NCBI GenBank assembly: GCA_035538515.1 | Contig: DATLKF010000024.1 | Location: forward strand, 6,597 to 70,596 | Reading direction: 5' to 3' | DNA length: 64,000 bases | Origin: Gemmatimonadales bacterium | GTDB taxonomy: Bacteria > Gemmatimonadota > Gemmatimonadetes > Gemmatimonadales > GWC2-71-9 | In this document: positions 1-64,000 of the stretch, piece after piece | Position numbering within the stretch: the stretch's first letter is position 1 | Layout of the letters: the number at the start of each line of letters is the position of its first letter | Made by a program: the position numbers and the translations under genes | Notes under the pieces: model-generated | What the model was told of the DNA's origin: nothing | Database searches by the model: none | The model's input: the letters and a program-made list of their open reading frames with translations, nothing else

Positions 1-55
1 CACGGGACCTCTAGATTACACCCCCTCGATCGATCCCACGACCCGGAGGTTGGCC

Positions 56-568
56 TTGCGCCTGGCCGTAGCCCCGCTCGTCTGCATCCTTATCTGCCCG
101 CCGCCCGCTCGCGCCCAGAGCGCCGCTCCCCGTCCCGCCGTCGCGGTCCTGAATCTCCGGTTCGACGGAGAGCACGCCAACGTGCTGCAGCCCGGTGACA
201 CCGCGATCGTCGCCGCGGCAACGAGCAAGCTGCTCGCCACGTTGGCCGCGTCGGACCGCGTGGCGCTCGTCGATTCCGGCGCAGTCGCCGCGGCCGTAGC
301 GGCCGCGGAAACGCGTGGCAACCCCTGCGACAACGCCTGCGCCGTGGCCGTCGCCCGCGGACTCGGCGCCCGCTGGGTCGCGAAAGGGACGATCAGCAAC
401 CTGTCGAACCTGGTGTGGCTGCTCACGGCGGAGCTGTTCGACGCGACGACGGGGAAGCCCGTGCTCGCGGACAGCTACGAGATCAAGGGGGACGCGCGAG
501 TGATGGCGCCGGCGGGCGCCCACGTGTTTGCGCAGCGTGTGGAACGGACGATCGGAGGTGCGCGATGA
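56..568 (+). CDS. secreted protein, DUF2380/DUF3280-like (periplasmic alpha/beta fold)
   Basis: ORF 50..568. It has a signal peptide (LVCILICPPPARAQ), an AVLNLRF strand and a paired Cys (NPCDNAC). An in-frame TTG at 56 lies 6 nt after GGAGG (45-49). Its TGA overlaps the next ATG (ATGA at 565). The family name is from memory, not searched. Confidence 0.55.
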   Translation: MRLAVAPLVCILICPPPARAQSAAPRPAVAVLNLRFDGEHANVLQPGDTAIVAAATSKLLATLAASDRVALVDSGAVAAAVAAAETRGNPCDNACAVAVARGLGARWVAKGTISNLSNLVWLLTAELFDATTGKPVLADSYEIKGDARVMAPAGAHVFAQRVERTIGGAR

Positions 569-1896
569 TCCGCCGCGCGGCCTTGCTGCTCTCGGCCGGC
601 CTCGTCGCGGCGCGCGGCCTCGGCGCTCAGGTAGACTCGGCAGCCCGGCCCACGGTGCTCGTACGCGCCGCTCGCCTTCTCGCGGTTCGAACCGGCGCGG
701 TGCTCACGAACCAGGCGATCCTGATCGAAGGCGACCGCATCAAGGAGGTCGGGCCGGCGGACGCGGTCGCCGGTCACGCCGGTCGCGACGCGCGCGTGAT
801 CGACCTGCGGAATGGTTTCGTGCTGCCTGGATTGATCGACTGTCACACCCACATCACCTCCGATCCGGGCGATTACTACAAGCAACTGTTCCGCATGAGC
901 CCGATCGACGAGGCGGTGCGGGCCCACATCTTCGCGAAGCGCACGCTCGAGGCGGGGTTCACGACGGTGCGCAACGTGGGTGCCGAAGAGTTCATCGACG
1001 TGGCGCTGCGCAACGCGATCAACGAGCGGGTGGTCGCGGGGCCGCGCATGCTGGTCTCGACCATGCCGCTGTCGGCCACCGGCGGGCATGGCGATGTCAA
1101 CGGCATGTCGCCGTACCTGCATTTCGAGGGCTTCTCCGGGATCGCGAACGGTGTGGACCAGATCCGCGAGAAGATCCGCTTCGAGGTGAAGTACGGCGCC
1201 GACCTGATCAAGGTGCTGGCGAGCGCGGGGGTCCTGTCGGAAGAGGAATCCGTGGGCGCGCCGCAATACTCGCAGGAAGAGCTCAATGCGCTGGTCGAGG
1301 AAGCGACGATGTGGGGGCGCAAGGTGGCGGCCCATGCGCACGGCGCCGAAGCCATCAAGCGCGCGGTGAAGGCCGGCGTCGCCTCGATCGAGCACGGCAG
1401 CCTGATCGACGACGAGGGCATCCGCCTCATGAAAGAACACGGCACCTACCTCGTGGCCGACATCTACAACGACGACTACATCATCGCCGAGTACACGCGG
1501 CTCGGATACCCGCAGAAGATCATCGAGAAGGAGCGACTGGTCGGCCGCCTGCAGCGGGAGAACTTCAAGAAGGCGGTGCAGGCGGGTGTGAAGATCGCCT
1601 TCGGCACTGACGCCGGCGTGTACCCGCACGGGTGGAACGCCAAGCAGTTCGCGCACATGGTGCGCTGGGGCACGACGCCGCTGCAGGCGATTCAGGCTGC
1701 CACCGTCAACGCCGCCGACCTGCTCGGCTGGGCCGATCGCGTGGGCGCACTCGAGCCCGGCAAGTACGCCGACGTGATCGCGGTGCAGGGTGATCCGCTG
1801 CAGGACGTGACCGTGCTCGAGCATGTCGCGTTCGTGATGAAGGGCGGCCAGGTGGTGAAGGACAGTCTCACCGGAGGCGCGAAATCGGCGCGCTGA
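565..1896 (+). CDS. secreted metal-dependent amidohydrolase (prolidase/imidazolonepropionase-related)
   Basis: This is the internal ATG of ORF 415..1896, with GGAGG 6 nt upstream. It has a signal peptide (MIRRAALLLSAGL). Metal ligands are present: LPGLIDCHTHI (HxH), AAHAHG, IEHGS and FGTDAGV. Confidence 0.9.
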   Translation: MIRRAALLLSAGLVAARGLGAQVDSAARPTVLVRAARLLAVRTGAVLTNQAILIEGDRIKEVGPADAVAGHAGRDARVIDLRNGFVLPGLIDCHTHITSDPGDYYKQLFRMSPIDEAVRAHIFAKRTLEAGFTTVRNVGAEEFIDVALRNAINERVVAGPRMLVSTMPLSATGGHGDVNGMSPYLHFEGFSGIANGVDQIREKIRFEVKYGADLIKVLASAGVLSEEESVGAPQYSQEELNALVEEATMWGRKVAAHAHGAEAIKRAVKAGVASIEHGSLIDDEGIRLMKEHGTYLVADIYNDDYIIAEYTRLGYPQKIIEKERLVGRLQRENFKKAVQAGVKIAFGTDAGVYPHGWNAKQFAHMVRWGTTPLQAIQAATVNAADLLGWADRVGALEPGKYADVIAVQGDPLQDVTVLEHVAFVMKGGQVVKDSLTGGAKSAR

Positions 1897-1922
1897 GTCG
1901 ATTCTTGGACTTGGGAGGTCAT

Positions 1923-4016
1923 ATGCGATCCGCCGTCGGGTACACGTTCGCGGCCATCGTTGGAGCGCTGGCGCTCGTCTCTGCTCCCGCACGCGCCCAG
2001 GAGACCGCGTCCGACACGCTGCTCACCGTGAATCATTACCTCGACTGGGAGCAGGTGACCGATCCTCAGGTTTCTCCCGACGGCGCTCAGGTGGTCTACA
2101 CCCGCCGCTGGGTCAACAAGCTGGAGGACAAATGGGAATCGGCGCTCTGGATCATGAACGCCGACGGGTCGCACCAGCGCTTCCTGGTCAAGGGGTCGGA
2201 CGCCCGCTGGTCACTCGACGGCACCCGCATCCTGTACCTCGCTGACGGTGACCCCAAGGGTACACAAGTATTCGTGCGCTGGATGGACGCCGAAGGCGCG
2301 TCGTCGCAGGTCACCCGCGTGACGGAGACGCCGTCCAATGCGCGCTGGGCGCCGAACGGCAAGGCGATCTCCTTCTTAATGCTGCAGCCCGACTCCACCG
2401 CCTGGAGCATTTCCCTTCCCAAGCCGCCCGAGGGTGCCACGTGGACGCCCGCCCCGCGCATGGTGGACGACCTGCATTATCGCCAGGATCGGGTAGGCTT
2501 CATGAAGCAGGGCTTCACCCATCTATTCATCGTGCCGGCGGACGGCAGCACCGCGCGCGCCCTCACGAGCGGTCGTTGGAACGTGGGGGCGCGGTTCGAT
2601 GGGCTGGCGAACGGCGCTGGATACGATTGGACACCCGACGGCCGCAGCATCGTGTTCGACGGGCTGCGCGACTCGACTTGGGACCAGCAGTATCAAGTCT
2701 CGCGTCTGTACGCCGTTGACGTGGCCAGTGGCGCCATTCGTCAGCTGGTTTCGCGGCCCGGCTTCTGGGCCAACCCGGCGGTGTCGCCCGATGGGCGCAC
2801 CGTCGCGTTCACGGGCTCCGATTCGTCCGACCACACGCACCGCACCTCGGACTTGTGGGTCATGGCGATCGACGGCTCCGGGATGCGCGACGTCTCACGC
2901 AGCTTCGATCGCGATCCCTCCGAGCTGCGGTGGGCGCCGGACGGCAAGGGCGTGTACCTCACCGCGGGCGATCGCGGCTCCGTCAATGTCCGCTACGCCG
3001 ACCTGGCGGGCACGGTGCGCGGTGTGACGCAGGGCCGGCAGGTGGTGTCGCTTGTGTCGCTCGCGCGCACTCTCGTCGGCGTGGGGATCGAGAGTGATCC
3101 CGACCACCCGCCGGACGTGGTCCGACTCGACCTGCGGCGGCCGGGCGCCACAGGCGCGGTCACGCGCCTCACGGCGGTGAACGACGACGTGCTGGCGAAC
3201 AAGCGGCTCGCCACGGTGGAGGAGATTTGGTACGGGTCGAGCGGGGGCACCCGCGTGCAAGGGTGGATCGTGAAGCCACCGACGTTCGACGCCGGGCGGA
3301 AGTACCCCCTCATCCTCGAGATCCACGGCGGGCCGTTTGCGATGTACAACGTAGGCTTCAGCTACATGTTCCAGAACTTCGCGGCGAACGGCTACGTGGT
3401 GCTGTACACCAACCCGCGGGGCTCCACCGGTTACGGCGACGCGTTCTCCAGCGCCATCGACCACAATTATCCCGGCCCCGATTACGACGATCTGATGGCG
3501 GGCGTGGACGCGGTGATCAGCCATGGCTACGTGGACACGACCCGCATGTACGTCTCGGGGTGCTCCGGGGGCGGCGTGCTCTCCAGCTGGGTGATCGGCC
3601 ACACCAACCGCTTCGCCGCCGCCGCGGTGCGCTGTCCGGTGATCGACTGGATCAGCATGGCGGGGCAGACCGACATTCCACTGTTCACGTTCAGCTTTTT
3701 CCATCAGGCGTTCTGGGACAAGCCGGACGAGTGGCTGGCGCACTCGTCGCTGATGTACGCGGGCCATGTCACGACGCCGACGCTGTTGATGACCGGCGAG
3801 CTCGACCGCCGCACGCCCATCCCCCAGACGGAAGAGTACTACGCCGCGCTCAAGATGCGGCACGTGCCGACCGTGATGCTGCGCTTCAACGGCGAGTACC
3901 ACGGGACCGGATCGAAGCCGTCCAACTTCATGCGGACCCAGCTGTACATGATGAGCTGGTTCCAGAAGTACAGGCACGCCGGCAGCGAGCCGGCGACGGG
4001 GGCGGGGAACCGCTAG
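1923..4016 (+). CDS. S9 family serine peptidase (prolyl oligopeptidase/acylaminoacyl-peptidase type) with N-terminal beta-propeller
   Basis: ORF 1905..4016. The ATG at 1923 follows GGGAGG. It has a signal peptide. The catalytic triad context is present: GCSGGG (GxSxG), GELDRRTP and EYHG. The N-terminal half is propeller-like. Confidence 0.88.
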   Translation: MRSAVGYTFAAIVGALALVSAPARAQETASDTLLTVNHYLDWEQVTDPQVSPDGAQVVYTRRWVNKLEDKWESALWIMNADGSHQRFLVKGSDARWSLDGTRILYLADGDPKGTQVFVRWMDAEGASSQVTRVTETPSNARWAPNGKAISFLMLQPDSTAWSISLPKPPEGATWTPAPRMVDDLHYRQDRVGFMKQGFTHLFIVPADGSTARALTSGRWNVGARFDGLANGAGYDWTPDGRSIVFDGLRDSTWDQQYQVSRLYAVDVASGAIRQLVSRPGFWANPAVSPDGRTVAFTGSDSSDHTHRTSDLWVMAIDGSGMRDVSRSFDRDPSELRWAPDGKGVYLTAGDRGSVNVRYADLAGTVRGVTQGRQVVSLVSLARTLVGVGIESDPDHPPDVVRLDLRRPGATGAVTRLTAVNDDVLANKRLATVEEIWYGSSGGTRVQGWIVKPPTFDAGRKYPLILEIHGGPFAMYNVGFSYMFQNFAANGYVVLYTNPRGSTGYGDAFSSAIDHNYPGPDYDDLMAGVDAVISHGYVDTTRMYVSGCSGGGVLSSWVIGHTNRFAAAAVRCPVIDWISMAGQTDIPLFTFSFFHQAFWDKPDEWLAHSSLMYAGHVTTPTLLMTGELDRRTPIPQTEEYYAALKMRHVPTVMLRFNGEYHGTGSKPSNFMRTQLYMMSWFQKYRHAGSEPATGAGNR

Positions 4017-4017
4017 C

Positions 4018-5664
4018 CTAGCGCTCCGCGCGAAGCAGCCTGCCGAGCCAGCCTTCCTCTCGCTGGTGCTCGTCGCGCGTGAGCTGTACCCAGGCGGCGA
4101 GGATGGCGGCGCGCTCCACGGAGCCCACTACCCGGCCGGGATCGTCACGGCTGGCGACGGGCAACACCTCGACTTCGTGCTCGAGTAACTTGCGCATCGC
4201 CGTCTCGAGCAGCTCGTCGGGGTAGCTGACGATGGCGGGGGGGACGGTCGCGGGCGCTGCGATCACGGGCGGCTCCATCACGTCCTCCACGCGCAGCACC
4301 TGCAGTGGGTTGACCCCGTACTCGCGCGTCAGGTGGCGGCCGCGGCGGGCGAGCTTCTCGGTCAAAATCGAGCGTCGCATCAAGAGCACCGTGATCCCGG
4401 CGGATGCCACCGAGGCGATGAGCAGCGCCGGGAGCGCGGCCAGGTCTCCGGTGAGCTCCACGGCGAACACCATCGCCGTGATCGGGATCTGCATCGTCCC
4501 TCCCATGAGGGCCGCCATCCCCAGCATCGCCCAGAGGCCGACGTCGGGGGCGTGCGCGAGACTGGCGGCGAGCGCGCCGAGCGCGCTTCCCATGAGCAGC
4601 AGCGGGGCCACGAGACCGCCCGACGTGCCCGACCCGAGGCCGATCGACCAGATCAGCGCCTTCACCACCAGCAGCGACACCAGCGCGGTGCCCAGCAGTC
4701 GGCCGTCCAACAGCTCGTGGATCACGTCGTAGCCGACTCCGAGCGCCCGCGGCGCGACCAGACCGCCCAATCCTACGAACACACCGCCGATCGCGGGCCA
4801 CCACATCCAATGGACCGGGAGCCGTGCGAACAGGTCCTCACAGCCGTACAGCAGAGCGGTGATGGCGGTGGCCACGAGTCCAGCCGCGACACCCAGTCCC
4901 AGGGCTGCGAGAGCGGTCCACGAGGATGTCGCATGCGGGACGATGGGGAACAGCGGGCCCGCGCCGAACAGCGGGACGCGGAGCACGCCGGCCACCGCCG
5001 CCGCCGAGGCCACCGGGATGAAGCTGCGGGGCCGCCACTCGAACAGCAGCAGCTCGAGCGCCAGAAGCACGGCGGCGACGGGCGTCGCGAAGATGGCGGT
5101 CATGCCCCCAGCGGCACCCGCGACCAGCAGCGTCTTCCGCTCGGCCGGTGACAAATGAAACACCTGGCCTACGAGGGAGCCGAACGCGCCGCCCGTGACG
5201 ATGATCGGCCCTTCGGCGCCGTATGGGCCCCCAGTCCCGATCGCGAGCGCCGAGGACAGGGGCTTCAGGATCGCCACCTTGAGATCCATCCGGCTCCGAC
5301 CGATCAGGATGGCCTCGAGCGCTTCGGGAATGCCGTGCCCTCGGATCTTCTCGGAGCCATACCGGGCCATCAGGCCCACGATGAGGCCTCCGAGCACGGG
5401 GATGAGGACCCGCCACGGGCCGAGGGGGCTGCCCGCCGGCGACACCAGCGTCGTGCTCAGCCGATGGAAATAGGCGAGGTTGGTGAACAGCCCTATCAGG
5501 CGCACCAGGCCCAGTGCCACCCCGGCGCTGATCACCCCGATGACCGCGGCCGTCAGGCTCAGTGTGATGAGTCGCGAATCCGCGACGAAGTCGCTGAGCC
5601 GATGGTGGTGAGGGGGCGGGGGCGGGGGCGGGGGCGGAGGCGGAGGCGCGGGACGGCTGGGCAT
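4018..5664 (-). CDS. ClC family chloride channel/H+-Cl- antiporter with C-terminal CBS domain
   Basis: This is the internal ATG (MPSRPAPPPP...) of ORF 4018..6420. ClC selectivity motifs are present: GHGIPE, GAEGP and AIFATPV. There are multiple TM helices and a CBS-like C-terminus. The upstream 252 codons of the ORF look non-coding. Confidence 0.85.
   Translation of the reverse strand: MPSRPAPPPPPPPPPPPPHHHRLSDFVADSRLITLSLTAAVIGVISAGVALGLVRLIGLFTNLAYFHRLSTTLVSPAGSPLGPWRVLIPVLGGLIVGLMARYGSEKIRGHGIPEALEAILIGRSRMDLKVAILKPLSSALAIGTGGPYGAEGPIIVTGGAFGSLVGQVFHLSPAERKTLLVAGAAGGMTAIFATPVAAVLLALELLLFEWRPRSFIPVASAAAVAGVLRVPLFGAGPLFPIVPHATSSWTALAALGLGVAAGLVATAITALLYGCEDLFARLPVHWMWWPAIGGVFVGLGGLVAPRALGVGYDVIHELLDGRLLGTALVSLLVVKALIWSIGLGSGTSGGLVAPLLLMGSALGALAASLAHAPDVGLWAMLGMAALMGGTMQIPITAMVFAVELTGDLAALPALLIASVASAGITVLLMRRSILTEKLARRGRHLTREYGVNPLQVLRVEDVMEPPVIAAPATVPPAIVSYPDELLETAMRKLLEHEVEVLPVASRDDPGRVVGSVERAAILAAWVQLTRDEHQREEGWLGRLLRAER
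5612..5647. repeat. hexanucleotide microsatellite (GGGGGC)4(GGAGGC)2 encoding the poly-Pro tract of the ClC N-terminus
   Basis: Read directly from the sequence: four consecutive G5 runs separated by a single C (5612-5634), then two GGAGGC units. On the minus strand this translates to PPPPPPPPPPPP followed by HHH. Confidence 0.9.
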
Positions 5665-5821
5665 GACGCTTCGGAATGTAATCGTGTGCCATCCGGCTAC
5701 GGCACCGTTCTGACTTGGTTCACCCTGCGACAACCCCCGCCGGTCCGGACCCGTTACCAAGGGACGGGCGTACCACTCTTCACTGCATACGCACGCCACT
5801 CGACGAACAAGGAGATGCCCT

Positions 5822-7135
5822 ATGCCGCGCCCGCTTGGAGGCCGCTCCCGACTCGCGATTCTGGGACCGGCCGCCGCCTGCACCGCCTTTCTCGTAACTG
5901 CTTGCGACAACACATCCAGCGGTCCTCGCTCCGTCCTGCCGGTCCAGTTCTCACATGAGGTCAGCCTCCCCGATTTGCACAACCAGCTCGTCACCGGCAC
6001 CGCGCGCGTCGCGGTGAGTGTGATTCCCGGAACACTGACGGCTCGCCGGGTGGAGATTGAGGGGCCGGACCAGGTCAACAAGCCAGAGCGCGTGCGCAGC
6101 CGGGTCACCGCGATCACCCCGGGGACCGATATGGCGACCCTGACGCTCGAGCTCGGGGGGCTCAAGATTGCCGTGAACGGCTCCACCAAGCTGCACCCCG
6201 ACGACGGCGACGGTGATGGCATGCACGAGCCCATGCCGGCGATGAGCGACGACGGGGGGACGAGCATGACGCTCGCCGACTTCGTCGCCCGCGTCCAAGC
6301 CGACCTCGCCGCGGGTAAGAGTCCCGCGGTGCGGGCGACTCGCCAGCCGGCTGCTAAGCCGCAGGCGCCCGATGACGGCAGCTTTCTCGCCGCGACATTG
6401 CAGCTCGACGAAGGCAACAATCATCCGCTCGTTCAGCTGAACATCACCGCGGCCAATCTGACCACCAACGCGACCCCGCCACCCGACGCGATCCTGAAGG
6501 TGTTGGGCGTGAGCCTGGAGATCCGTACGAGCGACGGCACGACCAAGCTCGAGTCCGACAACGAGACCGCCGAGGGCGCCGAAGAGTTCCACGGTGTCGT
6601 CAAATCGGTGGATCAGACGGCCCAGACGGTGACGCTCATGGACGGGACGATCATCCACATCGTGGCCGGGACGGAGTTCGAGGCCCGCGAAGGTGATGAG
6701 GACGATCACCTCACCACGCTCGCCGACGTGCAGGCGGCGCTCACCGCTGGCAAGACGGTCGAGGCCGAGGGACGTGGCTTGGTTACGAGCACGAGTCCGT
6801 TGACGCTTGACGCCATTCGGATCGAGTTCGAGGTGGAGGGCGAGGAGCTGCCGCCCGCCGTCCATATGGAGGAGTTCAGCGGGGAAGTCGCGAGCGTGGA
6901 CGTCGCGGGCGGCACGTTCACTCTCGCTGGCGGTACGGGCGTCGTGACCGTGACGAGCGAGACGCACATCTCGGCGGACGGCGCGTACCACACGCTACAG
7001 GGGGTCTCCGACGCGCTCACCGCCAAGAAGACGGTGCGAGCGGAAGGCGTGGGGAGCATCACGGCGGCGGGTCCACCGCCCGCCATCAAGGCGCTGTTCG
7101 TGAAGTTCGAGACACCCATGACCCCGACGCCGTAG
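5822..7135 (+). CDS. lipoprotein with repeated DUF5666-like beta domains
   Basis: AAGGAG lies 7 nt upstream of the ATG. The lipobox is LVTAC. There are repeated segments of the type F-G-V-SVD...TLT/TLM...T-F. No enzymatic motif was recognised. Confidence 0.7.
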   Translation: MPRPLGGRSRLAILGPAAACTAFLVTACDNTSSGPRSVLPVQFSHEVSLPDLHNQLVTGTARVAVSVIPGTLTARRVEIEGPDQVNKPERVRSRVTAITPGTDMATLTLELGGLKIAVNGSTKLHPDDGDGDGMHEPMPAMSDDGGTSMTLADFVARVQADLAAGKSPAVRATRQPAAKPQAPDDGSFLAATLQLDEGNNHPLVQLNITAANLTTNATPPPDAILKVLGVSLEIRTSDGTTKLESDNETAEGAEEFHGVVKSVDQTAQTVTLMDGTIIHIVAGTEFEAREGDEDDHLTTLADVQAALTAGKTVEAEGRGLVTSTSPLTLDAIRIEFEVEGEELPPAVHMEEFSGEVASVDVAGGTFTLAGGTGVVTVTSETHISADGAYHTLQGVSDALTAKKTVRAEGVGSITAAGPPPAIKALFVKFETPMTPTP

Positions 7136-7157
7136 CACCGGGCGAAGTGGTCGTCAT

Positions 7158-7193
7158 GTAGGGGCGCAGCACGCTGCGCCCCTACGTTTTTGT
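7158..7193 (+). terminator. intrinsic terminator (12-bp GC stem + T-tract)
   Basis: GTAGGGGCGCAG (7158-7169), loop CACG, CTGCGCCCCTAC (7174-7185), then GTTTTTGT. It lies 22 nt after the lipoprotein stop and overlaps the stop codon of the convergent FMO gene. Confidence 0.75.
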
Positions 7194-8297
7194 CACGTCC
7201 CTCGCGATCAGCTTCGCTGCCAGCCGGGCGTCGCGATTGATATTGTACAGACCGCCGGTCGCGTCGTAGTTGTGTCCTACGAAGTACAGAGCGGGTTGAT
7301 CGACGCTCACCACGCGGTCGCGGCGGCGCCCGAATCCCTTGGGATCGACCCGGATCAAGGAGCCGAGTGGTCCGACCGCCGCCCCAAAGCCGGTCGCGAG
7401 CATGATCTCATCGAAGCGGCCCGTGGTCCCGTCGGTGAAGCGTGCGCCTTCGGCAGTCAGCTCAGCGACCCCGGGACGGACCTCGATCAAACCCTGAGCG
7501 ATGGCGTCCACGAGGTGAAACCCGATCACGGGGATGGCGTCGAGCGGGCTGTACGCCGGACGGGGCAGGACGGGCTTGCCGCGCCGCAGCTCCGTGATGA
7601 GCCGCACCAGCGTGACGACGACCTCTTGCACGCGCCGCGGCAGCTTGCGCACCCAGTAGGCCACATACTGAATCGGCACTCCCGCGATGGTCAGCGGTAC
7701 GACGTTCGCGCCCGAGCGGACGGCGACCGTCACCCTGCCACCGGCGCGCGCGATTTCACTCGCTATCTCGGCCCCCGAGTTCCCGACCCCGACTACCAGC
7801 ACCCGCCGCCCCGCGTAGCCATCGGGCCGGCGGTACGTGACGCTGTGCTCGATGGTCCCGATGAACCGCTCCTGTTCCGGGAGTCGGGGGATTCTCGGGT
7901 TGGCGACGATCCCGGTGGCCACCACGACCACCCGCGCCGTGAGACTGCCGCGCTGAGCGGTCAGCAGCCAGTGGCCGTCGCTTCGCGCTATGCGGTCGAC
8001 GGCACATCCAGTGTCGACCGGCAGCTCGAACCTCCGGGCGTAGTGGCGCAGGTAGTTCCAGAACTCATCGCGGGGCACGAACAATGGAGCGGACCGGGGG
8101 AACGGCATGCCGGGGAGACTCGACATGTGCTTTCCCGTGTGCAACGTCAGGCTGTCGTACAGGTTGGCCCAGGTGTACCCGACGGTGTCGCCGCGCTCGA
8201 GCACTCGGTGGCCGATGCCGAGCGCTCGCAGCTGTTGCGACGTCGCGAGCCCGGCGGGGCCGGCGCCCACGACCGCGACGTCGACGTCGTCAGGCAC
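7182..8297 (-). CDS. flavin-containing monooxygenase-like NAD(P)/FAD oxidoreductase
   Basis: ORF 7182..8507 with an in-frame GTG at 8297 just before VAVVGAGPAGL. A second dinucleotide motif is VLVVGVGNSGAEIA. The start overlaps the upstream GMC stop by 8 nt. Confidence 0.8.
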   Translation of the reverse strand: MPDDVDVAVVGAGPAGLATSQQLRALGIGHRVLERGDTVGYTWANLYDSLTLHTGKHMSSLPGMPFPRSAPLFVPRDEFWNYLRHYARRFELPVDTGCAVDRIARSDGHWLLTAQRGSLTARVVVVATGIVANPRIPRLPEQERFIGTIEHSVTYRRPDGYAGRRVLVVGVGNSGAEIASEIARAGGRVTVAVRSGANVVPLTIAGVPIQYVAYWVRKLPRRVQEVVVTLVRLITELRRGKPVLPRPAYSPLDAIPVIGFHLVDAIAQGLIEVRPGVAELTAEGARFTDGTTGRFDEIMLATGFGAAVGPLGSLIRVDPKGFGRRRDRVVSVDQPALYFVGHNYDATGGLYNINRDARLAAKLIARDVTKT

Positions 8298-9825
8298 GGA
8301 CGGCTTCGGGGCGCGAGACGAGCAGGTCGCGGGCGTCCTGGCGGATGCCTTCCGCCACCCGGTCGGCGAGCCCCATGATCGTGAGGTACGGGTTGATCTC
8401 GAGCGCGTCAGGGAACAGGCTGGCGTCCGCCACGCGCAGCCAGGGGACGTCGTGCACCCGCCCCCACGCGTCGGTGACGGAGTCGGCGGCGCTGCGTCCC
8501 ATGCCACAGCCGCCCATGAGGTGCGCCGCCGAGACGGAGATGGTGACGGGCAAAAAATGCCGTGCGTCGATGCGCCGCTCGAGCTGCGCGGCCTCGGCCG
8601 CCTCGATGAGCGGCGGATCGGCCGGCGCGTGCACGCGGCGGGCGCCGGCGGCGAAGAAGATGCGGGCGGCGGCGCGAGTGCCGCGCACCAGACCGTCGAT
8701 CGTACTCCGCGTCAGATGGTAATGCACCACGGGCCGCCCCGCTCGGTCGACACGTATGCGATTGCCCGGCACGGCACGATCACAGGCGAGGTTGAGGATC
8801 ATCTGGAGGCGAGGGAAGGCGCGCATGATCGCGCTATGCGCCGCCCCGAACCCCGTAAGGCTCTTGGCCGTGACGAAGGGAAAGTACATGCACGTTTCGA
8901 GCACGAAGCCTTCCTCCGCCGCCCGGTCCACGAAATAGCTCTTGGGGTGACCCACGTCGTTGGTGATGGGGTGCGGATGCTCGGCGACGAGGACGAGAGC
9001 TGGGTGACAGGTGAAGCCCTCGCCCAGGCGCGGCAGTCGCGCCGGGAGCGTCGAGCGCAGCAACAGCGCGGTGCTGCCGATCGCTCCACCGGCGCTCACG
9101 ATCAGGCGCGCCTGGACGCGGTACTCGCCGGGGGCCCATTCCGAGGGTGCGCCCTTCGCGCCGGCGGGCCGCTCGGCCACCCGGACGTGCAGCGTGCGGT
9201 TGGGCGCGATCGCGCGCACCTCCGCCCGGGTCACCACCTCCACACCCGCGCGCTCGGCCCGGGGCAGCTGCACGCGGTTCGTGCCCTGCTTCGCCTGGTT
9301 GGGGCAGCCGAGATTGCAGAGGCTCGAGCCGCGGCAGCCCTTCACGTTGACGGGGAACTGCTCGACGCGGTAGCCGGCCTTGCGTCCGCCCTCGACGAAC
9401 AGCCGGTTGTTGTCGTTGATGAGCGCCGCCTCGAGCAGGTGCACGTTGTTCTCGCCGGCGTACTTGGCGGAGCGGTGCGTGACGTCCGCGTGCGTGAGAC
9501 CGGGGACATCCCAGCGCGCGATCACACGCTCGGGTGCCGTGAGCGAGGTGCCCGTGTAGACGACGGTCGAGCCGCCATAGGCCGCGGCGAACGCGAGCGT
9601 CAGCGTGCCCTCCTGGTTCAGGAACCCGCCGCCGTCCTGATACAGCGCCTCCGCCATTTCGAGCTCGCGCCCGGTGAAATCGGTGTCGGCGAACCGCGGC
9701 CCCTGCTCGAGCACGAGCACCGAGATGCCGTCGCGTACCAGCGGCGCGAGCTCCTGCGCGACGGTTCCGCCGCCGGCCCCCGAGCCCACGATGACGATGT
9801 CGTAGTCGCGCTGCTCGGTCTTCAC
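8290..9825 (-). CDS. GMC family oxidoreductase
   Basis: ORF 8290..10131. A GTG at 9825 (VKTEQRDYDIVIVGSGAGGG) forms a GTGA overlap with the stop of the small-subunit gene. The C-terminal motif HLMGGCGMG is present. An alternative GTG lies at 9840. Confidence 0.85.
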   Translation of the reverse strand: MKTEQRDYDIVIVGSGAGGGTVAQELAPLVRDGISVLVLEQGPRFADTDFTGRELEMAEALYQDGGGFLNQEGTLTLAFAAAYGGSTVVYTGTSLTAPERVIARWDVPGLTHADVTHRSAKYAGENNVHLLEAALINDNNRLFVEGGRKAGYRVEQFPVNVKGCRGSSLCNLGCPNQAKQGTNRVQLPRAERAGVEVVTRAEVRAIAPNRTLHVRVAERPAGAKGAPSEWAPGEYRVQARLIVSAGGAIGSTALLLRSTLPARLPRLGEGFTCHPALVLVAEHPHPITNDVGHPKSYFVDRAAEEGFVLETCMYFPFVTAKSLTGFGAAHSAIMRAFPRLQMILNLACDRAVPGNRIRVDRAGRPVVHYHLTRSTIDGLVRGTRAAARIFFAAGARRVHAPADPPLIEAAEAAQLERRIDARHFLPVTISVSAAHLMGGCGMGRSAADSVTDAWGRVHDVPWLRVADASLFPDALEINPYLTIMGLADRVAEGIRQDARDLLVSRPEAVRA

Positions 9826-10229
9826 CGGCTCTCCCACCCCCGTGCGTCGGCCCGATATCCGATGGCGGCGGCGGCGGCCGCACGTCCGTAATAGCCCATC
9901 AGCGCAAGCGTGCGCACGCCCCACACGCCGCGGCGCAGGAGCAGCACGGGAGCCGCCTGCAGGCGTTCGAGCACTCGTGTGCGGCGCGCGATGTCGAGCT
10001 TGGACAGTCGCCGGCCGTAGCGGAGCAGGGGGAGCCATTCGAGAAGTTGCAACAGAGCCGCGAGCTGCCGCCGCAGGTGAGGCGGGCGCGCAGCCACCGC
10101 GCGGGCCACGATCGCTTCCAGCTCGTCCCACTCACCGACCGCGAGCCGTGCGGCCTCCGGGACGACCGTCGTGGCGATGGCGTGGAATACGCGTTGCGCG
10201 CGCCGCGGCAGGCGCGCCGGAACACTCAT
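9822..10229 (-). CDS. small subunit partner of GMC oxidoreductase (gluconate 2-dehydrogenase subunit 3-like)
   Basis: A 135-aa ORF translationally coupled to the GMC gene. Its size and position are typical of the accessory subunit. The assignment rests on context and weak sequence recollection. Confidence 0.55.
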   Translation of the reverse strand: MSVPARLPRRAQRVFHAIATTVVPEAARLAVGEWDELEAIVARAVAARPPHLRRQLAALLQLLEWLPLLRYGRRLSKLDIARRTRVLERLQAAPVLLLRRGVWGVRTLALMGYYGRAAAAAAIGYRADARGWESR

Positions 10230-10282
10230 GCGGAAAACCTAGGTCTCGCGCCCCGTGCGAGCAACACGTGGCGGAGAGCTAG

Positions 10283-10304
10283 GTCGAGGCCGGCCGACCT
10301 CGAC
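10283..10304 (-). terminator. possible hairpin terminator after dinB-like gene
   Basis: GTCGAGG (10283-10289) pairs with CCTCGAC (10298-10304) around a GC-rich loop. It overlaps the DinB stop codon. There is no clear U-tract. Confidence 0.3.
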
Positions 10305-10789
10305 TACATCCAGGGCTCGTCAGCGGATGGCCCGTAAATCGAGGGAACCTTGCCGTCTGCCATTCGGAGATACACCGACATCTGGCCGCGGTGGTGCACG
10401 CTGTCCATCAGCATGAACCAGAGCACGTCCAGCTTGCGGACGTCGCCCATCTGCTTTGGTGCGACGAAGAACTTCACCGTCTTGTTCAGTTCGGCGTCCG
10501 GGGTCTGCTTGATGCGCTCGACGAACTTCCGGTGGCTCGTCTCATAGGTCGCGATGACCTCTTGGAGCGAGCCCGGCGGTTGCGGGATCTTCGCGAGATC
10601 CATGGCGCCGTCGAGCGCCTGCTCGGCGCCTTTCTGTTCGAACACAAACATCCAGGCGAGGTCCTTCGCCGCCTTGCATTTGACATGCGGCTTCAGGTCG
10701 GCTTTGGTGGTCGGAAACGCCTTGAGGACCTTCATCGTTGTCGCGAACTCACGCTCCAGCGTGTTTAAGAACTGCTCTTTCTCGGTCAT
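10304..10789 (-). CDS. DinB family protein
   Basis: This is the internal ATG (MTEKEQFLNTLE...) of ORF 10304..11377. A four-helix DinB-like sequence with DSVHHRGQ is present. The upstream part of the ORF belongs to other genes in another frame. Confidence 0.85.
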   Translation of the reverse strand: MTEKEQFLNTLEREFATTMKVLKAFPTTKADLKPHVKCKAAKDLAWMFVFEQKGAEQALDGAMDLAKIPQPPGSLQEVIATYETSHRKFVERIKQTPDAELNKTVKFFVAPKQMGDVRKLDVLWFMLMDSVHHRGQMSVYLRMADGKVPSIYGPSADEPWM

Positions 10790-10803
10790 GGCTCGGGCTC
10801 CTG

Positions 10804-11277
10804 TCAATGCGTTTGGACGACTTGCGCGAGCTTCTCGAAGCACCCGGTCCAGCCGTGCTCGTGGGCCTGCCTCGATGCTTCGTTGGGCAGCAGCTCGTGG
10901 GTGAGCACGAGCTCGGTCTTCGCGCCGCGGCCGCGGAACTCGACGGTGACGAGCATCTCGGGTGCATCGGGCTCGTGCTCCCACTGCCACGTGTACACGA
11001 GCTTCTTCGGGGGCTCCACCACTCGATAGACGCCGCTGAGGCGATGTAGCGCCCCGTCGGGCGCCCGCATGTGGATGCGGTACCTGCCGCCGGCTCGCAG
11101 GTCGACCTCGGCGAGCGGGGTGGTCATGTCGCCCGGCGCCTTCCAACGTTTCATCTCCGCCGGCGTCGTCCACGCCCGGAAGACGCGCTCGGGCGGCGCG
11201 GCGAACGTGCGTTGGAGCCGGAGGGTGATGGGAGTAGGGGCGGTGGTGGAGCCGCGCTGCCGCTCTCGAGTGGCCAT
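10804..11277 (-). CDS. SRPBCC (Aha1/START-like) domain protein
   Basis: The opening ITLRLQRTFAAPPERVFRAWT... is typical of the Aha1-like SRPBCC family. It is paired with an upstream ArsR regulator. Confidence 0.85.
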   Translation of the reverse strand: MATRERQRGSTTAPTPITLRLQRTFAAPPERVFRAWTTPAEMKRWKAPGDMTTPLAEVDLRAGGRYRIHMRAPDGALHRLSGVYRVVEPPKKLVYTWQWEHEPDAPEMLVTVEFRGRGAKTELVLTHELLPNEASRQAHEHGWTGCFEKLAQVVQTH

Positions 11278-11621
11278 GCGGGTGTCTCCTCCTGATCCGG
11301 CTGTGCAAGGTAGGCTGCCAGGGCGTCGAACTGCGTCTCCCAGAATCGGCGGTACCGCTCGATCCAGCGGGCCGCATTCTTCATCGGTCGCGCGACCAGT
11401 CGGCAGCGCCGGACGCGACCATGCTTGGCATGTGTCACGAGACCGGCGCGCTCGAGCACCGCCAGGTGCTTGTGGACGCCGGGAAGCGAGATGGCGAAGG
11501 GGCGCGCGAGCTCGCTGACCGACGCGTCGCGTGCGGCCAGCCGTGCGAGCATCGCGCGGCGCGTGGGATCGGCGAGCGCCCGGAAGGTGGCGTCGAGCGC
11601 GGAGCTTCTATACTTAACCAT
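11151..11621 (-). CDS. ArsR/SmtB family transcriptional regulator (3' end runs 127 nt into the next gene)
   Basis: The start is MVKYRSSALDATFRALADPTRRAML. The wHTH is ELARPFAISLPGVHKHLAVLERAGLV. After AAYLAQPDQEET there is no stop codon until 11151, so the tail overlaps the SRPBCC start at 11277. Confidence 0.75.
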   Translation of the reverse strand: MVKYRSSALDATFRALADPTRRAMLARLAARDASVSELARPFAISLPGVHKHLAVLERAGLVTHAKHGRVRRCRLVARPMKNAARWIERYRRFWETQFDALAAYLAQPDQEETPAWPLESGSAAPPPPLLPSPSGSNARSPRRPSASSGRGRRRRR

Positions 11622-11630
11622 GTGGTTAAG
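11613..11630. promoter_or_regulatory. inverted repeat CTTAACCA-TG-TGGTTAAG spanning the arsR start codon (candidate ArsR operator)
   Basis: Perfect 8-bp arms with a 2-bp spacer. It is AT-rich in a GC-rich context, in the 30-bp gap between the divergent arsR and GGDEF genes. Confidence 0.45.
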
Positions 11631-11650
11631 CGTACGAGACCGCGCTGACC

Positions 11651-12589
11651 GTGTCAAGCCACCCGGCACGACCCGCGTTATCTTCCAGGCGACCGCGCTC
11701 CGAGGGCCGTATCGACCGTCTTTCCGCTCACCGCCTCGATGCCTGGCTCCGCGACCGCCCGCCGGGCGCGCTGCTCGTGGCTGGCTTGGTCCTGGTGGCG
11801 GGCGTCGGTTACCTCGATTTCGCCACGGGTCCCGACCTCGCGCCGCTGGCCTTCTACCTCGTGCCGCTCGCGCTCGTAGCCTGGTACGGCGGTCGCGGCC
11901 CCGGCGCCATCGTCGCCTGTGCGTGCGGCGTGGCGTGGCTGCTCTCGGACGCGCTCACCCACGGGGACTACGCCCACTGGTCGCTGCCCTACTGGAACGG
12001 CGCCCTGCGGCTCGGGGCCCTGCTCTTCGTGTCCGAGGTCGTGGCCCGGCTGCACGCGGCGCGAGTGCGGGAGCAGCAGATGGCGCGGATCGACGCGCGT
12101 ACCGGCGTCGCTAACCTGCGCACGTTTTACGAGCGCGCCGCGGCGGAAATCTCCCGCGCCCAGCGCTATCCGCATCCGTTCTCCGTGGCGTGCGTGGACC
12201 TCGACGAGTTCCAGTTCGTGAACCGCCAACTGGGGCACGCGGCCGGCGACGCGGTGCTGCGCTCGGTGGCCCGCGCCCTGACCGGCGTGCTGCGCGTGAC
12301 CGATGTGGTCGCCACCATGGGTGGGGACCAGTTCGTGGTGCTGCTGCCGGAGGCGGGCGCGGCGCCGGCGCGGCTCGCGGTGGAGAAGCTGCGGCAGGCG
12401 CTCGGCGACATCGCGCCGGCGCACGGGTGGCGCCTCACGGCCGGCATCGGCGTCGCCACATTCCTTGTGCCGCCTGAATCGGTGGACACGCTGCTCGCCA
12501 CCGCCGACCGGCTCATGTACCAGGCCAAGCAAAGCGGCAGAGACGCGGTGGCGCACGAAACCCAGAACGACGGACCGGGCCGGCGCTGA
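11651..12589 (+). CDS. membrane-anchored GGDEF-domain protein with GGDQF active-site variant
   Basis: The N-terminus has hydrophobic helices. The GGDEF domain includes [18 protein letters not shown]. An RVTD I-site lies 5 residues before GGDQF (12320-12334). The start (GTG at 11651) is uncertain. Confidence 0.8.
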
Positions 12590-12618
12590 CCTTACAGGGG
12601 CAGGGAGGGGAGCGACTC

Positions 12619-13014
12619 ATGCCGCGGCAAAACATCTCGAGCGGGGCGCCCTGGGAGCCGGTGGTGGGCTACTCTCGTGCCGTCCGCGTCGGCGCGGTCG
12701 TGCACGTCGCGGGCACCACCGCCACCGGACCGGACGGCGGCATCGTGGGAATCGGCGATGCCTACGCCCAGGCCGTCCAGGCGCTGCGGAATATCGAGCG
12801 GGCGCTCGCCCAGGCCGGTGCATCGCTCGCCGATGTGGTTCGGACGCGCATGTTCGTGACCAACATCGACGACTGGGAGCGCGTCGGCCGCGCGCACGGC
12901 GAGGTGTTCCGCGATATCCGGCCGGCCAGCACGCTCGTAGCCGTGAGCCGGCTGGTGGCTCCCGAGCTGCTCGTCGAGATCGAGGCCGAAGCGATAGTCG
13001 AACGCGCCTTGTAG
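12619..13014 (+). CDS. RidA/YjgF family reactive-intermediate deaminase
   Basis: A 131-aa protein with RidA-type sequence: [14 protein letters not shown]...[10 protein letters not shown]...VRTRMFV...EIEAEAIV. Confidence 0.9.
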
Positions 13015-13036
13015 ATTGAACGTGGAGGTGTGACCC

Positions 13037-13495
13037 TTGGCGCTCACGGAGACGAGTAAGCGCGCGACGGTCGCGTGCCCCTTCTGTGCGACGGTGAATC
13101 GGGTGGACCTCGCGCGGATCGCGGACCGTCCCAGATGCGGGAACTGTAAGCGCCCGATCCTGCTCGATCGCCCGATCGCCGTGACCGATGACACGTTCGA
13201 TCGGGTGGTGGCCGGTACGGACGTGCCGGTCGTGGTCGACTGCTACGCCGATTGGTGCGGCCCCTGCAAGATCATGGCCCCCGTGCTCGACGACTTCGCG
13301 CGCGAGCGACAGGGCGACGTGCTGGTCACGAAACTCGATACGGACCGCAACCAGGCGACCGCACGCCGGCTCGACATCCGCGCGATCCCCACCCTCCTGG
13401 CGTTCCGAAACGGTCGAGAAGTGGGCCGGCAAGCGGGCGTCTTGCCGCGCCAGCAGCTGGATGCCTTCGTCGGATTTTCCACCAGCCGGCCGTGA
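13037..13495 (+). CDS. trxC: thioredoxin 2 type (N-terminal zinc-finger + WCGPC)
   Basis: It has CPFC...CGNC zinc-ribbon cysteines and a WCGPCK active site. The TTG start lies 8 nt after GGAGG. Confidence 0.9.
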   Translation: MALTETSKRATVACPFCATVNRVDLARIADRPRCGNCKRPILLDRPIAVTDDTFDRVVAGTDVPVVVDCYADWCGPCKIMAPVLDDFARERQGDVLVTKLDTDRNQATARRLDIRAIPTLLAFRNGREVGRQAGVLPRQQLDAFVGFSTSRP

Positions 13496-13968
13496 CCGTC
13501 TCGGGCCTACCCGCGCCGTACGAGCCTCGCGACGAACCGGAGATCGCGCCTGCCGGCGTCTCGCCGCACTCACGGGCTGTCGCCTTGGGGCTAGCCGTGG
13601 TCGGCGGCGTATTCGGCCTGCATCGCTTTTACACGGGGCGCGTGCACAGCGGAATCTGTATGTGCGCTTCGCTCGGGGGCCTGGGGATCTGGTACCTCTA
13701 CGATGTCGTCGTGATCGCGGTGGGCGAATTCCGGGACAGCGATGGGCGGCCTCTGACGCGCTGGGAAGTGGCCGACCCCACCGCGCTCGCCGCAGCGGAG
13801 CGGGGGCGTGGGAAAGGCACCGCAGGGACGGCGGCCCGCCGTATGGAGGACATCGAGGACCGGATGCTCTCGCTCGAAACCCAGGTCAGTGAGCTCGCGG
13901 AACGGCTCGACTTCGCAGAGCGGGTGCTCGCGCAGGCTCGGGAGCGGGGAACGTTGCCGAAGAGCTGA
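13492..13968 (+). CDS. TM2 domain-containing membrane protein
   Basis: The GTG at 13492 forms a GTGA overlap with the trxC stop. The TM2 signature is GGVFGLHRFYTGR...GGLGIWYLYDVV. There is a C-terminal coiled segment. Confidence 0.75.
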   Translation: MTVSGLPAPYEPRDEPEIAPAGVSPHSRAVALGLAVVGGVFGLHRFYTGRVHSGICMCASLGGLGIWYLYDVVVIAVGEFRDSDGRPLTRWEVADPTALAAAERGRGKGTAGTAARRMEDIEDRMLSLETQVSELAERLDFAERVLAQARERGTLPKS

Positions 13969-13971
13969 GAG

Positions 13972-14032
13972 TCGTCAGTCATCGGTTATCAGTCGTCAGT
14001 TTGGCTGACGACTGACCACTGACGACTGACGA
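13972..14032. repeat. mirror array A: 4 x 7-nt units (TCNTCAG) + TTTGG + 4 x 7-nt inverted units (CTGACNA)
   Basis: Read directly: TCGTCAG TCATCGG TTATCAG TCGTCAG | TTTGG | CTGACGA CTGACCA CTGACGA CTGACGA. It is exactly symmetric about 14002. The outer and inner unit pairs are perfectly complementary. It lies between the TM2 gene and pntAA. Confidence 0.9.
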
Positions 14033-14061
14033 GCAGGCCACCAACAATCATTCGAGGGTTC

Positions 14062-15168
14062 ATGCGGATCGGGGTCCCGAAGGAGACCGCGCTCAACGAG
14101 CGTCGTGTGGCGCTCACGCCGGAGATCGCCGGCCGGCTGGTGAAGTCCGGACTGGCGGTCCTCGTGCAGCGCGGCGCGGGTGAGGCCGCCTCGTTCGGCG
14201 ACGCGGCGTACGGCGCGGCTGGGGCGACCGTCGTCGCGGCGGCCGCGGCCTTATTCGGGCAGAGCGACGTCGTCCTCAAGGTGCAGCTGCCTTCGAGCGA
14301 GGAGGTGCGCCTGTACCGCGAGGGGACGGCGTTGGTGGCCCTTTTCCAGCCCTCGGCCGAGCGGGAAATCGTCGCGCAGCTCGCCCGGCGCAAGGTGACG
14401 GCGTTCAGCCTCGCCTTGCTTCCCCGCATCACCCGCGCGCAGGCGATGGACGTGCTGTCGTCGCAGGCGACGGTGGCGGGATACAAGGCCGTGCTCCTCG
14501 CCGCCGCCCGCACCGGCCGGGTGTTCCCGATGCTCGTCACCGCGGCCGGCACGCTCACCCCGGCCCGCGTCCTGGTGCTGGGCGCCGGCGTGGCGGGGCT
14601 GCAGGCGATCGCGACGGCGCGCCGCTTGGGCGCGATCGTCTCCGCGTTCGACGTGCGACCCGCCGTGAAGGAGCAGGTGGAAAGCTTGGGCGCGCGGTTC
14701 CTCGAACTGCAAATCGGCGAGCAGGCCGAGGGCGCGGGCGGCTACGCCAAGCAGCTGTCGGACGAAACCCACCGACGCGAGCTCGAGTTCATCGCGCAGC
14801 ACGTGAAGGACGCCGACATCGTGATCACCACGGCGGCGATCCCCGGCAAGCGCGCGCCGATCCTGATCACGGCGGAGGCGGCCGGCGCCATGAGGCCCGG
14901 CTCCGTGATCGTCGACATGGCCATCGAGACCGGCGGCAACTGTGAGCTCACCCAGGCCGGGACCGAGGTCATCCACAACGGTGTGATCATCCTCGGCCCA
15001 CTCAACCTGCCGAGCACGGTTGCGGTGCACGCGAGCCAGATGTATGCGAGAAACGTCGCAAGTTTCATGTCACAAATCGTACGGGACGGCAAGCTCGTGG
15101 TCGATTTTGGCGACGAGATCGTTCGGGACACCTGCGTCACCCACGCCGGGGAGGTACGGAAGTCATGA
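14062..15168 (+). CDS. pntAA: NAD(P) transhydrogenase subunit alpha part 1
   Basis: MRIGVPKETALNERRVALTPE..., a Rossmann motif VLVLGAGVAGLQA, and conserved operon order. Confidence 0.93.
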   Translation: MRIGVPKETALNERRVALTPEIAGRLVKSGLAVLVQRGAGEAASFGDAAYGAAGATVVAAAAALFGQSDVVLKVQLPSSEEVRLYREGTALVALFQPSAEREIVAQLARRKVTAFSLALLPRITRAQAMDVLSSQATVAGYKAVLLAAARTGRVFPMLVTAAGTLTPARVLVLGAGVAGLQAIATARRLGAIVSAFDVRPAVKEQVESLGARFLELQIGEQAEGAGGYAKQLSDETHRRELEFIAQHVKDADIVITTAAIPGKRAPILITAEAAGAMRPGSVIVDMAIETGGNCELTQAGTEVIHNGVIILGPLNLPSTVAVHASQMYARNVASFMSQIVRDGKLVVDFGDEIVRDTCVTHAGEVRKS

Positions 15169-15443
15169 TCGACTACTGGTCCATGCTGTTCGTCTTCGTC
15201 TTGGCGACGTTCGTCGGGCTAGGGGTGATTCGCCGCGTCTCGCGCCTGCTCTACACGCCGCTCATGTCGCTCACCAACGCGATCTCGGCCATCGCCGTCG
15301 TCGGATCGCTCGTGGTCACGGGGGCCGATTATCCGGGGACGATCCGCATCCTGGGTGGCATTGCCCTGTTCGCGTCCATGACGAACATCGTCAGTGGGTT
15401 TCTGATCACGGACCGCATGCTGAAGATGTTCAAGAAGCAATGA
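15165..15443 (+). CDS. pntAB: NAD(P) transhydrogenase subunit alpha part 2 (membrane)
   Basis: A 92-aa hydrophobic protein with ATGA coupling at both ends. Confidence 0.9.
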   Translation: MIDYWSMLFVFVLATFVGLGVIRRVSRLLYTPLMSLTNAISAIAVVGSLVVTGADYPGTIRILGGIALFASMTNIVSGFLITDRMLKMFKKQ

Positions 15444-16849
15444 TCCAGGGGATCGCGCAGCTCGCCGCCATCGTGGCGACGGCGCTGTTTATCTTCGCGC
15501 TCCACTGGATGAACGCCCCGGAAACGGCGCGCCGCGGCGTCGTGGCCGGCGTGGTCGGCATGCTGGTGGCGGTACTCGCCACGTGGATCCAGCCCGAGAT
15601 CGTCCACCACGGCTGGATCGTGGTGGCGATCGTCGCCGGGTTCATCGTCGGCGTCCCGCTGTCGCGCGTGCCGCTTACCGCGGTGCCGCAGCGGACCGCG
15701 TTGTCGCACGCGTTCGGCGGCCTGGCGGCCGGCCTGGTGGGCACCGCGGAATATTTCCTGGGACTGCAGGAGCACCCTGCGGAGCTGACCGCGTTCCGGA
15801 TGAGCGCCATGGTCGCCGAGGTGATCCTCGGCTTCCTGACGTTCACGGGCAGCCTCATGGCCACCGGCAAGCTGCAGGAGGTGAAGTGGATCCCCCAGCG
15901 GCCGGTCACCTATCCCGGGCAAAACGTCCTCAACATCGGCGTCCTGGTCGCCGCCGTCGTGTTGGGCGTGCTCGTGGCGATGCATCCGGCCGAAGCGTGG
16001 TCGGCACGGGCCTTTCTCGCGATCGCCGGCCTCGCGCTGTTGTTCGGCGTGCTGCTCATCATTCCGATCGGTGGCGCCGACATGCCGACGGTCATCTCCA
16101 TCCTGAACTCCTACGCGGGGCTCTCGGCGGTGGCGATGGGCTTCGTGCTCGGCAACCGGCTGCTCGTCACGGCGGGTGCGCTCGATGGGTCGAGCGGCTT
16201 GATCCTCTCGATCATCATGTGCCGGGCGATGAATCGCTCGTTCACCAACGTGCTGTTCGGCGCGTTCGGTACGGTGAAAGCGGTGCAGGCGGGGGGGGAG
16301 CAGAAGGCGTGGAAGCAGGAGACCATCGAGGGCGCAGCGCAGCTGCTCGAGCAGGCGAGCCTCGTGGTGATCATTCCCGGCTACGGCATGGCCGTGGCCC
16401 AGGCGCAGCACAAGGTCCGTGAGCTGTACGACCAGCTGACCAAGCGCGGGATCACGGTCAAGTTCGCCATTCACCCCGTCGCTGGCCGCATGCCGGGTCA
16501 CATGAACGTATTGCTCGCCGAGGCGAATATTCCGTACACGGCGCTGGCCGAGATGGAGGAGATCAATCCTGACATGCCGCAGTGCGACGTGGCGCTCGTG
16601 ATCGGCGCCAACGACGTCGTAAACCCAGCGGCTCGGTACGCGAAGAACAGCCCGATCTATGGCATGCCGATCATCGACGCCGACAAGGCGCGGACGGTGC
16701 TCGCCATCAAGCGGAGCAAGAATCCCGGCTTCGCCGGGATCGACAACGAGCTGTACGTGCAGGACAACACTTGGATGCTGTTCGGCGACGCCAAGGCGGT
16801 CGTGGGCGACCTAGTGAAGCAGCTCGCGGGCGGCAGCGGCTTGCACTAG
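15440..16849 (+). CDS. pntB: NAD(P) transhydrogenase subunit beta
   Basis: This is the internal ATG (MIQGIAQLAAIV...) of ORF 15020..16849. The membrane domain is followed by an NADP(H) domain (IIPGYGMAVAQAQ, VIGANDVVNPAA). Confidence 0.93.
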   Translation: MIQGIAQLAAIVATALFIFALHWMNAPETARRGVVAGVVGMLVAVLATWIQPEIVHHGWIVVAIVAGFIVGVPLSRVPLTAVPQRTALSHAFGGLAAGLVGTAEYFLGLQEHPAELTAFRMSAMVAEVILGFLTFTGSLMATGKLQEVKWIPQRPVTYPGQNVLNIGVLVAAVVLGVLVAMHPAEAWSARAFLAIAGLALLFGVLLIIPIGGADMPTVISILNSYAGLSAVAMGFVLGNRLLVTAGALDGSSGLILSIIMCRAMNRSFTNVLFGAFGTVKAVQAGGEQKAWKQETIEGAAQLLEQASLVVIIPGYGMAVAQAQHKVRELYDQLTKRGITVKFAIHPVAGRMPGHMNVLLAEANIPYTALAEMEEINPDMPQCDVALVIGANDVVNPAARYAKNSPIYGMPIIDADKARTVLAIKRSKNPGFAGIDNELYVQDNTWMLFGDAKAVVGDLVKQLAGGSGLH

Positions 16850-17920
16850 GGCTCCGCTGTAAGCCCGGCCCATTCGCTCCATCGAGAACGCCTCCACAGC
16901 GCGTTGCCGCGCGGCCGTGCCGTGCGGCGCCGCCCGCTCGGGATGCGCGAGTACGTCGCGGACCGCGCGTGCGAACGCCGCCTGATCGTCTGGGGGCGTC
17001 AGGATCCCACCCTCTCCCACGACCTCGGGGAGCGCACCGGCCGCGACCGTGACGACTGGCCGGCCGCACGCCATTGCTTCAGCCACGGTCAGCCCGAACG
17101 TCTCGACCTCGCAAGCATGGACGAAGCAGGTCGCGGCGTTGTACGCCCCGGCGAGCTCCTTGGCGTCCAAGACGTCGAGCAGGCGGACTGCCATGCCCAG
17201 CCGCACGGCCCGCGCGCGGATTGCATCCGCGAGCGAGCCGCTCCCGCGGATCATGAGGAGAGGGCCGTCGGGCCCGAGGCGAGCGAGCGCGTCGAGCATC
17301 CATTCGTATCGCTTCTCCCACTCGAGCGCACCCACCGCGAGCAGAAACGGCCGGTCCCCCAGCCCGTGCTGGGCGCGAAAGGCGCGCCCCGCCTCGGGAT
17401 CGGGCCGGAAGATATCGACGTCCACCCCCTCGTAGATCGCGCAATGCGGGGGCCGTCCCATGAACGGAGCGGCCCGCAGGACGGCGCGCTCGCCCGAGTG
17501 GGTGCGGAAGATCGTGAGTCGGACCCGGCGATACGCCAGACGCATGATGGGATCGCGGGGCGGCAGCGCCCGGTTGACGTTGTACGAGTACACCAACGTG
17601 AAGCGTCCCCTGAGCGAGGCCAGGGCCCCCAGGCGGACGTCGCGCGGCATCTCCGCCACCAGCACGTCGCTGCGGAGCGTCTCCAACGCCCGGCCCAGGA
17701 TCCGCGCTTCGGCGAAGCCGGTGTCGTGGATGGGCAGCTCCTCCACCGGGAGCCCGGTGGTCGCGAATCCCGCTGTCACAGGGGGAACGGTCGAGAGCAG
17801 GTGCACGGCGTGCCCGTTCGCCGCCAGGCCGAGTGCGATGTGCGACAGACTGACGCCGGACCCACGCCACTCGCGCGCCGACGTCATCAAGGCGACGCGG
17901 AGCGGTCGCGCTGGCGGCAT
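16811..17920 (-). CDS. glycosyltransferase family 4 (GT-B)
   Basis: The C-terminal motif is ETFGLTVAEAMACGRPVV. The 3' end overlaps the convergent pntB by 39 nt. Confidence 0.85.
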   Translation of the reverse strand: MPPARPLRVALMTSAREWRGSGVSLSHIALGLAANGHAVHLLSTVPPVTAGFATTGLPVEELPIHDTGFAEARILGRALETLRSDVLVAEMPRDVRLGALASLRGRFTLVYSYNVNRALPPRDPIMRLAYRRVRLTIFRTHSGERAVLRAAPFMGRPPHCAIYEGVDVDIFRPDPEAGRAFRAQHGLGDRPFLLAVGALEWEKRYEWMLDALARLGPDGPLLMIRGSGSLADAIRARAVRLGMAVRLLDVLDAKELAGAYNAATCFVHACEVETFGLTVAEAMACGRPVVTVAAGALPEVVGEGGILTPPDDQAAFARAVRDVLAHPERAAPHGTAARQRAVEAFSMERMGRAYSGALVQAAAARELLH

Positions 17921-17921
17921 C

Positions 17922-18383
17922 CTACTCCTGAATGATCGTGATCTTGAAGCCGTCGGGGTCGGACAGGGCGAACGCCCAATCGCCCCACGGCGTCTCGGAC
18001 GGCTCGCGGTCGAGCGGCCACCCGGCCGCTTTCACCCGGGCGGCGAGCGCGGTGATGTCCTGGATCGTAGCCGCCCAGAGGCGGAAGCCCTCTCCCTTCG
18101 CGCGGTCCCGGCCCTTCGCGAAATCGTCCTGACTGAGCATGATGTCGCAAGCCCCGGCCTTCATCTGGATGCCGCGGACTTTCGCTCCCTCGGCCCAGCG
18201 CTCACCCACCGTGAAGCCCATGACGTCGCGATACCAGGCGATGCTCTTCTCCAGGTCGTTGACGGTGAACGACCCCGCGATGGAGCGCAGCCGCAGCGAC
18301 TCGGGCTGTTGCCGTTGGGGGCGGGGGACGCGAGGCGTCGGTGATTTCCGCGTGGAACGCCCAGCCGGTTTCTTGGTGGCCAT
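17922..18383 (-). CDS. VOC/glyoxalase family protein with basic N-terminal tail
   Basis: The glyoxalase-fold sequence is FTVNDLEKSIAWYRDVMGF...DPDGFKITI. Confidence 0.8.
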   Translation of the reverse strand: MATKKPAGRSTRKSPTPRVPRPQRQQPESLRLRSIAGSFTVNDLEKSIAWYRDVMGFTVGERWAEGAKVRGIQMKAGACDIMLSQDDFAKGRDRAKGEGFRLWAATIQDITALAARVKAAGWPLDREPSETPWGDWAFALSDPDGFKITIIQE

Positions 18384-18410
18384 CGTCCGTTTTTCCTCTC
18401 AGTGTCGGAC

Positions 18411-18436
18411 AGCGTGCGTCCCAAGCGTAGCGTCCC
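18411..18436. repeat. 13-nt tandem direct repeat in divergent VOC/osmC promoter region
   Basis: AGCGTGCGTCCCA (18411-18423) is followed by AGCGTAGCGTCCC (18424-18436), matching at 12 of 13 positions. Confidence 0.6.
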
Positions 18437-18486
18437 CGGCGCCCTTCCGCCAGATTTCCGCATCCCACTTCAGCGGAGTCGACACG

Positions 18487-18915
18487 ATGCCGACGAGTCA
18501 GGCGAGCGCGGTATGGGAAGGCAAGCTCAAGGACGGCCAGGGGAGCTTCAAGGCGGCGAGCGGCGCGTTCAGCGGACCGTTCTCGTTCGCAACCCGCTTC
18601 GAAGGCAAGAAGGGCACTAACCCCGAGGAGCTCATCGCGGCCGCCCACGCGGCCTGCTTCAGCATGGCCCTCTCCGCCGGGCTCGAGAAGGCCGGCAAGC
18701 CCGCGACGCGAGTCGAAACCAGCGCCGCCTGCACGCTCGAGACCGTTGCTGGCGCGCCCACCATCACCAAGATGGAGCTCAAAGTACGCGGCAAAGTGCC
18801 GGGCGTGGATCAAGCGGCGTTTCAAAAGGCCGCCGAAGAGGCGAAGCGCGGCTGCCCGGTGTCGAAAGCGCTCGCCGGCATCCCTCAGATCACCCTCGAC
18901 GCGAGACTGGAATAA
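18487..18915 (+). CDS. osmC: OsmC family peroxiredoxin
   Basis: This is the internal ATG (MPTSQASAVWEGKLKDGQG) of ORF 18139..18915. Two conserved Cys contexts are present: AAHAACF and KRGCPVSKAL. Confidence 0.88.
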   Translation: MPTSQASAVWEGKLKDGQGSFKAASGAFSGPFSFATRFEGKKGTNPEELIAAAHAACFSMALSAGLEKAGKPATRVETSAACTLETVAGAPTITKMELKVRGKVPGVDQAAFQKAAEEAKRGCPVSKALAGIPQITLDARLE

Positions 18916-18925
18916 GCCGGTCGCG

Positions 18926-19174
18926 ATGTGGATCGTGTACATGCTGCGCTGCCGCGACGGCTCGCTGTACACCGGCATCACCAATGACCTGCCGCGGCGG
19001 TTGACGCGACATGGGGCGGGAACCGCGAGCGCTTACACCCGCGCCCGCCGTCCGGTACGACTCGTCTACCAGGAGCGGCAGCCGGACCGTCCGGCCGCGT
19101 TGCGGCGCGAAGCCGCGCTGCGACGGCTGTCGCGGGCCGACAAGCTGGCGCTGCTGCGACGTCGCGCCAGATGA
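18926..19174 (+). CDS. GIY-YIG nuclease superfamily small protein (YhbQ/UPF0213-like)
   Basis: This is the internal ATG of ORF 18746..19174. The sequence VYMLRCRDGSLYTGITNDLPRRLTRH is present. It is coupled by ATGA to the next gene. Confidence 0.8.
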   Translation: MWIVYMLRCRDGSLYTGITNDLPRRLTRHGAGTASAYTRARRPVRLVYQERQPDRPAALRREAALRRLSRADKLALLRRRAR

Positions 19175-19878
19175 TGCCCGATCGGCGCGACGGCGTTGCG
19201 CTGGTCGCGGCCCTCCTGATCGCGGCGTTATGCGTGTGGGCCGGCGTGTGGCAGCTCGACCGACTGCACCAGCGTCGGGCGCGCAACGACCTCGTGCTTG
19301 CGCGGCGGGCACGGCCGCCCCTCGACGTCCGCGGGGGTCCGCTGTTGACCGCGGATTCGGCGCGCGACCGTCGGCTGCGGGCCAGAGGCCGGTACGATTA
19401 TGCGCACGAGCGCTTTTGGCGCCCGAGGAGCTACGAGGGAGTGCCGGGCGTCGCCCTGGTCACCCCGCTCCGGCTCGCTGACAGCGCCGCGGTCTTGGTC
19501 GATCGGGGGTGGGTGCCCTCTCCGGACGCCTATCACGTGGATCAGGACGCCTACCGGGAAGCGGACAGCGCCGACGTGGTGGGCCTGGGCATGAAGGCAC
19601 CACGGGGGCGGGGCGACGTCGACCCCGCCGCGCTCGCTGACTCGCTGCCCTACCCCCTGCTGCCCTTCGTGCTCCAGGAGTTGCCCACGACTCGTCCCCC
19701 CCCGTCAGGGATGATCCGCTGGCCGATACCGGAGATCTCCGACGGTCCCCACCTCTCCTATGCCATCCAGTGGTTCAGTTTCGCGGCGATCATCGTGGTG
19801 GGATCGCTGGTTTTGGTGCGGAAACGGGCTTCCGGACGCCCAAAACCCCCTCACCTGGCCGTTTCGGGGTACCATTAA
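19171..19878 (+). CDS. SURF1 family cytochrome oxidase assembly protein
   Basis: The N-terminal TM with WQLDRLHQRRARN, a C-terminal TM and LSYAIQWFSFA. Confidence 0.85.
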   Translation: MMPDRRDGVALVAALLIAALCVWAGVWQLDRLHQRRARNDLVLARRARPPLDVRGGPLLTADSARDRRLRARGRYDYAHERFWRPRSYEGVPGVALVTPLRLADSAAVLVDRGWVPSPDAYHVDQDAYREADSADVVGLGMKAPRGRGDVDPAALADSLPYPLLPFVLQELPTTRPPPSGMIRWPIPEISDGPHLSYAIQWFSFAAIIVVGSLVLVRKRASGRPKPPHLAVSGYH

Positions 19879-19910
19879 CGCCCGATTTTAGCGATATTTA
19901 GGTCCGTTTT

Positions 19911-19958
19911 CCCGCGGTGTGCTGTGCCGCCGCATCGCACTCTGCGGGCTTTTGTTGT
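19911..19958 (+). terminator. possible imperfect intrinsic terminator after SURF1 gene
   Basis: CCCGC (19911-19915) and GCGGG (19944-19948) enclose imperfect GC pairing. This is followed by CTTTTGTTGT. Confidence 0.35.
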
Positions 19959-19986
19959 CCCGCACCCCGAACAGGAGCCAAACCGG

Positions 19987-20619
19987 ATGCCTGCAGCCCT
20001 GCCCCTCAAGGAGCCCGTGAAGGTTGGTCAACTGCTCCGGCGCCGCTTGCGGGAGTTGAAGCGCACGCCGCGCGAGCTGGCGGAGGCGGTCAACGTGTCG
20101 GAAGACTACATGGCGGATCTGGTCGCGGGACGGCGGCGCCCCCCGGCGCCGGGACGGAGCGATCTGTACGCTCCGATGACCAAGTTTCTGCGGCTGCACC
20201 GCAACGACCTGCCGACCTGCGCGCGCGCCGAGCGGGCGACGGACGGGGCGTCGGGCCGGCGCCCGCACCCTGACGTGAGTCGCCAGGTGCTCGAGCTGTG
20301 CGTTCCCGAGCGGCAGCGGGCGCTGCAGCGGCGGCTGGGGCGGTCCGAGGGCGCCGAGCTCGAGCATGTGATCGTGAGCCGCCTGCTCCAGGTGGCGCAG
20401 GGCTTCGTGAACCGCAAGCTGGAAGACGAAGTCGGGCTGCGGATGGCCGCGACGCGAGACGGCTGCACCTATCTCGAGGCCCGGATGCGGCTGCTCGAGT
20501 TTCTCGACGCGGATGCGACGTCGCTCACGCCGCGGGACTGCGAGGAATTTCTGCGGCCGCGGATCACGAGCTGGGACATCGATCTCGAGACCCGCGCCAT
20601 GCGGATCGTCCTCAAGTAA
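19987..20619 (+). CDS. hypothetical protein with N-terminal XRE-like helix-turn-helix
   Basis: This is the internal ATG of ORF 19924..20619. The segment VGQLLRRRLRELKRTPRELAEAVNVSEDYMADLVAG resembles an HTH_XRE. I do not recognise the rest. Confidence 0.6.
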   Translation: MPAALPLKEPVKVGQLLRRRLRELKRTPRELAEAVNVSEDYMADLVAGRRRPPAPGRSDLYAPMTKFLRLHRNDLPTCARAERATDGASGRRPHPDVSRQVLELCVPERQRALQRRLGRSEGAELEHVIVSRLLQVAQGFVNRKLEDEVGLRMAATRDGCTYLEARMRLLEFLDADATSLTPRDCEEFLRPRITSWDIDLETRAMRIVLK

Positions 20620-20650
20620 GACAAACGGCGCCGCCCGATGGGCGGCGCCG
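20617..20650 (-). terminator. intrinsic terminator of cspA (11-bp GC stem), probably bidirectional
   Basis: CGGCGCCGCCC (20626-20636), loop GAT, GGGCGGCGCCG (20640-20650). On the minus strand it is followed by TTTGTCTTA. On the plus strand it lies 7 nt after the HTH gene stop. Confidence 0.7.
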
Positions 20651-20678
20651 ATCGCTTTGGTCCCTGCCGTAGTGCCGG

Positions 20679-20888
20679 TTAGAGCTTCACGACATTCTGC
20701 GCCGCGGGACCCTTCTGGCCCTGCACGACGTCGAACTCGACCCGCTCGCCTTCCGCGAGCGACTTGAATCCCTGCGCCTGGATCGCGGTGTGGTGCACGA
20801 AGCAATCCTTCTCACCGTTCTCGGGCGTAATGAACCCGAACCCCTTCGCGTCGTTGAACCACTTCACGATTCCGGTAATGCGTGCCAT
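20679..20888 (-). CDS. cspA: cold-shock protein (CSD)
   Basis: The sequence is [36 protein letters not shown]1 (KGFGFI) and an RNP2-like motif are present. AGGAG lies upstream. Confidence 0.95.
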
Positions 20889-20905
20889 CTGCTGTGACTC
20901 CTGAC

Positions 20906-21103
20906 TTAATGGTGTTCGCGACGTCGTGCGGACTTCACCTTGCGGCGTGCCGCTGCCTTGTCTTTCCGTCGCCGTAGAGCGCCGGGGCTCTCGTAAAAGC
21001 GCTTCCGCTTCATGTCCTGAAACAGTCCGGCCTTGGTGATCTGACGCCGAAACTTTTTCAGCACGTACTCCAGGCGGTCGCCATCGCTCACGGTCACTTC
21101 CAT
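20906..21103 (-). CDS. rpsU: 30S ribosomal protein S21
   Basis: This is the internal ATG ([27 protein letters not shown]...RRRK...) of ORF 20906..21259. The product is 65 aa, the typical S21 length. Confidence 0.9.
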
Positions 21104-21205
21104 GATCGCTCCGTGTGAAAGCCCCCCCAAGCCCCAGAAACGAAACGACCCGGGCGGTAGCCCAGGTCCTATCGACAGTCTCTGGTTCGTTATCGCTCGC
21201 GGAAG

Positions 21206-21234
21206 ATCATCGCTTGGTGGCCCGGATTTGTCAA
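21206..21234 (-). promoter_or_regulatory. candidate sigma70-type promoter for rpsU-cspA
   Basis: On the minus strand: TTGACA (21234-21229), a 17-nt spacer, then GATGAT (21211-21206). This is a pattern match only, and the promoter consensus for this lineage is unknown to me. Confidence 0.3.
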
Positions 21235-21253
21235 GTATCAGATCAGAGAAGTA

Positions 21254-21308
21254 CGTCAAGCAAAGGCGTCACGAAGAGACGTCGACATTGTTTCGCGACG
21301 TCGTTGAC
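21254..21308. repeat. array C1: CGTCAAG/CGTCACG/CGTCGAC units at 13-nt spacing plus inverted CGCGACG
   Basis: Units start at 21254, 21267 and 21280. The inverted unit is at 21294-21300. The array contains AGGCGTCACGAAGAGACGTC (21264-21283), which is 19/20 identical to 21454-21473 in array C2. Confidence 0.75.
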
Positions 21309-21332
21309 TTAGCTAGGCGACTCGACTAGGTT
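21304..21332 (+). promoter_or_regulatory. candidate sigma70-type promoter for the DEAD-box helicase (long leader)
   Basis: TTGACT (21304-21309), a 17-nt spacer, then TAGGTT (21327-21332). This would give a leader of about 230 nt. Pattern match only. Confidence 0.3.
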
Positions 21333-21342
21333 ACGGCCACGA

Positions 21343-21433
21343 GTTTCGAGAACCGCGAGCTGGCATCCTTCCGAAGGACGGTCCCGCTCAGGAGCGGGCC
21401 TCACATCTGCAGGCTCATCCGTAGGTTCGAAAC
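21343..21433 (+). promoter_or_regulatory. predicted structured RNA segment in the cold-shock intergenic region
   Basis: A closing stem, GTTTCGA(GA)ACC at 21343-21354 paired with GGTTCGAAAC at 21424-21433, encloses two hairpins. These are TCCTT-CCG-AAGGA (21366-21378) and CCCGCT-CAGG-AGCGGG (21383-21398). Paired by eye, not folded computationally. Confidence 0.3.
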
Positions 21434-21443
21434 AACGATAAAC

Positions 21444-21557
21444 CGTCGCGAATAGGCGTCACGAAAAGACGTCACGGGACGGCGTCACGGACCACCGTAT
21501 TACGGTTCTCCGTGACGGTCTTCCGTGACGTCTTTCTCGTGACGTCGTTCCGCGACG
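21444..21557. repeat. mirror array C2: 4 x 13-nt units (CGTC[G/A]CG core) + palindromic centre ACCGTA-T-TACGGT + 4 inverted units
   Basis: Left cores start at 21444, 21457, 21470 and 21483. Right cores (CGTGACG/CGCGACG) start at 21511, 21524, 21538 and 21551. The array is symmetric about 21500. It ends 5 nt before GAGGAG (21563-21568) and the ATG at 21572. Confidence 0.9.
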
Positions 21558-21571
21558 TAGTGAGGAGTAGT

Positions 21572-22786
21572 ATGTCGTTTCATTCCCTGGGGCTCGCCCC
21601 GGAGTTGTTACGTGCCGTAGCCGACGAAGGCTACGAGCATCCCACCCCCATTCAGCAGGAAGCGATTCCGCTCGCGCTCGCGGGGCGCGATCTCATCGGA
21701 TCGGCGCAGACCGGCACCGGCAAGACCGCCGCCTTCATGCTGCCGATCCTGCAGCGCCTATCGCGCAACGACGCCACGGACGTGCTGCGGGCGCTCATCC
21801 TGGTCCCCACACGCGAGCTCGCCGAGCAAGTGCTGCAGAGCGCCCGTGCGTACGGGCGGCACCTCGAGGTCAGCGCGGTCGCGATCTACGGCGGTGTCGG
21901 CATCGAGCCGCAGACTCGCGCGCTGGCGCGCGGCGTGGACATCGTGGTCGCCACGCCCGGTCGCCTGCTCGACCATATGGAGCGGGGCCACCTCGACTTC
22001 TCGCGGCTCGAAATACTCGTCTTGGACGAGGCCGATCGCATGCTCGACATGGGCTTCGCGCCCGACGTGCGGCGCATCCTGCGGGCGCTCCCCGAGGAGC
22101 GTCAGACGATGTTGTTCTCCGCGACCGTGTCGCCGGACGTGGACGCGCTGGCGCGGCAAGCGCTCGCGGGCCACGCCTCGGTCGAGATCGGGCGGCGCGC
22201 CACGCCGGCCGACGGGATCGAGCACGTGGTCGTCGCCGTGGACAAGCTCCAGAAGCGCGGCGTCCTCGCCCGGATCCTCCAGGCCAAGCCCGCGGGCCAG
22301 ACACTGGTGTTCACCCGCACCAAGTACGGCGCCGACAAGCTGGTGACGTTCCTCCGCCGCGAGGGCATTCCGGCCCACGCCATCCACGGCGACAAGGCGC
22401 AGAGCCACCGCACCCGCACGCTCGAGGCGTTTCGTAATGGCGCGGCAGACGTACTCGTCGCCACCGATATCGCCGCGCGGGGCATCGATGTGGACGGCAT
22501 CCGCATGGTGGTGAACTTCGACGTGCCGCACGACGCGGAGGTCTACGTCCACCGCGTCGGCCGCACGGCGCGCGCGGGGGCCAAAGGCCTGGCGCTCACG
22601 CTGCTTTCCCCCGACGAGTGGCTGTTGATGGGCGACATCGAGAAGCTGGTGGGTCAAGTCTTCCCGCGGGAAGTGATTCCCGGTTTCGAGCCGTCGGTGA
22701 AGCCCCTGCAGCCGAAGCCGCTGCAGGCCGAACAGCCGCGACCAACGCGATCAGTCAGGATGCGGGCTGGAGGACGCCGGCGCTAG
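21572..22786 (+). CDS. DEAD-box ATP-dependent RNA helicase (RhlE/CsdA-like)
   Basis: This is the internal ATG (MSFHSLGLAPELL) of ORF 21512..22786, 3 nt after GAGGAG. Motifs present: AQTGTGKT, DEAD, SAT, HRVGRTARAG and a basic C-tail. Confidence 0.93.
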   Translation: MSFHSLGLAPELLRAVADEGYEHPTPIQQEAIPLALAGRDLIGSAQTGTGKTAAFMLPILQRLSRNDATDVLRALILVPTRELAEQVLQSARAYGRHLEVSAVAIYGGVGIEPQTRALARGVDIVVATPGRLLDHMERGHLDFSRLEILVLDEADRMLDMGFAPDVRRILRALPEERQTMLFSATVSPDVDALARQALAGHASVEIGRRATPADGIEHVVVAVDKLQKRGVLARILQAKPAGQTLVFTRTKYGADKLVTFLRREGIPAHAIHGDKAQSHRTRTLEAFRNGAADVLVATDIAARGIDVDGIRMVVNFDVPHDAEVYVHRVGRTARAGAKGLALTLLSPDEWLLMGDIEKLVGQVFPREVIPGFEPSVKPLQPKPLQAEQPRPTRSVRMRAGGRRR

Positions 22787-22805
22787 ACGCAGTTGCTTGA
22801 CGCTT

Positions 22806-22814
<9 letters not shown>
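22785..22814 (+). terminator. possible short hairpin terminator between helicase and gltA
   Basis: GACGCT-TTC-AGCGTC (22799-22813), or alternatively AGACGC (22785-22790) pairing with GCGTCT (22809-22814). It is followed by CCTTTC. The stem is short. Confidence 0.3.
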
Positions 22815-24134
<1,320 letters not shown>

Positions 24135-24140
24135 GAGGCC

Positions 24141-24240
24141 GACGGTAGAAGACGGTAGAGGTCGGTAGACGTCGGCGAAGTCGGTAAACGCTGGGCGACC
24201 CGTTACCGACTGTTACCGACCCGTACCGACCTCTACCGTC
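24141..24240. repeat. mirror array B: 5 x ~10-nt units (G[A/T]CGGTAGAN) + 11-nt spacer + 4 inverted units (NNNTACCG[A/T]C)
   Basis: GACGGTAGAA GACGGTAGAG GTCGGTAGAC GTCGGCGAA GTCGGTAAAC | GCTGGGCGACC | CGTTACCGAC TGTTACCGAC CCGTACCGAC CTCTACCGTC. It fills 100 of the 126 bp between the divergent gltA and the PRT-like gene. Confidence 0.9.
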
Positions 24241-24260
24241 CTTACGTATCTTCTCAGACC

Positions 24261-24923
24261 ATGACTCCCGCCGCCCCGTCCAAGCCCGCCGCGCTCTACC
24301 CGACGCGTGGGGCGGCTGGCGCCCTGCTGGGCCAGCAGCTCGCGGCCCGGGGCTATCTCGGGTGCCTGCTGCTCGGCATTACGCCCGAGGGCGTGGAGAT
24401 CGCGGCCAACGCCGCCAAGGCGACGGGCGCCCCGTTCGATGTCCTCGTGGCGGCGTTCATCAAGCTGGGCTCCAACCTCGCCCCGATCGGCGCGATCGCC
24501 GAGTCCGCCCCCTCGGAGATGGACCCCGATTTCCAGCCGGGCGGCTCACTGCTCGACAAGCTCGCGAGCGCCATCGACGAGTCGCGAGCGCGGGTGAGCC
24601 AGGACCTGATCCTGTACCGCACCCAGCGCCCGGTGAAGCCGCTCAAGGGCCGGATCGCGGTGATCATCGATGGCCAGGTGGTCTACCCGTGGAAGGTGCT
24701 GGCGGCGGCCAAGGTCGCCGTGCAGCAGGGGGCCAAACAAGCGGTGATCGCGACGCCGGTGGCGACCCAGGTGGCAGCCGATCGGATTACGGCGCGGGGC
24801 TACGAGTTCCTGTGTCCCACGATCGTGATGGAGCCCCAAGGGCACCCATCACCGTACGGTGACATGGCCGGGGATACGCCGGAGCGGCTGCGCAGCATTA
24901 TGATCGCGCACCAAGCGGCGTGA
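24261..24923 (+). CDS. phosphoribosyltransferase-like protein (COG1926 layout) with degenerate PRPP motif
   Basis: The layout matches putative PRTases. However, the usual VDDGxATG loop reads IIDGQVVYPW and the PRGG region reads TPEG. Confidence 0.55.
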   Translation: MTPAAPSKPAALYPTRGAAGALLGQQLAARGYLGCLLLGITPEGVEIAANAAKATGAPFDVLVAAFIKLGSNLAPIGAIAESAPSEMDPDFQPGGSLLDKLASAIDESRARVSQDLILYRTQRPVKPLKGRIAVIIDGQVVYPWKVLAAAKVAVQQGAKQAVIATPVATQVAADRITARGYEFLCPTIVMEPQGHPSPYGDMAGDTPERLRSIMIAHQAA

Positions 24924-24950
24924 AGAGGGAGAAGCGTTGCCGGGAACGCC

Positions 24951-26819
24951 CTACTCCAGTTCGACCATCCCCCGCTCCAACCACCGATGCTCACCCGCCA
25001 GCGTCTCTTGCGCCACCCGGTACGCCTTCGTGTCCGCATTGCGCCACAGCTCCGCGAACTTGACCTTGATGCGCGCCCGGGCCTGGCGACAGAACAGATC
25101 CGCGACCTCGACGGCGCGCCGGCCGGCGGCGGGATCGGCGCGGAGCAGCCACTGCGCGCGCGCGCACGTGGCGGCCATGGCGAACAGCTCGGCGCCCACA
25201 TCCACCAGGCGGAACAGCACCGCCTGGCGGTACTCGAGCTTGGGCCCGAACCGCATCATGGCATGGAACACACTGCGCGCGAGGCGCCGCGCCGTGCGGT
25301 CCACGTAGCGCAAGTGGCGCGCTAGGGCTCCGAAGCGGCCGTATTTCGGCCAGAAGCTCCAGCCTAGCCACCGCGACGGGTACCACCAACCGTAGAACAG
25401 TCCGGCCCGCACCAATCCTCGCAGGCGAGCGCTCAGGGTCTTGCCTGGCATGACCACGTCGCCCGCGACCTGCAGGTGTTTGTCGACCGCTTCGCGGGCG
25501 ATGAACAGGTGCATGATTTCGCTCGAGCCCTCGAAGATCAAATTGATCCGGAAGTCGCGCATGATGCGCTCGACCGGCACCGGCTTCTCGCCGCGCGCGC
25601 GCAGCGAGTCGGCGGTCTCATAGCCGCGCCCGCCGCGGATCTGCACCGTGTCGTCGATGATGCGCCAGCCGGCCTCGGAGTTGTAGAGCTTCGCGATCGC
25701 CGCCTCGAGCCGGATGTCGTACCCGCCCCGGTCGGCCATCGCGCCGCACAGCTCCGCCACGGCTTCCATGGCGAAGGTGTTCGCGGCCATGGTCCCGATT
25801 TTCTGGGCGACCGCGTCGTGCTTCCCGATCGGCCGCCCCCACTGCACGCGCTCGCTCGCCCACTGCCGCGAGATCTCGAGACAGCGCTTGCCCGCGGCGA
25901 CCGACGAGATCGGCAGCGTCAGCCGCCCGGTGTTCAGGGTCGTGAGCGCGAGCTTCAAGCCCTTGCCCTCGCCCCACAGCACGTTCTCCTTGGGGACGCG
26001 AACGTTTCGGAACGAAATCACGCCGTTGTAGATCGCCTTGAGGCCCATGAAATGGCAGCGGTGCTCGACCTTCACACCCGGCCACGCCATCTCCACGATG
26101 AACGCGGTGATCTGCCGCTTCTCGCGCCCGCCCACGACCTTGGACGGCGTGCGGGCCATGACGACCATCAGCTCCGCCTTCGTCCCGTTCGTGCACCACA
26201 GCTTTTCACCGTTCAGGATCCAGGCCTCCCCGTCATCGCTCGGGACGGCGGTGGTCTCCATCGCGGCAGGGTCGGATCCCACGCCCGGCTCCGTCAGCGC
26301 GAACGCCGAGACGGCGCCCTTTGCGAGACGGGGGAAATACCGCTTCTTTTGCGTGTCCGAGCCGAACATCTTGAGCGGCTGGGGCACACCGATCGACTGA
26401 TGGGCCGAGAGAAGGGCCGTGACCGAGCCATCGATCGATGACACGAGCTCGATCGCCTTCATGTACGAGAGCTGGGACAGGCCCAGCCCGCCGTACTCGC
26501 GTGGAATCTTGATGCCGAACGCGCCCAGGTCGCGGAGCCCCTGGATCACGTCGTCCGGGATCTCCCCCTCGCGGTCGATCTTGTCCGAGTCCACCCGTTC
26601 GCGCAGGAACCGCTCCAGCCGCTCAAGAAACGGGCGCGCGCGCGCCACCTCTTCGGGATCTTGCTCGGGGTAGGGGTGGATGAGGTCGAGGCGGAACGTG
26701 CCGAGGAACAGGTCGCGCACGAAGCTCGGCGCGGCCCACTCCTGCTCGCGAGCCGCTTCGGCGACTTCGCGGGCTTCGGCTGCGGTGACTTTGCGCTCGG
26801 GGGGGGCGGTCGTAGCCAT
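24951..26819 (-). CDS. long-form acyl-CoA dehydrogenase (FadE-like with C-terminal extension)
   Basis: [19 protein letters not shown] and a roughly 200-aa C-terminal helical extension. Confidence 0.9.
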
Positions 26820-26900
26820 GGCTCCAATCTAGCTGGTATGCCTTGACATCGGGACCGTCGCGGGGAAATTCGCCTCGCTCCGCTAGAGAGGAGAACGCTG

Positions 26901-28205
26901 ATGCGCCTCGCTTCCGTGCTACTCATCACACTCGCGCTTCCCGCGACCCTCCGGGCGCAGGGGTCCCGGGCGCCGGCGCCGCCGCCGGGGGCGCCAGTCC
27001 TCATCAAGGCGGGCCGGTTGATCGACGGCCGCGCCGACGGGGCGCTGTTGGGAGCGGCCATTCTCATCGACGGCGAGCGCATTAAGGCCGTCGGCCCGCT
27101 GGCGCAAGTGCAGGCGCAAGCGAAGAACGCTCGCGTGATCGACCTGTCACAGATGACGGTGCTCCCCGGGTTCATCGACGCGCATACCCATCTCTTACTG
27201 CAAGGCGACCCCACGGCGCAGTCGTACAACGAGCAGCTGCTGTACGAGTCGACGGCGTATCGCGCGATCCTCGCCGCCCGCAACGCGCGCATCGCGCTCG
27301 AGCACGGATTCACCACGATCCGAGACCTGGAAACCGAGGGCGCGATGTACGCCGACGTGGACGTCAAGCGGGCGGTGGACCGTGGTGAGATCGCTGGGCC
27401 GCGCATCTTCGCCTCCACCCGCGCCATGGCGCCCACCGGCATGTACCCGATCGTGTCCGACAATTGGGAGCTCGAGTTGCCGCACGGGGTGCAGCCGGTG
27501 GACGGCGTGGAGGGGGCGCGCCTCGCGGTGCGCCAGCAGGTGGCGCACGGCGCCGACTGGATCAAGTACTACTCGGACCGTCGCTACTACTTCACGCCGG
27601 ACTCGGTGCTGCATAGCTGGGTGAACTTCACGGACGACGAGGCGCGCGCGATCGTCGAGGAAGCGCACCGCCTTGGGCGCTCGGTGGCCGCCCACGCGAT
27701 CGGAGCGGACGGGATCGCGGCGGCGCTCCGCGCCGGCGTCAACACCATCGAGCACGGTGACGGCATGACGGACTCCCTGCTCGACGTCATGGCCTCGCGG
27801 GGGGTGTACTGGGTGCCCACGGTGACGGTGGCGCAGTACGTCGCTGGACCGCGCGGCGGCCCTTGGGTCCCGATGGTGGAGCATCAGCGTCGCGCGTTCG
27901 GCCGGGCGCTCAAGAAGGGCGTCCGGATCGCGTTAGGAACCGACGTAGGCGGGTTTCCCTGGACCGAGATCAACGAGGCGAAGGAGTTCGCGTACTACGT
28001 GCAGTACGGCATGACCGCGATGCAGGCGATCAAGGCGGGTACCTCGGTGGCCGCCGACCTCCTCGCGCAGCGGGACCTGGGCGTCGTGGCGCCTGGCGCC
28101 TACGCCGACCTGGTGGCGGTAGCGGGGGACCCCACGAAAGACATCGCGGAACTGGAGCGGGTGCGGTTCGTTATGAAGGGCGGTGTCACTTATGTTTCGC
28201 CATAG
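26901..28205 (+). CDS. secreted metal-dependent amidohydrolase (paralog of 565..1896)
   Basis: It has a signal peptide, LPGFIDAHTHL, AAHAIG, IEHGDG and LGTDVGG. GAGAGGAG lies upstream. Confidence 0.9.
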   Translation: MRLASVLLITLALPATLRAQGSRAPAPPPGAPVLIKAGRLIDGRADGALLGAAILIDGERIKAVGPLAQVQAQAKNARVIDLSQMTVLPGFIDAHTHLLLQGDPTAQSYNEQLLYESTAYRAILAARNARIALEHGFTTIRDLETEGAMYADVDVKRAVDRGEIAGPRIFASTRAMAPTGMYPIVSDNWELELPHGVQPVDGVEGARLAVRQQVAHGADWIKYYSDRRYYFTPDSVLHSWVNFTDDEARAIVEEAHRLGRSVAAHAIGADGIAAALRAGVNTIEHGDGMTDSLLDVMASRGVYWVPTVTVAQYVAGPRGGPWVPMVEHQRRAFGRALKKGVRIALGTDVGGFPWTEINEAKEFAYYVQYGMTAMQAIKAGTSVAADLLAQRDLGVVAPGAYADLVAVAGDPTKDIAELERVRFVMKGGVTYVSP

Positions 28206-30682
28206 TGTGGCGCGCGCTCGGAACTAGCTTCGCGTTGTTGATCGGCGCCGCCGGTTGGGCCGCCGGACAGTTCGCGCCGGCTGGCACCGGCGGCGTCGCG
28301 GCGTTGGCAGGAGCCCTGCAGCAGCTCGGCGCGAACAAGCGCATCCTGATGATCGGGGCCCACCCCGACGACGAGTACTCCGACCTCGTCGCCCTGTTCG
28401 CGCGGGGCATGGGCGCGCAGGTGGCCTATCTGTCGCTCAGCCGGGGCGAAGGGGGGCAGAACCTGATCGGCCCCGAGCTCGGCCCAGAGCTCGGGATCAT
28501 CCGCTCCGAGGAGCTGCTCGCGGCCCGGCGTATCGACGGCGCTCGTCAGTTCTTCGCCCGCGCGTACGATTTCGGCTACTCGAAGACGATCGACGAAGCG
28601 CTGCGCTTCTGGCCGCGCGATTCGCTGCTGCACGATGTGATCGACGTAATACGCCGTTTCCGCCCGCAGATCATCGTCGCCGTATTCTCCGGCACGCCGC
28701 GCGACGGTCACGGCCAGCATCAGGTGTCGGGCGTCCTCGCGCGTCAGGCCTTCGAGATGCTGCGCGACTCGAGCTGGGGACCCGTCAAGCTGTACCGCTC
28801 GCTGTACTTCGACACGGCATCCGCCACGCTGCGGCTCGATGCCGGCCGGCTCGATCCGGTGGAAGGCCGCTCCTATCATCAGATCGCGATGGAGGGCCGC
28901 AGCCGGCACCGCTCGCAGGACCAGGGACAGCTGGAGCGGCCAGGACCGAGCATCGCGCGGCTGGCGTTCATCGAATGGCGCGATCGCGGGCGCGGCGCGC
29001 GCGACGGAGATGAGGGGGGCGTCTTCGCGGGCGTCGACACACTGATTCCGGGCAAGACGCGCTACGCGTCCCTGATCGATTCGGCGCGCGCGCTGCTCAA
29101 CCCTCCTCGGCCCGATGCGATCGTTCCCGTGCTCGTCGGGGCGCTCCGTGAGCTGGGCGACGCCGATTCAGCGCAGCGAGCGACGCTGTCGGAGACGCTC
29201 GCCGCGTCGGCCGGCGTCGCGATCGACGGTGTCGCCGACGACGACATCGTGATTCCGGGCGAGCGGCTCCAGGTCGAAGCCACGGTCTGGAATGCCGGGG
29301 GTACGACCGTCACGCTGGACGAGATCGGCGTGACCGCGCCGGCGGGCTGGAAGGTCGAGCGCCTGGATCCCACCGCCTCACCCGTGACCCCCGGGACCGT
29401 CGCGACTCGCCGCTTCGCGGTCACCGTTGGTCCCGACGCCCCGCGCTCGCAGCCGTATTTCCTGCGCCGGCCCCTCGCCGGCGCGTTGTACGATTGGAGC
29501 GGCACTCCTCCCTCATGGCGCGGCTTGCCGTTCGAGCCGCCACCGCTCGAGATAACGGCGCGGCTCACGATCGCCGGGCAAGCGGTGACGCTGTCGCGTG
29601 AGGTTGTGTACCGCTATCGCGACGAGGCGATCGGCGAGGTGCGGCGCCCGCTGTTCGTGACCCAGCCGTTCGACGTGACGGTGACCCCGGAGTTGGTCGT
29701 GTGGCCGCTGGAGGGCGAAGGGGCGGGTCCCCGCCACTTCACCGTAACGGTGACCAATCGTACGCGTGGCCCCGCTGCTGCGCAGGTGGTGCTCACGCCG
29801 CCGCCCGGGTGGGCCCCGGTCTCCCCCGAGTCGCTCTCGTTCCAACGCGAGGACGAATCAAAGAGCCTGAGCGTCGCCGTGACGCTCCCGAAGGGAGCCA
29901 GGCCCGGGGTGTATCACCTCGGCGCCGCCGCGCTCTCCGGTGGCGGCCGCAGCGCCGGCGCGCTTGCGATCATCGACTACCCGCACATCCGGCCGCGGGC
30001 GGTCGCCCACGCCTCCTCGAGCGAGATCCGCGCGGCGCGCATCGGGTTGCCCACGTTGGCCCGCGTCGGCTACGTGCGGGGCGCGTCCGATCGCGTGCCC
30101 GAGGCCCTCCAGGCGGTCGGCGTGCCCCTCGAGCTACTCGGCCCCGATACGCTCGCTCGCGGCGATCTCATGAGGTACGACGCCATCGTGATCGGCAGCC
30201 GGGCGTATGAGACCGAGCCGGCGCTGGTGGCGAACAACGGGCGCCTGCTCGACTACGTGCGGGCGGGCGGCCTCGTGATCGTCCAATATCAGCAATACCC
30301 GTTCGTGAGCGGTGGCTTCGCCCCCTACCGGCTCTCGATCGCCCGCCCGCACGATCGCGTGACCGACGAGACCGCTCCCGTGACGGCGCTCGACGCCGCG
30401 AGTCCAGTCCTCCACGTCCCAAACGAAATCGGGCCCGACGACTGGCGAGGGTGGGTGCAGGAGCGCGGGCTCTACTTCGCCCACCAATGGGACTCGGCGT
30501 ACACGCCGCTGCTCGAGATGCACGATCCTGGCGATCCGGCCCTCCAGGGAGGCTTGCTCGTCGCCGCCGTGGGGAAGGGGACGTACGTCTACACGGGATT
30601 GAGCTTCTTCCGACAGCTGCCCGCGGGTGTCTCAGGCGCCTATCGGCTGTTTGCGAACCTGCTGGCGCTGGGGAAGAAATGA
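28205..30682 (+). CDS. large PIG-L/LmbE family deacetylase with C-terminal glutamine-amidotransferase-like domain
   Basis: ORF 27863..30682. A GTG at 28205 overlaps the preceding TAG by 1 nt. It has a signal-like N-terminus, IGAHPDDE and SRGEGGQN. The C-terminal segment YDAIVIGSRAYE...GGLVIVQYQQ is present. Confidence 0.8.
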   Translation: MWRALGTSFALLIGAAGWAAGQFAPAGTGGVAALAGALQQLGANKRILMIGAHPDDEYSDLVALFARGMGAQVAYLSLSRGEGGQNLIGPELGPELGIIRSEELLAARRIDGARQFFARAYDFGYSKTIDEALRFWPRDSLLHDVIDVIRRFRPQIIVAVFSGTPRDGHGQHQVSGVLARQAFEMLRDSSWGPVKLYRSLYFDTASATLRLDAGRLDPVEGRSYHQIAMEGRSRHRSQDQGQLERPGPSIARLAFIEWRDRGRGARDGDEGGVFAGVDTLIPGKTRYASLIDSARALLNPPRPDAIVPVLVGALRELGDADSAQRATLSETLAASAGVAIDGVADDDIVIPGERLQVEATVWNAGGTTVTLDEIGVTAPAGWKVERLDPTASPVTPGTVATRRFAVTVGPDAPRSQPYFLRRPLAGALYDWSGTPPSWRGLPFEPPPLEITARLTIAGQAVTLSREVVYRYRDEAIGEVRRPLFVTQPFDVTVTPELVVWPLEGEGAGPRHFTVTVTNRTRGPAAAQVVLTPPPGWAPVSPESLSFQREDESKSLSVAVTLPKGARPGVYHLGAAALSGGGRSAGALAIIDYPHIRPRAVAHASSSEIRAARIGLPTLARVGYVRGASDRVPEALQAVGVPLELLGPDTLARGDLMRYDAIVIGSRAYETEPALVANNGRLLDYVRAGGLVIVQYQQYPFVSGGFAPYRLSIARPHDRVTDETAPVTALDAASPVLHVPNEIGPDDWRGWVQERGLYFAHQWDSAYTPLLEMHDPGDPALQGGLLVAAVGKGTYVYTGLSFFRQLPAGVSGAYRLFANLLALGKK

Positions 30683-30779
30683 AACGCGGAAGTGCGGAAT
30701 GCGGAACAGCAAGGCAGCCCTCGCGGAGCAGATTGCCTTTCACGGCTGTTCCGCGTTCCGACTTTCGCGTTCCGCGTTT
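30682..30779. repeat. mirror array D: 3 x GCGGAA units / 4 x TTCCGC-type units around an internal hairpin; probable bidirectional terminator
   Basis: AAACGCGGAA (30682-30691) pairs with TTCCGCGTTT (30770-30779). GCGGAACAGC (30701-30710) pairs with GCTGTTCCGC (30745-30754). AAGGCA (30711-30716) pairs with TGCCTT (30734-30739). GCGGAA units start at 30686, 30694 and 30701. Inverted units are at 30749, 30756, 30764 and 30770. The right arm lies inside the last 12 codons of the symporter. Confidence 0.85.
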
Positions 30780-32443
30780 GTCTTGAGCGCGCTCAGCACC
30801 AACCCGACCGCCACGACTGTCACCGCTCCGATCACGTTATGCCACAGCCACGAGACCGCCGGCGCCCCGAAGTTCACGGCACCCACGGTGACCATCCCCG
30901 CGATCAGACCGAGGAAGGCGCCGGTCGCTCGCGCCCGCGGGATCATGGCCAGGAGAAAAACGCCGAGGATGGAGCCATAGAAAAACGAGCCGAAGCGGTT
31001 CACCACGACGATCAGGGAACCCAGCGTCGCGGCGAACGTGGCCACTCCGCAGGCAAAGAGGCCCCAGCATCCGGTAGCGACCTTCGACATCAGGAGGTAG
31101 TGCGCGGCAGGTGCCTCGGGCCGGACCCAGCGCCGGTAGAAGTCGATCACGGTGACGGTGGCCAGCGAATTCAGCTCGCCCGCGCTGGCGGACATCGCGG
31201 CGGCCAGCACCGCGGCGACGAAGATTCCGGCGAGGCCCACGGGCAAGAAGTGCAACACGTAATACGGGATCACGAAGTTCACGTCCCGCGCGGTCGTTCC
31301 CGTCACGCGGCGCGCCAACCCCAGCGCCTCTTCTCGCAGCGTGCCCACGTCCGCCTGGCGGGCCTTGAACGCTTCCAACGAGGCGACCGATGCGTTGCCG
31401 TCCCCCCGTTCGCGCGCGACCGCTACCGCGTGCGCCGCGGTCTCGCGGGCTTGGAGCGCCATGCGGTACCGCGCGTCGAGGTCTCCGTACATCGCGGGCT
31501 GGGTCGCACGAACGGCTTGCTCTTCCACGGGGTTGAACAGCAAGGGTGGTTCTTGAAATACAAAGAAGACGGACACCAGGACGCCGGTGAGGAGCACCAG
31601 TGCCTGGAGCGGAATCTTCCAGTAAGCGCTGATCAAGAGCGAGCTCCGCGCCTGGCCTACGGATTTGGCGGTGATGTACCGCTGCACCTGGCTCTGGTCC
31701 GTCCCGAAATACGACAGCATGAGGAACGTGCCGCCGATCAGGCCGGACCAGAAGGTGAAATCGTTGGTCACGTCGAACGAGAAATCGAAGGCGCGGAGTC
31801 GGCCCGCTGCGCCCGCCAGGGCCAGCGCGTGGCCGGGGGCGACCGGGAGCTGCATCAGCAGGGTCACCACCACCGCGATCAGGGCGAAGACGATGAGCCC
31901 CATTTGCTTGACGTCCACCCACGTGACCGCCTGCACCCCGCCGATCATCGTGTAGGTCACGGTGGGAATGCCAATCAGGGCCACCGACCACACCAAATTC
32001 CAACCGAAGATCGCGGAAAACACCACGGCTGGCGCGGCGATGATGGTGCCGCACGACATCCCGCGCGCTACCAGAAAGAGGAGGCTGGTCAGGGATCGGG
32101 TACGCGCGTCGAACCGCCGCTCCAGGTACTCGTACGCCGTGAACACCTTCGCGCCGTGGAGGAACGGGACCAGCGTCACGCCCAGGAGGACCATGGCCAG
32201 CGGGAGGCCGAAGTAGAACTGCACGAAGCGCATGCCGTCGGTCGCCCCCTGCCCGGTCGTACCGATGAGCGTGATGGCGGAGAGCTGCGTGGCCATGACC
32301 GAGAGGCCCACTGCCCACCACGGGAGACTCCGGTTGGCCAGGAAGTAGCCCTCGATCTCCCGCGTGCCCTTGGCTCGACGCACGCCGTCCACGAGCACGT
32401 ACACCAGGTAGACGGCGATGATGACCCAGTCTAGCGCGCGCAC
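30740..32443 (-). CDS. sodium:solute symporter (SSS) family transporter
   Basis: A polytopic 567-aa protein. The N-terminus WVIIAVYLVYVLVDGVRRAKGTREIEGYFLANRSLPWW is typical of the SSS family. Confidence 0.88.
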   Translation of the reverse strand: MRALDWVIIAVYLVYVLVDGVRRAKGTREIEGYFLANRSLPWWAVGLSVMATQLSAITLIGTTGQGATDGMRFVQFYFGLPLAMVLLGVTLVPFLHGAKVFTAYEYLERRFDARTRSLTSLLFLVARGMSCGTIIAAPAVVFSAIFGWNLVWSVALIGIPTVTYTMIGGVQAVTWVDVKQMGLIVFALIAVVVTLLMQLPVAPGHALALAGAAGRLRAFDFSFDVTNDFTFWSGLIGGTFLMLSYFGTDQSQVQRYITAKSVGQARSSLLISAYWKIPLQALVLLTGVLVSVFFVFQEPPLLFNPVEEQAVRATQPAMYGDLDARYRMALQARETAAHAVAVARERGDGNASVASLEAFKARQADVGTLREEALGLARRVTGTTARDVNFVIPYYVLHFLPVGLAGIFVAAVLAAAMSASAGELNSLATVTVIDFYRRWVRPEAPAAHYLLMSKVATGCWGLFACGVATFAATLGSLIVVVNRFGSFFYGSILGVFLLAMIPRARATGAFLGLIAGMVTVGAVNFGAPAVSWLWHNVIGAVTVVAVGLVLSALKTNAERESRNAEQP

Positions 32444-32453
32444 GCCGGGGACG

Positions 32454-32579
32454 TCATCGGGTGTAGTGGGTCTGGAGTAGCCACAGCAACAGCAGCGTCG
32501 CCACCTGCACCGCCAGCACGCGAATCAGCGTTCGGCGAAACAGGCCGGAGGCGGCGGCGGGTGATGGGGTGTCGGACAT
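32454..32579 (-). CDS. candidate 41-aa single-TM small protein upstream of the SSS symporter
   Basis: It is not in the ORF track because it is under 60 aa. The sequence is ATG at 32579 ... TGA at 32454, translating to MSDTPSPAAASGLFRRTLIRVLAVQVATLLLLWLLQTHYTR. It ends 10 nt before the symporter GTG. Confidence 0.4.
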   Translation of the reverse strand: MSDTPSPAAASGLFRRTLIRVLAVQVATLLLLWLLQTHYTR

Positions 32580-32646
32580 AGCGGGTGGCAAGAAGATTAG
32601 AGGAGGATAAGCGAGGTGACCAGGCTATGACACGCGAGCTCCAGCG

Positions 32647-33849
32647 ATGAAGCGGATGTCGGTCCTCATGGCGGTTGCCTTCGTGGACATGATCGGCCTC
32701 ATGATGGTCATCCCTTTGCTTCCGCTGTACGCCCAGCGGATGCAGGCGAGCCCCTCCGTGATCGGGGTGCTCGCGGCGTCGTTTCCGATCGCGCAGCTCG
32801 CTTCCTCCCCCGTGTGGGGGCGTGTGTCCGACCGCTACGGGCGCCGGCCAGCGCTCCTGGTCGGGCTCACTGCTTCAGCGATCGCCTACGTCATCTTCGG
32901 ATTCGCCGCCTCGCTGTGGCAGCTGTTCGTGTCGCGGTTCGTCCAGGGACTGGGAGGAGGAACCACGGGCGTCGCGCAAGCGTACGTGGCCGACACGATG
33001 GCGCCGCATGAGCGCGCCAAGGCGCTGGGGTGGTTGTCGGCGGCGACCAGCGCGGGGGTGATCGTCGGGCCGGCCGTCGGCTCGTTCGCCGCCCGCTGGG
33101 GAGAGACCGCTCCCGGTCTCGTGGCGGCGGCGCTGTGCGTGGTCAACGTGGTGTTCGCGTGGCGGTGGCTTCCCGAGTCGCGCCTGATCGACCGCGGGAG
33201 CACGACAGCCAGCGGGAGATTTGTCCCCCCCCGCCAGCCGCGTCCGGTCTTGCACGCCCTCTGGGACGTCATCTGGCATCCCGGTCGGCCGGTGGCGTAC
33301 GTGATCTGGATCTACGTAATCGCGATGCTCGCCTACAATTCGACGCCGCCCATCTTTTCTTTGTATCTCGCGTGGCGGTTCGGCATCACCACGCAGAACA
33401 TCGGGTGGTTCTTCGTGATGTTCGGCGCCGTGGGCGTCGTAATGCGTGCGTTCGTCGTCGGACCGATCAACGACCGGCTGGGCGAGGTCCGCACCATGTG
33501 GCTCGGCGCGGTGCTATACGGTGTCGGCTACGGGCTGCTCCCGCTGGCGCGCTCGGTGCCCGTGTTCCTGGCATTCCAGGTCCTGCTGCCGCTCGGCACG
33601 GCGCTCTTCTTTCCGGCGAACTCCGCCCTGGTCAGCCACCGGGCCGAACGGCACGAGTATGGGCTCATGCTCGGCGTGCAGCAGGCCTTACGAGGCGTCG
33701 CCAGCGTGATCGCGCCCATCTGGGCGGGGATTGCCTATCAGCACCTCGGTCCTGCGGTTCCCTTCTTCGCGTGCTCGGTGATCATCGCGCTCGCCCTGGT
33801 ACTCGCGATGCGCGTACGGGTCGAAGGAGCGGTGACGGCTACGGCGTAG
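32647..33849 (+). CDS. MFS transporter
   Basis: A 12-TM-like profile with motif A, GRVSDRYGRRPALL. Confidence 0.88.
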   Translation: MKRMSVLMAVAFVDMIGLMMVIPLLPLYAQRMQASPSVIGVLAASFPIAQLASSPVWGRVSDRYGRRPALLVGLTASAIAYVIFGFAASLWQLFVSRFVQGLGGGTTGVAQAYVADTMAPHERAKALGWLSAATSAGVIVGPAVGSFAARWGETAPGLVAAALCVVNVVFAWRWLPESRLIDRGSTTASGRFVPPRQPRPVLHALWDVIWHPGRPVAYVIWIYVIAMLAYNSTPPIFSLYLAWRFGITTQNIGWFFVMFGAVGVVMRAFVVGPINDRLGEVRTMWLGAVLYGVGYGLLPLARSVPVFLAFQVLLPLGTALFFPANSALVSHRAERHEYGLMLGVQQALRGVASVIAPIWAGIAYQHLGPAVPFFACSVIIALALVLAMRVRVEGAVTATA

Positions 33850-33875
33850 CAGGCGTTGCGTGTATTTTGGGTGGC

Positions 33876-35441
33876 ATGATTCGCGCGCTACTCTGGCTGG
33901 TCCCAGGGCTGGCACTCGCGCCGGCCCCGACGTCCCGACCCCGCCTCGTCGTCGTCATCGTCGTCGATCAGCTCCGGCCCGACTACTTGGATCGCTACCG
34001 GCCGCAGCTCCAGGGCGGTTTTCCGATGCTCTTGAAACAAGGCGCGTCGTTCACCGAGGCGTACCAGGACCATGCGGTCACCGAGACGGCGCCTGGGCAT
34101 GCCAGCATTTTGTCCGGACGGTGGCCCGCGCACACGGGGATCATCAGCAACGTCTCGGGGGTGGTGGACTCGACCACGCCGCTCATTGGGTTCCCGGGCC
34201 CCGGCGCGTCGCCCGCCCGCTTCCAGGGCACGACGTTTTTCGATTGGCTCAAGGCCGCACAGCCGGAAGCACGCGCTCTTTCGGTGTCGCGCAAGGATCG
34301 GGGAGCGATTCTCCCCATCGGCCGAGCGCGGCAATCGGTCTACTGGTACGAGTCGGGGTATTTCACGACCAGCCGTTACTACGCCGACTCGCTGCCCCTG
34401 TGGGTGCGGGCGTTCAACGCGCGCCGGGCGCCGTTTCGCGCGGCCGGTGCGATCTGGAACTTGCTCCTTCCCGCGCGGGATTATCCCGAGCCCGACAGCG
34501 TCCCGTACGAGAACGGCGGAGCGAACTTCACGTTCCCGCATCGGCTGCCAACCGATAGCTCGCAGGCGGCCGTCGCGCTCGCCGGCGTCCCCAGCATGGA
34601 CTCACTGACGCTCGCTTTCGCGCTGGAGGGTGTGCGGGCGTTGCAGCTCGGCGGTCGTGGGGCGACCGACCTGTTGTCCGTGAGCCTCTCGACCACCGAT
34701 GCCGTGGGCCATGCCTTTGGACCCGATTCGCGGGAGATCCACGATCAGGTGGTGCGGCTCGATCGCTATCTCGGGTGGTTCCTGCAGCAGCTGTTCGTCC
34801 GCTATGGTAAGGACAACGTCCTGGTAGCGCTCACCTCCGATCACGGCGTCACGCCGTTCCCCGAGCGTTCGCGTGCTCTCGGCCACAGCCGCGCGGTACG
34901 GGTGATTCCCGACAGCGTGATCGCCAATGTGAATGCGGCGCTGGACCAGCGCGTCCGCGGCGCGGACTGGGTGCAGTTCGAGACCGGCATGGTCCTGCTT
35001 CCCGCGCGGGCCCAGCTCGCGGCGGAGGGCGTCAACGTGGACAGCGTGATAACGGACGTCGCGGCGCGGTTGCGGGTGCTGCCCGGCGTCGCCCGCGTGG
35101 ACCGGCCCCGCGACCTTGCCGCCGCAGATGCGACCGAGCCGGTGGTGCGGCGTTGGGTGCATCAGGTGCCGCCGGGCGGCGACGTGGAGCTGGTCGTGAC
35201 GCTCACGCCGTATTCGATTTGGGGCGTCCCGAACCTCCCCATCGCAATGCACGGTCAACCCACGGACCTGGACGCCCACGTGCCCCTCATCCTTTGGGGG
35301 GAGGGGGTCCGCCACGGCGTGTACGACCGCCGCGTGAGCACGGTGGACATCGCGCCGACGCTCGCCCGATTGCTTGAGCTGACGCCTGCCGAGCGGTTGG
35401 ACGGACGCCCGTTGACGGAAGCGCTCGAAGCAGAGCGCTGA
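33876..35441 (+). CDS. alkaline phosphatase superfamily protein (type I phosphodiesterase/nucleotide pyrophosphatase)
   Basis: This is the internal ATG (MIRALLWLVPGLALA) of ORF 33030..35441. It contains VVDQLRPDYL, the TETAPGHASILSG nucleophile region and LTSDHGV. Confidence 0.85.
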   Translation: MIRALLWLVPGLALAPAPTSRPRLVVVIVVDQLRPDYLDRYRPQLQGGFPMLLKQGASFTEAYQDHAVTETAPGHASILSGRWPAHTGIISNVSGVVDSTTPLIGFPGPGASPARFQGTTFFDWLKAAQPEARALSVSRKDRGAILPIGRARQSVYWYESGYFTTSRYYADSLPLWVRAFNARRAPFRAAGAIWNLLLPARDYPEPDSVPYENGGANFTFPHRLPTDSSQAAVALAGVPSMDSLTLAFALEGVRALQLGGRGATDLLSVSLSTTDAVGHAFGPDSREIHDQVVRLDRYLGWFLQQLFVRYGKDNVLVALTSDHGVTPFPERSRALGHSRAVRVIPDSVIANVNAALDQRVRGADWVQFETGMVLLPARAQLAAEGVNVDSVITDVAARLRVLPGVARVDRPRDLAAADATEPVVRRWVHQVPPGGDVELVVTLTPYSIWGVPNLPIAMHGQPTDLDAHVPLILWGEGVRHGVYDRRVSTVDIAPTLARLLELTPAERLDGRPLTEALEAER

Positions 35442-35450
35442 GGTCCCGAC

Positions 35451-35828
35451 ATGGCGCAACCCAAGCTCACGGCCGAGCAGGTCCGGCGGATCGAGGAGAT
35501 CGGGGAGTTCCAGCGGGCTGCCGATCATCTGAAGCGGCTCGTCTCGGAGCTTGACTCGAATCGTGCCGGACACACGCGCACGATTCAACAGCTGAGCGAA
35601 AGAATCGGGAGGGAGGCGTCCGAGATGCGGCAGCGGGCGCTCACCTCGAACATCGGGACCATCGCCGACGTGGCGGGGTCGATGTCGGTCATGGCCGGGC
35701 GCGGCGGTGGGATCCAGATGAAGATCCGTGCACTCGCCGACGCCGTGAACAGCCTGCACATGCAGCTCGACGCCGCGCTGAAGCACGCCAAGACGCCGGT
35801 TCCCCCAGAGCAAAAGAAACCCAGCTGA
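35451..35828 (+). CDS. hypothetical coiled-coil protein
   Basis: A 125-aa helical, charged protein with no recognised motif. It lies immediately upstream of the ABC-2 exporter genes. Confidence 0.5.
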   Translation: MAQPKLTAEQVRRIEEIGEFQRAADHLKRLVSELDSNRAGHTRTIQQLSERIGREASEMRQRALTSNIGTIADVAGSMSVMAGRGGGIQMKIRALADAVNSLHMQLDAALKHAKTPVPPEQKKPS

Positions 35829-35830
35829 CG

Positions 35831-36769
35831 GTGCCCGCGATTCACTGCAGCGGCCTCGTGAAGCGGTACGCCGATGTCGTGGCGGTCGCCGGGCTCGACC
35901 TCGGCGTGAGCCAGGGTGAGTGCTTCGGCTTGCTGGGGCCGAACGGCGCTGGGAAGACGACCACGATCGAAATCCTCGAGGGACTCACCGCGCCCGACGC
36001 TGGCGACGTGGAGGTGCTGGGGATGCGTTGGACCGCCGGCCCCGCCCAAGCGCGGCTCCTGCGAGAGCGCCTGGGCGTCCAGCTGCAGGAGACCCAGCTC
36101 GCCGACAAGCTCACCGTGGAGGAGACGGTGCGCCTATTCCGGAGCTTCTACCGCGCCTCGCACTCCGTCGACGAGGTGCTGGCGCTCGTCGAGCTCGAGG
36201 AGAAGCGCACGGCCTGGGTCGGGAAGCTGTCGGGCGGCCAGAAACAGCGCCTGTCGGTAGCCTGCGCCCTCGTCTCACGGCCGGAGCTGTTGTTCCTCGA
36301 CGAGCCCACGACGGGGCTCGACCCGCAATCCCGCCGTCAGCTGTGGGACGTCATCGGGCGGTTCCGCGCCGCCGGGGGCACGGTGCTGCTCACGACCCAT
36401 TACATGGAAGAAGCGGAGCGGTTGTGCGACCGCGTCGCGATCATGGACCACGGCCGGATCATCGCCCTCGGGACGCCCCGCTCCTTGATCGCTTCGCTCG
36501 GGGCTGAGCACGTGGTGGAGTTCGCGCTGACGGACGGCGCCACGCGAGCGCCCGGCGCCGACGAGCTGGCGGCCCTCCCAGGGGTGCGAGCTGTGCGCCC
36601 GGGCGTCGACCGCACCGCGCTCACCGTCGCCGAGGTGCATCGCGCCGTGCCAGCGCTGCTCGCGCTGTTGGAGCGGCGCGGCGCAGAGCTGTCGCTGCTC
36701 GCCACGCATCACGCCACGCTGGAGGACGTCTTCGTGGCGCTCACCGGGCGACAATTGCGCGATGCGTGA
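35831..36769 (+). CDS. ABC transporter ATP-binding protein (ABC-2 type exporter)
   Basis: Walker A GPNGAGKTT, signature LSGGQKQRL and Walker B LFLDEPT. Confidence 0.92.
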   Translation: MPAIHCSGLVKRYADVVAVAGLDLGVSQGECFGLLGPNGAGKTTTIEILEGLTAPDAGDVEVLGMRWTAGPAQARLLRERLGVQLQETQLADKLTVEETVRLFRSFYRASHSVDEVLALVELEEKRTAWVGKLSGGQKQRLSVACALVSRPELLFLDEPTTGLDPQSRRQLWDVIGRFRAAGGTVLLTTHYMEEAERLCDRVAIMDHGRIIALGTPRSLIASLGAEHVVEFALTDGATRAPGADELAALPGVRAVRPGVDRTALTVAEVHRAVPALLALLERRGAELSLLATHHATLEDVFVALTGRQLRDA

Positions 36770-37793
36770 CCATCCGCTGGTGCAGCTGACGCTGGCGCGC
36801 ATGCGGGAGTTCTATCGTGAGCCCGAGGCGATCTTCTGGGTGTTCGGATTCCCAATCGTGCTCGCGTTCGCGCTGGGGATCGCGTTCCGGAATCGGGGTC
36901 CGGGCGAGCTGCGTGTCGCGGTGCTCCGGCGTTCGGGAGACAGCGCCGTGGTCGCAGCGCTGGCCGGCGCTCCCGGTCTCTCCGCCGTGGCGCTCGATTC
37001 GAGCGCGGCGCGGCTGCAGCTCCGCTCCGGCCGGGTCGCCCTCTTGGTCGTGCCGGGTGAACCGCTGGTGTACCGCTACGACTCCACCCGGACCGAGACC
37101 CGGCTCGCTCGCCTCGAGGTCGATGAGGCGATCCAGCGGGCCCGCGGCCGCGCCGACGCGGCGCGCGTGACGGACGAGCGCGTCAGCGAACCGGGCGCGC
37201 GCTATATCGATTTCCTTATCCCGGGCCTGCTCGGCATGAACCTGATGGGAAGCGGGCTGTGGGGGGTGGGCTTCTCGGTCGTGCAGGCACGCACCAAGAA
37301 GCTGCTCAAGCGTTACATGGCGACGCCGATGCGGCGCAGCCACTACCTCCTGTCGTTCATCCTTTCGCGGCTGGTGTTCCTGTTCGTCGAGGTGGGAGCG
37401 CTGGTGGGGTTCGGTTGGTGGATCTTCGACGTCGGCGTGCGCGGCTCGCTGAGCGCCGTCGCGGGCATCACGGTGCTGGGGGCCCTCTCGTTTGCAGGAC
37501 TGGGCATGCTGGTGGCGAGCCGTGCCCGCACGATCGAGGCGGTCTCCGGGCTCATGAACCTGGTGATGCTGCCGATGTGGATCTTGTCGGGTACCTTCTT
37601 TTCCTACGCCCGCTTTCCTGACGCCATGCAGCCGTTCGTGCGTGCCCTGCCACTCACCGCGCTGAATGACGCGCTACGCGCCGTGATGATCGATGGTAGC
37701 AGGCTGACTCAGCTCGGGACGCCGCTCGCCATCGTCGCGGCGTGGGGACTCGTGAGCTTCGTGGTCGCGCTGCAGATCTTCCGCTGGCGCTGA
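36762..37793 (+). CDS. ABC-2 type transporter permease
   Basis: Overlaps the ATPase gene by 8 nt. It has an N-terminal soluble loop followed by 6 TM segments typical of ABC-2 permeases. Confidence 0.85.
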   Translation: MRDHPLVQLTLARMREFYREPEAIFWVFGFPIVLAFALGIAFRNRGPGELRVAVLRRSGDSAVVAALAGAPGLSAVALDSSAARLQLRSGRVALLVVPGEPLVYRYDSTRTETRLARLEVDEAIQRARGRADAARVTDERVSEPGARYIDFLIPGLLGMNLMGSGLWGVGFSVVQARTKKLLKRYMATPMRRSHYLLSFILSRLVFLFVEVGALVGFGWWIFDVGVRGSLSAVAGITVLGALSFAGLGMLVASRARTIEAVSGLMNLVMLPMWILSGTFFSYARFPDAMQPFVRALPLTALNDALRAVMIDGSRLTQLGTPLAIVAAWGLVSFVVALQIFRWR

Positions 37794-37812
37794 GCTCCTG
37801 CTGTCACACTCG

Positions 37813-39585
37813 TCACGCGCCCCACAGCAGGTGCCGCAGCCGGTACGCCAGGCCGCGGGAGCGACGCAGGGCGTCGCGGAATGCGGTCGCGGTCGCATAC
37901 CGCTTGCTCGGATCGCTGTTGAGCGCGGTGCGTAGCACGTCTTCGAGCTCGCGTGACACATCGCGGCGCGCCGCATGGAGCGGTGGGACGTCGTCCATCG
38001 TCTGACGCGCGAGGATGGCTTCGGGCGTGCGTCCCTCGAAGGGTGGGCGCCCGAGCAGGGCGAAATACGCCGTGGCCGCGAGCGAATAGAGATCGGCCCG
38101 CTGGTCGACGCGCTCTCCGAGCAGCTGTTCCGGCGCCGCGAACTGCGGCGTGCCGCTGCGCGACGTGGCGCCCCCAAAACGGCTGTCGCCCCGCAGCGCG
38201 AGCGCCAGCCCGAAGTCGGTGATGCGCAGCCGGCCGTCCGGCTCGATCAGCAGGTTCTCGGGCTTCAGATCGCGATGGACCAGCCCGAGCCCGTGCGCGT
38301 GCTCGAGCGCCGCGAGCGTCTGATCGAGCACGCGCACGGTCTGGTCGACCGAGAGCGGGCCCTGCTTCTGCACCAGCTGCGCCAGGTTCGTGCCGGGAAC
38401 GAGCTCCATCGTGTACCACTGCAGCCCCGCCCGGCTCATGATGTCGTAGATGCTCACGATACTGGGGTGGCGCACGCGAGCGGCGAGCTGCGCCTCGCGC
38501 CGGAACCGCTCCATGACGCTGGGATCGGCCGTGAGCGACGGATGCAGCACCTTGATCGCCACCTCGCGCTCGAGGCCTAGGTCGCGCGCTCGGTACACCC
38601 GGCCAAAGCCACCCGTGCCGATTTCGTCGAGCAGCTCGTAGTCGTCTCCGAGGGCCCGCCGCAAGCGCCGCTCGAACCCCACCTCCGCCACCTGCGGCGT
38701 GGCCGGGGGCGGTTGGAACACCCCCGCGTCCATCACGAAATCCTCGAGCATTTCGGTCGCTGTGAAGTAGCGATCGCCCGGTGCGCTCTGGAGCGCCCGC
38801 ATCAGCACGCGCTCGAGGACGACGGGGACGGCCGGGCGCAGCTCGCGCGGCGGACTGAGGCGGCCGGGATCGGGAGCCGGCTCCTGACCGGTCAGCACGA
38901 AGTACACGAGCGCCGCCACGGCGTACACGTCGCTCGCGGGCTCGCCGGGCTCGCCCGCCCGCACTTCGGGAGCGACGAACCCCCCGCCCGTGCCGCGCTC
39001 GTCCGCCGGCACGTTGGGCAAGCACCAGTTGCAGTATCGCAGGTCGGTGACCACCGCGCGTCCCGACGCCTCCAACATGAGCGTCGTCGGCACGATGCGA
39101 CGCAAAATCACGCCGCGTGCGTGCGCATGCTCCGCCGCGCCGAGCAGGTCGCGCACGAGCGCGAGGGCGGTGGGAAGCGGGCGGGGGCCGCGTCGCAGCG
39201 CGTCGGCGAGGCTCTCCCCATCGACCCAGTTCGCGGTGCGGTACGCGACGCCCTCCAGCACGTCGGCGGAATACACATGACGGATCGCAGGATGATCGAG
39301 CGCCGCCAGCGTCTCCGTTTCCCGCAGGAACCAGGCGCGACCCGGGGCGTCGGCCATCAGATGCACGTGCAGCGCGACGTGCCGCTTGAGCAGGCGGTCC
39401 CACGCCTGGTACACCGCGCGCTCTGGCGTCGCGGCCACGAGCTCCAAGGTGAAGTCGGCTGAGAGTGCCTGCACCACACCTTCCAGGCGCCCGGCGGGAA
39501 TGGTCGATCCGAGTGTGCCCACGGCCCCATAAGGTAGCACGAACGCAAACGGTGATTCTGGTGACGCCGGCGAAACAAAGGGCAC
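37813..39585 (-). CDS. soluble tandem pseudokinase-kinase Ser/Thr protein kinase
   Basis: The C-terminal domain is canonical: GTGGFGRVY, VAIKVL, HRDLKPEN, DFG, APE. The N-terminal domain is kinase-like but degenerate: VALHV for VAIK, ILRRIVPTT for HRDLKPxN, TDLR for DFG, with APE kept. No TM segment is present. The start is GTG at 39585, with an alternative GTG at 39540. Confidence 0.85.
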   Translation of the reverse strand: MPFVSPASPESPFAFVLPYGAVGTLGSTIPAGRLEGVVQALSADFTLELVAATPERAVYQAWDRLLKRHVALHVHLMADAPGRAWFLRETETLAALDHPAIRHVYSADVLEGVAYRTANWVDGESLADALRRGPRPLPTALALVRDLLGAAEHAHARGVILRRIVPTTLMLEASGRAVVTDLRYCNWCLPNVPADERGTGGGFVAPEVRAGEPGEPASDVYAVAALVYFVLTGQEPAPDPGRLSPPRELRPAVPVVLERVLMRALQSAPGDRYFTATEMLEDFVMDAGVFQPPPATPQVAEVGFERRLRRALGDDYELLDEIGTGGFGRVYRARDLGLEREVAIKVLHPSLTADPSVMERFRREAQLAARVRHPSIVSIYDIMSRAGLQWYTMELVPGTNLAQLVQKQGPLSVDQTVRVLDQTLAALEHAHGLGLVHRDLKPENLLIEPDGRLRITDFGLALALRGDSRFGGATSRSGTPQFAAPEQLLGERVDQRADLYSLAATAYFALLGRPPFEGRTPEAILARQTMDDVPPLHAARRDVSRELEDVLRTALNSDPSKRYATATAFRDALRRSRGLAYRLRHLLWGA

Positions 39586-39625
39586 CTTGAGAGTGTCTCA
39601 ATTGGGCCCACAGGAGGAGGAGCCC

Positions 39626-40030
39626 ATGCTGCGCCCGTATTGCTTGACTGTGGCGTTGCTCGTCGCCGCCTGCGGCCCCGGGATGTACACACGGGCCGAG
39701 GTCGTTTACGCGGAGCCCCCCCAGTACGAGTACGTCGTGCCGGTGGATCGGGTGGTGATCGTGACGCGCGAGGTGCTGGTCGAGCGAGGCTACACCGTGT
39801 ATCGCGTTGAAACCCACGGTCCGAACCGCATCGTCTGGGCACGCCGTGATGGCGAGGACGAAGATGAGGACGAGGTCGTTCGTGTGTTCGTGAACCGCGA
39901 GGGAGAGCGCGTCATGGTGCGCGGCCTGAACGAGCGTCACGACCGCGGCAAGCACAAGGGCTGGGAGCGCCGGGGACGCGCCGAGGGGGTCGTGGCCCGG
40001 ATCGACGAACGCCTCCGGTCCGAGCACTAG
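39626..40030 (+). CDS. lipoprotein, unknown function
   Basis: This is the internal ATG of ORF 39587..40030, after AGGAGGAGGAG. The lipobox is LLVAACG. It has an acidic DGEDEDEDE patch and a basic C-terminus. Confidence 0.65.
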   Translation: MLRPYCLTVALLVAACGPGMYTRAEVVYAEPPQYEYVVPVDRVVIVTREVLVERGYTVYRVETHGPNRIVWARRDGEDEDEDEVVRVFVNREGERVMVRGLNERHDRGKHKGWERRGRAEGVVARIDERLRSEH

Positions 40031-40088
40031 CCGCAGGGTCCGTCCGCCGGTAGGTTTGGGCCCCATTCGCCGCCAGCGAAAGGGCGCC

Positions 40089-40337
40089 ATGGCGTACGAA
40101 CCCCTGCCCGACCGCCGCACGCGCGGTGAGCGTCGCGAGCTCGACGACCGGCGCTCCGGCGTCGACCGCCGGTCGGCCACCGATCGCCGCACTTCCCAGA
40201 CACCGGTGGACGTCGAGCGCCGTCGCGGCGGGGACCGGCGCACGGGCGTCGAACGCCGCCGCCGGGTCCGACGCTCGCTCGTCCCTCGCCGCCGCGTCGC
40301 CGATCGGCGTGTCAAGGGAGTCGCGCCGCTCGCCTAG
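40089..40337 (+). CDS. Arg-rich [D/E]RR hexad-repeat miniprotein (82 aa)
   Basis: ORF 40056..40337 with the ATG at 40089. [D/E]RR recurs every 6 residues: PDRRTRGERRELDDRRSGVDRRSATDRRTS...GDRRTGVERRRRV...ADRRV. Third codon positions are strongly G/C. The repeat codons differ synonymously (GAC/GAT, CGC/CGG/CGT), which supports this as the reading frame. Confidence 0.6.
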   Translation: MAYEPLPDRRTRGERRELDDRRSGVDRRSATDRRTSQTPVDVERRRGGDRRTGVERRRRVRRSLVPRRRVADRRVKGVAPLA

Positions 40338-40347
40338 TATCCCGTCC

Positions 40348-42207
40348 GTGCCGTATCTCCGGCTGATCGACGCCGCCACACACCGTGTCACCGAGATTCG
40401 GGACCCCTTGGCGCGGCTGGGCCGGAGTCCCGACTGCACCGTCGTGTTGGGGAGCGATGTGGCAGGCGTGGTGTCCGCTGTCCACGCGGAGCTGCGCCAC
40501 GACGCCGGCGAGTGGCGCGTGGCCGATCTCGCGAGTCGCAACGGGACGTTTTTGAACGGGCGCCGTCTCGACGCCGCGACCGTGCTGCACGTGGGGGACG
40601 TGATCTCGCTCGGGGAAACCGGCCCCCGGCTCACTGTGGCCGCCGTGTCAGAGGTGCTGGCGACGACGATTCCGGAGCGCCCCGCGATCCCGGAGCCGCC
40701 GGAGGCGCGCGCCTACGGCGTCACGCTCCTCGACGCGGCGACCGGACACCTCTACGAAGCGCGCGGCGTGCGCATCCGCCTCGGGCGCGGGCGCGAGTGC
40801 GAAGTGCGGCCGGCGGGGCGGTCGGACACGATCGTCTCGCGAGTGCACGCCGAGCTCTCCGTCGGCCCCTCCGGCGCCCTTGCCGTGCGCGATGCCGGCT
40901 CCCGGAACGGAACGTTCCTGAACGACGAGCGCGTGACCACGCCGGTGCCCATCCGGCTGGGGGACCGCATCACCCTGGGCCGCGGTGGCCCGGTGTTGAT
41001 CGTGGAGGGGCTCGGGACGGCGCCGCAGCTTCCCGTGGCACGGCCACCGGCCGTGCTCGGCCGGCGGACCGCCGAGAGTCTCATCAGCCGCGCCATCGCC
41101 CAGGCGCGGCGCGAGCGGCGCCGCACCGGGCTCTTGGTGCTGCTCGTTCTCGCCGCGGGCGTGTACGGGGTCTACCGGCGTCTCTCGACGCGGGTCGAGG
41201 AGACGGAGCGGGCACAGCGGACGGCGGAGGACTCGGCGCGCGCCGTGACGGAGCGATTGCGTGCGGAGCTCGGCGCCGCGCGCGCTGCCGCCGCCCCGGC
41301 CGCCCGGCTCGACAGCCTACGCGCCCAGCTCGAGTCGGCGCAGGCGCGGACAGCGGAGCTCCGCGCGGCGTTGGACCGTGCCCAGGCCGCCGTCTCGACC
41401 CAGATCGCCGCCGGCGAGGCGCGCCGGCTTGCGTCACAGGCGGAGGTGCAGCGGCTGCGCGACGAACTCGCCGCCGCGGAGCGCCGCGCTCCCTCGGCCG
41501 CCACCCTCGACAGCCTGCGCGGCGCGGTCGGCCTCGCGGAGCGCCAGACCGACAGCCTCGAAGCGAAGCTGCGGGCCATCCGCGGGACCGACTTTGCCGC
41601 CATCGCTCAGCAAAATCAGGCCGCGGTGGGCCTCGTGACGGTCAGTTTCGGCAAGGAGTACTTCAGCGGCACCGGCTTCGTGATCGCCCCGGACGGCTAC
41701 ATGCTCACTAACTGGCACGTCGTGGCCGACTCGACGCACCCCCGTGCCGACACCATCTGGGTCACCATGGCCGACCAGTCCCAGGCACACTTCGGCGACG
41801 TCATCGCCACGTCGCAAGAGAGGGATATCGCCGTCCTCAAGATCCGCGGGTACCAGGGGCCCTACGTCCGCTCCGTCGACTGGGGTGGGACGAAAGCCCG
41901 GCAGGGAGAGCCCGCCGCCTTGATCGGCTTTCCCGCCGGCGCGGGCTTTGCGCGCCTGCGCTCGGCCGTCGTCCGGACGTCGATGACGGCGGGCATCATC
42001 TCCCGCGCCACGGAGGATGTGATTCAGTTCGACGGCATGACTATCGGGGGCTCGTCGGGCAGTCCGTTGTTCAACGCCAACGGGGAGGTCATCGCCATCC
42101 ACCGGGCGGCGCTGCCGCAGGCCCCGGGATTCGCGCTCTCGGTGCCCAGCAGGCACGCGGTCGCGATCATGCCCCTGGCCTTACGGCAAAGGCTGGGCCT
42201 GCCCTGA
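40348..42207 (+). CDS. dual-FHA / transmembrane / coiled-coil / trypsin-like (S1, HtrA-type without PDZ) serine protease
   Basis: A GTG at 40348 within ORF 40126..42207. There are two FHA cores (...SRNGTFLNGRRL and ...SRNGTFLNDERV). A TM segment is GLLVLLVLAAGVYGVY. An Ala/Arg/Glu-rich coiled coil follows. The protease triad context is NWHVV, DIAVLKI and GGSSGSPLF. Confidence 0.85.
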   Translation: MPYLRLIDAATHRVTEIRDPLARLGRSPDCTVVLGSDVAGVVSAVHAELRHDAGEWRVADLASRNGTFLNGRRLDAATVLHVGDVISLGETGPRLTVAAVSEVLATTIPERPAIPEPPEARAYGVTLLDAATGHLYEARGVRIRLGRGRECEVRPAGRSDTIVSRVHAELSVGPSGALAVRDAGSRNGTFLNDERVTTPVPIRLGDRITLGRGGPVLIVEGLGTAPQLPVARPPAVLGRRTAESLISRAIAQARRERRRTGLLVLLVLAAGVYGVYRRLSTRVEETERAQRTAEDSARAVTERLRAELGAARAAAAPAARLDSLRAQLESAQARTAELRAALDRAQAAVSTQIAAGEARRLASQAEVQRLRDELAAAERRAPSAATLDSLRGAVGLAERQTDSLEAKLRAIRGTDFAAIAQQNQAAVGLVTVSFGKEYFSGTGFVIAPDGYMLTNWHVVADSTHPRADTIWVTMADQSQAHFGDVIATSQERDIAVLKIRGYQGPYVRSVDWGGTKARQGEPAALIGFPAGAGFARLRSAVVRTSMTAGIISRATEDVIQFDGMTIGGSSGSPLFNANGEVIAIHRAALPQAPGFALSVPSRHAVAIMPLALRQRLGLP

Positions 42208-44739
42208 CGATGGCGTCGCGGCGCGACTCGCGACCTCGCGGATCACCCGCTCCAGGGCGGCCAGGTCGTACGGCTTGGTGACGGTCGGCACCGCCGACTC
42301 GCGGAGGAGCGCAGCCGTCTCGGAAGCGGTGTCGCCCGTCGAGAAGACGAGGCGCGGGACGAGGTCTGGTTGGTCGCGCCGGAGCCGTTCCAGAAATTCC
42401 CGCCCGCCCATTCCGGGCATGCGCACGTCTGAGATGATCACGTCGAAGCTGCGCTGCCGCAGCACGCGCAGCGCGTCGGCGCCGTCCGACACCCCTTCGG
42501 CATGGATGCCGTGGCGGCCGAGGAACCGGATCAGCGCGTCGCGCAGCGCGATTTCATCGTCCACCACAAGCACGGTGAGGTCTCGGGCGACCGGAGCGGG
42601 CCGGGGCGCGAGGGGGGGAGGAGCGTCCGGCGTGGGCCGCGCGTCCGTCCGCTGGTCGCGCTGCAACACGACGCCGAAGCGCGCGCCCTTCCCGGGCTCC
42701 GACTCCACCCAGATGCGCCCGCCGTGCTCCTGCGCGATCCCATAGCAGATCGAGAGGCCCAGGCCCGTCCCGACGCCCTCCGGCTTAGTGGTGAAGAACG
42801 GATCGAAAATCTTGTCCCGGATTTCGGGCGCGATCCCGGGGCCCGAGTCGGCGATCTCGAAGCGGACCTCGCCCTCATCGGCATGCGTGCGGATGTCGAT
42901 GGTGCGCGGTGCGTCCACGGTGACGAGGGCTTGCTCCGCGTTGATCAACAGGTTGAGCAGCATCTGCTGCAGCTCGGACGCGTCCGCCCAGATCTTCGGC
43001 TCGGCAGGGTCGAGATCGAGCGTCACCCTGATGTTCAACGTCGAGAGATGGTAGGAGCGGAGGGCGAACGTGCGGCGCACCAGATCGTTCAAGTCGGCGA
43101 GGGCCCGTTGCTTCCCGCCAGCGCGCGCGAACGCCAGGAGGTTGGACGTGATGCGCCCGATGCGCGTCGCCTCATCGTACACCATCTGCAGCATCTCGCG
43201 CTGCTCCGCCTTGAGATCGTCGAGCAGCAAGGTTTGCGCGAACCCGGAGATGATCGCCGCCGGATTGTTGATCTCGTGGGCGACGCCACTCACCAGTTGC
43301 CCCATGGCGGCGAGCTTCTCCGCCTGCTGGAACTGGGACTCCGTCCGCTTCTGCTCCGTGATGTCGCGCGCCAGGACCAGGACCCGGGTGATGCGGCTTC
43401 CCTCGCGGATCGGTGCGCACACGACGGCGGTGAGCCCGCGCATGCCGTCGTCGCGCGTAAACGGGACCTCGAACTGCTGCGCCTGCCCTCGAAAGGCCGC
43501 GGCCAGCCGGTCGCGAGCCGCGGGTGGGGCATCGGGCCCGAGGAAATGAAACACGTTCCGTCGTTCGGGCGGCCCCCCCAACCCTCCCATGGCCCGTGCC
43601 GGCTCGTTCCACTCGAGAATGCGACTGTCACGGTCGACCACCACGATCGCCTCGGGCACCGCGTCCATCACCAATCGGAGGTTGCGCTCCGCGGCGGCCG
43701 TGGCGGCGAGTGAGTCCATCAAAGACCGCGTCTGGCTCGCGACCTCGTTCTCGAGGAGGCTTGCGTAGCGCCGGTCGGCCTGCAGCGAGTAGGTGAACCG
43801 CACGCCCACGATCACCACGGCCAGCGCGATGAGCAGTCCACCCGCGGCGTCCTGGTACGGGGAGAAGGCTTCGTGAATGGCGACCGCCGCGATCGCCGCC
43901 AAGCCGATCGCCACCGCCGCCGCCCGTCCGGGGATGCCACGGTCCGCCGCATCCGCCGGGGCACCCGTCGGCGCGAGCGCCGCCGCCGACGCGAGCAGCA
44001 GCAGCCCGGCGTCCCACCCCAGGTCGAGCAGGCCGCCCGGGCGATAGCTGCCCTGTAGCGCGACCGTCGCGTACGCAATGTTGGTGACGCACAGCACCCC
44101 GAGGGCGGGGATGGCGAGACCGGCCGCGAGCGGCACGCGAGCCGAGTGGAGCAGCTCGATCAGGATCAGCCACAGCACGCTGATTCCTCCGACGGACCAC
44201 AGCAAGCTCGTAAGCACAGGGCCCACACCTGCGCCGCTCCGGAACAGCTCCACCAGCAGGAACTCGTACACCACCGCGCCGGCGGTGAGGGTCACGAGCA
44301 CCGTGTCGAGCAGCAGCTCGACGTCGAACCGCCGTCGTGGTTGGGCGCCGCGCAGCTGCGCCACCGCCGCGAGAAAACAGGCGTACAGCCCGAGATAGCC
44401 CACGTCCGCCAGCGATGGGTAGGGTGGGGCGATTCGTCTTACGAAGTGGTAGTAGGTCCAGGTGAGATGACCCAACAGGAACAACACACACCCCGCCCCG
44501 ATCCACAACCACACGCGCCGGCGGTCCGGCTCCGCATCGCGGCGGGCGACACTGACGCAACACGCCACCGCGAACGCCGCCGCCCAGGTCCAGGAGACGT
44601 CGGCGAGAAGCACCCGCTTCGCATCCTCCGCGGGGACGAGGGCATACCCCAGCAGGATCGCGAGGAACGACCCGGCAGCCGCTGCCACCAGTGCGCGGGG
44701 TTGCTGGAACGCGGGACGGGGAGGGGACGGGGGAGGCAC
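42181..44739 (-). CDS. hybrid sensor histidine kinase (multi-TM sensor, PAS, HisKA, HATPase_c, receiver)
   Basis: The N-terminal roughly 300 aa are polytopic. The kinase has HEINNP (H-box), DSGPGI and GTGLGLS. The C-terminal REC has VVDDE...[14 protein letters not shown]. Its 3' end overlaps the convergent FHA-protease gene by 27 nt. Confidence 0.88.
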
Positions 44740-44951
44740 GAGCGACCTTGCGCTAACCTAACGGGACGCGCCGCTGGCCGCGAGGCCGCGTTATGTTTCG
44801 CGGCGGTATGGCTCGCTTAGGATGGAGATCCGCGCCTCGCGCCTCGCTCGCGCAACTCGACGAGCAGGCGCGAGGTGACATGCGCGCCCTGCTCGCCCGG
44901 GGGCGGCACGTGGCCCACGTCCACCTGGGCCGTCCCGACGACGTCAGCGAC

Positions 44952-47282
44952 CTAGTATCCCTGTAGCATCCGGTGCCGCGTCGGCGGGACGCGGGCGCGG
45001 GGATGCACGCTCTCCCAGATCTCGCGGTTCAGCTCCCGCTCGTCCGCCGCGTCCGCCCTGGCCAGCTCGGCGGCGCTGATCCGGGAGCGGTACGCCGTCG
45101 GCGTCGTCTCGTCGAGCGACCAGGTGTTCGGGAGGTGGGTGAAGGGCGTCGTGTCGAGGCGCGACGTAAACGCGTTCCAGAGCGCCGTTGCACCCGCGTC
45201 GTATTGGCTGAGCGGCCCGAGGCCCAGGATCTGCTCGATGGTAAGGAGCACGGAGGCCGTCGTGTAGAACGTGCTGTCCACGACGCCGCGGCGCGCGTAC
45301 GGCGAGACCACGAGCAAGGGGGAGCGGTGCGCGTCCACGTGATCGGGGCCGTTCTGCGCGTCGTCTTCGAGCACGAACACCGCGAGGGACGGCCAGGCGG
45401 GTGACTGCGAGAGACGCTCGATGATCTGCCCCAGCGCGAGATCGTTGTCGGCCACCATCGCGCGCGGCGTGGGCTGGCCCGGCCGGCGCCCCAGCGTGTG
45501 GTCGCGCGGCAGCCAGACGATCACGAGGTCGGGGAACCGCCCCTGCCGGTCCCAGCTCGCAATGGAGTCCGCGAACAGCCGTGCCCGGACCGTGTCCAGA
45601 ATGGCCAGCACGAAGCCCGGATAGTTGCTGGCGGTGATGTCCTTGAGCCCGGGGATGTTGGTGCGCCCGGTCCGCGCCCGGGTCGAGTCGCCCTCGGGCG
45701 ACTCGGTCATCTCTCCGAAGTTCACCACCCAGAGGCCGCGTTGCAGCGCGGCGTCCCAGAGGTAAGCGCCCCGCGGATTGGCGAGATCCTCGCCACTCGT
45801 CAGGTCCCACTCGCGGCGATCGGAGTAGATCTGCGGCCACGTCTTCTCGTTGTAGTCGCTGGCGAACGCCCGATCGGTCCACTCGTGGCCGTCCGCGGAG
45901 ACTTCACCGTTCACGTAGAAGTTGTCGAACAACAGCCAGCGGCGGGCAATCGCATGCGCGTTGGGACTCACCGAGTCGTTGAACAGCGCGAGTGCGGGAT
46001 CGCCATTGCCGCGCGCGTCGTCCCCCAGCACCTGATCGTAGGTACGATTCTCCCGAATGATGTACACGACGTGCCGCAACTGCGTCGGCCGGTCGGACGG
46101 TCGGACGGACGGACGCACGCGGGGATTCGAGAACGGGCTCAAAGCGTACACCTGGCTGGTATACCGGCGGAGCGCCGCCGAGTCGGGTACGGGAATAATG
46201 GACAGCGAGCCCCTGATCACGTTGCCGATATAGGTGCCATCGGGGTTCGCGCCCGAGCCGTTGCCCTTGCCGTTGGCCACGAAGAGCGTGCGGCCGTCGG
46301 CCGATACGGCGACGGCGCTGGGGTACCAGCCGACCGGAACGAGCCCGGCGACCCGCATCTCCCGCCCGATCCGGACCACCGCCACCGCGTTGTTTCCCGC
46401 CATGGCGACGTACAGCGTGCGGCCGTCGGGCGCGAGAGCGACCGCGTTGGGATCGCTGCCCACGGACGCGCGCGACCCCAGCGCGACGGTCAGCTGCTCT
46501 TTGACTTGTGCCGTCACGAGATCGACGCGCGCCACGCCGTTCGCTCCCGCTAGTGCCACGAACAACTCGCTGCCTTGCAGCGCGAGCGCGGACGGATGCG
46601 GCCCCACGAACAGCGACGTGCGCACGGTGGGCCGGTCGGCGAGATCGATGACCGATACGGTCGAGTCGCCCCAGTTGCTCACGTACAGGCTGGCGGTGTC
46701 GGCGACGGCGGTGTAGGGCCGGTGGCCCACCGCCACCGCACCCCGACGCGCCAGCGTCGCCGCGTCGAGGAAGTAGACGGAATCGCTCAGGTTGCCGACC
46801 ACCGCGACGAGCCCGCGTCGCGGCAGCAGCGCGAGGCCCGCGGCGAACAGCTTCGCTCCGGAGTCGGCGAGGGCCGTGCTGTCGACGGTCCACGTCGCGC
46901 CGCCCTGCCAGGCGAATCGGTACACACGATTCGTCGGCCCGCCGCTCGCCCAAACGGTGTCGCGCCAGTCCCGGCCGCTCGCCGCGAGGCCGAGCCAGGC
47001 GGCGGGCAGCGCCGCGCGCCATACGACCTGCCCCCCGACCGGGTCGACTCGCATCAGACTGTTCTTGCCGTAGCCGTCGTTCGAAACCATCACGGAGCCG
47101 TCCGACAACGTCACCAGATTGAGCGGCAGGGTGCCGACGGCCACGGTCCGACCCGCCGGCCGGATGCGCCACCCCGAGGGGAGCAGGGTAGACCCATCTC
47201 GCTGGCGCCCCGGAACGAGCCGGGTCGCGACGACCGTCGCGCCCGCGATGAGGGGCAGCGCGAGGAGAGCGCGTTTGAGCAA
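44952..47282 (-). CDS. beta-propeller (YVTN/YncE-like) + phosphoesterase (AcpA/PLC family) fusion protein
   Basis: ORF 44952..47408. An in-frame TTG at 47282 gives a signal peptide (LKRALLALPLIAGATVVA). The N-terminal half has repeated propeller blades. The C-terminal half contains VVYIIRENRTYDQVLG. The start is uncertain. Confidence 0.8.
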   Translation of the reverse strand: MLKRALLALPLIAGATVVATRLVPGRQRDGSTLLPSGWRIRPAGRTVAVGTLPLNLVTLSDGSVMVSNDGYGKNSLMRVDPVGGQVVWRAALPAAWLGLAASGRDWRDTVWASGGPTNRVYRFAWQGGATWTVDSTALADSGAKLFAAGLALLPRRGLVAVVGNLSDSVYFLDAATLARRGAVAVGHRPYTAVADTASLYVSNWGDSTVSVIDLADRPTVRTSLFVGPHPSALALQGSELFVALAGANGVARVDLVTAQVKEQLTVALGSRASVGSDPNAVALAPDGRTLYVAMAGNNAVAVVRIGREMRVAGLVPVGWYPSAVAVSADGRTLFVANGKGNGSGANPDGTYIGNVIRGSLSIIPVPDSAALRRYTSQVYALSPFSNPRVRPSVRPSDRPTQLRHVVYIIRENRTYDQVLGDDARGNGDPALALFNDSVSPNAHAIARRWLLFDNFYVNGEVSADGHEWTDRAFASDYNEKTWPQIYSDRREWDLTSGEDLANPRGAYLWDAALQRGLWVVNFGEMTESPEGDSTRARTGRTNIPGLKDITASNYPGFVLAILDTVRARLFADSIASWDRQGRFPDLVIVWLPRDHTLGRRPGQPTPRAMVADNDLALGQIIERLSQSPAWPSLAVFVLEDDAQNGPDHVDAHRSPLLVVSPYARRGVVDSTFYTTASVLLTIEQILGLGPLSQYDAGATALWNAFTSRLDTTPFTHLPNTWSLDETTPTAYRSRISAAELARADAADERELNREIWESVHPRARVPPTRHRMLQGY

Positions 47283-47307
47283 GTGCGACGCGCTGCAGCG
47301 GGCGCGG

Positions 47308-47571
47308 TTACGCCGCGCGCCGCACGGCGCGCGACTTCCGCTTCCGCTGGGGCCGGGACACGATGGCCAGGTACGCCTGCGCCGCCTGCAACGCGCGCCG
47401 CTTACCACCGTGGCTCACGTCGCCGAAGAACTTCCGGTGGCGTGGCGCGTACGTGCCGTCCGGCCGCCTCGAGAACCCGGCGCGCACGAACCAGCCGTGG
47501 GTGCGCGTGGAGGGTTGATCGATGCGGCTGATGCCGTGCCGGCGGACTCGCCGGGACCGTGTCTTCTTCAT
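47308..47571 (-). CDS. AP2-like DNA-binding domain small protein
   Basis: An 87-aa protein. The segment GISRIDQPSTRTHGWFVRAGFSRR...KFFGDVSHGGKRRALQAAQAYL resembles bacterial AP2/integrase-type DNA-binding domains. GGAG lies upstream of the ATG. Confidence 0.65.
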   Translation of the reverse strand: MKKTRSRRVRRHGISRIDQPSTRTHGWFVRAGFSRRPDGTYAPRHRKFFGDVSHGGKRRALQAAQAYLAIVSRPQRKRKSRAVRRAA

Positions 47572-47816
47572 GAGAGGCTCCGCTCGTCAAGAGGTATTCG
47601 CGTTTGTGGACCGCCTAACGGATCGGGCTTAAGGTGCGGGCGAAGTGCCGGAGAGCGCAAGGCGGCGGAATGGAACGGGGGACTTCACGTGCACGTTAGG
47701 CGCCTGGGCCGCTTGCAGAGAACACGCGACGGGTGAGGGTCACACGATCGCTCGGTTGAACCTCGAGTGCCGCAAAAATGGCGCAATGGCGCCTGCCACA
47801 CTAGCCTTAGGCGCTC

Positions 47817-50468
47817 ATGACCGGCCTGATCTTTCATCTCATCCCACACACGCATTGGGACCGCGAGTGGTACCTGCCGCGCGCCGCGTTCCAGGCCCGG
47901 CTGGTCGCTGTCGTGGACGATCTAATCGAGCGGCTACACGGCGACCCCGCGTATCGCAGCTTCCTCCTGGACGGCCAGACGGTGCTGGCCGAGGACTACC
48001 TGCGCGTGCGCCCGGAGCGGGAGGCCGACGTGCGTGCACTCGTGAAGACCGGTCGCCTGCAGGTCGGCCCGTGGTACGTGCTCGCCGACGAGCAGATACC
48101 CTCCGGCGAAGCCCTGGTGCGGAACCTCCTACTCGGCACCGCCGACGCGGAGCGTCTGGGAGGACGGCTGGACGTGTTGTACTCGCCCGACGCATTCGGA
48201 CACCCGGCCGCGTGGCCGACTCTGGCGCGCGAGTTCGGAATCCGCTCCGGCGTGGTGTGGCGCGGGCTGGGCGGTGAGGCCGGGCAGGAGCGGGACCTGT
48301 ACCGCTGGCGCGGGCCCGACGGCAAAGAAGTGCTGCTGTGGCATCTGCCTCCAGCAGGGTACGAGATCGGCGCGGCGCTCCCGGCCGACGCCGAGCGGCT
48401 GTTCGCGGCGTGGGCGCCGGTGCGCCGGGCGCTGCTGCAGCGGGCGACGAGCAAACACATCCCTGTGTTCATCGGCGCCGATCACCACGCGGCACACCCC
48501 GACGTGAGCCGGCTGCGCGACGCCCTCGCCGCGCTCGACCCGCAGAGCGCCTTCCGCGTCTCGCGACTCGACGAGTTCTTCCAGGCCGCGGCGGACGGTG
48601 CCAAGCCGGCCCCGCTCACCGGCGAGCTGCGGTGGTCCTACCGCTACGCGTGGACGCTGCAGGGTGTGCACGCCACGCGGACGCCGCTCAAGCGGCGCTA
48701 TAGCGCGGCGGAGCTGGCGCTCGAGCGCCTGGCCGAGCCGCTCGCCGCGCTCGCGCGGCGCGGGGGCGGGCGCGACCGGCGGCCGCTGCTCGAGCTCGCG
48801 TGGCGCACCCTGGTGCGCTGTCAGTTCCACGATGCCATCGGGGGCTGCGCCAGCGACGACGTGGCACGCGCCGTCGAGGCGCGCCTTACGAGCGTCGAGG
48901 CGCTCGCCCGCGAAGTCGCGCGCGGCGCGCTGCACGACCTCGTCCACCATGATCCCGATGCCGCGCGGGAGCCGCGAGGCGAGGGCGCGCCTCCCTCGCC
49001 CGCCCTCATCCTCTGGAATCCGGCGGCCCGTCCACGGCGTGGCGTGGTGATCGCCGACGTCACGCTGTTCCGCCGCGAGCTGCTCGTCGGGCCGCGCGGA
49101 GAGCGCGTGCCGCGGCGCGGAGAGGGATACCAGCCCTTTGCCCTCGCGACGCGCGAGGGTCGCACGATCCCAGTCCAGGAGCTCGATCGGCGGGTGGGGA
49201 CCGAGCGGCTCGACGCCGCGCACCACTATCCTCGCCAGGACGAAGTCGAGCAGGTCCGGATCGCGTTCCGGGCACCTCCTGTCCCCGGCCTCGGGTTGCT
49301 CCAGGCCGGTCTCACTCCAGCCGCCGGCAAACCGGGGGCGGGCGGCGCTGGCGCGACCGTCAAGGGCCGCTCCCTGGTCAACCACTGGCTCGAGGTCGCC
49401 CTCGAGCCCACGGGGGGCGGGGGGGGCGCCCTGACACTGCGCGACCGGCGCAGCGGCGAGCGGTTTGCCGATCTGCTGCGACTCGAAGATGGCGGCGACG
49501 CGGGGGACACCTACACGTATTGCCCAGCGGCGGGGGATCAAACGATCCGGGCGAGCGGTCCGATCACGATCCGGCGCGTCGCGGCCGGGCCGCTCGTGGC
49601 GGCCTTCGAAGCCGGCTTCGGCGTCGGCCGGAGCGTCGCGATCCGACTCGTGGTGACGCTGTACGCCGACAGTCCGATCGTCCGCTGCCTGTTCGAGATC
49701 GACAATCGTGCCCCGTGGCACCGGCTGCGCGCGCGCCTGCCGACTGGGCTGACGGGCATTCCCGCCGTCGCCGGAACGGCGTTCGGCACCGTGGCGCGAC
49801 CCCCGGTCGCCGTGGACCCCGCGGAGTACCCGCTCGAGACGCCGGTCCGAACGGCGCCGGCGCACCGGTTCGTGGCCGCGGCATCCGGTGCGCGCGGCCT
49901 CGCGCTGCTCGCGCCCGGCTTTTTCGAGTACGAGTGGACGAGCCGCGGAGACCTGGTGGTGACGTTGCTGCGCGCCGTGGGCGAGCTGTCGCGCGGCGAC
50001 CTCCCCACCCGGCCAGGCCATGCGGGCTGGCCCACACCCACCCCGCTCGCGCAGTGCCTCGGGGTCAGCAGGGTGGAGCTGGCGGTGGTGCCCGTGTCAC
50101 AGGCCGAGGTCGAGCGGGGCGACGTGCTCCCGGGCTGGTGGGAGGACGCATTCCTGCCGGTGTCCGGTGTCTGGCTGCGGGATGCGGGGAATCTCACGGT
50201 CGCCGCCGTGGACGTCGGGCTCGAGGGATCGGGGCTGGTGCTGTCGGCCGTCAAGCCGGCGCAGCAGGGCTCGCCGTTGGTGCTCCGATGCTACAACGCG
50301 ACCGGCCGCAAGACGGCCGGGGCGTGGCGACTGGGTGAAAGCGTGAAGAGCGCCCATCGCGTGCGCGCCGACGAGCGCGAGTCGCTCGCGCTGGTGCTCG
50401 AGGGACGGGGCAAGACGGTGCGCTTCGTCGCCGAGCCGTACGAGATCGTCACCATCCTCGTGACGTGA
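47817..50468 (+). CDS. glycoside hydrolase family 38 alpha-mannosidase-like protein
   Basis: The N-terminal motif HLIPHTHWDREWYLP and the protein length are typical of bacterial GH38. Confidence 0.85.
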   Translation: MTGLIFHLIPHTHWDREWYLPRAAFQARLVAVVDDLIERLHGDPAYRSFLLDGQTVLAEDYLRVRPEREADVRALVKTGRLQVGPWYVLADEQIPSGEALVRNLLLGTADAERLGGRLDVLYSPDAFGHPAAWPTLAREFGIRSGVVWRGLGGEAGQERDLYRWRGPDGKEVLLWHLPPAGYEIGAALPADAERLFAAWAPVRRALLQRATSKHIPVFIGADHHAAHPDVSRLRDALAALDPQSAFRVSRLDEFFQAAADGAKPAPLTGELRWSYRYAWTLQGVHATRTPLKRRYSAAELALERLAEPLAALARRGGGRDRRPLLELAWRTLVRCQFHDAIGGCASDDVARAVEARLTSVEALAREVARGALHDLVHHDPDAAREPRGEGAPPSPALILWNPAARPRRGVVIADVTLFRRELLVGPRGERVPRRGEGYQPFALATREGRTIPVQELDRRVGTERLDAAHHYPRQDEVEQVRIAFRAPPVPGLGLLQAGLTPAAGKPGAGGAGATVKGRSLVNHWLEVALEPTGGGGGALTLRDRRSGERFADLLRLEDGGDAGDTYTYCPAAGDQTIRASGPITIRRVAAGPLVAAFEAGFGVGRSVAIRLVVTLYADSPIVRCLFEIDNRAPWHRLRARLPTGLTGIPAVAGTAFGTVARPPVAVDPAEYPLETPVRTAPAHRFVAAASGARGLALLAPGFFEYEWTSRGDLVVTLLRAVGELSRGDLPTRPGHAGWPTPTPLAQCLGVSRVELAVVPVSQAEVERGDVLPGWWEDAFLPVSGVWLRDAGNLTVAAVDVGLEGSGLVLSAVKPAQQGSPLVLRCYNATGRKTAGAWRLGESVKSAHRVRADERESLALVLEGRGKTVRFVAEPYEIVTILVT

Positions 50469-51124
50469 CCGCGCACGAGCATCGTATCGCTGTCTCGCGC
50501 TCGGCGCGCTACTTCACGCTGGGCGGCGGGCAGCCCCGCCAAGTCTGGTTCGTGTGCCACGGCTACGGCCAGCTTGCGGCCCGCTTCTTGGAGAAGGTCC
50601 GCGTGCTGGACGACGGCAGCCGCTACGTCGTCGCTTTAGAGGGACTCTCTCGCTTCTATTTGAGCGAAAGTCCTACCGAGCGCCGGGTCGGGGCGAGCTG
50701 GATGACCCGAGAAGACCGGTTAGCTGAGATTGAGGACTACGTGCGGTATCTCGACGCCGTCTACGCCGACGTCTTCGGGACGCTCGATCGCGCGCACGTG
50801 ACGGTGCACGCACTTGGTTTCTCCCAGGGCAGCGCGACCGTCAGCCGGTGGGTGGCCTTGGGGACGGCCCGGATCGATCGGCTCATCTTGTGGGGCGGGG
50901 ACTTCCCGCCCGACCTCGACCTCACCCTCGAGCCGGCGGCGGAGCGGCTACGCGCCACCCGGCCAACGCTCGTGTACGGCCGCGCCGACGAGTTCATCAC
51001 GCCGAAGATTGCGAGTGGGATCGTGGCCCGGCTGCGGCAGCATGCGATCCCCTGCGAGGAGATCGTGTTCGAGGGGGGACACGCGCTCGACGACGCCGTC
51101 CTGCGCCGGCTCGCGAGCGGGTGA
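50465..51124 (+). CDS. alpha/beta hydrolase (phospholipase/carboxylesterase-type)
   Basis: Coupled by GTGA to the GH38 gene. The nucleophile elbow is GFSQG and a C-terminal His context is present (EGGHAL). Confidence 0.8.
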   Translation: MTAHEHRIAVSRSARYFTLGGGQPRQVWFVCHGYGQLAARFLEKVRVLDDGSRYVVALEGLSRFYLSESPTERRVGASWMTREDRLAEIEDYVRYLDAVYADVFGTLDRAHVTVHALGFSQGSATVSRWVALGTARIDRLILWGGDFPPDLDLTLEPAAERLRATRPTLVYGRADEFITPKIASGIVARLRQHAIPCEEIVFEGGHALDDAVLRRLASG

Positions 51125-51232
51125 TCGAGAGACTCGATGGCGCAAGTCGCGGGTGCTGGGGTGGGACGCTGGGCGCCTACACGCGAGGGCGCACCGGAAC
51201 ATGCAACGCGGCACTTCCTGGGCAGAGATTCC

Positions 51233-52690
51233 CTAGGGCCCCGCCCTCCGGACGGCCCGTCCCGGGTAGACGCCGTCCACTGATCGCCCATTGCGCACGA
51301 CCGGTGTCCCGCCCACCAACACATGCACGATGCCCTCCGAGAACTGTGCCGGTCGCTCGTAAGTCGCCCGATCGATGACGCGGCTCGCATCGAAGATCGT
51401 AAGGTCGGCGTCCGCGCCTACCTGCACCCGACCCTTCGCGTGCATGCCCGGTACGACCCGCTCGAGGCGTTGGGCGGGCAGCAGCGTCATCTTGCGCACG
51501 CCGTCGATGAGGCTGAGCACGCTCGAGTCGCGCACGTAGCGGCCCAACACGCGGGCGTGCGTGCCGGCGAGCCGCGGGTGTCCGTGCGGTGAAATCCCGT
51601 CGCTCGCCACCATCACCAGAGAGTCGGCAAGCGCGAGTCGCACGATGGAATCCGGGATCATGAAGAACACCACAGTGGCACCCACGCGGCGGAGCTGCTG
51701 GAATCGCGTGCGTGTCAGGCGCTCGCCAGTCGGCGGATACAGGATGTCGTGATAGCCGATGCCCAGACGCTGCTGCCAGCCGGGGTCGAACACGGCGGAC
51801 TGGATGCCCGTGGATGCGGCGGTGTAGGGGTACGCTTCCGTGGTGACGTCGAGACCGCGGGCGCGGGCGCCACGGACCAAGTCGAGCAGCAGGGGCGTAT
51901 CGCGCAGCCCCATGCTCGTGATATGGACCACATGCAGCGAGGCGCCCGTCGTGGCCACGTCGGCGATCACTTCCTGCAGCCCGGCGACGCTTCCCTCGCG
52001 CAGGTGCACGAAGCAGGGGACGCCGTGCAGCGCCGCGATCCTGAACAGCCCCCAGATCTCCTGCCGACTCGCCCCCGGCGTGTACTGGACGCCGAGACCG
52101 ATGCCGAGGGCCCCGTCGCCGAGCCCCAGCTCCACGAGGGAATCGAGACTTGGCAGCTCGGCGTCCGGCAGCGCGCGGTGGGTCCAGCTGCGACTGGTGT
52201 CGCTCAAGACGGTGGCGCCCGCAAGCGACTGATCGTGTCGCATCCAGGCGCGCCGTGCACCGGGATGGCCGACCGTGACGCCGTAATTGATGAGCGCGTG
52301 GCCCGCGCGCTCGTCGTACCACCGCGCCACCGGGTAGGTCCCCACTTCGAGCTCGAGCGCCGTGGTAACGCCGTCGTGCGCGTAGTACCGGTAGCTCTCG
52401 GAGTCCTGACCGTGTGCGTGGAGGTCGATGAAGCCCGGGGCGACCACGAGTCCCCGAACGTCAAGCGTCTCGCGCGCCGCGAGCGCCTCAATCGTGACCG
52501 CGGCGATCCGGCCGCCGCTGATGCCAACGTTGCGATCCGCGTCGAGCCCGGTCTCCGGATCGAGCACGCGGCCGCCCGCGAGGACGAGATCGTAGGGCTC
52601 CCGCTGGGTCTCCGTCTGTCGTAGCCCGGGCCCGAGCAGGCCGAGCGTGGCGGTGATCGTGTAGAATGCCGCGAACCGACTCGATGTCAT
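51233..52690 (-). CDS. D-aminoacylase / N-acyl-D-amino-acid deacylase family amidohydrolase
   Basis: YDLVLAGGRVLDPETG...APGFIDLHAHG. The length and C-terminal beta domain are typical. It is coupled by ATGA to the upstream permease gene. Confidence 0.85.
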   Translation of the reverse strand: MTSSRFAAFYTITATLGLLGPGLRQTETQREPYDLVLAGGRVLDPETGLDADRNVGISGGRIAAVTIEALAARETLDVRGLVVAPGFIDLHAHGQDSESYRYYAHDGVTTALELEVGTYPVARWYDERAGHALINYGVTVGHPGARRAWMRHDQSLAGATVLSDTSRSWTHRALPDAELPSLDSLVELGLGDGALGIGLGVQYTPGASRQEIWGLFRIAALHGVPCFVHLREGSVAGLQEVIADVATTGASLHVVHITSMGLRDTPLLLDLVRGARARGLDVTTEAYPYTAASTGIQSAVFDPGWQQRLGIGYHDILYPPTGERLTRTRFQQLRRVGATVVFFMIPDSIVRLALADSLVMVASDGISPHGHPRLAGTHARVLGRYVRDSSVLSLIDGVRKMTLLPAQRLERVVPGMHAKGRVQVGADADLTIFDASRVIDRATYERPAQFSEGIVHVLVGGTPVVRNGRSVDGVYPGRAVRRAGP

Positions 52691-53556
52691 GCGTCGCTCC
52701 CGGACCTACGGGAAACGCCAATTGTACTGGGCTGCAGCGCGTCTTGCAGCGCATCGCCCAGCAGCGTGCACGCCACGACCACGACGACGAGCGCCACCCC
52801 CGGCGCCACCGCCACCCACGGCGCGTTGACGAGCGTATCGCGTCCTGACGCAATCATGTTGCCCCACGACGGCGTGGGCGGCTGGACCCCGAGCCCCAGG
52901 AATGACATGCCCGCCTCGAGCATGATCGCGTTCGCGAGGCCGAGCGCGGCCGAGACGATCACCGGCGTGAGGGCGTTCGGGAGGATGTGTCGCGTGAGCA
53001 CGCGGCGGCGCCGCAGTCCGAGCGCCACCGCGCCCTCCACGAACGGACGCGCGGCGAGCGAGCGCACCTCTCCGTGCACGAGACGCGCGACCGACATCCA
53101 CCCCGTGAGGCCCAGCAGCAGAATCACCCATCCCGCATTGGGCCGGGTGAAAGCCGCGAGCAGCAGCAGCAGGACTACGCGGGGCAAGGCGAGGGCGAAG
53201 TCGGTCAGTCTCAGGAGCAGCGTGCCGGCGGCGCCCGGCCAGTAGCCCGCGGCGCCGCCGATCACGATGCCGAGGGCGGCGGACAGCAGCACCGCGAGCG
53301 CGCCGACGGCGAGCGAGACCCGCGCCCCGTAGACGAGCCGCGTCCAGACGTCGCGCCCGAAGCGGTCAGTGCCGAGGGGATGAAACCCGCCGGCCATGTC
53401 GCTGGCGAGGGGCGGCAAGAACCGAGTCGCGACGATGTCGTGCTGCGCTGTCGGTGCGCCGCTCGAGACGAGCGGCGCCGCGACCGCGGCGCACGTCACG
53501 AGCGTGAGCAGTGCCATGCCTACCGCCGCTCTGCGGTCCTGCAGCAACCGCCTCAC
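52687..53556 (-). CDS. ABC peptide/nickel-type transporter permease (DppC/OppC-like)
   Basis: A GTG at 53556 (GTGA overlap) within ORF 52687..54177. It contains PLGTDRFGRDVWTRL and the EAA-type loop FVEGAVALGLRRRRVLTRHILPNA. Confidence 0.85.
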   Translation of the reverse strand: MRRLLQDRRAAVGMALLTLVTCAAVAAPLVSSGAPTAQHDIVATRFLPPLASDMAGGFHPLGTDRFGRDVWTRLVYGARVSLAVGALAVLLSAALGIVIGGAAGYWPGAAGTLLLRLTDFALALPRVVLLLLLAAFTRPNAGWVILLLGLTGWMSVARLVHGEVRSLAARPFVEGAVALGLRRRRVLTRHILPNALTPVIVSAALGLANAIMLEAGMSFLGLGVQPPTPSWGNMIASGRDTLVNAPWVAVAPGVALVVVVVACTLLGDALQDALQPSTIGVSRRSGSDA

Positions 53557-54530
53557 GGCTCCCCCCCCCGCGCGTGACGGATCCGCGGATCGATCCAGGT
53601 GACGCAGATGTCGGAGAGCAGGTTTCCCATCACGACGAGCACTGCGATCACACTGGTGGCGGCCAGGACGACCGGGTAATCGCGCGCCTGAACCGCTTCC
53701 ACGAGCCGTCGTCCCATTCCCGGCCACGCGAACACCGCTTCGACGAACACCGCCCCCGAAAACAGCGCCGGCAATGAGAGGCCAAGCAGAGTGATCACCG
53801 GTATCATCGCGTTGCGGGTGACATGGCGACGCATCACCTGCCAGGGCGAGAGCCCCTTCGCTTCCGCCGTTCGCACGAACGGCTGGGCGTGCACATCGCG
53901 GAGCGCCCCGCGCACGTAGCGCGACGCGCCGCCCACACCGATCAGCGTGAGCGTGGTGAGTGGCAGCGCGAGGTGGCGCAGGCGATCGCCCCAGCGGCTC
54001 CATCCCGTCAGCGCGTCGGCGTCGAGGTCGGCGGCGCCGAACGCGGGGAGCCAGTGAGCGACGTATGTGAACGCCATCACGAGCATCAGCCCCAGCCAGT
54101 AGCCAGGCAACGCGAACAGCGTGACGCTGGCGATCGAGAGCGCGGTGTCGACGCGCGGGCCAGCCCCGGCCTGCCACATCCCCACCGCGAGCCCGAGCGA
54201 GTAGCTCAGCATCAGCGACAAGCCGACCAGCTCGAGTGTCGCAGGGACGGCTTCGCCCAGGAGGACGCGCACCGGACGGCCGGTGGCGATGCTGCGACCC
54301 CAGTCGCCCCGCGCGAAGCGGCCAAGCCAGGCGGTGTACTGCGTCGCGGCGGGGCGATCGAGGCCGAGGGCATGACGCTGCGCCTCGAGCTGCGCCGGCG
54401 TCGCGGTGGGCCCGAGCAGGCGCTCCACCGGGTCCCCGGGGGCGAGTCGCAACAGCAGGAACGTCAGCGTCACCACCCCCGCGACGACGGCGGCTCCCGC
54501 CGTGGCCCGGCGAACAAGCTGTGCGAGCAT
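53553..54530 (-). CDS. ABC peptide/nickel-type transporter permease (DppB/OppB-like)
   Basis: This is the internal ATG (MLAQLVRRATAG) of ORF 53553..56054. It contains APGDPVERLLG and FVRTAEAKGLSPWQVMRRHVTRNA. Confidence 0.85.
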   Translation of the reverse strand: MLAQLVRRATAGAAVVAGVVTLTFLLLRLAPGDPVERLLGPTATPAQLEAQRHALGLDRPAATQYTAWLGRFARGDWGRSIATGRPVRVLLGEAVPATLELVGLSLMLSYSLGLAVGMWQAGAGPRVDTALSIASVTLFALPGYWLGLMLVMAFTYVAHWLPAFGAADLDADALTGWSRWGDRLRHLALPLTTLTLIGVGGASRYVRGALRDVHAQPFVRTAEAKGLSPWQVMRRHVTRNAMIPVITLLGLSLPALFSGAVFVEAVFAWPGMGRRLVEAVQARDYPVVLAATSVIAVLVVMGNLLSDICVTWIDPRIRHARGGEP

Positions 54531-54575
54531 GCGCCGAATCTCGCGCGACCAGTGAGGCCCCGCTAGAATCCGGGC

Positions 54576-56015
54576 GTGCTGCGACGGTCGATGGCGGGCG
54601 TCCTGGGAGCTGCGCTGATCACCGCGTGCGGGTCGGGGGCCGCGCACCGCGGTCGGACCGTGGTGTTCGCCTCCGGCGCGGACCTCCAGAGCGTGAATCC
54701 ACTCATCACGGCTCATCCCCTCGCGAAACAGGTCGAGCGGTACGTGCTGCTCACCACGCTGGTGCGGTACGACTCGACGCTCGTCGCCCGGCCGTATCTG
54801 GCGCGCACGTGGACGTGGTCGGAGGACCGGAAATCGCTGGTGTTCCGCCTCCAGTCGGGTGTGCGCTGGCACGACGGCTTCCCCACCACGGCGCGGGACG
54901 TCGCTTGGACCCTCTCCGCGGCGCGCGACCCGGCCGCCGGGTACCCTCGCCTCAACGACTTTGCCGACGTGGCGTTCGTGAACGACCCGAACGATTCCAC
55001 GATCGTAATCCGGTTCAACCGCCCGCAGAGCGCCATACCGGACGTGCTGACCGATCTCGCGATCCTCCCGGCTCGCCTGCTCGACTCCGTCCCGCGCGCC
55101 GAGCTGCGCCGCGCCGCGTGGAACCAGCACCCGGTAGGGAACGGACCGTTCCGCTTCGTCACCCACGAGCCGAACCGCCGCTGGGTGTTCGCCGCCAACC
55201 CAGAATTCCCACAGGCGCTCGGCGGGCCGCCCGCGCTGGAGCGCTTCATTATCGTGGTGGTCGACGAGCCCACCACCAAGCTCGCGGCCCTCACGGCCGG
55301 CGAAGTGGACTTCGCCGGCATCCAACCGGCGCACGCGGCGTTCGTGCGCAAGAACCCAGCGCTCGCGGTGCTCGACTATCCACTCATCTTTCCCTACGGC
55401 ATCGTGTTCAACACGCGCGTGCCGCCGTTCAACGACCCACGCGTTCGGCTCGCGGTGGCGCTCGCGATCGACCGACGGGAAATCGTCGACGGCTACGTGT
55501 ACGGCTTTGGGTCGGTGGCGGACGGGCCGGTGCCGCCCGGGATCCCCGGATACGTGCCGCTGCGCACTCTTCCCGCCGATCCTGATTCGGCACGCCGGTT
55601 GCTGGGTGGCCGCCGCATCGCCTTCGAGCTGCTCACCGTGGGGAGCGGCGAGGCGGCGCTCGAGCAGATGATCCAGGCCCGGCTCGCCGCCGTGGGCTTC
55701 GACGTTGCCATCCGGCAGCTCGAGCTCACGGCGTTTCTCGCCCGCGTGAGCGCCGCCCGGCACGACTTCACCGCGGCCGTAGTCGGCACGCCGGGCGACA
55801 TGGGCCTCGGCTACCTGACCACGCTCGCCGAGCTCGCCGGGTTGCGGGGCGCAACCGATCCCGCGCAGGCGCAGCGCCTGTTTCGAGATTCGCTCCCGGT
55901 GGCGTTTTTGTATCACAGCCGCGGCGTGCAGGGGATGAACCGCCGCGTGAGCGGCGTGCGGATGGATCTGCGCGGCGAGCTGCCCACGGTGACGAGCTGG
56001 CGGACGGCGCCGTGA
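54576..56015 (+). CDS. ABC transporter substrate-binding lipoprotein, family 5 (peptide/nickel type)
   Basis: The lipobox is LITACG. The SBP_bac_5-like sequence includes WHDGFPTTARDVAWT. It is divergent from the permease genes. Confidence 0.85.
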   Translation: MLRRSMAGVLGAALITACGSGAAHRGRTVVFASGADLQSVNPLITAHPLAKQVERYVLLTTLVRYDSTLVARPYLARTWTWSEDRKSLVFRLQSGVRWHDGFPTTARDVAWTLSAARDPAAGYPRLNDFADVAFVNDPNDSTIVIRFNRPQSAIPDVLTDLAILPARLLDSVPRAELRRAAWNQHPVGNGPFRFVTHEPNRRWVFAANPEFPQALGGPPALERFIIVVVDEPTTKLAALTAGEVDFAGIQPAHAAFVRKNPALAVLDYPLIFPYGIVFNTRVPPFNDPRVRLAVALAIDRREIVDGYVYGFGSVADGPVPPGIPGYVPLRTLPADPDSARRLLGGRRIAFELLTVGSGEAALEQMIQARLAAVGFDVAIRQLELTAFLARVSAARHDFTAAVVGTPGDMGLGYLTTLAELAGLRGATDPAQAQRLFRDSLPVAFLYHSRGVQGMNRRVSGVRMDLRGELPTVTSWRTAP

Positions 56016-57025
56016 CGCGGCGCGATCTCGAGTCGGCATTCCACGCGGCGGCACCGGTGCGGCTCGACTTCGCGGGCGGCTGGACCGACGTGCCCCCCTT
56101 TTCGGCGCGAGAGGGTGGGGTCGTCGTAAACGCGGCGATCGACCTCATGGCCCGTGCCGAGCTGCAGCTCGGCGGCTCGCTCATCCGGCTGGTGGCCGAG
56201 GATCTCGGGCAGGTGGTAGAGTGCGCCAATTCGGGTGGGCTGGTGCCGGATGGGCGGCTCGACCTCCTGAAAGCGGGGCTGCGGATGCTTCCGGTCCAAG
56301 CGCACTGTACCCTCACCACGCGCAGCGATGCGCCTCCCGGCTCGGGACTCGGCAGCTCGGGGGCGATGGATGTCGCGCTCGTCGCCGTGCTCGCGTCGGC
56401 GCGGGGCGAGCGACCGACCGGGCGCGACGTTGCCGAGCAGGCATGGTACCTCGAGACCGTGGAGGCGAAGATTCCCGGCGGCAGACAGGATCAGTTCGCC
56501 GCGGCGCTGGGCGGATTCCACCGGCTCTCGTTTCACGATCCCGACGTCGGCATCGAGCCGATCACGCTCGATCCGGCGTTCGCGGAGGCCCTCGAGCGGC
56601 GCGTCGTAGTGTGCTACACCGGTACGTCCCGCGTCTCGGGCGCCACGATCGCGCGCGTGATGGCGGCGTATGAGCGCGGCGACCCGGTGGTCACGAGCGC
56701 GCTGCGCGCCATGAAAGACGTGGCTCTAGAGATGGGGGAAGCCCTGCGCGCCGCCGATCTGTCACGGGTTGCGCTGCTGCTCTCCGCCAACTGGACACAG
56801 CAACAGCGGCTCGATGCGGGGATGTGTACGCCCGAGATGGCCGGGCTCGAGCGCGCGCTGCGCGGCGTCGGGGCGCTCGGTGGCAAGGCGGCGGGAGCGG
56901 GCGCCGGTGGCTCGATGTTCTTCGTCGCCGGCGACGATCCGGCAGCACTGGTCGCCGCGGCGCGCGGCGCGGGCGCGACCGTGCTGCCGGTCCGATGGGC
57001 GCGCGAAGGAGTGCGGACGTGGTAA
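56012..57025 (+). CDS. GHMP family sugar kinase
   Basis: Coupled by GTGA. The motif is PPGSGLGSSGAM. The N-terminus APVRLDFAGGWTDVPPF is typical of heptose/fucose-type GHMP kinases. Confidence 0.85.
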   Translation: MTRRDLESAFHAAAPVRLDFAGGWTDVPPFSAREGGVVVNAAIDLMARAELQLGGSLIRLVAEDLGQVVECANSGGLVPDGRLDLLKAGLRMLPVQAHCTLTTRSDAPPGSGLGSSGAMDVALVAVLASARGERPTGRDVAEQAWYLETVEAKIPGGRQDQFAAALGGFHRLSFHDPDVGIEPITLDPAFAEALERRVVVCYTGTSRVSGATIARVMAAYERGDPVVTSALRAMKDVALEMGEALRAADLSRVALLLSANWTQQQRLDAGMCTPEMAGLERALRGVGALGGKAAGAGAGGSMFFVAGDDPAALVAAARGAGATVLPVRWAREGVRTW

Positions 57026-59787
57026 CGGCGGAAGAGCTGGCGGCGCGGCGGGCCGCGATCGCCGGCGCGACCGATCTCAAGGCGCTGCTCGCGCGCCTCA
57101 CCGAGCGCGCGACGCCGCTGCTGGAGCGGCTGCCGGACGTGCCGGCGGCGAAGGCGCTCCTCTCGAGCGACGGCGGCGTGTGTCCCGACGATGGCGCCGA
57201 GCTGACCTTCGACCCGTGGAGCCCGACAGCGCACCGCTGCCCGCGGTGCGGCCGCACGTTCACCGGCGAGCGTCACGATCGGCACTGGGCGCGCTACCAG
57301 CACCTCTGGCTCGCCGAGCGCGCGGCGCACCTCGCTACCCTCGGGGCGCTCGACGACGATGCCGCGGCTGCGGCTCGCGCCGCCGAGCTGCTGCGGGCGT
57401 ACGCAGGACGCTACTGGCAGTATCCCAACCGCGACAACGTGCTCGGGCCGAGCCGGTTGTTCTTTTCCACCTACCTGGAGTCCATTTGGATTACGAACCT
57501 GCTCGCGGCTGCCGTGCTGCTGCGCAGCGCCGGGCGACTGGACGACGCCACGGCCAAGGGCGTGAGCCAGGTCGCGGACGAGGCGGCTAACCTCATCGGC
57601 GACTTCGACGAGGGATTCTCGAACCGCCAGACTTGGAACGACGCGGCATTGACGGCCATCGCGGTATGGTTCGAGGACGAGGACCTCGCCAAGGGCGCGA
57701 TCGAGGGCTCCACCGGTCTCCTCGAGCATCTGCTACGCGGCTTCGGCCGTGACGGCATGTGGTACGAAGGCGAGAACTACCACCTGTTCGCCCTGCGGGG
57801 ATTGCTCATCGGAGCGGCTTGGGCCCGTCAGGCGGGCGTGGACATGTTCGCCGAGCCGCAGCTGGCCGCGCGCCTCTCCGCCGCGTTGCTCGTGCCCGCG
57901 TACTCGGCTCTCCCTGATTTCACCTTCCCGGCCCGCAAGGACTCCCGATTCGGCGTCTCGCTCGCGCAGCCGATCTTTCTCGAGCTGTGGGAGATCGGCT
58001 TGGCGAAGCTCGTGGAGCAGGCAAATGAGGGCGGCCCTGCGTTACTCGCGAGCTGGCTCGCGGCGCTCTACCGCGCGAGCGCGGCGCAAGACCAGCTGTT
58101 CGAATCGTATCTCCACGACGCACCGATGGAGCCGCGCTCCGCTCCCCGCTTTCCGTCACGCCAGGTCCTCTCCTGGTGGGCGTTGTTGTTCATGTCCCCC
58201 GAGCTTTCCGCCGATCCCGCTCCCTGGAGTCCTGGAAGCCGGCTGCTGGAGTCGCAGGGCCTCGCCATCCTGAGATCACCGGAGCGCTACACGAGCCTCG
58301 AGTGCGGGCCCTACGGGGGGGGACACGGGCACCCCGACCGCCTGCATCTCACGTTGCACGCATACGGTGTGCACTGGCTCGCGGACCCAGGGACGGGGAG
58401 CTACGTCGCGCGCGACTTGTCCTGGTATCGCTCGACATTGGCGCACAATGCTCCGCGGCTCGATCGGACGTCCCAGCCGCGGGGCGATGCGAGCTGCGAG
58501 GCGTTCGACGCGCCCGGCGAGTGGGCCTGGTCGCGAGGCCGCTACGGCGAGGTCACGCGCAGCGTGGTCTCCGGTCCGGCGTATGTACTCGATGTCGTCG
58601 AGCTCGCGGGTCGCGGCGATCACGTGCTCGAGCTGCCGTGGCATTTTCGCGGGGCGGCGGAAGACGGACGCGGGCGCTGGAGCGCGACCGAGCTCGCGGA
58701 CGAGTTCGTTTCGCGGGTTGAGCGACTCACCCCGGACGAACCAGGGGCGGTGCCCGTGGTGCTGGAGTTGGCCGACGGCCCACACACCCTGAGGGTGTCC
58801 CTCTCATTCGACGGGGAGTTGCTGCGGGCCGAAGGACCGGGACGGCCCGGAGGCGCGCCACGGGAGACATTCTACATCGTGCGCGCGACCGGCCGCGCCG
58901 CACGCTACGTGACCGTCCTCGAGCCGGTGAGCGAAACGGCAACGGTGCGAGGAGTCCGTGTACAGGGAGGCGTGATCGAGGTCCAGACAGTCGATGGAAT
59001 CCACCGCCACGCCGCCACGCCGGGCGGCTGGGAGATCACAATGGGGACGGGCGGGGCCCGCGTTCGGCTCGCCGGTGGGCGCGCCCCCGAGCCCCCGTTC
59101 GAGCCGCTGCTCGAGCTCGACAAGCCCGCCCCGGCGACGGGCGCGGCTCTACGCGTCAGCGCCCCGCCGCCGCTCGACGGCTCGCTGGAGGGCTTCGACA
59201 CCAGCGAGCCCATGCGGTTGGAGCTCGAAGACCAGTACCGCCGGAGTGAGGAGCCGTACCCGGGCCCCGACGAGTTCAGTGCGGTCGCCCACGCCGCCTG
59301 GAGCGACGACGCGGTGTATCTCGCGGTCGACGTGACCAAACCCGAGCTGTGTTTCCGGTCGGGGAGCGCGCCGCCGCTGCGCCTCGACAATGAGCCTGAC
59401 GACATCCATTCGGACGGCCTGCAGGTGTACCTGGGCGACCCGGAGGGGGGCGGGGTGGCAGGATACCTCGTGGTGCCCGACGGCACGCAGAAGGGATCTG
59501 TCCGCGTCACAGGCGCGGGGGAATCTCCCGGCTTGCCGGGCGACGTGCGCGGCGGCTGGCGCCGCACGGTGCGAGGGTATTGCGTGACCATTGGGATCGC
59601 GTGGCCCGAGTGGCAACGCGCCCATGTCGGCGGTCAGTTAAGGTTCGATCTGCTCGTCAATGAGATGGTGCCGGGGCGCGAGCGCCGCAGCGGACAGCTG
59701 GTCTGGTCGGGGGGCAATGGGTGGGTGTGGCTTCGCGGCGACCGGCAGGACGCGGAGCGGCTCGGGGTATTGGAGCTCGTGGGATGA
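57019..59787 (+). CDS. heparinase II/III-like protein with N-terminal Cys4 ribbon and C-terminal CBM9/DOMON-like domain
   Basis: A GTG at 57019 within ORF 56824..59787. It has CPDDG...CPRCG, an alpha/alpha toroid-like middle region, GGHGHPDRLH, and a C-terminal region with DDAVYLAVDV and IHSDGLQVY. Confidence 0.75.
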   Translation: MVTAEELAARRAAIAGATDLKALLARLTERATPLLERLPDVPAAKALLSSDGGVCPDDGAELTFDPWSPTAHRCPRCGRTFTGERHDRHWARYQHLWLAERAAHLATLGALDDDAAAAARAAELLRAYAGRYWQYPNRDNVLGPSRLFFSTYLESIWITNLLAAAVLLRSAGRLDDATAKGVSQVADEAANLIGDFDEGFSNRQTWNDAALTAIAVWFEDEDLAKGAIEGSTGLLEHLLRGFGRDGMWYEGENYHLFALRGLLIGAAWARQAGVDMFAEPQLAARLSAALLVPAYSALPDFTFPARKDSRFGVSLAQPIFLELWEIGLAKLVEQANEGGPALLASWLAALYRASAAQDQLFESYLHDAPMEPRSAPRFPSRQVLSWWALLFMSPELSADPAPWSPGSRLLESQGLAILRSPERYTSLECGPYGGGHGHPDRLHLTLHAYGVHWLADPGTGSYVARDLSWYRSTLAHNAPRLDRTSQPRGDASCEAFDAPGEWAWSRGRYGEVTRSVVSGPAYVLDVVELAGRGDHVLELPWHFRGAAEDGRGRWSATELADEFVSRVERLTPDEPGAVPVVLELADGPHTLRVSLSFDGELLRAEGPGRPGGAPRETFYIVRATGRAARYVTVLEPVSETATVRGVRVQGGVIEVQTVDGIHRHAATPGGWEITMGTGGARVRLAGGRAPEPPFEPLLELDKPAPATGAALRVSAPPPLDGSLEGFDTSEPMRLELEDQYRRSEEPYPGPDEFSAVAHAAWSDDAVYLAVDVTKPELCFRSGSAPPLRLDNEPDDIHSDGLQVYLGDPEGGGVAGYLVVPDGTQKGSVRVTGAGESPGLPGDVRGGWRRTVRGYCVTIGIAWPEWQRAHVGGQLRFDLLVNEMVPGRERRSGQLVWSGGNGWVWLRGDRQDAERLGVLELVG

Positions 59788-60533
59788 TCGTCGTCGTCCT
59801 CCACGAGCCCCAAGAGCTCGTCAACATCGCCCACGTGGTACGTGCGGTCAAGAACTTCGGGTTCAGGGACCTGCGCTTGGTGAGCCCGCGGGAATACGAC
59901 GCGTATCGCGTGGAGGGGATCGCGCACCAGGCGCAAGACGTGCTGGCGCGCGTGGCCGTGTTCGACCGCCTCGACGGCGCTCTGGCGGACTGCGTCCACG
60001 TCGTGGGATTCACGGCGCGGGGCCGCAGCGCCAAGCGCAACCTGCAGCGCCCCCGCGAGGCCGCCGCCGAAGTGCTCGAGCGGGCCGAAGCCGGGCCGGT
60101 CGCGCTGCTGTTCGGACGTGAGGACAAAGGCTTGCCCAATGAGGCACTCGACTTGTGCCACCGCGTGGTGACGATTCCCACCAATCCGGCGTACGCCTCG
60201 CTCAACCTGGCGCACGCCGTGGTGCTCATGCTCTATGAGCTGGCGCTGGCGCGCGGCGATGAGCGCCGGCCGTTCAAGGCACCGCGCCGTAAAGGGGCCG
60301 TGCCGGCGCGGGTCGAGCAGTTGGAGCGCCTGTTCGCGGACGTCGAGGCGGGACTGCGGGCGATCGAGTTCTTCAAGACGCGCCAGTCCGAGGGCGTGAT
60401 GCGCACGCTGCGGGAAGTGATTCACCGCACGCCGCTCGATGAGCGCGAGGCGAAGCTGCTCCGGGCCATGGCGATCGAGGTGGCGAAATACGGTGAGCGA
60501 CTGGCGCGTTCCCGGGTACACGTCGACCGGTAG
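59784..60533 (+). CDS. trmJ: SpoU/TrmH class RNA 2'-O-methyltransferase, TrmJ/LasT-like
   Basis: Coupled by ATGA. The sequence is IVVVLHEPQELVNIAHVVRAVKNFGF...LFGREDKGL...IPTNPAYASLNLAHAV. Confidence 0.8.
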   Translation: MIVVVLHEPQELVNIAHVVRAVKNFGFRDLRLVSPREYDAYRVEGIAHQAQDVLARVAVFDRLDGALADCVHVVGFTARGRSAKRNLQRPREAAAEVLERAEAGPVALLFGREDKGLPNEALDLCHRVVTIPTNPAYASLNLAHAVVLMLYELALARGDERRPFKAPRRKGAVPARVEQLERLFADVEAGLRAIEFFKTRQSEGVMRTLREVIHRTPLDEREAKLLRAMAIEVAKYGERLARSRVHVDR

Positions 60534-61674
60534 CAAGCGACCCGACGCCCTGTTCGGCGCCCTTACGCCGGACGAGGCCGCGAGCCCGCCCACGCGCCTG
60601 ACGCGCGCCGCGGGCTGTCGCGTGTGGGATGCGGCCGGACGCGAGTATGTGGACTATGTGATGGCGCTCGGCGCTGTCGCGCTCGGCTACGGTCACACGG
60701 CCGTGAATCACGCCGCCGCGCAGGCGATGGCCGCGGGCGTGGCCGGCCCGTTGCCACCGATGCTCGAAGAGGAGCTCGCGGAGGCGCTCGCCCATCGCAT
60801 CCCCTGGCTCGAGCAGGTGCGGTTTCTCAAGACCGGCGCCGAAGCGGTGGCCGCTGCCGTGCGGCTCGCACGGGTCGTCACCGGGCGCGAGCGCGTCCTG
60901 GGGTGCGGCTATCACGGGTGGCTCGACTGGTGCCAGGGCGGGGAAGGGGTGCCCGGGGCGACGCGGGCGCTCTACGCCGAAATCCCGTTCAACGACGTGG
61001 ACGGCACGCGGCGCTTGATACGCGAGGTGGGGGATCGCCTGGCGGTGGTGGTGATCGAGCCCTTGATCGTGGTCGAGCCGACGCGCGAGTGGCTCGAGGC
61101 GGTGCGCGCCGAGACGACGCGGGTGGGCGCGGTGCTGGTGTTCGACGAGATCAAGACCGCGTTCCGGCTGGCGATCGGCGGGGCCGCCGAGCACTACGGC
61201 GTCCGGCCCGACCTCGCGGTGCTCGGAAAGGCGATCGCCAACGGCTTCCCGCTGGCGGTGGTCGGGGGTCACGCCGAGCTGATGGCAGCGGTGACGCGCA
61301 CGTGGATCTCCTCGACGCTCGCGACCGAGAGTGTGGCGCTCGCCGCGGCTCGCGCGACACTGGACGTGTTCGTCCGCGAGAACGTGTGCGGGCACCTTCA
61401 CCGTGTCGGCACACGGTTGTTGCACGGCCTGCATCGCTTGCATCGCGAGCATGGCCAGCTGGTGACCGGCGTCGGCGGGATCGCCGAGATGTGCTTTCTG
61501 CACTTCGCGAGCGAGCGGGTGTCGCAGGCGGTCGCCCGGGCCTGCGCCGCTCGGGGACTGCTCTTCAAGCGGACGGCGTACAACTTCGTGTCGCTGGCCC
61601 ACGACGAGCAGACGGTGGACCGCACGCTCGAAGTACTGGACGAGGCTCTGACGAAGGAGCTGCCCGACGCCTAG
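60493..61674 (+). CDS. class III PLP aminotransferase (glutamate-1-semialdehyde aminomutase-like)
   Basis: ORF 60439..61674. A candidate GTG at 60493 overlaps trmJ by 41 nt. Motifs FDEIKTAFR and LGKAIANGFP (Schiff-base Lys context) are present. The start is uncertain. Confidence 0.8.
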   Translation: MSDWRVPGYTSTGSKRPDALFGALTPDEAASPPTRLTRAAGCRVWDAAGREYVDYVMALGAVALGYGHTAVNHAAAQAMAAGVAGPLPPMLEEELAEALAHRIPWLEQVRFLKTGAEAVAAAVRLARVVTGRERVLGCGYHGWLDWCQGGEGVPGATRALYAEIPFNDVDGTRRLIREVGDRLAVVVIEPLIVVEPTREWLEAVRAETTRVGAVLVFDEIKTAFRLAIGGAAEHYGVRPDLAVLGKAIANGFPLAVVGGHAELMAAVTRTWISSTLATESVALAAARATLDVFVRENVCGHLHRVGTRLLHGLHRLHREHGQLVTGVGGIAEMCFLHFASERVSQAVARACAARGLLFKRTAYNFVSLAHDEQTVDRTLEVLDEALTKELPDA

Positions 61675-61704
61675 AATGGAAGTGATGCCCACCTTGGCCG
61701 GCCT

Positions 61705-63155
61705 GTGACCCTCCAGCGCAAACTGCTGCTCGGCTTCTCGCTGATGGTGCTTCCCGCACTGCTCGTCGGGCTACAGGCGATCCGCACGAACGCGCTCGAG
61801 CGCGCCACGCTCGAGGACCTGGGCCGGCGTCTGGCCCGCTCGCGCACGTACGCCGAGGTGGAGGACGCCATGTTCAATCAGACCCAGGTGGTGTGGCGGT
61901 ACCTGGCTGGCGATCCCGCGGCCAAACCGGAGTTCCCGCTCACGCAGCAGGTCGTGGCCTATTGGCTCGATCGTTGGGCGGAGGGGCTGCCGCCCGACGA
62001 GATCCGGCTGGCGAGCGGCGTCAAGAACATCGAAGCGGATATCCAGGCGGTCGCCGGTCGCGTGTTCAAGCTGTACGACGCCGGGCAACGCCAAGCTGCG
62101 TACACCACCGCACGCCAGGAGTTGGTGGAGCGTCTGCAACCGGCGCTGGCGGAAGTGAACCGCGAGATCTACCGCCAGGCCCGCGAGTTCAGCGTGCAGC
62201 GCGCCTTTTCGCAGGTCGCGGCGATCGTCGAGACGGAACGGCGCGTGCTGTGGGCGATCATCGGTCTGGCGTTGCTCGCGGGCCTCGTGGCGTCGTGGCT
62301 CATCTCGCGCAGCTTGGCCCGGCCGCTCAACGAGCTGCGGCGTGCCATGGCCGCCGTCGGCGCGGGCGACCTCGAGCGACCTATCGAGCCGAGTAGTCGC
62401 GACGAGATCGGCGATCTCGCGCGCGCCTTCGCCCAGATGACGGAGAAGGTGCGCCAGTCCCGCGCGCAGCTGGTCCAGTCGGAGCGGCTGGCCTCGATCG
62501 GGCAGATGGCGGCGGCCGTGGCCCACGGGCTCCGCAATCCGTTGGCGAGCCTGCGGGCGGCCGCGCAGCTCGCCCACCATCGTATCGACCTCCCCGCCGC
62601 GCGCGAGCCGCTGAGCGCCATCGTCGAGCAGGTGGATCGTCTCGACCAGCGGATCGCTCACCTGCTGACGTTCTCACGACCCGGGTCATTGCATCCGCGT
62701 CATGAGAGCGTGCAGGCGCTCGTCGACGGCGCCCTCTCCGGGTTCGGGGAGCTGCTGCGACGGCGCCGCGTCGAGCTGGTGGTGAGCGTGGCGCCGGCGA
62801 TTCCCGAAATCGTCGTCGACCCGATGCGGCTCGAGCAGGCACTGACCGAAATCGTCTCCAACGCCCTCGACGCCATGCCGCAGGGCGGTCGGCTCGAGAT
62901 CGCTGCCCGCGCCGACGGTGGGGAGCCCGGGAAGGACGGGGCGGGCGTCGCCGTCGAAATCTCCGATTCGGGCGGCGGGATTCCCGCCGAAGTCCTGCCC
63001 AACGTGTGTGAGCCGTTCTTCACCACACGGCCCGAAGGCACGGGGCTCGGCCTCGCCATCGCGAAGCGCTTCGTCGAGGAGACCGGCGGCCGGCTCGCGA
63101 TTCGGAGCACGCTCGGACGCGGCACCACCCTTCGGATTTGGCTGCCGGCAGCCAC

Positions 63156-63159
<4 letters not shown>
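61705..63159 (+). CDS. sensor histidine kinase (TM-sensor-TM, HAMP, HisKA, HATPase_c), NtrB/AtoS-like
   Basis: HAMP (SRDEIGDLARAFAQM), H-box AHGLRNPL, DSGGGIP and GTGLGLAIAKR. Confidence 0.9.

Positions 63160-64000
<841 letters not shown>

Follow-up and report, generated by a model that had tools for sequence, protein, structure and literature searches.

Locus-anchored mirrored tandem-repeat arrays in intergenic regions of a Gemmatimonadales genome

The nearest precedent for the repeats described here comes from Xanthomonas. Genomes of X. campestris and X. axonopodis each have 70-75 convergent inverted pairs of arrays built from the heptamer GGGAATC (Rehm et al. 2015, PMC4692102). Whether such a site has a single array or an inverted pair is usually the same in orthologous positions of different species, although the arrays vary in length and sequence; they can form stem-loops, most are transcribed, and they were interpreted through G-quadruplexes (PMC4692102). 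Heptamers are also repeated in the STRR elements of cyanobacteria and in the TAACTGA direct repeats of Beggiatoaceae, where one inverted case was met among 170 sets in Beggiatoa (PMC4679880). REP/BIME elements and REPINs are GTAG- or CGTC-tagged palindromes that lie mostly 3′ of genes and are proposed to form RNA stem-loops, as terminators or stabilisers of mRNA (PMC3733652). On the mutational side, template switching is known to homogenise and lengthen the arms of imperfect inverted repeats (Ripley 1982; Lovett 2004, 2017, summarised in PMC13100816).

Here we describe intergenic stretches of 55-115 bases, each made of head-to-tail copies of a short motif followed by copies of its reverse complement, found in 64 kb of Gemmatimonadales DNA (the window). 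A first-pass annotation had listed five of them, termed A, C1, C2, B and D, and all five were reproduced with the same coordinates, periods and unit counts; the architecture that it took them to share, n direct units, a centre and about n inverted units, with differing units per junction, was borne out as well. Perfect pairing of the outermost and of the innermost units, which it also stated, holds only roughly. The unit sequences, said to be unrelated between loci, are indeed words confined to their own arrays, occurring elsewhere in the window at chance level; however, C1 and C2 share a CGTCACG family with a period of 13, to which a third array, found after the helicase stop in relatives, also belongs. 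One word, CACGAAGGA, is common to two unrelated genomes. The host of the window is a soil bacterium represented by a metagenome-assembled genome, and the neighbours of the arrays are housekeeping genes.

By TRF, the two arms of A, C2, B and D are separate tandem arrays. The arms of A, C2 and B pair with 80-88% complementarity in a repeat search, and the pairing of D was found both by an ungapped inverted-repeat scan and by a detector of neighbouring TRF arrays with reverse-complementary consensus units. The excess over shuffled sequence that had been proposed as a check was clear with this detector: 4 arrays in the window against a mean of 0.02 and a maximum of 1 in 100 dinucleotide shuffles, and 21 arrays in 257 kb of loci from the window clade against 0 in 10 shuffled sets, the choice of these loci around known arrays biasing array density upward. 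No arrays were present in another three 20-kb loci of the window clade. The best three inverted repeats of the 64 kb in the ungapped scan are C2, A and B. Intergenic tandem arrays in the window with a period of 6-15 and at least 3.5 copies are mirrored without exception, and the unmirrored ones checked at the same thresholds (at 5612, 13151 and 46084) all lie within ORFs. An assembly artefact was ruled out by an independent Logan assembly, 100% identical over 21 kb, together with the presence of orthologous arrays in many independent metagenomes.

Array A (13972..14032, no strand assigned) consists of four TCGTCAG-like units, a 5-nt TTTGG centre and four CTGACGA units, with a period of 7. It begins 3 nt past the stop of a TM2-domain gene and ends 30 nt ahead of the ATG of pntA, the two genes being in tandem, and its hairpin has a dG of about -42 kcal/mol on either strand. 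At this junction L167 has 3+3 units, again of the GTCAG family, L174 and L175 have no array and L177 has a different hairpin; the site thus bears an array in two of the five genomes compared. Array D (30682..30779, no strand assigned) has 3+4 heptamers, GCGGAAx and xTTCCGC, with a period of 7-8 around a centre of ~40 nt. It starts at the stop codon of a plus-strand PIG-L-family gene, and its right arm runs into the convergent minus-strand ORF of an SSF symporter, covering ~13 codons at the 3′ end of that ORF. T-rich tracts stand on its two outer sides and resemble those found at the canonical terminators of 7158-7185 and 20650-20626. The D family follows the PIG-L stop in L162, L164, L165, L167, L171 and L172, whichever gene lies downstream, in lineage variants (GCGGAAC, GCGGAAT, GCGGATT) that are each uniform across both arms. 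At the same site L169/L170 have an array of another unit, GCGTGGT, and L166 has none; D is inherited in place in seven of nine lineages. Relatives bear arrays at further junctions: between the convergent helicase and citrate synthase genes L171 has an array of a different unit and every relative has some hairpin, and between the 220-aa gene and an acyl-CoA dehydrogenase gene arrays start a few nt past the stop. Overall, arrays that follow stop codons start 0-5 nt after them.

Array C1 (21254..21308, no strand assigned) has ~3 units followed by 1-2 inverted units of the CGTCACG family with a period of 13, and appears to lie between the -35 boxes of divergent promoters for rpsU-csp and a DEAD-box helicase, its last unit overlapping the presumed helicase -35. 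The candidate helicase promoter (21304..21332, plus strand) reads TTGACT, 17 nt, TAGGTT, and went unflagged by a promoter scan because its -10 hexamer matches at just 3 of 6 positions; TTGAC(T/G)-17-TAG(G/C)TT stands at a fixed distance from the helicase leader in the window, L082, L162 and L172, and a TAGCTT -10 box is kept in L002 and L083. On the minus strand the scan marked a promoter-like site for rpsU-csp (21206..21234; TTGACA, 17 nt, GATGAT; 10 of 12 matches), whose TTTGTCAA motif is conserved in relatives. Large versions of C1 are found in L162, L172, L082 and L166, an array of another, CGTAGC-like unit in L165, and no array at this site in L164 and L167. The helicase leader itself (21349..21428, plus strand) is ~80 nt of nearly invariant sequence and has no match in Rfam. 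Array C2 (21444..21557, plus strand) follows it within the helicase 5′ UTR and ends 5 nt ahead of the Shine-Dalgarno sequence, which is left just outside the array. Its 4+4 units of 13 nt combine a CGTCACG core with a purine-rich spacer, answered in the right arm by CGTGACG with a pyrimidine spacer, around an apical hairpin CCGTA..TACGG (CCGTA-TTA-CGG), and the fold has a dG of -81 kcal/mol. With orthologues in L162, L164, L167, L172 and L083, C2 is present in six of the 12 genomes compared, the window included. The core has become CGTCGAG or CGTCTAG in relatives, altered in both arms, and the comparison with L083 over 39 pairs gives 4 double-sided changes, 5 one-sided changes and 0 broken pairs. 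In L082, L165, L166, L169 and L171 the site is taken instead by a unique hairpin of ~17 bp that is not built of repeats.

Array B (24141..24240, no strand assigned) is flanked by the divergent genes for citrate synthase (minus strand) and a phosphoribosyltransferase-like protein of 220 aa (plus strand). It comprises 5+4 decamers with a period of 10, GACGGTAGAA in one arm and GTCGGTAGAC in the other; the units run from GACGGTAGAA to GTCGGTAAAC, and the order of the variants is a mirror image. Its arms are 30 nt apart in ungapped comparison, with internal loops. Unit numbers among relatives are 5+4 in L162, 4+5 in L002 (unit GGCGGTGNAG), 3+3 in L172 and L167, 2+2 in L165, 2+4 in L169 and 1+3 in L166; only remnants of the right arm are left in L164 and L082, and in L171 there is no array and the conserved flanks abut. 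Counted over 11 relatives, the junction has a hairpin in eight, a half array in two and abutting flanks in one. Between the window and L002, 11 of 29 pairs have changed on both sides and 0 are broken. The left flank AAGATAA (24125..24131; TTATCTT on the minus strand), a putative -10 box of the citrate synthase promoter, is conserved throughout the 11 relatives, and its sequence complements that of the right flank; citrate synthase has AGGA 9 nt ahead of its GTG start at 24095. The right flank TATCTT (24247..24252, plus strand), likewise a candidate -10 box, lies 8 nt ahead of the ATG at 24261, and TATCTT or TATTTT precedes this ATG by 7-9 nt in 11 of 11 relatives, none of which has a Shine-Dalgarno sequence for the 220-aa gene. 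The transcript of this gene may be leaderless, with TATCTT as its -10 box.

Up to 13 syntenic relatives were compared per junction. Array families recur at their own gene junction, with period and architecture kept, copy number varying and occasional loss, so that a second proposed check, architecture retained in orthologous junctions while sequence changes, also turned out positive. Unit substitutions are seen on every unit of both arms, and units drift among close relatives, as from GACGGTAGA through GGCGGTGGA to GACGGGG. Mean inter-arm complementarity is 0.895 versus 0.807 for within-arm periodic identity, the former being higher in 24 of 34 arrays. In 14 arrays whose sense is known, G·U pairs number 39 for the sense and 37 for the antisense strand (35 versus 32 in a first set of 11 arrays), showing no strand bias. 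Among four near-identical contig pairs (99.4-99.95%) no array differs in unit number, and turnover is therefore slow on strain timescales. In close relatives an array may be missing, reduced to one half or exchanged for another, and arrays are thus dispensable at any single site. The propensity for them is lineage-specific, being shared by this Gemmatimonadales clade, Acidobacteriota and some other soil lineages: 9 similar arrays were found in 355 kb of Acidobacteriota versus 0 in 515 kb of Actinomycetota (p = 3e-4).

We lean, with a little more than even confidence, toward reading the arrays as locus-anchored “palindromic minisatellites”, hairpin-forming, built in place from a short local motif and acting as stem-loops where transcribed. 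Their common denominator would most likely be a DNA-level process of slippage within arms and template switching between arms, given that B and C1 seem to sit between outward-facing promoter boxes and that G·U pairs lack strand bias. Units may be gained or deleted within an arm by slipped-strand mispairing; intrastrand or sister-strand template switching, the quasi-palindrome mechanism of Ripley and Lovett, may then copy one arm from the other, expanding the second arm and preserving complementarity; and such copying would spread a substitution to all units of both arms, a form of concerted evolution. One arm templating the other would explain the mirrored variant order and the double-sided changes, though the latter would also be expected from selection on pairing alone. 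Arrays may accumulate only where extra DNA is tolerated, right after stops, between back-to-back promoters, or between a 5′ leader and the ribosome-binding site; that most relatives have kept B and D could, however, reflect selection instead of tolerance. When transcribed, A, D, C2 and the relatives' arrays after the helicase and 220-aa genes would form very stable stem-loops, probably serving as a 3′-end terminator, an exonuclease barrier or a 5′-UTR stem that leaves the Shine-Dalgarno sequence next to it unpaired. Such sites seem to call for a hairpin, as relatives without C2 have another one and unit-swapped arrays occur at D and at the helicase/citrate synthase junction. B and C1, judged from the conserved motifs around them, are probably untranscribed, since the transcription starts on either side would lie downstream of them, and they are probably by-products without a role in RNA.

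Could every array instead be a selected RNA stem-loop, whether terminator, 3′-exonuclease barrier, RNase III site or 5′-UTR stabiliser, with repeats as the easiest mutational route to a longer stem? The stability of the folds (-42 to -81 kcal/mol), pairing preserved by double-sided changes, the starts 0-5 nt past stop codons, C2 ending 5 nt ahead of a Shine-Dalgarno sequence where C2-less relatives keep another hairpin, the array retained at site D despite unit replacement and the T tracts flanking D all speak for it. We nevertheless hold it unlikely, because B and C1 are probably outside any mRNA, the sense strand has no G·U excess (39 versus 37), A, B and C2 have no U tract while ordinary short U-tract terminators exist in the genome, and close relatives with intact genes have lost or halved their arrays. 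As the first-pass annotation had argued, gene pairs of all three orientations, tandem, divergent and convergent, have arrays between them, which a terminator role by itself cannot explain. Distinctly less probable is a structural function of the DNA, with cruciforms or single-stranded hairpins buffering supercoiling between divergent or convergent units, or pausing replication. The placement of B and C1 between divergent promoters and of D and the relatives' helicase/citrate synthase arrays at convergent ends would suit it, as would hairpins equally good on either strand and a centre of just 5 nt in A. However, long unpaired centres and internal loops strongly disfavour cruciform extrusion, and D (~40 nt) and several orthologues have such centres, the arms of B are 30 nt apart with internal loops, arm complementarity is just 80-90%, tandem-gene and 5′-UTR sites do not fit and relatives can do without arrays; where the central spacer is long, the cruciforms first suggested are unsupported.

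Ribbon-helix-helix repressors of the omega/MetJ/ParG type bind unspaced short repeats, direct and inverted, and the unspaced heptamers and decamers, direct then inverted, may by analogy recall omega-repressor heptad operators; B and C1 lie between divergent promoters, and the C unit core contains the palindrome GACGTC. Operator- or iteron-like arrays, each unit family with its own protein, are still very improbable: the 17 kb contain five or more unrelated unit families, each of which would call for a regulator of its own, no array adjoins a regulator gene, units drift among close relatives, periods of 7, 8, 9, 10 and 13 share no helical phase, many sites lie 3′ of stops or between convergent genes, and whole arrays are missing in relatives with the same genes. 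A dispersed mobile repeat (REP/BIME, MITE or relic) or an assembly or chance artefact is scarcely credible and already contradicted. The arrays are intergenic, palindromic and variably present among relatives, and GTAG in B units and CGTC in A/C units give a superficial likeness to tagged REPs (PMC3733652); but unit words elsewhere in the window are at chance level, shared ends are absent, the abutting flanks of L171 show no target-site duplication, and the arrays are anchored at orthologous junctions. Identical independent assemblies and the very large excess over shuffles contradict an artefact. The earlier exclusion of REP, BIME and MITE elements and of CRISPR arrays is supported.

The palindromic minisatellites favoured here resemble REP/BIME elements as intergenic hairpin repeats of variable presence between relatives. 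REP units, however, are 20-40 bp, form a single high-copy family, carry an unpaired tag and are linked to a RAYT transposase, whereas the present units are 7-13 nt, confined to one junction and without dispersed family or tag. Intrinsic terminators of high-GC bacteria include long hairpins that separate convergent genes and have no U tract, and like terminators, A, D and the relatives' helicase/citrate synthase and 220-aa-gene/acyl-CoA-dehydrogenase arrays lie near stops, D with T-rich tails. Unlike them, the arrays have stems of 25-50 bp made of tandem units with periodic internal loops, A, B and C2 have no U tracts, and B and C1 are upstream of promoters in a genome that also has ordinary short terminators. 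Quasi-palindrome correction has been described for single events in unique-sequence inverted repeats; we know of no account in which template switching, coupled to unit slippage, builds tandem arrays with mirrored arms at many loci in one lineage. With the repeats of cyanobacteria and Beggiatoaceae the arrays share intergenic tandem heptamers near start or stop codons and lineage enrichment, but in those organisms a single genome-wide unit forms arrays that are essentially direct, and here an inverted partner is the rule and the unit junction-specific. The first-pass annotation knew of no described element class with this layout; the convergent GGGAATC pairs of Xanthomonas are such a precedent, with one unit genome-wide (PMC4692102). 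Common to both are intergenic tandem 7-nt arrays with a reverse-complement array nearby, stem-loop potential and a type kept at orthologous sites. Where Xanthomonas has a single G-rich unit, the present units are junction-specific, have periods from 7 to 13 and are not prone to G4 formation; every family is passed on at its own junction, its two arms changing in concert.

Five mirrored arrays, in which direct tandem units run into a centre and then into units that are their reverse complements, were confirmed by reading the sequence at the positions where the first-pass annotation had placed them. Array A (13972-14032) consists of the heptamers TCGTCAG, TCATCGG, TTATCAG and TCGTCAG, a TTTGG centre, and CTGACGA, CTGACCA, CTGACGA and CTGACGA. 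The small array C1 (21254-21308) belongs to the same unit family as C2 (21444-21557), where four 13-nt units, each a CGTCACG core with a purine spacer, lead through an apical CCGTA-TTA-CGG hairpin to four complementary units. Array B (24141-24240) holds five decamers and then four complementary decamers, and array D (30682-30779) three GCGGAAx heptamers, a centre of ~40 nt and four complements. TRF reported a separate tandem array on both arms of A, C2, B and D. In the repeat search A, C2 and B had arms that paired at 80-88% complementarity, and the pairing of D was recovered by an ungapped inverted-repeat scan and by a TRF-based detector, defined by adjacent TRF arrays with a gap of at most 60 nt and consensus units that are reverse complements of each other. 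On the question, raised in the same annotation, of whether such arrays exceed shuffled sequence, the detector found four in the window against a mean of 0.02 and a maximum of 1 in 100 dinucleotide-preserving shuffles. Inverted repeats were listed by the ungapped anti-diagonal scan, and the three strongest of the 64 kb are C2, A and B, with D on the same list. ORFs contain another two strong inverted repeats, whose arms are not tandem-repetitive (38288-38342, 19-nt arms, 95% complementarity; 53436-53498, 30-nt arms, 80%). Unmirrored tandem arrays of similar period that were checked (5612, 13151, 46084) are all inside ORFs.

The arrays are not an assembly artefact, since a Logan assembly made separately for this organism matches over 21 kb at 100% identity. 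Folding energy in a sliding window cannot single them out, as any 130-nt window reaches about -55 +/- 9 kcal/mol at the 69% GC of the window, and Rfam at the gathering threshold and at E <= 5 gave no real match, the hits being miRNA-like ones that the C2 hairpin attracted by chance. Taken together with the orthologous junctions described below, the arrays are real, non-random and evolutionarily structured.

Gene contexts were taken from Pfam and called genes. Array A lies between tandem genes, 3 nt past the stop of a TM2 gene and 30 nt before pntA. Array D begins at the stop codon that ends a PIG-L-family gene (+); the right arm of the array (window 30740-30779) covers the last ~13 codons of the convergent SSF symporter ORF (-). 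C1 and C2 share a 468-nt region that separates rpsU-csp (-) from a DEAD-box helicase gene (+), and B separates the divergent pair of citrate synthase (-) and a 220-aa phosphoribosyltransferase-like gene (+). C1 stands exactly between the outward-facing -35 boxes of the predicted rpsU promoter (21234-21206, minus strand, TTGACA-17-GATGAT, from a promoter scan) and the predicted helicase promoter. A TTGAC(T/G)-17-TAG(G/C)TT motif is conserved at a fixed distance from the helicase leader in the window, L082, L162 and L172 (L-numbers denote loci from other genomes), and a TAGCTT -10 box upstream of this leader is retained in L002 and L083. Array B has AAGATAA(C) as its left flank and TATCTT as its right flank in 11/11 relatives. 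In 11 relatives TATCTT or TATTTT precedes the start codon ATG of the 220-aa gene by 7-9 nt (window 24247-24263), with no Shine-Dalgarno sequence upstream of this gene in the window or in the 11 relatives, a combination that would be the signature of a leaderless mRNA. On the citrate synthase side TATCTT occurs on the other strand, with a short UTR and AGGA 9 nt before the start. We read the motifs flanking B as putative -10 boxes of the leaderless 220-aa gene and of citrate synthase. If these motif-based promoter positions hold, the transcription starts of both neighbours lie downstream of B and C1, neither of which is part of an mRNA; the two arrays are thus probably untranscribed. The idea that the 220-aa protein is an autoregulator binding B was set aside, because the protein has no Pfam match, its homologues are named phosphoribosyltransferase by JGI and the unit drifts in relatives. 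In two relatives only, a small 23S_rRNA_IVP gene (PF05635) lies between the 220-aa gene and an acyl-CoA dehydrogenase gene (L164 10635-11060, L171 10737-11165).

C2 lies between the helicase leader and the Shine-Dalgarno sequence (GAGGAG, 5 nt past the array). The leader itself (window 21349-21428, plus strand, ~80 nt, beginning GAACCGCGAGCTGGCATCCTTCCGAAGGACGGTCCCGCTCAGGAGCGGG) occupies the interval between the helicase promoter and the gene, and is also found in L002, L082, L083, L162, L164-L167, L169, L171 and L172. Its first ~55 nt are almost invariant though the relatives' proteins are only 77-91% identical, and its terminal hairpin comes in a short and a long variant. It has no Rfam match and, being almost invariant, shows no covariation; it is a candidate cis-regulatory RNA or protein-binding site of this cold-shock-type helicase. 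The rpsU-csp operon has in its 5' UTR, between the rpsU promoter and rpsU, a hairpin that resembles a terminator and has a T-rich tail (21147-21168, minus strand, GACCTGGGCTACCGCCCGGGTC GTTTCGTTTC); it is conserved in relatives and could be an attenuator or autoregulatory leader. Together csp, rpsU and the helicase gene form a divergent cluster of cold-shock-type genes.

Orthologous junctions were compared in up to 13 syntenic Gemmatimonadales loci per junction, obtained from a genome scan (L002), a metagenome scan (L082, L083), homologues of the 220-aa gene (L162-L173) and homologues of the TM2 gene (L174-L177). The 220-aa gene has 639 homologues in all, and the contigs of many of them extend to site B. 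The first-pass annotation had asked whether architecture rather than sequence is conserved in relatives, and at sites A, B, C and D the architecture is indeed kept while the sequence changes. Site B carries 5+4 units in the window, about 5+4 in L162, 4+5 of unit GGCGGTGNAG in L002, 3+3 in L172 and L167, 2+2 in L165, 2+4 in L169 and 1+3 of unit CCCCGTC in L166; L164 and L082 retain right-arm remnants only, and in L171 the array is lacking and the conserved flanks abut with no duplication. Between the window and L002, 11 of the 29 predicted pairs of B have changed on both sides, one on one side and none is broken, and the identical substitution is repeated in all units of both arms. The C2 orthologues in L162, L164, L167, L172 and L083 retain the period of 13 and the apical hairpin, with CGTCGAG or CGTCTAG replacing the CGTCACG core; against L083, four of 39 pairs have double-sided and five one-sided changes, and again none is broken. 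L082, L165, L166, L169 and L171 have no C2 array and carry instead the longer leader variant and a unique ~17-bp non-repeat hairpin. At site C1, L162, L172, L082 and L166 have large arrays and L165 one with a different, CGTAGC-like unit, while L164 and L167 have none. The helicase/citrate synthase junction, where the window has a spacer of only 19 nt, holds big arrays of the C-unit family directly after the helicase stop in L162, L172 and L082, an array of another unit, GGCGGTAAG, in L171, and short plain hairpins in the other relatives.

Site D has GCGGAAx arrays after the PIG-L stop in the window, L162, L164, L165, L167, L171 and L172, and the array is present both where the convergent symporter comes next and where an ABC-transporter binding protein follows in the same direction. 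The variant is particular to the lineage (GCGGAAC, GCGGAAT or GCGGATT) and identical in both arms; L169 and L170 have a different heptamer, GCGTGGT, and L166 no array. The reading that the site D array grew out of one GAATGCG "seed" in L162, L164 and L172 was rejected, since arrays are present there and the next ORF was called through them. The units of these arrays carry no stop codon in any frame and gene callers run ORFs through them; the ABC-transporter binding-protein genes have thereby acquired 24-37 spurious N-terminal residues (L162 16396-16485, L164 16969-17104, L172 16476-16591). At site A the GTCAG family is found in the window and L167 and is absent from L174 and L175, and L177 has a different hairpin. 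Over 34 arrays the mean inter-arm complementarity (0.895) exceeds the within-arm periodic identity (0.807). Four contig pairs at 99.4-99.95% identity showed no difference in unit number in any array, in consensus metagenome assemblies that could hide minor variants; turnover becomes visible at roughly 10-25% protein divergence, not between strains.

It had been proposed that every locus uses a unit of its own. The unit words of A, B, C and D do stay in their own arrays, with counts elsewhere in the 64 kb at the shuffle expectation, but a single family serves C1, C2 and the arrays after the helicase. In L003 (Pyrinomonadaceae), two arrays have GCGCAAAG in common. The 9-nt unit CACGAAGGA forms mirrored arrays at non-orthologous sites in two unrelated genomes, labelled Syntrophobacteraceae and Sulfotelmatobacter (L006 4-105, L059 16218-16292), and an L003 array with CACAGAGGA is related to it, so some unit families are common to several genomes. 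These shared units together form a continuum towards "one unit per genome". L003 has five arrays in 21 kb (3655-3739, 8509-8580, 11384-11524, 13052-13137, 18286-18338); the one at 11384-11524, with AACGCTTGA-type units in alternating orientation, is more complex than direct-then-inverted. A degenerate motif common to all units was also considered and set aside: by eye only CG-rich tetramers such as GACG and GCGG recur, which is unremarkable at this GC content.

Distant loci from the citrate synthase scan (mostly distant phyla, one close relative) served as a control. Acidobacteriota gave nine arrays in 355 kb scanned and Actinomycetota none in 515 kb (binomial p = 3e-4), Myxococcota/Desulfobacterota-like loci one in 182 kb, and other loci three in 170 kb (Binatia 1, Ardenticatenaceae 2); mixed helicase-paralogue loci held one array in 0.77 Mb. 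The arrays of other phyla are likewise intergenic and occur in all three gene-pair classes, and other Gemmatimonadota carry plain short hairpins after citrate synthase.

Two levels of action, RNA and DNA, have to be weighed. Predicted folds are very stable on both strands (-42 to -81 kcal/mol), and a hairpin seems to be called for at transcribed sites: where C2 is missing in relatives another hairpin takes its place, an array persists at site D despite unit replacement, and the helicase/citrate synthase junction has a hairpin in every relative. This retention is what a reading of all sites as selected RNA hairpins would predict. Strand-specific selection on RNA, looked for through G·U versus A·C counts, showed no asymmetry in the 14 arrays of unambiguous sense (39 G·U pairs in sense, 37 in antisense; summed fold energies -866 and -850 kcal/mol), and B and C1, being probably untranscribed, speak against it as well. 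So do the ordinary intrinsic terminators of the genome, at 7158-7185 (+, GC-rich stem, short loop, TTTTTG) and 20650-20626 (-, GC-rich stem, short loop, T tract), which have 11-13-bp stems and are sited between convergent genes and downstream of csp, so that termination in this organism does not depend on the long arrays. A terminator consensus scan flagged such ordinary terminators and no whole array, only a 6-bp sub-hairpin inside C1. D follows a stop codon and is bordered by T-rich tails on either side, tails are absent from A, C2 and B, and B, C1 and C2 are located 5' of genes. On balance we regard selection for RNA hairpins at every site as rather unlikely. A DNA-structural role, in line with the first-pass suggestion that each array can extrude a cruciform, fares worse and we hold it improbable: the long unpaired centres of D (~40 nt) and of several orthologues, the internal loops of B and the 30 nt separating its arms in the ungapped comparison argue against efficient extrusion in duplex DNA. 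Protein-binding arrays are a quite improbable reading given units that drift in concert among relatives and no adjacent regulator gene, and a mobile repeat or artefact is hardly credible with unit words at chance level outside their own arrays in the 64 kb and flanks that abut without duplication in L171.

We lean, by a modest degree of confidence, towards a combined reading of DNA-level growth in tolerant spacers with RNA stem-loop roles where the arrays are transcribed. Unit-wise symmetric growth and homogenisation is the sole property common to all arrays, transcribed or not, and a DNA-level process is therefore the simplest account. Slipped-strand mispairing within an arm and template switching between arms would build such arrays in place, in spacer DNA tolerant of insertions and in lineages prone to the process. 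Template switching is described as homogenising and expanding imperfect inverted repeats in work of Ripley and of Lovett, as relayed in PMC13100816. Quasi-palindrome template switching would change both arms jointly, with one arm an exact template of the other. The double-sided, unit-wide changes and an inter-arm complementarity at least as high as within-arm identity would fit this, a pattern that pairing selection gives equally and in which no single event was caught. The transcribed products would be long stem-loops. At A and D they probably act at the 3' end as a barrier or terminator, and at C2 probably as a stem in the 5' UTR that precedes an exposed Shine-Dalgarno sequence. We infer these mutational steps, promoter assignments and RNA roles from sequence. 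The roles where transcribed are likely ordinary, and it is the mode of origin that is likely unusual.

As a functional class of their own, mirrored arrays are at present a candidate. A more far-reaching and speculative proposal, to which we give a low probability, is that they form a distinct class of bacterial non-coding element, present in several phyla and defined by structure not sequence, which would be produced by a lineage-specific replication or repair property or a dedicated activity and selected as gene-boundary punctuation insulating transcription units in DNA as well as in RNA, among soil lineages that include Gemmatimonadota and Acidobacteriota. Selection of this kind would make them regulatory punctuation of a sequence-free class, in two soil phyla that are abundant and poorly studied. 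If the combined reading is true, bacteria preserve in these arrays a natural record of how repeats expand on hairpin templates: one junction can be traced across dozens of relatives while its units change together on both arms, and the de novo origin of long hairpins, terminators and palindromes and the interplay of slippage with template switching become testable. In practical terms, arrays escape terminator predictors and cause false N- or C-terminal ORF extensions (the binding-protein genes of L162, L164 and L172; the 3' end of the SSF gene in the window), and they flag lineages that may deal differently with DNA hairpins, SbcCD, ExoI or ExoVII status being examples.

Several known systems do not match, as each lacks agreement in a defining feature that was tested. 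REP/BIME/REPIN elements are 20-40-bp stem-loops with an unpaired GTAG or CGTC tag and often a RAYT transposase link (PMC3733652), and occur as one palindromic family in many dispersed copies, whereas here units are confined to their own arrays in the 64 kb and the arrays span 55-115 nt of 7-13-nt tandem units with no terminal tag; no transposase was found among 10 flanking proteins scanned or the region's precomputed Pfam marks. CRISPR arrays alternate ~24-48-nt repeats with similarly long unique spacers, unlike the contiguous 7-13-nt units followed by inverted copies seen here, and MITEs show terminal inverted repeats, target-site duplication and multiple copies, in contrast to the absence of duplication at the array-free L171 junction and of other copies in the 64 kb. 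Contingency-locus SSRs vary in unit number between close strains or inside populations, which these arrays do not in the four contig pairs, and ribbon-helix-helix heptad operators or iterons have a cognate binder and a conserved unit, whereas the present units drift and appear to have no adjacent regulator gene. Mirrored arrays whose units are specific to a junction did not turn up in full-text literature searching. The nearest published parallel is in Xanthomonas, where GGGAATC heptamer arrays form convergent inverted pairs at 70-75 loci, preserved in type and varying in length between species, and were read as G-quadruplex DNA (PMC4692102). Xanthomonas uses a single G-quadruplex-prone unit genome-wide, while four unrelated families, none with G tracts, occur here within 17 kb. 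The architecture of those inverted long-SSR pairs, an intergenic array of 6-9-nt units with a convergent reverse-complement array nearby, is found here too: A and D (period 7-8) fit it directly, and B (10) and C (13) extend it to longer units.

Follow-up and report, generated by a model that had tools for sequence, protein, structure and literature searches.

The 114-base palindrome at positions 21444-21557 is one copy of a lineage-specific, dispersed family of repeats built from a 13-nt unit. The reading favoured here, at a probability of roughly 0.55, is that this copy is transcribed in the leader of a DEAD-box RNA helicase gene, where it most likely serves as the stem-loop in front of the Shine-Dalgarno sequence. 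The window, i.e., the whole stretch of 64,000 nucleotides that was analysed, corresponds to C24:6597-70596 of a draft genome of 3.52 Mb and 68% GC (G000), and the genomes compared with it are draft metagenome-assembled genomes. The features relevant to the helicase locus are as follows.

20679-20888, minus strand: cspA-like cold-shock-domain gene (Pfam).
20906-21103, minus strand: rpsU, encoding S21 (Pfam).
21206-21234, minus strand: promoter-like site TTGACA-17-GATGAT for the divergent rpsU-cspA operon.
21254-21300, plus strand: second, small array (CGTCAAG, CGTCACG, CGTCGAC, then inverted CGCGACG), adjoining the -35 box.
21304-21332, plus strand: inferred helicase promoter TTGACT-17-TAGGTT, conserved in position across the genus.
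21350-21428, plus strand: conserved structured 5' leader domain GAACC...GGUUC, in its type-B version.
21434-21443, plus strand: upstream half of a predicted clamp helix (fold prediction, G000 only).
21444-21495, plus strand: left (F) arm of the array, four 13-nt units with core CGTCGCG or CGTCACG and a purine-rich 6-mer.
21496-21510, plus strand: centre of the palindrome, with the tip hairpin CGTATTACGG.
21511-21557, plus strand: right (R) arm, four units with a pyrimidine-rich 6-mer followed by core CGTGACG or CGCGACG.
21562-21574, plus strand: Shine-Dalgarno sequence GAGGAG and helicase ATG, the former within a 12-nt internal loop of the predicted fold.
21572-22786, plus strand: DEAD-box RNA helicase gene, 404 aa (Pfam DEAD/Helicase_C, orthologues).

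The original prediction described mirrored CGTC[G/A]CG units, and the sequence as well as a repeat search confirm a four-plus-four inverted array, the latter returning a direct family at a spacing of 13 together with 35-nt inverted arms that are 83% complementary. The F cores CGTCGCG, CGTCACG, CGTCACG and CGTCACG start at 21444, 21457, 21470 and 21483, hence at exactly 13 nt from each other, while the R cores, CGTGACG three times and then CGCGACG, are found at 21511, 21524, 21538 and 21551 with spacings of 13, 14 and 13 nt. Both arms flank the sequence ACCGTA-T-TACGGT, and CCGTA..TACGG-like centres are present in other copies of the family as well. The unit can be written as CGTCACG plus NARAGA and is devoid of G-tracts, its constant part being GACG-YCTYT in R orientation or ARAGR-CGTC in F orientation. 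Only the 4 nt TAGT separate the end of the R arm at 21557 from GAGGAG at 21562-21567, which is followed by the ATG at 21572. The proposal that a transcript would form a hairpin of about 50 bp is borne out by the predicted fold of the array RNA at -85.6 kcal/mol, compared with a mean of -51.9 for dinucleotide shuffles (z = -9.07), none of 200 shuffles being as low. Likewise, the open reading frame starting at 21512 is an upstream extension of the helicase frame and had rightly been taken for an artefact, since every orthologue begins at the ATG (M-S/P-F..LGL) and diverges upstream of it. A search for related loci among genome contigs gave distant helicases only, with an identity of about 50-56%, which did not help with synteny.

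The gene context is also as initially described, with the helicase lying opposite rpsU-cspA, Pfam assigning DEAD/Helicase_C on the plus strand and S21 as well as a cold-shock domain on the minus strand. From sequence, the helicase promoter would comprise TTGACT at 21304-21309 and TAGGTT at 21327-21332, with transcription probably starting near 21339. As this plus-strand promoter at 21304-21332 is not called by a consensus scan, its assignment follows from conservation. In most congeners, a larger F-R array occupies the position corresponding to 21254-21300, and its last unit, CTTGACG, is the -35 element. Recent copying between the two arrays of the helicase spacer, considered because of a 20-mer identical at 19 of 20 positions, was discarded, the match being what is expected from arrays simulated with the position weight matrix (PWM) of the unit. 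In many congeners (L092-L111), a co-directional gene ending in ..WWWDQEPKGVK* lies upstream of the helicase promoter, and the codons at its end, GGC GTC AAG TAG, supply CGTCAAG as the opening unit of the promoter-proximal array, which means that repeat units are translated there. On the minus strand, downstream of the TTGACA-17-GATGAT promoter and ahead of the rpsU start, the presumed 5' UTR of the rpsU-cspA operon contains a terminator-like hairpin with a U-tract (GACCUGGGCUACCGCCCGGGUC GUUUCGUUUC) at 21147-21168, which is possibly an attenuator of this cold-shock operon.

For establishing the distribution of the unit in G000, arrays of at least three phased units were collected in a PWM scan, with the reversed genome as control. 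While the latter gave none, 33 phased arms were obtained from the genome at about 22 loci, 10-11 of which are paired and about 10 one-armed, and all pairs run F then R without a single R-to-F pair. With gene borders taken from codon-model gene calls, on which the array positions depend, the distance from a preceding stop codon is 2-25 nt for 7 of the 11 pairs. Two pairs, on C28 and C7, lie between convergent genes, a third on C19 is located in the divergent spacer of an ECF sigma gene and a VIT1 gene, and on C42 an array occupies the interval between a tRNA-Thr and tuf, 15 nt away from the tRNA and 25 nt away from the tuf start codon. ARAGORN confirms two of the three tRNA-adjacent arrays that had been called by eye (C10 and C42), not the one at C13:35937. 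Beside this one-armed array, a stretch at C13:35980-36030 looks like a tRNA 3' half (GGTCAGTGGTTCAACTCCACTCAGGCCCA, minus strand); it is absent from the ARAGORN calls and might represent a fragment of a tRNA or an ancient integration site. Among the ten one-armed arrays, six are in F orientation just after the 3' end of a gene or tRNA and one or two speak against such a rule, which is only suggestive of a preference.

The genes next to the arrays differ widely in function, translation being modestly represented (rpsU-cspA, tuf, rpsT, infA), and a regulon of translation or cold-shock genes was rejected because the majority of the neighbours are unrelated. The same genome-wide census excludes an element specific to the helicase leader. 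Transcription-factor operators serving a coherent regulon do not fit the sites between convergent genes and after stop codons or tRNAs, nor the mixed neighbours. A general promoter module was rejected too, because a -10-like hexamer follows at the right distance after just 4 of 28 arms; among the arrays, only the promoter-proximal one of the helicase locus overlaps a -35 box.

In the wider comparison, matches to the strict CGTCACG pattern came from the genus alone, with 18 of 25 genomes versus none of 16 in sister families, and the reversed control of the three-unit pattern gave no match in these 41 genomes. With the variable triplet left free (anchor GACG-YCTYT, period 13), the family is detected in 13 of 78 sampled genera, again with zero matches in the controls. 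Preferred cores vary by lineage, being CGTGACG in G000 and G008, CTTGACG or CTCGACG in G042, G151 and G097, and TTCGACG in G116 and G187. G024 has CGTCGAG and G000 has CGTCACG both in the helicase leader and at the tRNA-tuf junction; hence, the core variant is a property of the genome and not of the locus, as two unlinked orthologous sites bear the same core. Occupancy of the junctions differs between species: at the convergent rpsT junction, about 11 species have 13-nt arrays of 2-5 units per arm, about six have stop codons only 1-10 nt apart and two possess a GTAG-type REP, and the tRNA-tuf junction bears 13-nt arrays, mirror arrays of 7-8-nt units or nothing. Beyond the 13-nt unit, Tandem Repeats Finder combined with a test for an inverted partner revealed 152 tandem arrays with an adjacent inverted copy (periods 7, 8 and 10), compared with one in the control. 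After merging, about 103 loci are left, which draw on a few common units instead of one unit per locus, for example, AACGCGG found 50 times. The 13-nt family belongs to a broader class of junction palindromes with tandem-repeat arms, amounting to about 100 mirror arrays with units of 7-10 nt.

In 21 genomes of the genus, the helicase loci share the promoter TTGACK-N17-TAGnnT and a 5' domain delimited by GAACC and GGUUC, which comprises about 80-100 nt (GAACC..GAGCUGGCAUCC..CCCGCUCAGG..GGUUC; loci L114-L133 and L187-L199 as well as 21350-21428 of the window). With a covariance model of this domain, 29 of the 151 genomes of the order give a match, always a single copy, corresponding to 17 of 63 genera, all within one family, and the helicase follows downstream in every model match inspected. 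The model alignment is 96% paired versus at most 54% in slid controls, five pairs have changed on both sides, and none of 500 shuffles reaches the observed covariation score. The 3' half of the domain exists in at least three lineage-specific versions. A search of Rfam with 21100-21600 gave no match at E ≤ 10, and a known RNA family was accordingly rejected for the helicase leader; the sole nearby match, to cspA and over the cspA gene, is sub-threshold at 22 bits compared with the gathering score of 78 bits. Single-copy, family-wide and without an Rfam match, the 5' leader domain is a candidate for a new cis-regulatory RNA.

Between this domain and the Shine-Dalgarno sequence, a hairpin is predicted in every leader examined. 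Its common form, type A, is a GC-rich stem of 18-20 bp with compensatory changes at six pairs. Mirror arrays of the 13-nt unit fill the slot in G000, G024, G116 and G207 and, in degenerate form, in G011 and G057, i.e., in six genomes from three genera, all of which carry the type-B version of the 5' domain, and in G128 the slot is taken by a mirror array of a 7-nt unit. The slot hairpin of G000 has the most stable predicted fold among 34 distinct slots (-81 versus a median of -39 kcal/mol). In addition, arm lengths of the arrays are balanced, with a mean |nF-nR| of 0.46 compared with 0.82 under permutation (p = 0.002), which argues that hairpin symmetry matters. The conserved slot, the compensation in type A, the persistence of the array together with the type-B domain over three genera and the balanced arms thus speak for a hairpin being needed at this point of the leader, which in G000 is supplied by the array. 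Regarding the original placement of the array in the helicase leader, the conserved promoter and 5' domain make it very probable that the array is transcribed as part of that leader, but the notion of a device specific to the helicase is not tenable, as about 20 unrelated junctions bear such arrays too and a different hairpin takes this place in 18 of the 21 leaders compared within the genus.

According to the favoured reading, transcription would be driven by the conserved promoter, some 230 nt before the ATG, and the array would occupy the hairpin slot between the family-wide 5' domain and the ribosome-binding site of the helicase, where a very stable RNA hairpin would set the structural context of the Shine-Dalgarno sequence and the AUG. 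The hairpin may also be a pause or attenuator site, or a site of 5' stabilisation or processing, so that its specific activity might be attenuation or stabilisation, and the 13-nt build would reflect the repeat family of the genome and not helicase-specific regulation. Efficient termination at the arrays is unlikely, because both the helicase and tuf must be transcribed through their own arrays. A consensus terminator scan flags part of the small array only (21265-21283), not the large one, the U/pyrimidine-rich 3' arm lies inside the stem and the full array hairpin is followed by UAGUGAGGAG. Dispersed palindromic repeats are common, and the reason for their positions is rarely clear. Here, a fixed position in a leader and at least two other junctions are filled by unrelated hairpins in different species, among them palindromes with tandem arrays as arms, and such interchangeable fillers distinguish the hairpin as a conserved requirement from whatever sequence provides it.

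Further constraints on the arrays bear on both RNA and DNA. At all ten loci considered of the 13-nt family, the arm rich in purines comes first (5') and the pyrimidine/U-rich one second (3'), on both strands, and the loci with short units show the same bias (83 versus 17 with the purine-rich arm 5', p = 1e-11). Transcripts of either strand would therefore carry a purine-rich arm and then a pyrimidine/U-rich arm, a chirality that fits a transcript-level logic in both directions. The longest word shared between loci is 20 nt, compared with 20.1 nt in the unit-PWM simulation; hence, the copies are old, yet they have retained the unit consensus, and recent transposition or copy-and-paste between loci is rejected, as shared words are no longer than in simulated arrays. 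Mirrored spacers are not more complementary than random pairs of F and R spacers (2.6 versus 2.48 of 6 positions, p = 0.54), and pairing of the arms results from the unit consensus that each of them follows. That the arms are recent inverted duplicates, or are held together by compensatory evolution, was rejected, complementarity of the mirrored spacers being that of random pairs. Stability of the predicted RNA shows no bias towards sense over antisense (n = 78, p = 0.36; n = 6 for the 13-nt family), hence no wobble signature, and RNA-specific selection in this form was likewise rejected.

Several of these observations would equally be expected if the arrays acted as DNA, the alternative already raised at the outset in the form of a protein-binding platform. 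A lineage-specific protein would then recognise each 13-bp unit (CGTC, variable triplet and purine-rich spacer), and the arrays would be operators, roadblocks or insulators at gene borders, with hairpin potential as a mere by-product of convergent sites. We consider this possible, though improbable. In its favour are the core and spacer consensus kept in copies that share nothing else, the mirrored spacers without specific complementarity and the RNA stability without strand asymmetry, as well as one-armed arrays, which are unable to form hairpins and nevertheless keep core and phase, and the genome-specific cores common to unlinked loci together with their lineage preferences. Moreover, units are phased with the helicase promoter and include its -35 (CTTGACG), and in many species a unit is found in the promoter spacer. 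Conservation of the units, genome-wide core variants and one-armed arrays are indeed not explained by structure, which leaves room for a factor reading the sequence. The operator role, however, does not fit arrays between convergent stop codons or inside a 5' UTR, nor slots that in other species hold plain hairpins or unrelated arrays of 7-10-nt units. Besides, the period of 13 bp differs from the helical repeat, balanced arms are not required of independent binding sites, and a candidate protein is lacking.

Somewhat less probable again is that the arrays are selfish or neutral filler of junctions, expanding by slippage or some mobilising activity wherever hairpins are tolerated, so that the leader copy would have replaced an older hairpin without adding anything of its own. 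This would readily account for the presence/absence polymorphism at the rpsT junction, the interchangeable slot fillers, unit numbers differing between close species and the slightly higher similarity of adjacent units (p = 0.025). It is less easily reconciled with old copies that keep the unit consensus, with a strict chirality and balanced arms, both of which indicate constraint, or with the linkage of the array type to type-B leaders over six genomes and three genera. Neither were target-site duplications seen in filled versus empty sites, and the palindrome found beside the RAYT genes is another one.

Doubtful to about the same degree is a further-reaching proposal, in which the arrays are recognition sites of an undescribed trans-acting protein or RNA factor that reads CGTC-NNN-purine, co-evolves in specificity genome-wide and has roles both at gene borders and in tuning the helicase. 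The specificities would be CGTCACG in G000, CGTCGAG in G024 and CGTCGAA in G116. Conserved units in old copies, concerted cores and strict chirality are not needed by a purely structural element, and a cognate factor is a testable way to account for them. If true, chiral border arrays would be register-tolerant, bidirectional elements of transcript boundaries or attenuation, and in the helicase leader, read-through or translation of the cold-shock helicase would be adjusted by this factor or by cold-shock proteins bound to the GUCUUUG-like heptamers in the 3' arm.

A cold-, CspA- or helicase-responsive switch, in which the hairpin blocks expression until melting, Csp chaperones or the helicase relieve the block, is very unlikely. 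The duplexes that DEAD-box proteins and Csps open are short or nascent; the array stem is predicted at about -80 kcal/mol at 37°C. The idea draws on the position of the array in the conserved and structured leader of a DEAD-box helicase divergent from rpsU-cspA, on the persistence of the array type in the helicase slot over three genera and on the predicted G000 fold, in which the AUG and codons 2-3 are paired with the segment 5' of the array (AACGAUA with UGUCGUU of the start region, 21573-21579, and AC with GU, 21570-21571). This clamp is, however, not predicted in G011 or G024. Furthermore, the probability of being unpaired is predicted at 0.82-0.83 for the Shine-Dalgarno sequence and 0.29 for the AUG, with the same values at 10, 25 and 37°C. 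Hence, simple melting is not the mechanism, and an RNA thermometer, for which folding at these temperatures had been suggested as a check, is unsupported and was rejected, as the predicted accessibility of the Shine-Dalgarno sequence and the AUG does not change over this range. With accessibility predicted to be flat from 10 to 37°C, the same arrays at unrelated junctions and another hairpin at the helicase slot in most species, the CspA- or temperature-specific device of the original prediction was abandoned. R-arm units of the family (GACGTCTTTG) contain the sequence preferred by CspB, GTCTTTG/T (PMC1904285), the G000 copy reading GUCUUUC, and this match is to be taken as a lead, not as evidence. 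Within the helicase coding sequence, a conserved hairpin spanning codons 7-12 at 21590-21607 (CUGGGGCUCGCCCCGG; CUCGGGCUCGCGCCCGAG in relatives) is predicted in every leader fold, and its stem bases vary among species with pairing retained.

Among described repeat systems, the convergent heptamer arrays of Xanthomonas (PMC4692102) represent the closest published description and the type that the 13-nt family best fits. Such arrays in Xanthomonas (GGGAATC) and Nostoc form convergent pairs capable of stem-loop formation, with a function not established (Rehm et al. 2015, PMC4692102), and are mostly intergenic, near the upstream ORF and dispersed over the chromosome. The family described here likewise consists of tandem arrays of short units, found as convergent pairs in intergenic regions near the upstream ORF and having the G/purine-rich arm first on each strand. 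It differs in its 13-nt unit with a conserved quasi-palindromic core of 7 nt and a semi-conserved spacer, which is not a G-rich heptamer with G-quadruplex potential, in its genome-specific cores and in the copy residing in a conserved mRNA leader slot.

REPs, in contrast, have units of 20-40 bp, each forming a stem-loop (stem 5-13 bp, loop 2-20 nt) with an unpaired GTAG or CGTC tag and a tail (PMC3733652), and a RAYT gene flanked by the repeats is required for GTAG REPs and absent for CGTC REPs (Di Nocera et al. 2013, PMC3733652). In common with REPs and BIMEs, the 13-nt arrays are extragenic palindromes scattered over gene junctions and operon spacers, in many cases joined head-to-head into larger hairpins, and, like CGTC REPs, every F unit begins with CGTC and a dedicated transposase is lacking. 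However, the 13-nt units do not fold singly but only as the whole array of four plus four, and CGTC is paired with GACG of the opposite arm in the predicted hairpin. RAYT-like PF01797 is encoded in 19 of 26 genus genomes, weakly associated with the arrays (Fisher p = 0.066). A REP/RAYT system was rejected, considering the units that are not self-folding, the paired CGTC and RAYT flanks differing from the arrays; a MITE was rejected in view of missing flanking direct repeats and copies sharing no words beyond the unit consensus. In G000, CCCCGGGC..GCCCGGGG palindromes, of which there are 26 copies, border the Y1 (RAYT-like) genes at C42:80.2-81.0 kb and C32:129.5-130.0 kb, and L094, L152 and L153 are further loci listed for a REP system coexisting with the arrays. 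At the rpsT junction of G009 and G013, a GTAG-tagged REP, GTAGGGGCGCAGC..GCTGCGCCCCTAC (10 copies), replaces the 13-nt array.

With long cold-shock leaders and RNA thermometers (cspA and deaD leaders of E. coli; RF01766), the helicase leader shares a long structured 5' UTR, a hairpin beside the ribosome-binding site and a gene of cold-shock type, whereas it differs in having no Rfam match, in a predicted fold that is insensitive to temperature from 10 to 37°C and in a hairpin that is a genome-wide repeat.

Two further kinds of array were noticed in the window. The divergent spacer between gltA and a phosphoribosyltransferase-like gene, at 24139-24240, is nearly filled by a mirror array of 10-nt units, GACGGTAGAR-type units being followed by inverse units of the GTTACCGAC type. 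As for the other kind, TAACTGA heptamers of Beggiatoaceae are described as abundant intergenic direct repeats and proposed post-transcriptional signals (MacGregor 2015, PMC4679880). Heptamers of this NNNCTGA type (TAACTGA, TGACTGA, CGACTGA) form 36 arrays in G000, including some mirror pairs, whereas the Beggiatoaceae repeats are reportedly mostly direct and not inverted sets, with a unit unlike the 13-nt one. One NNNCTGA copy is located at 13972-14032 of the window and has its pyrimidine-rich arm first, i.e., the minority chirality.
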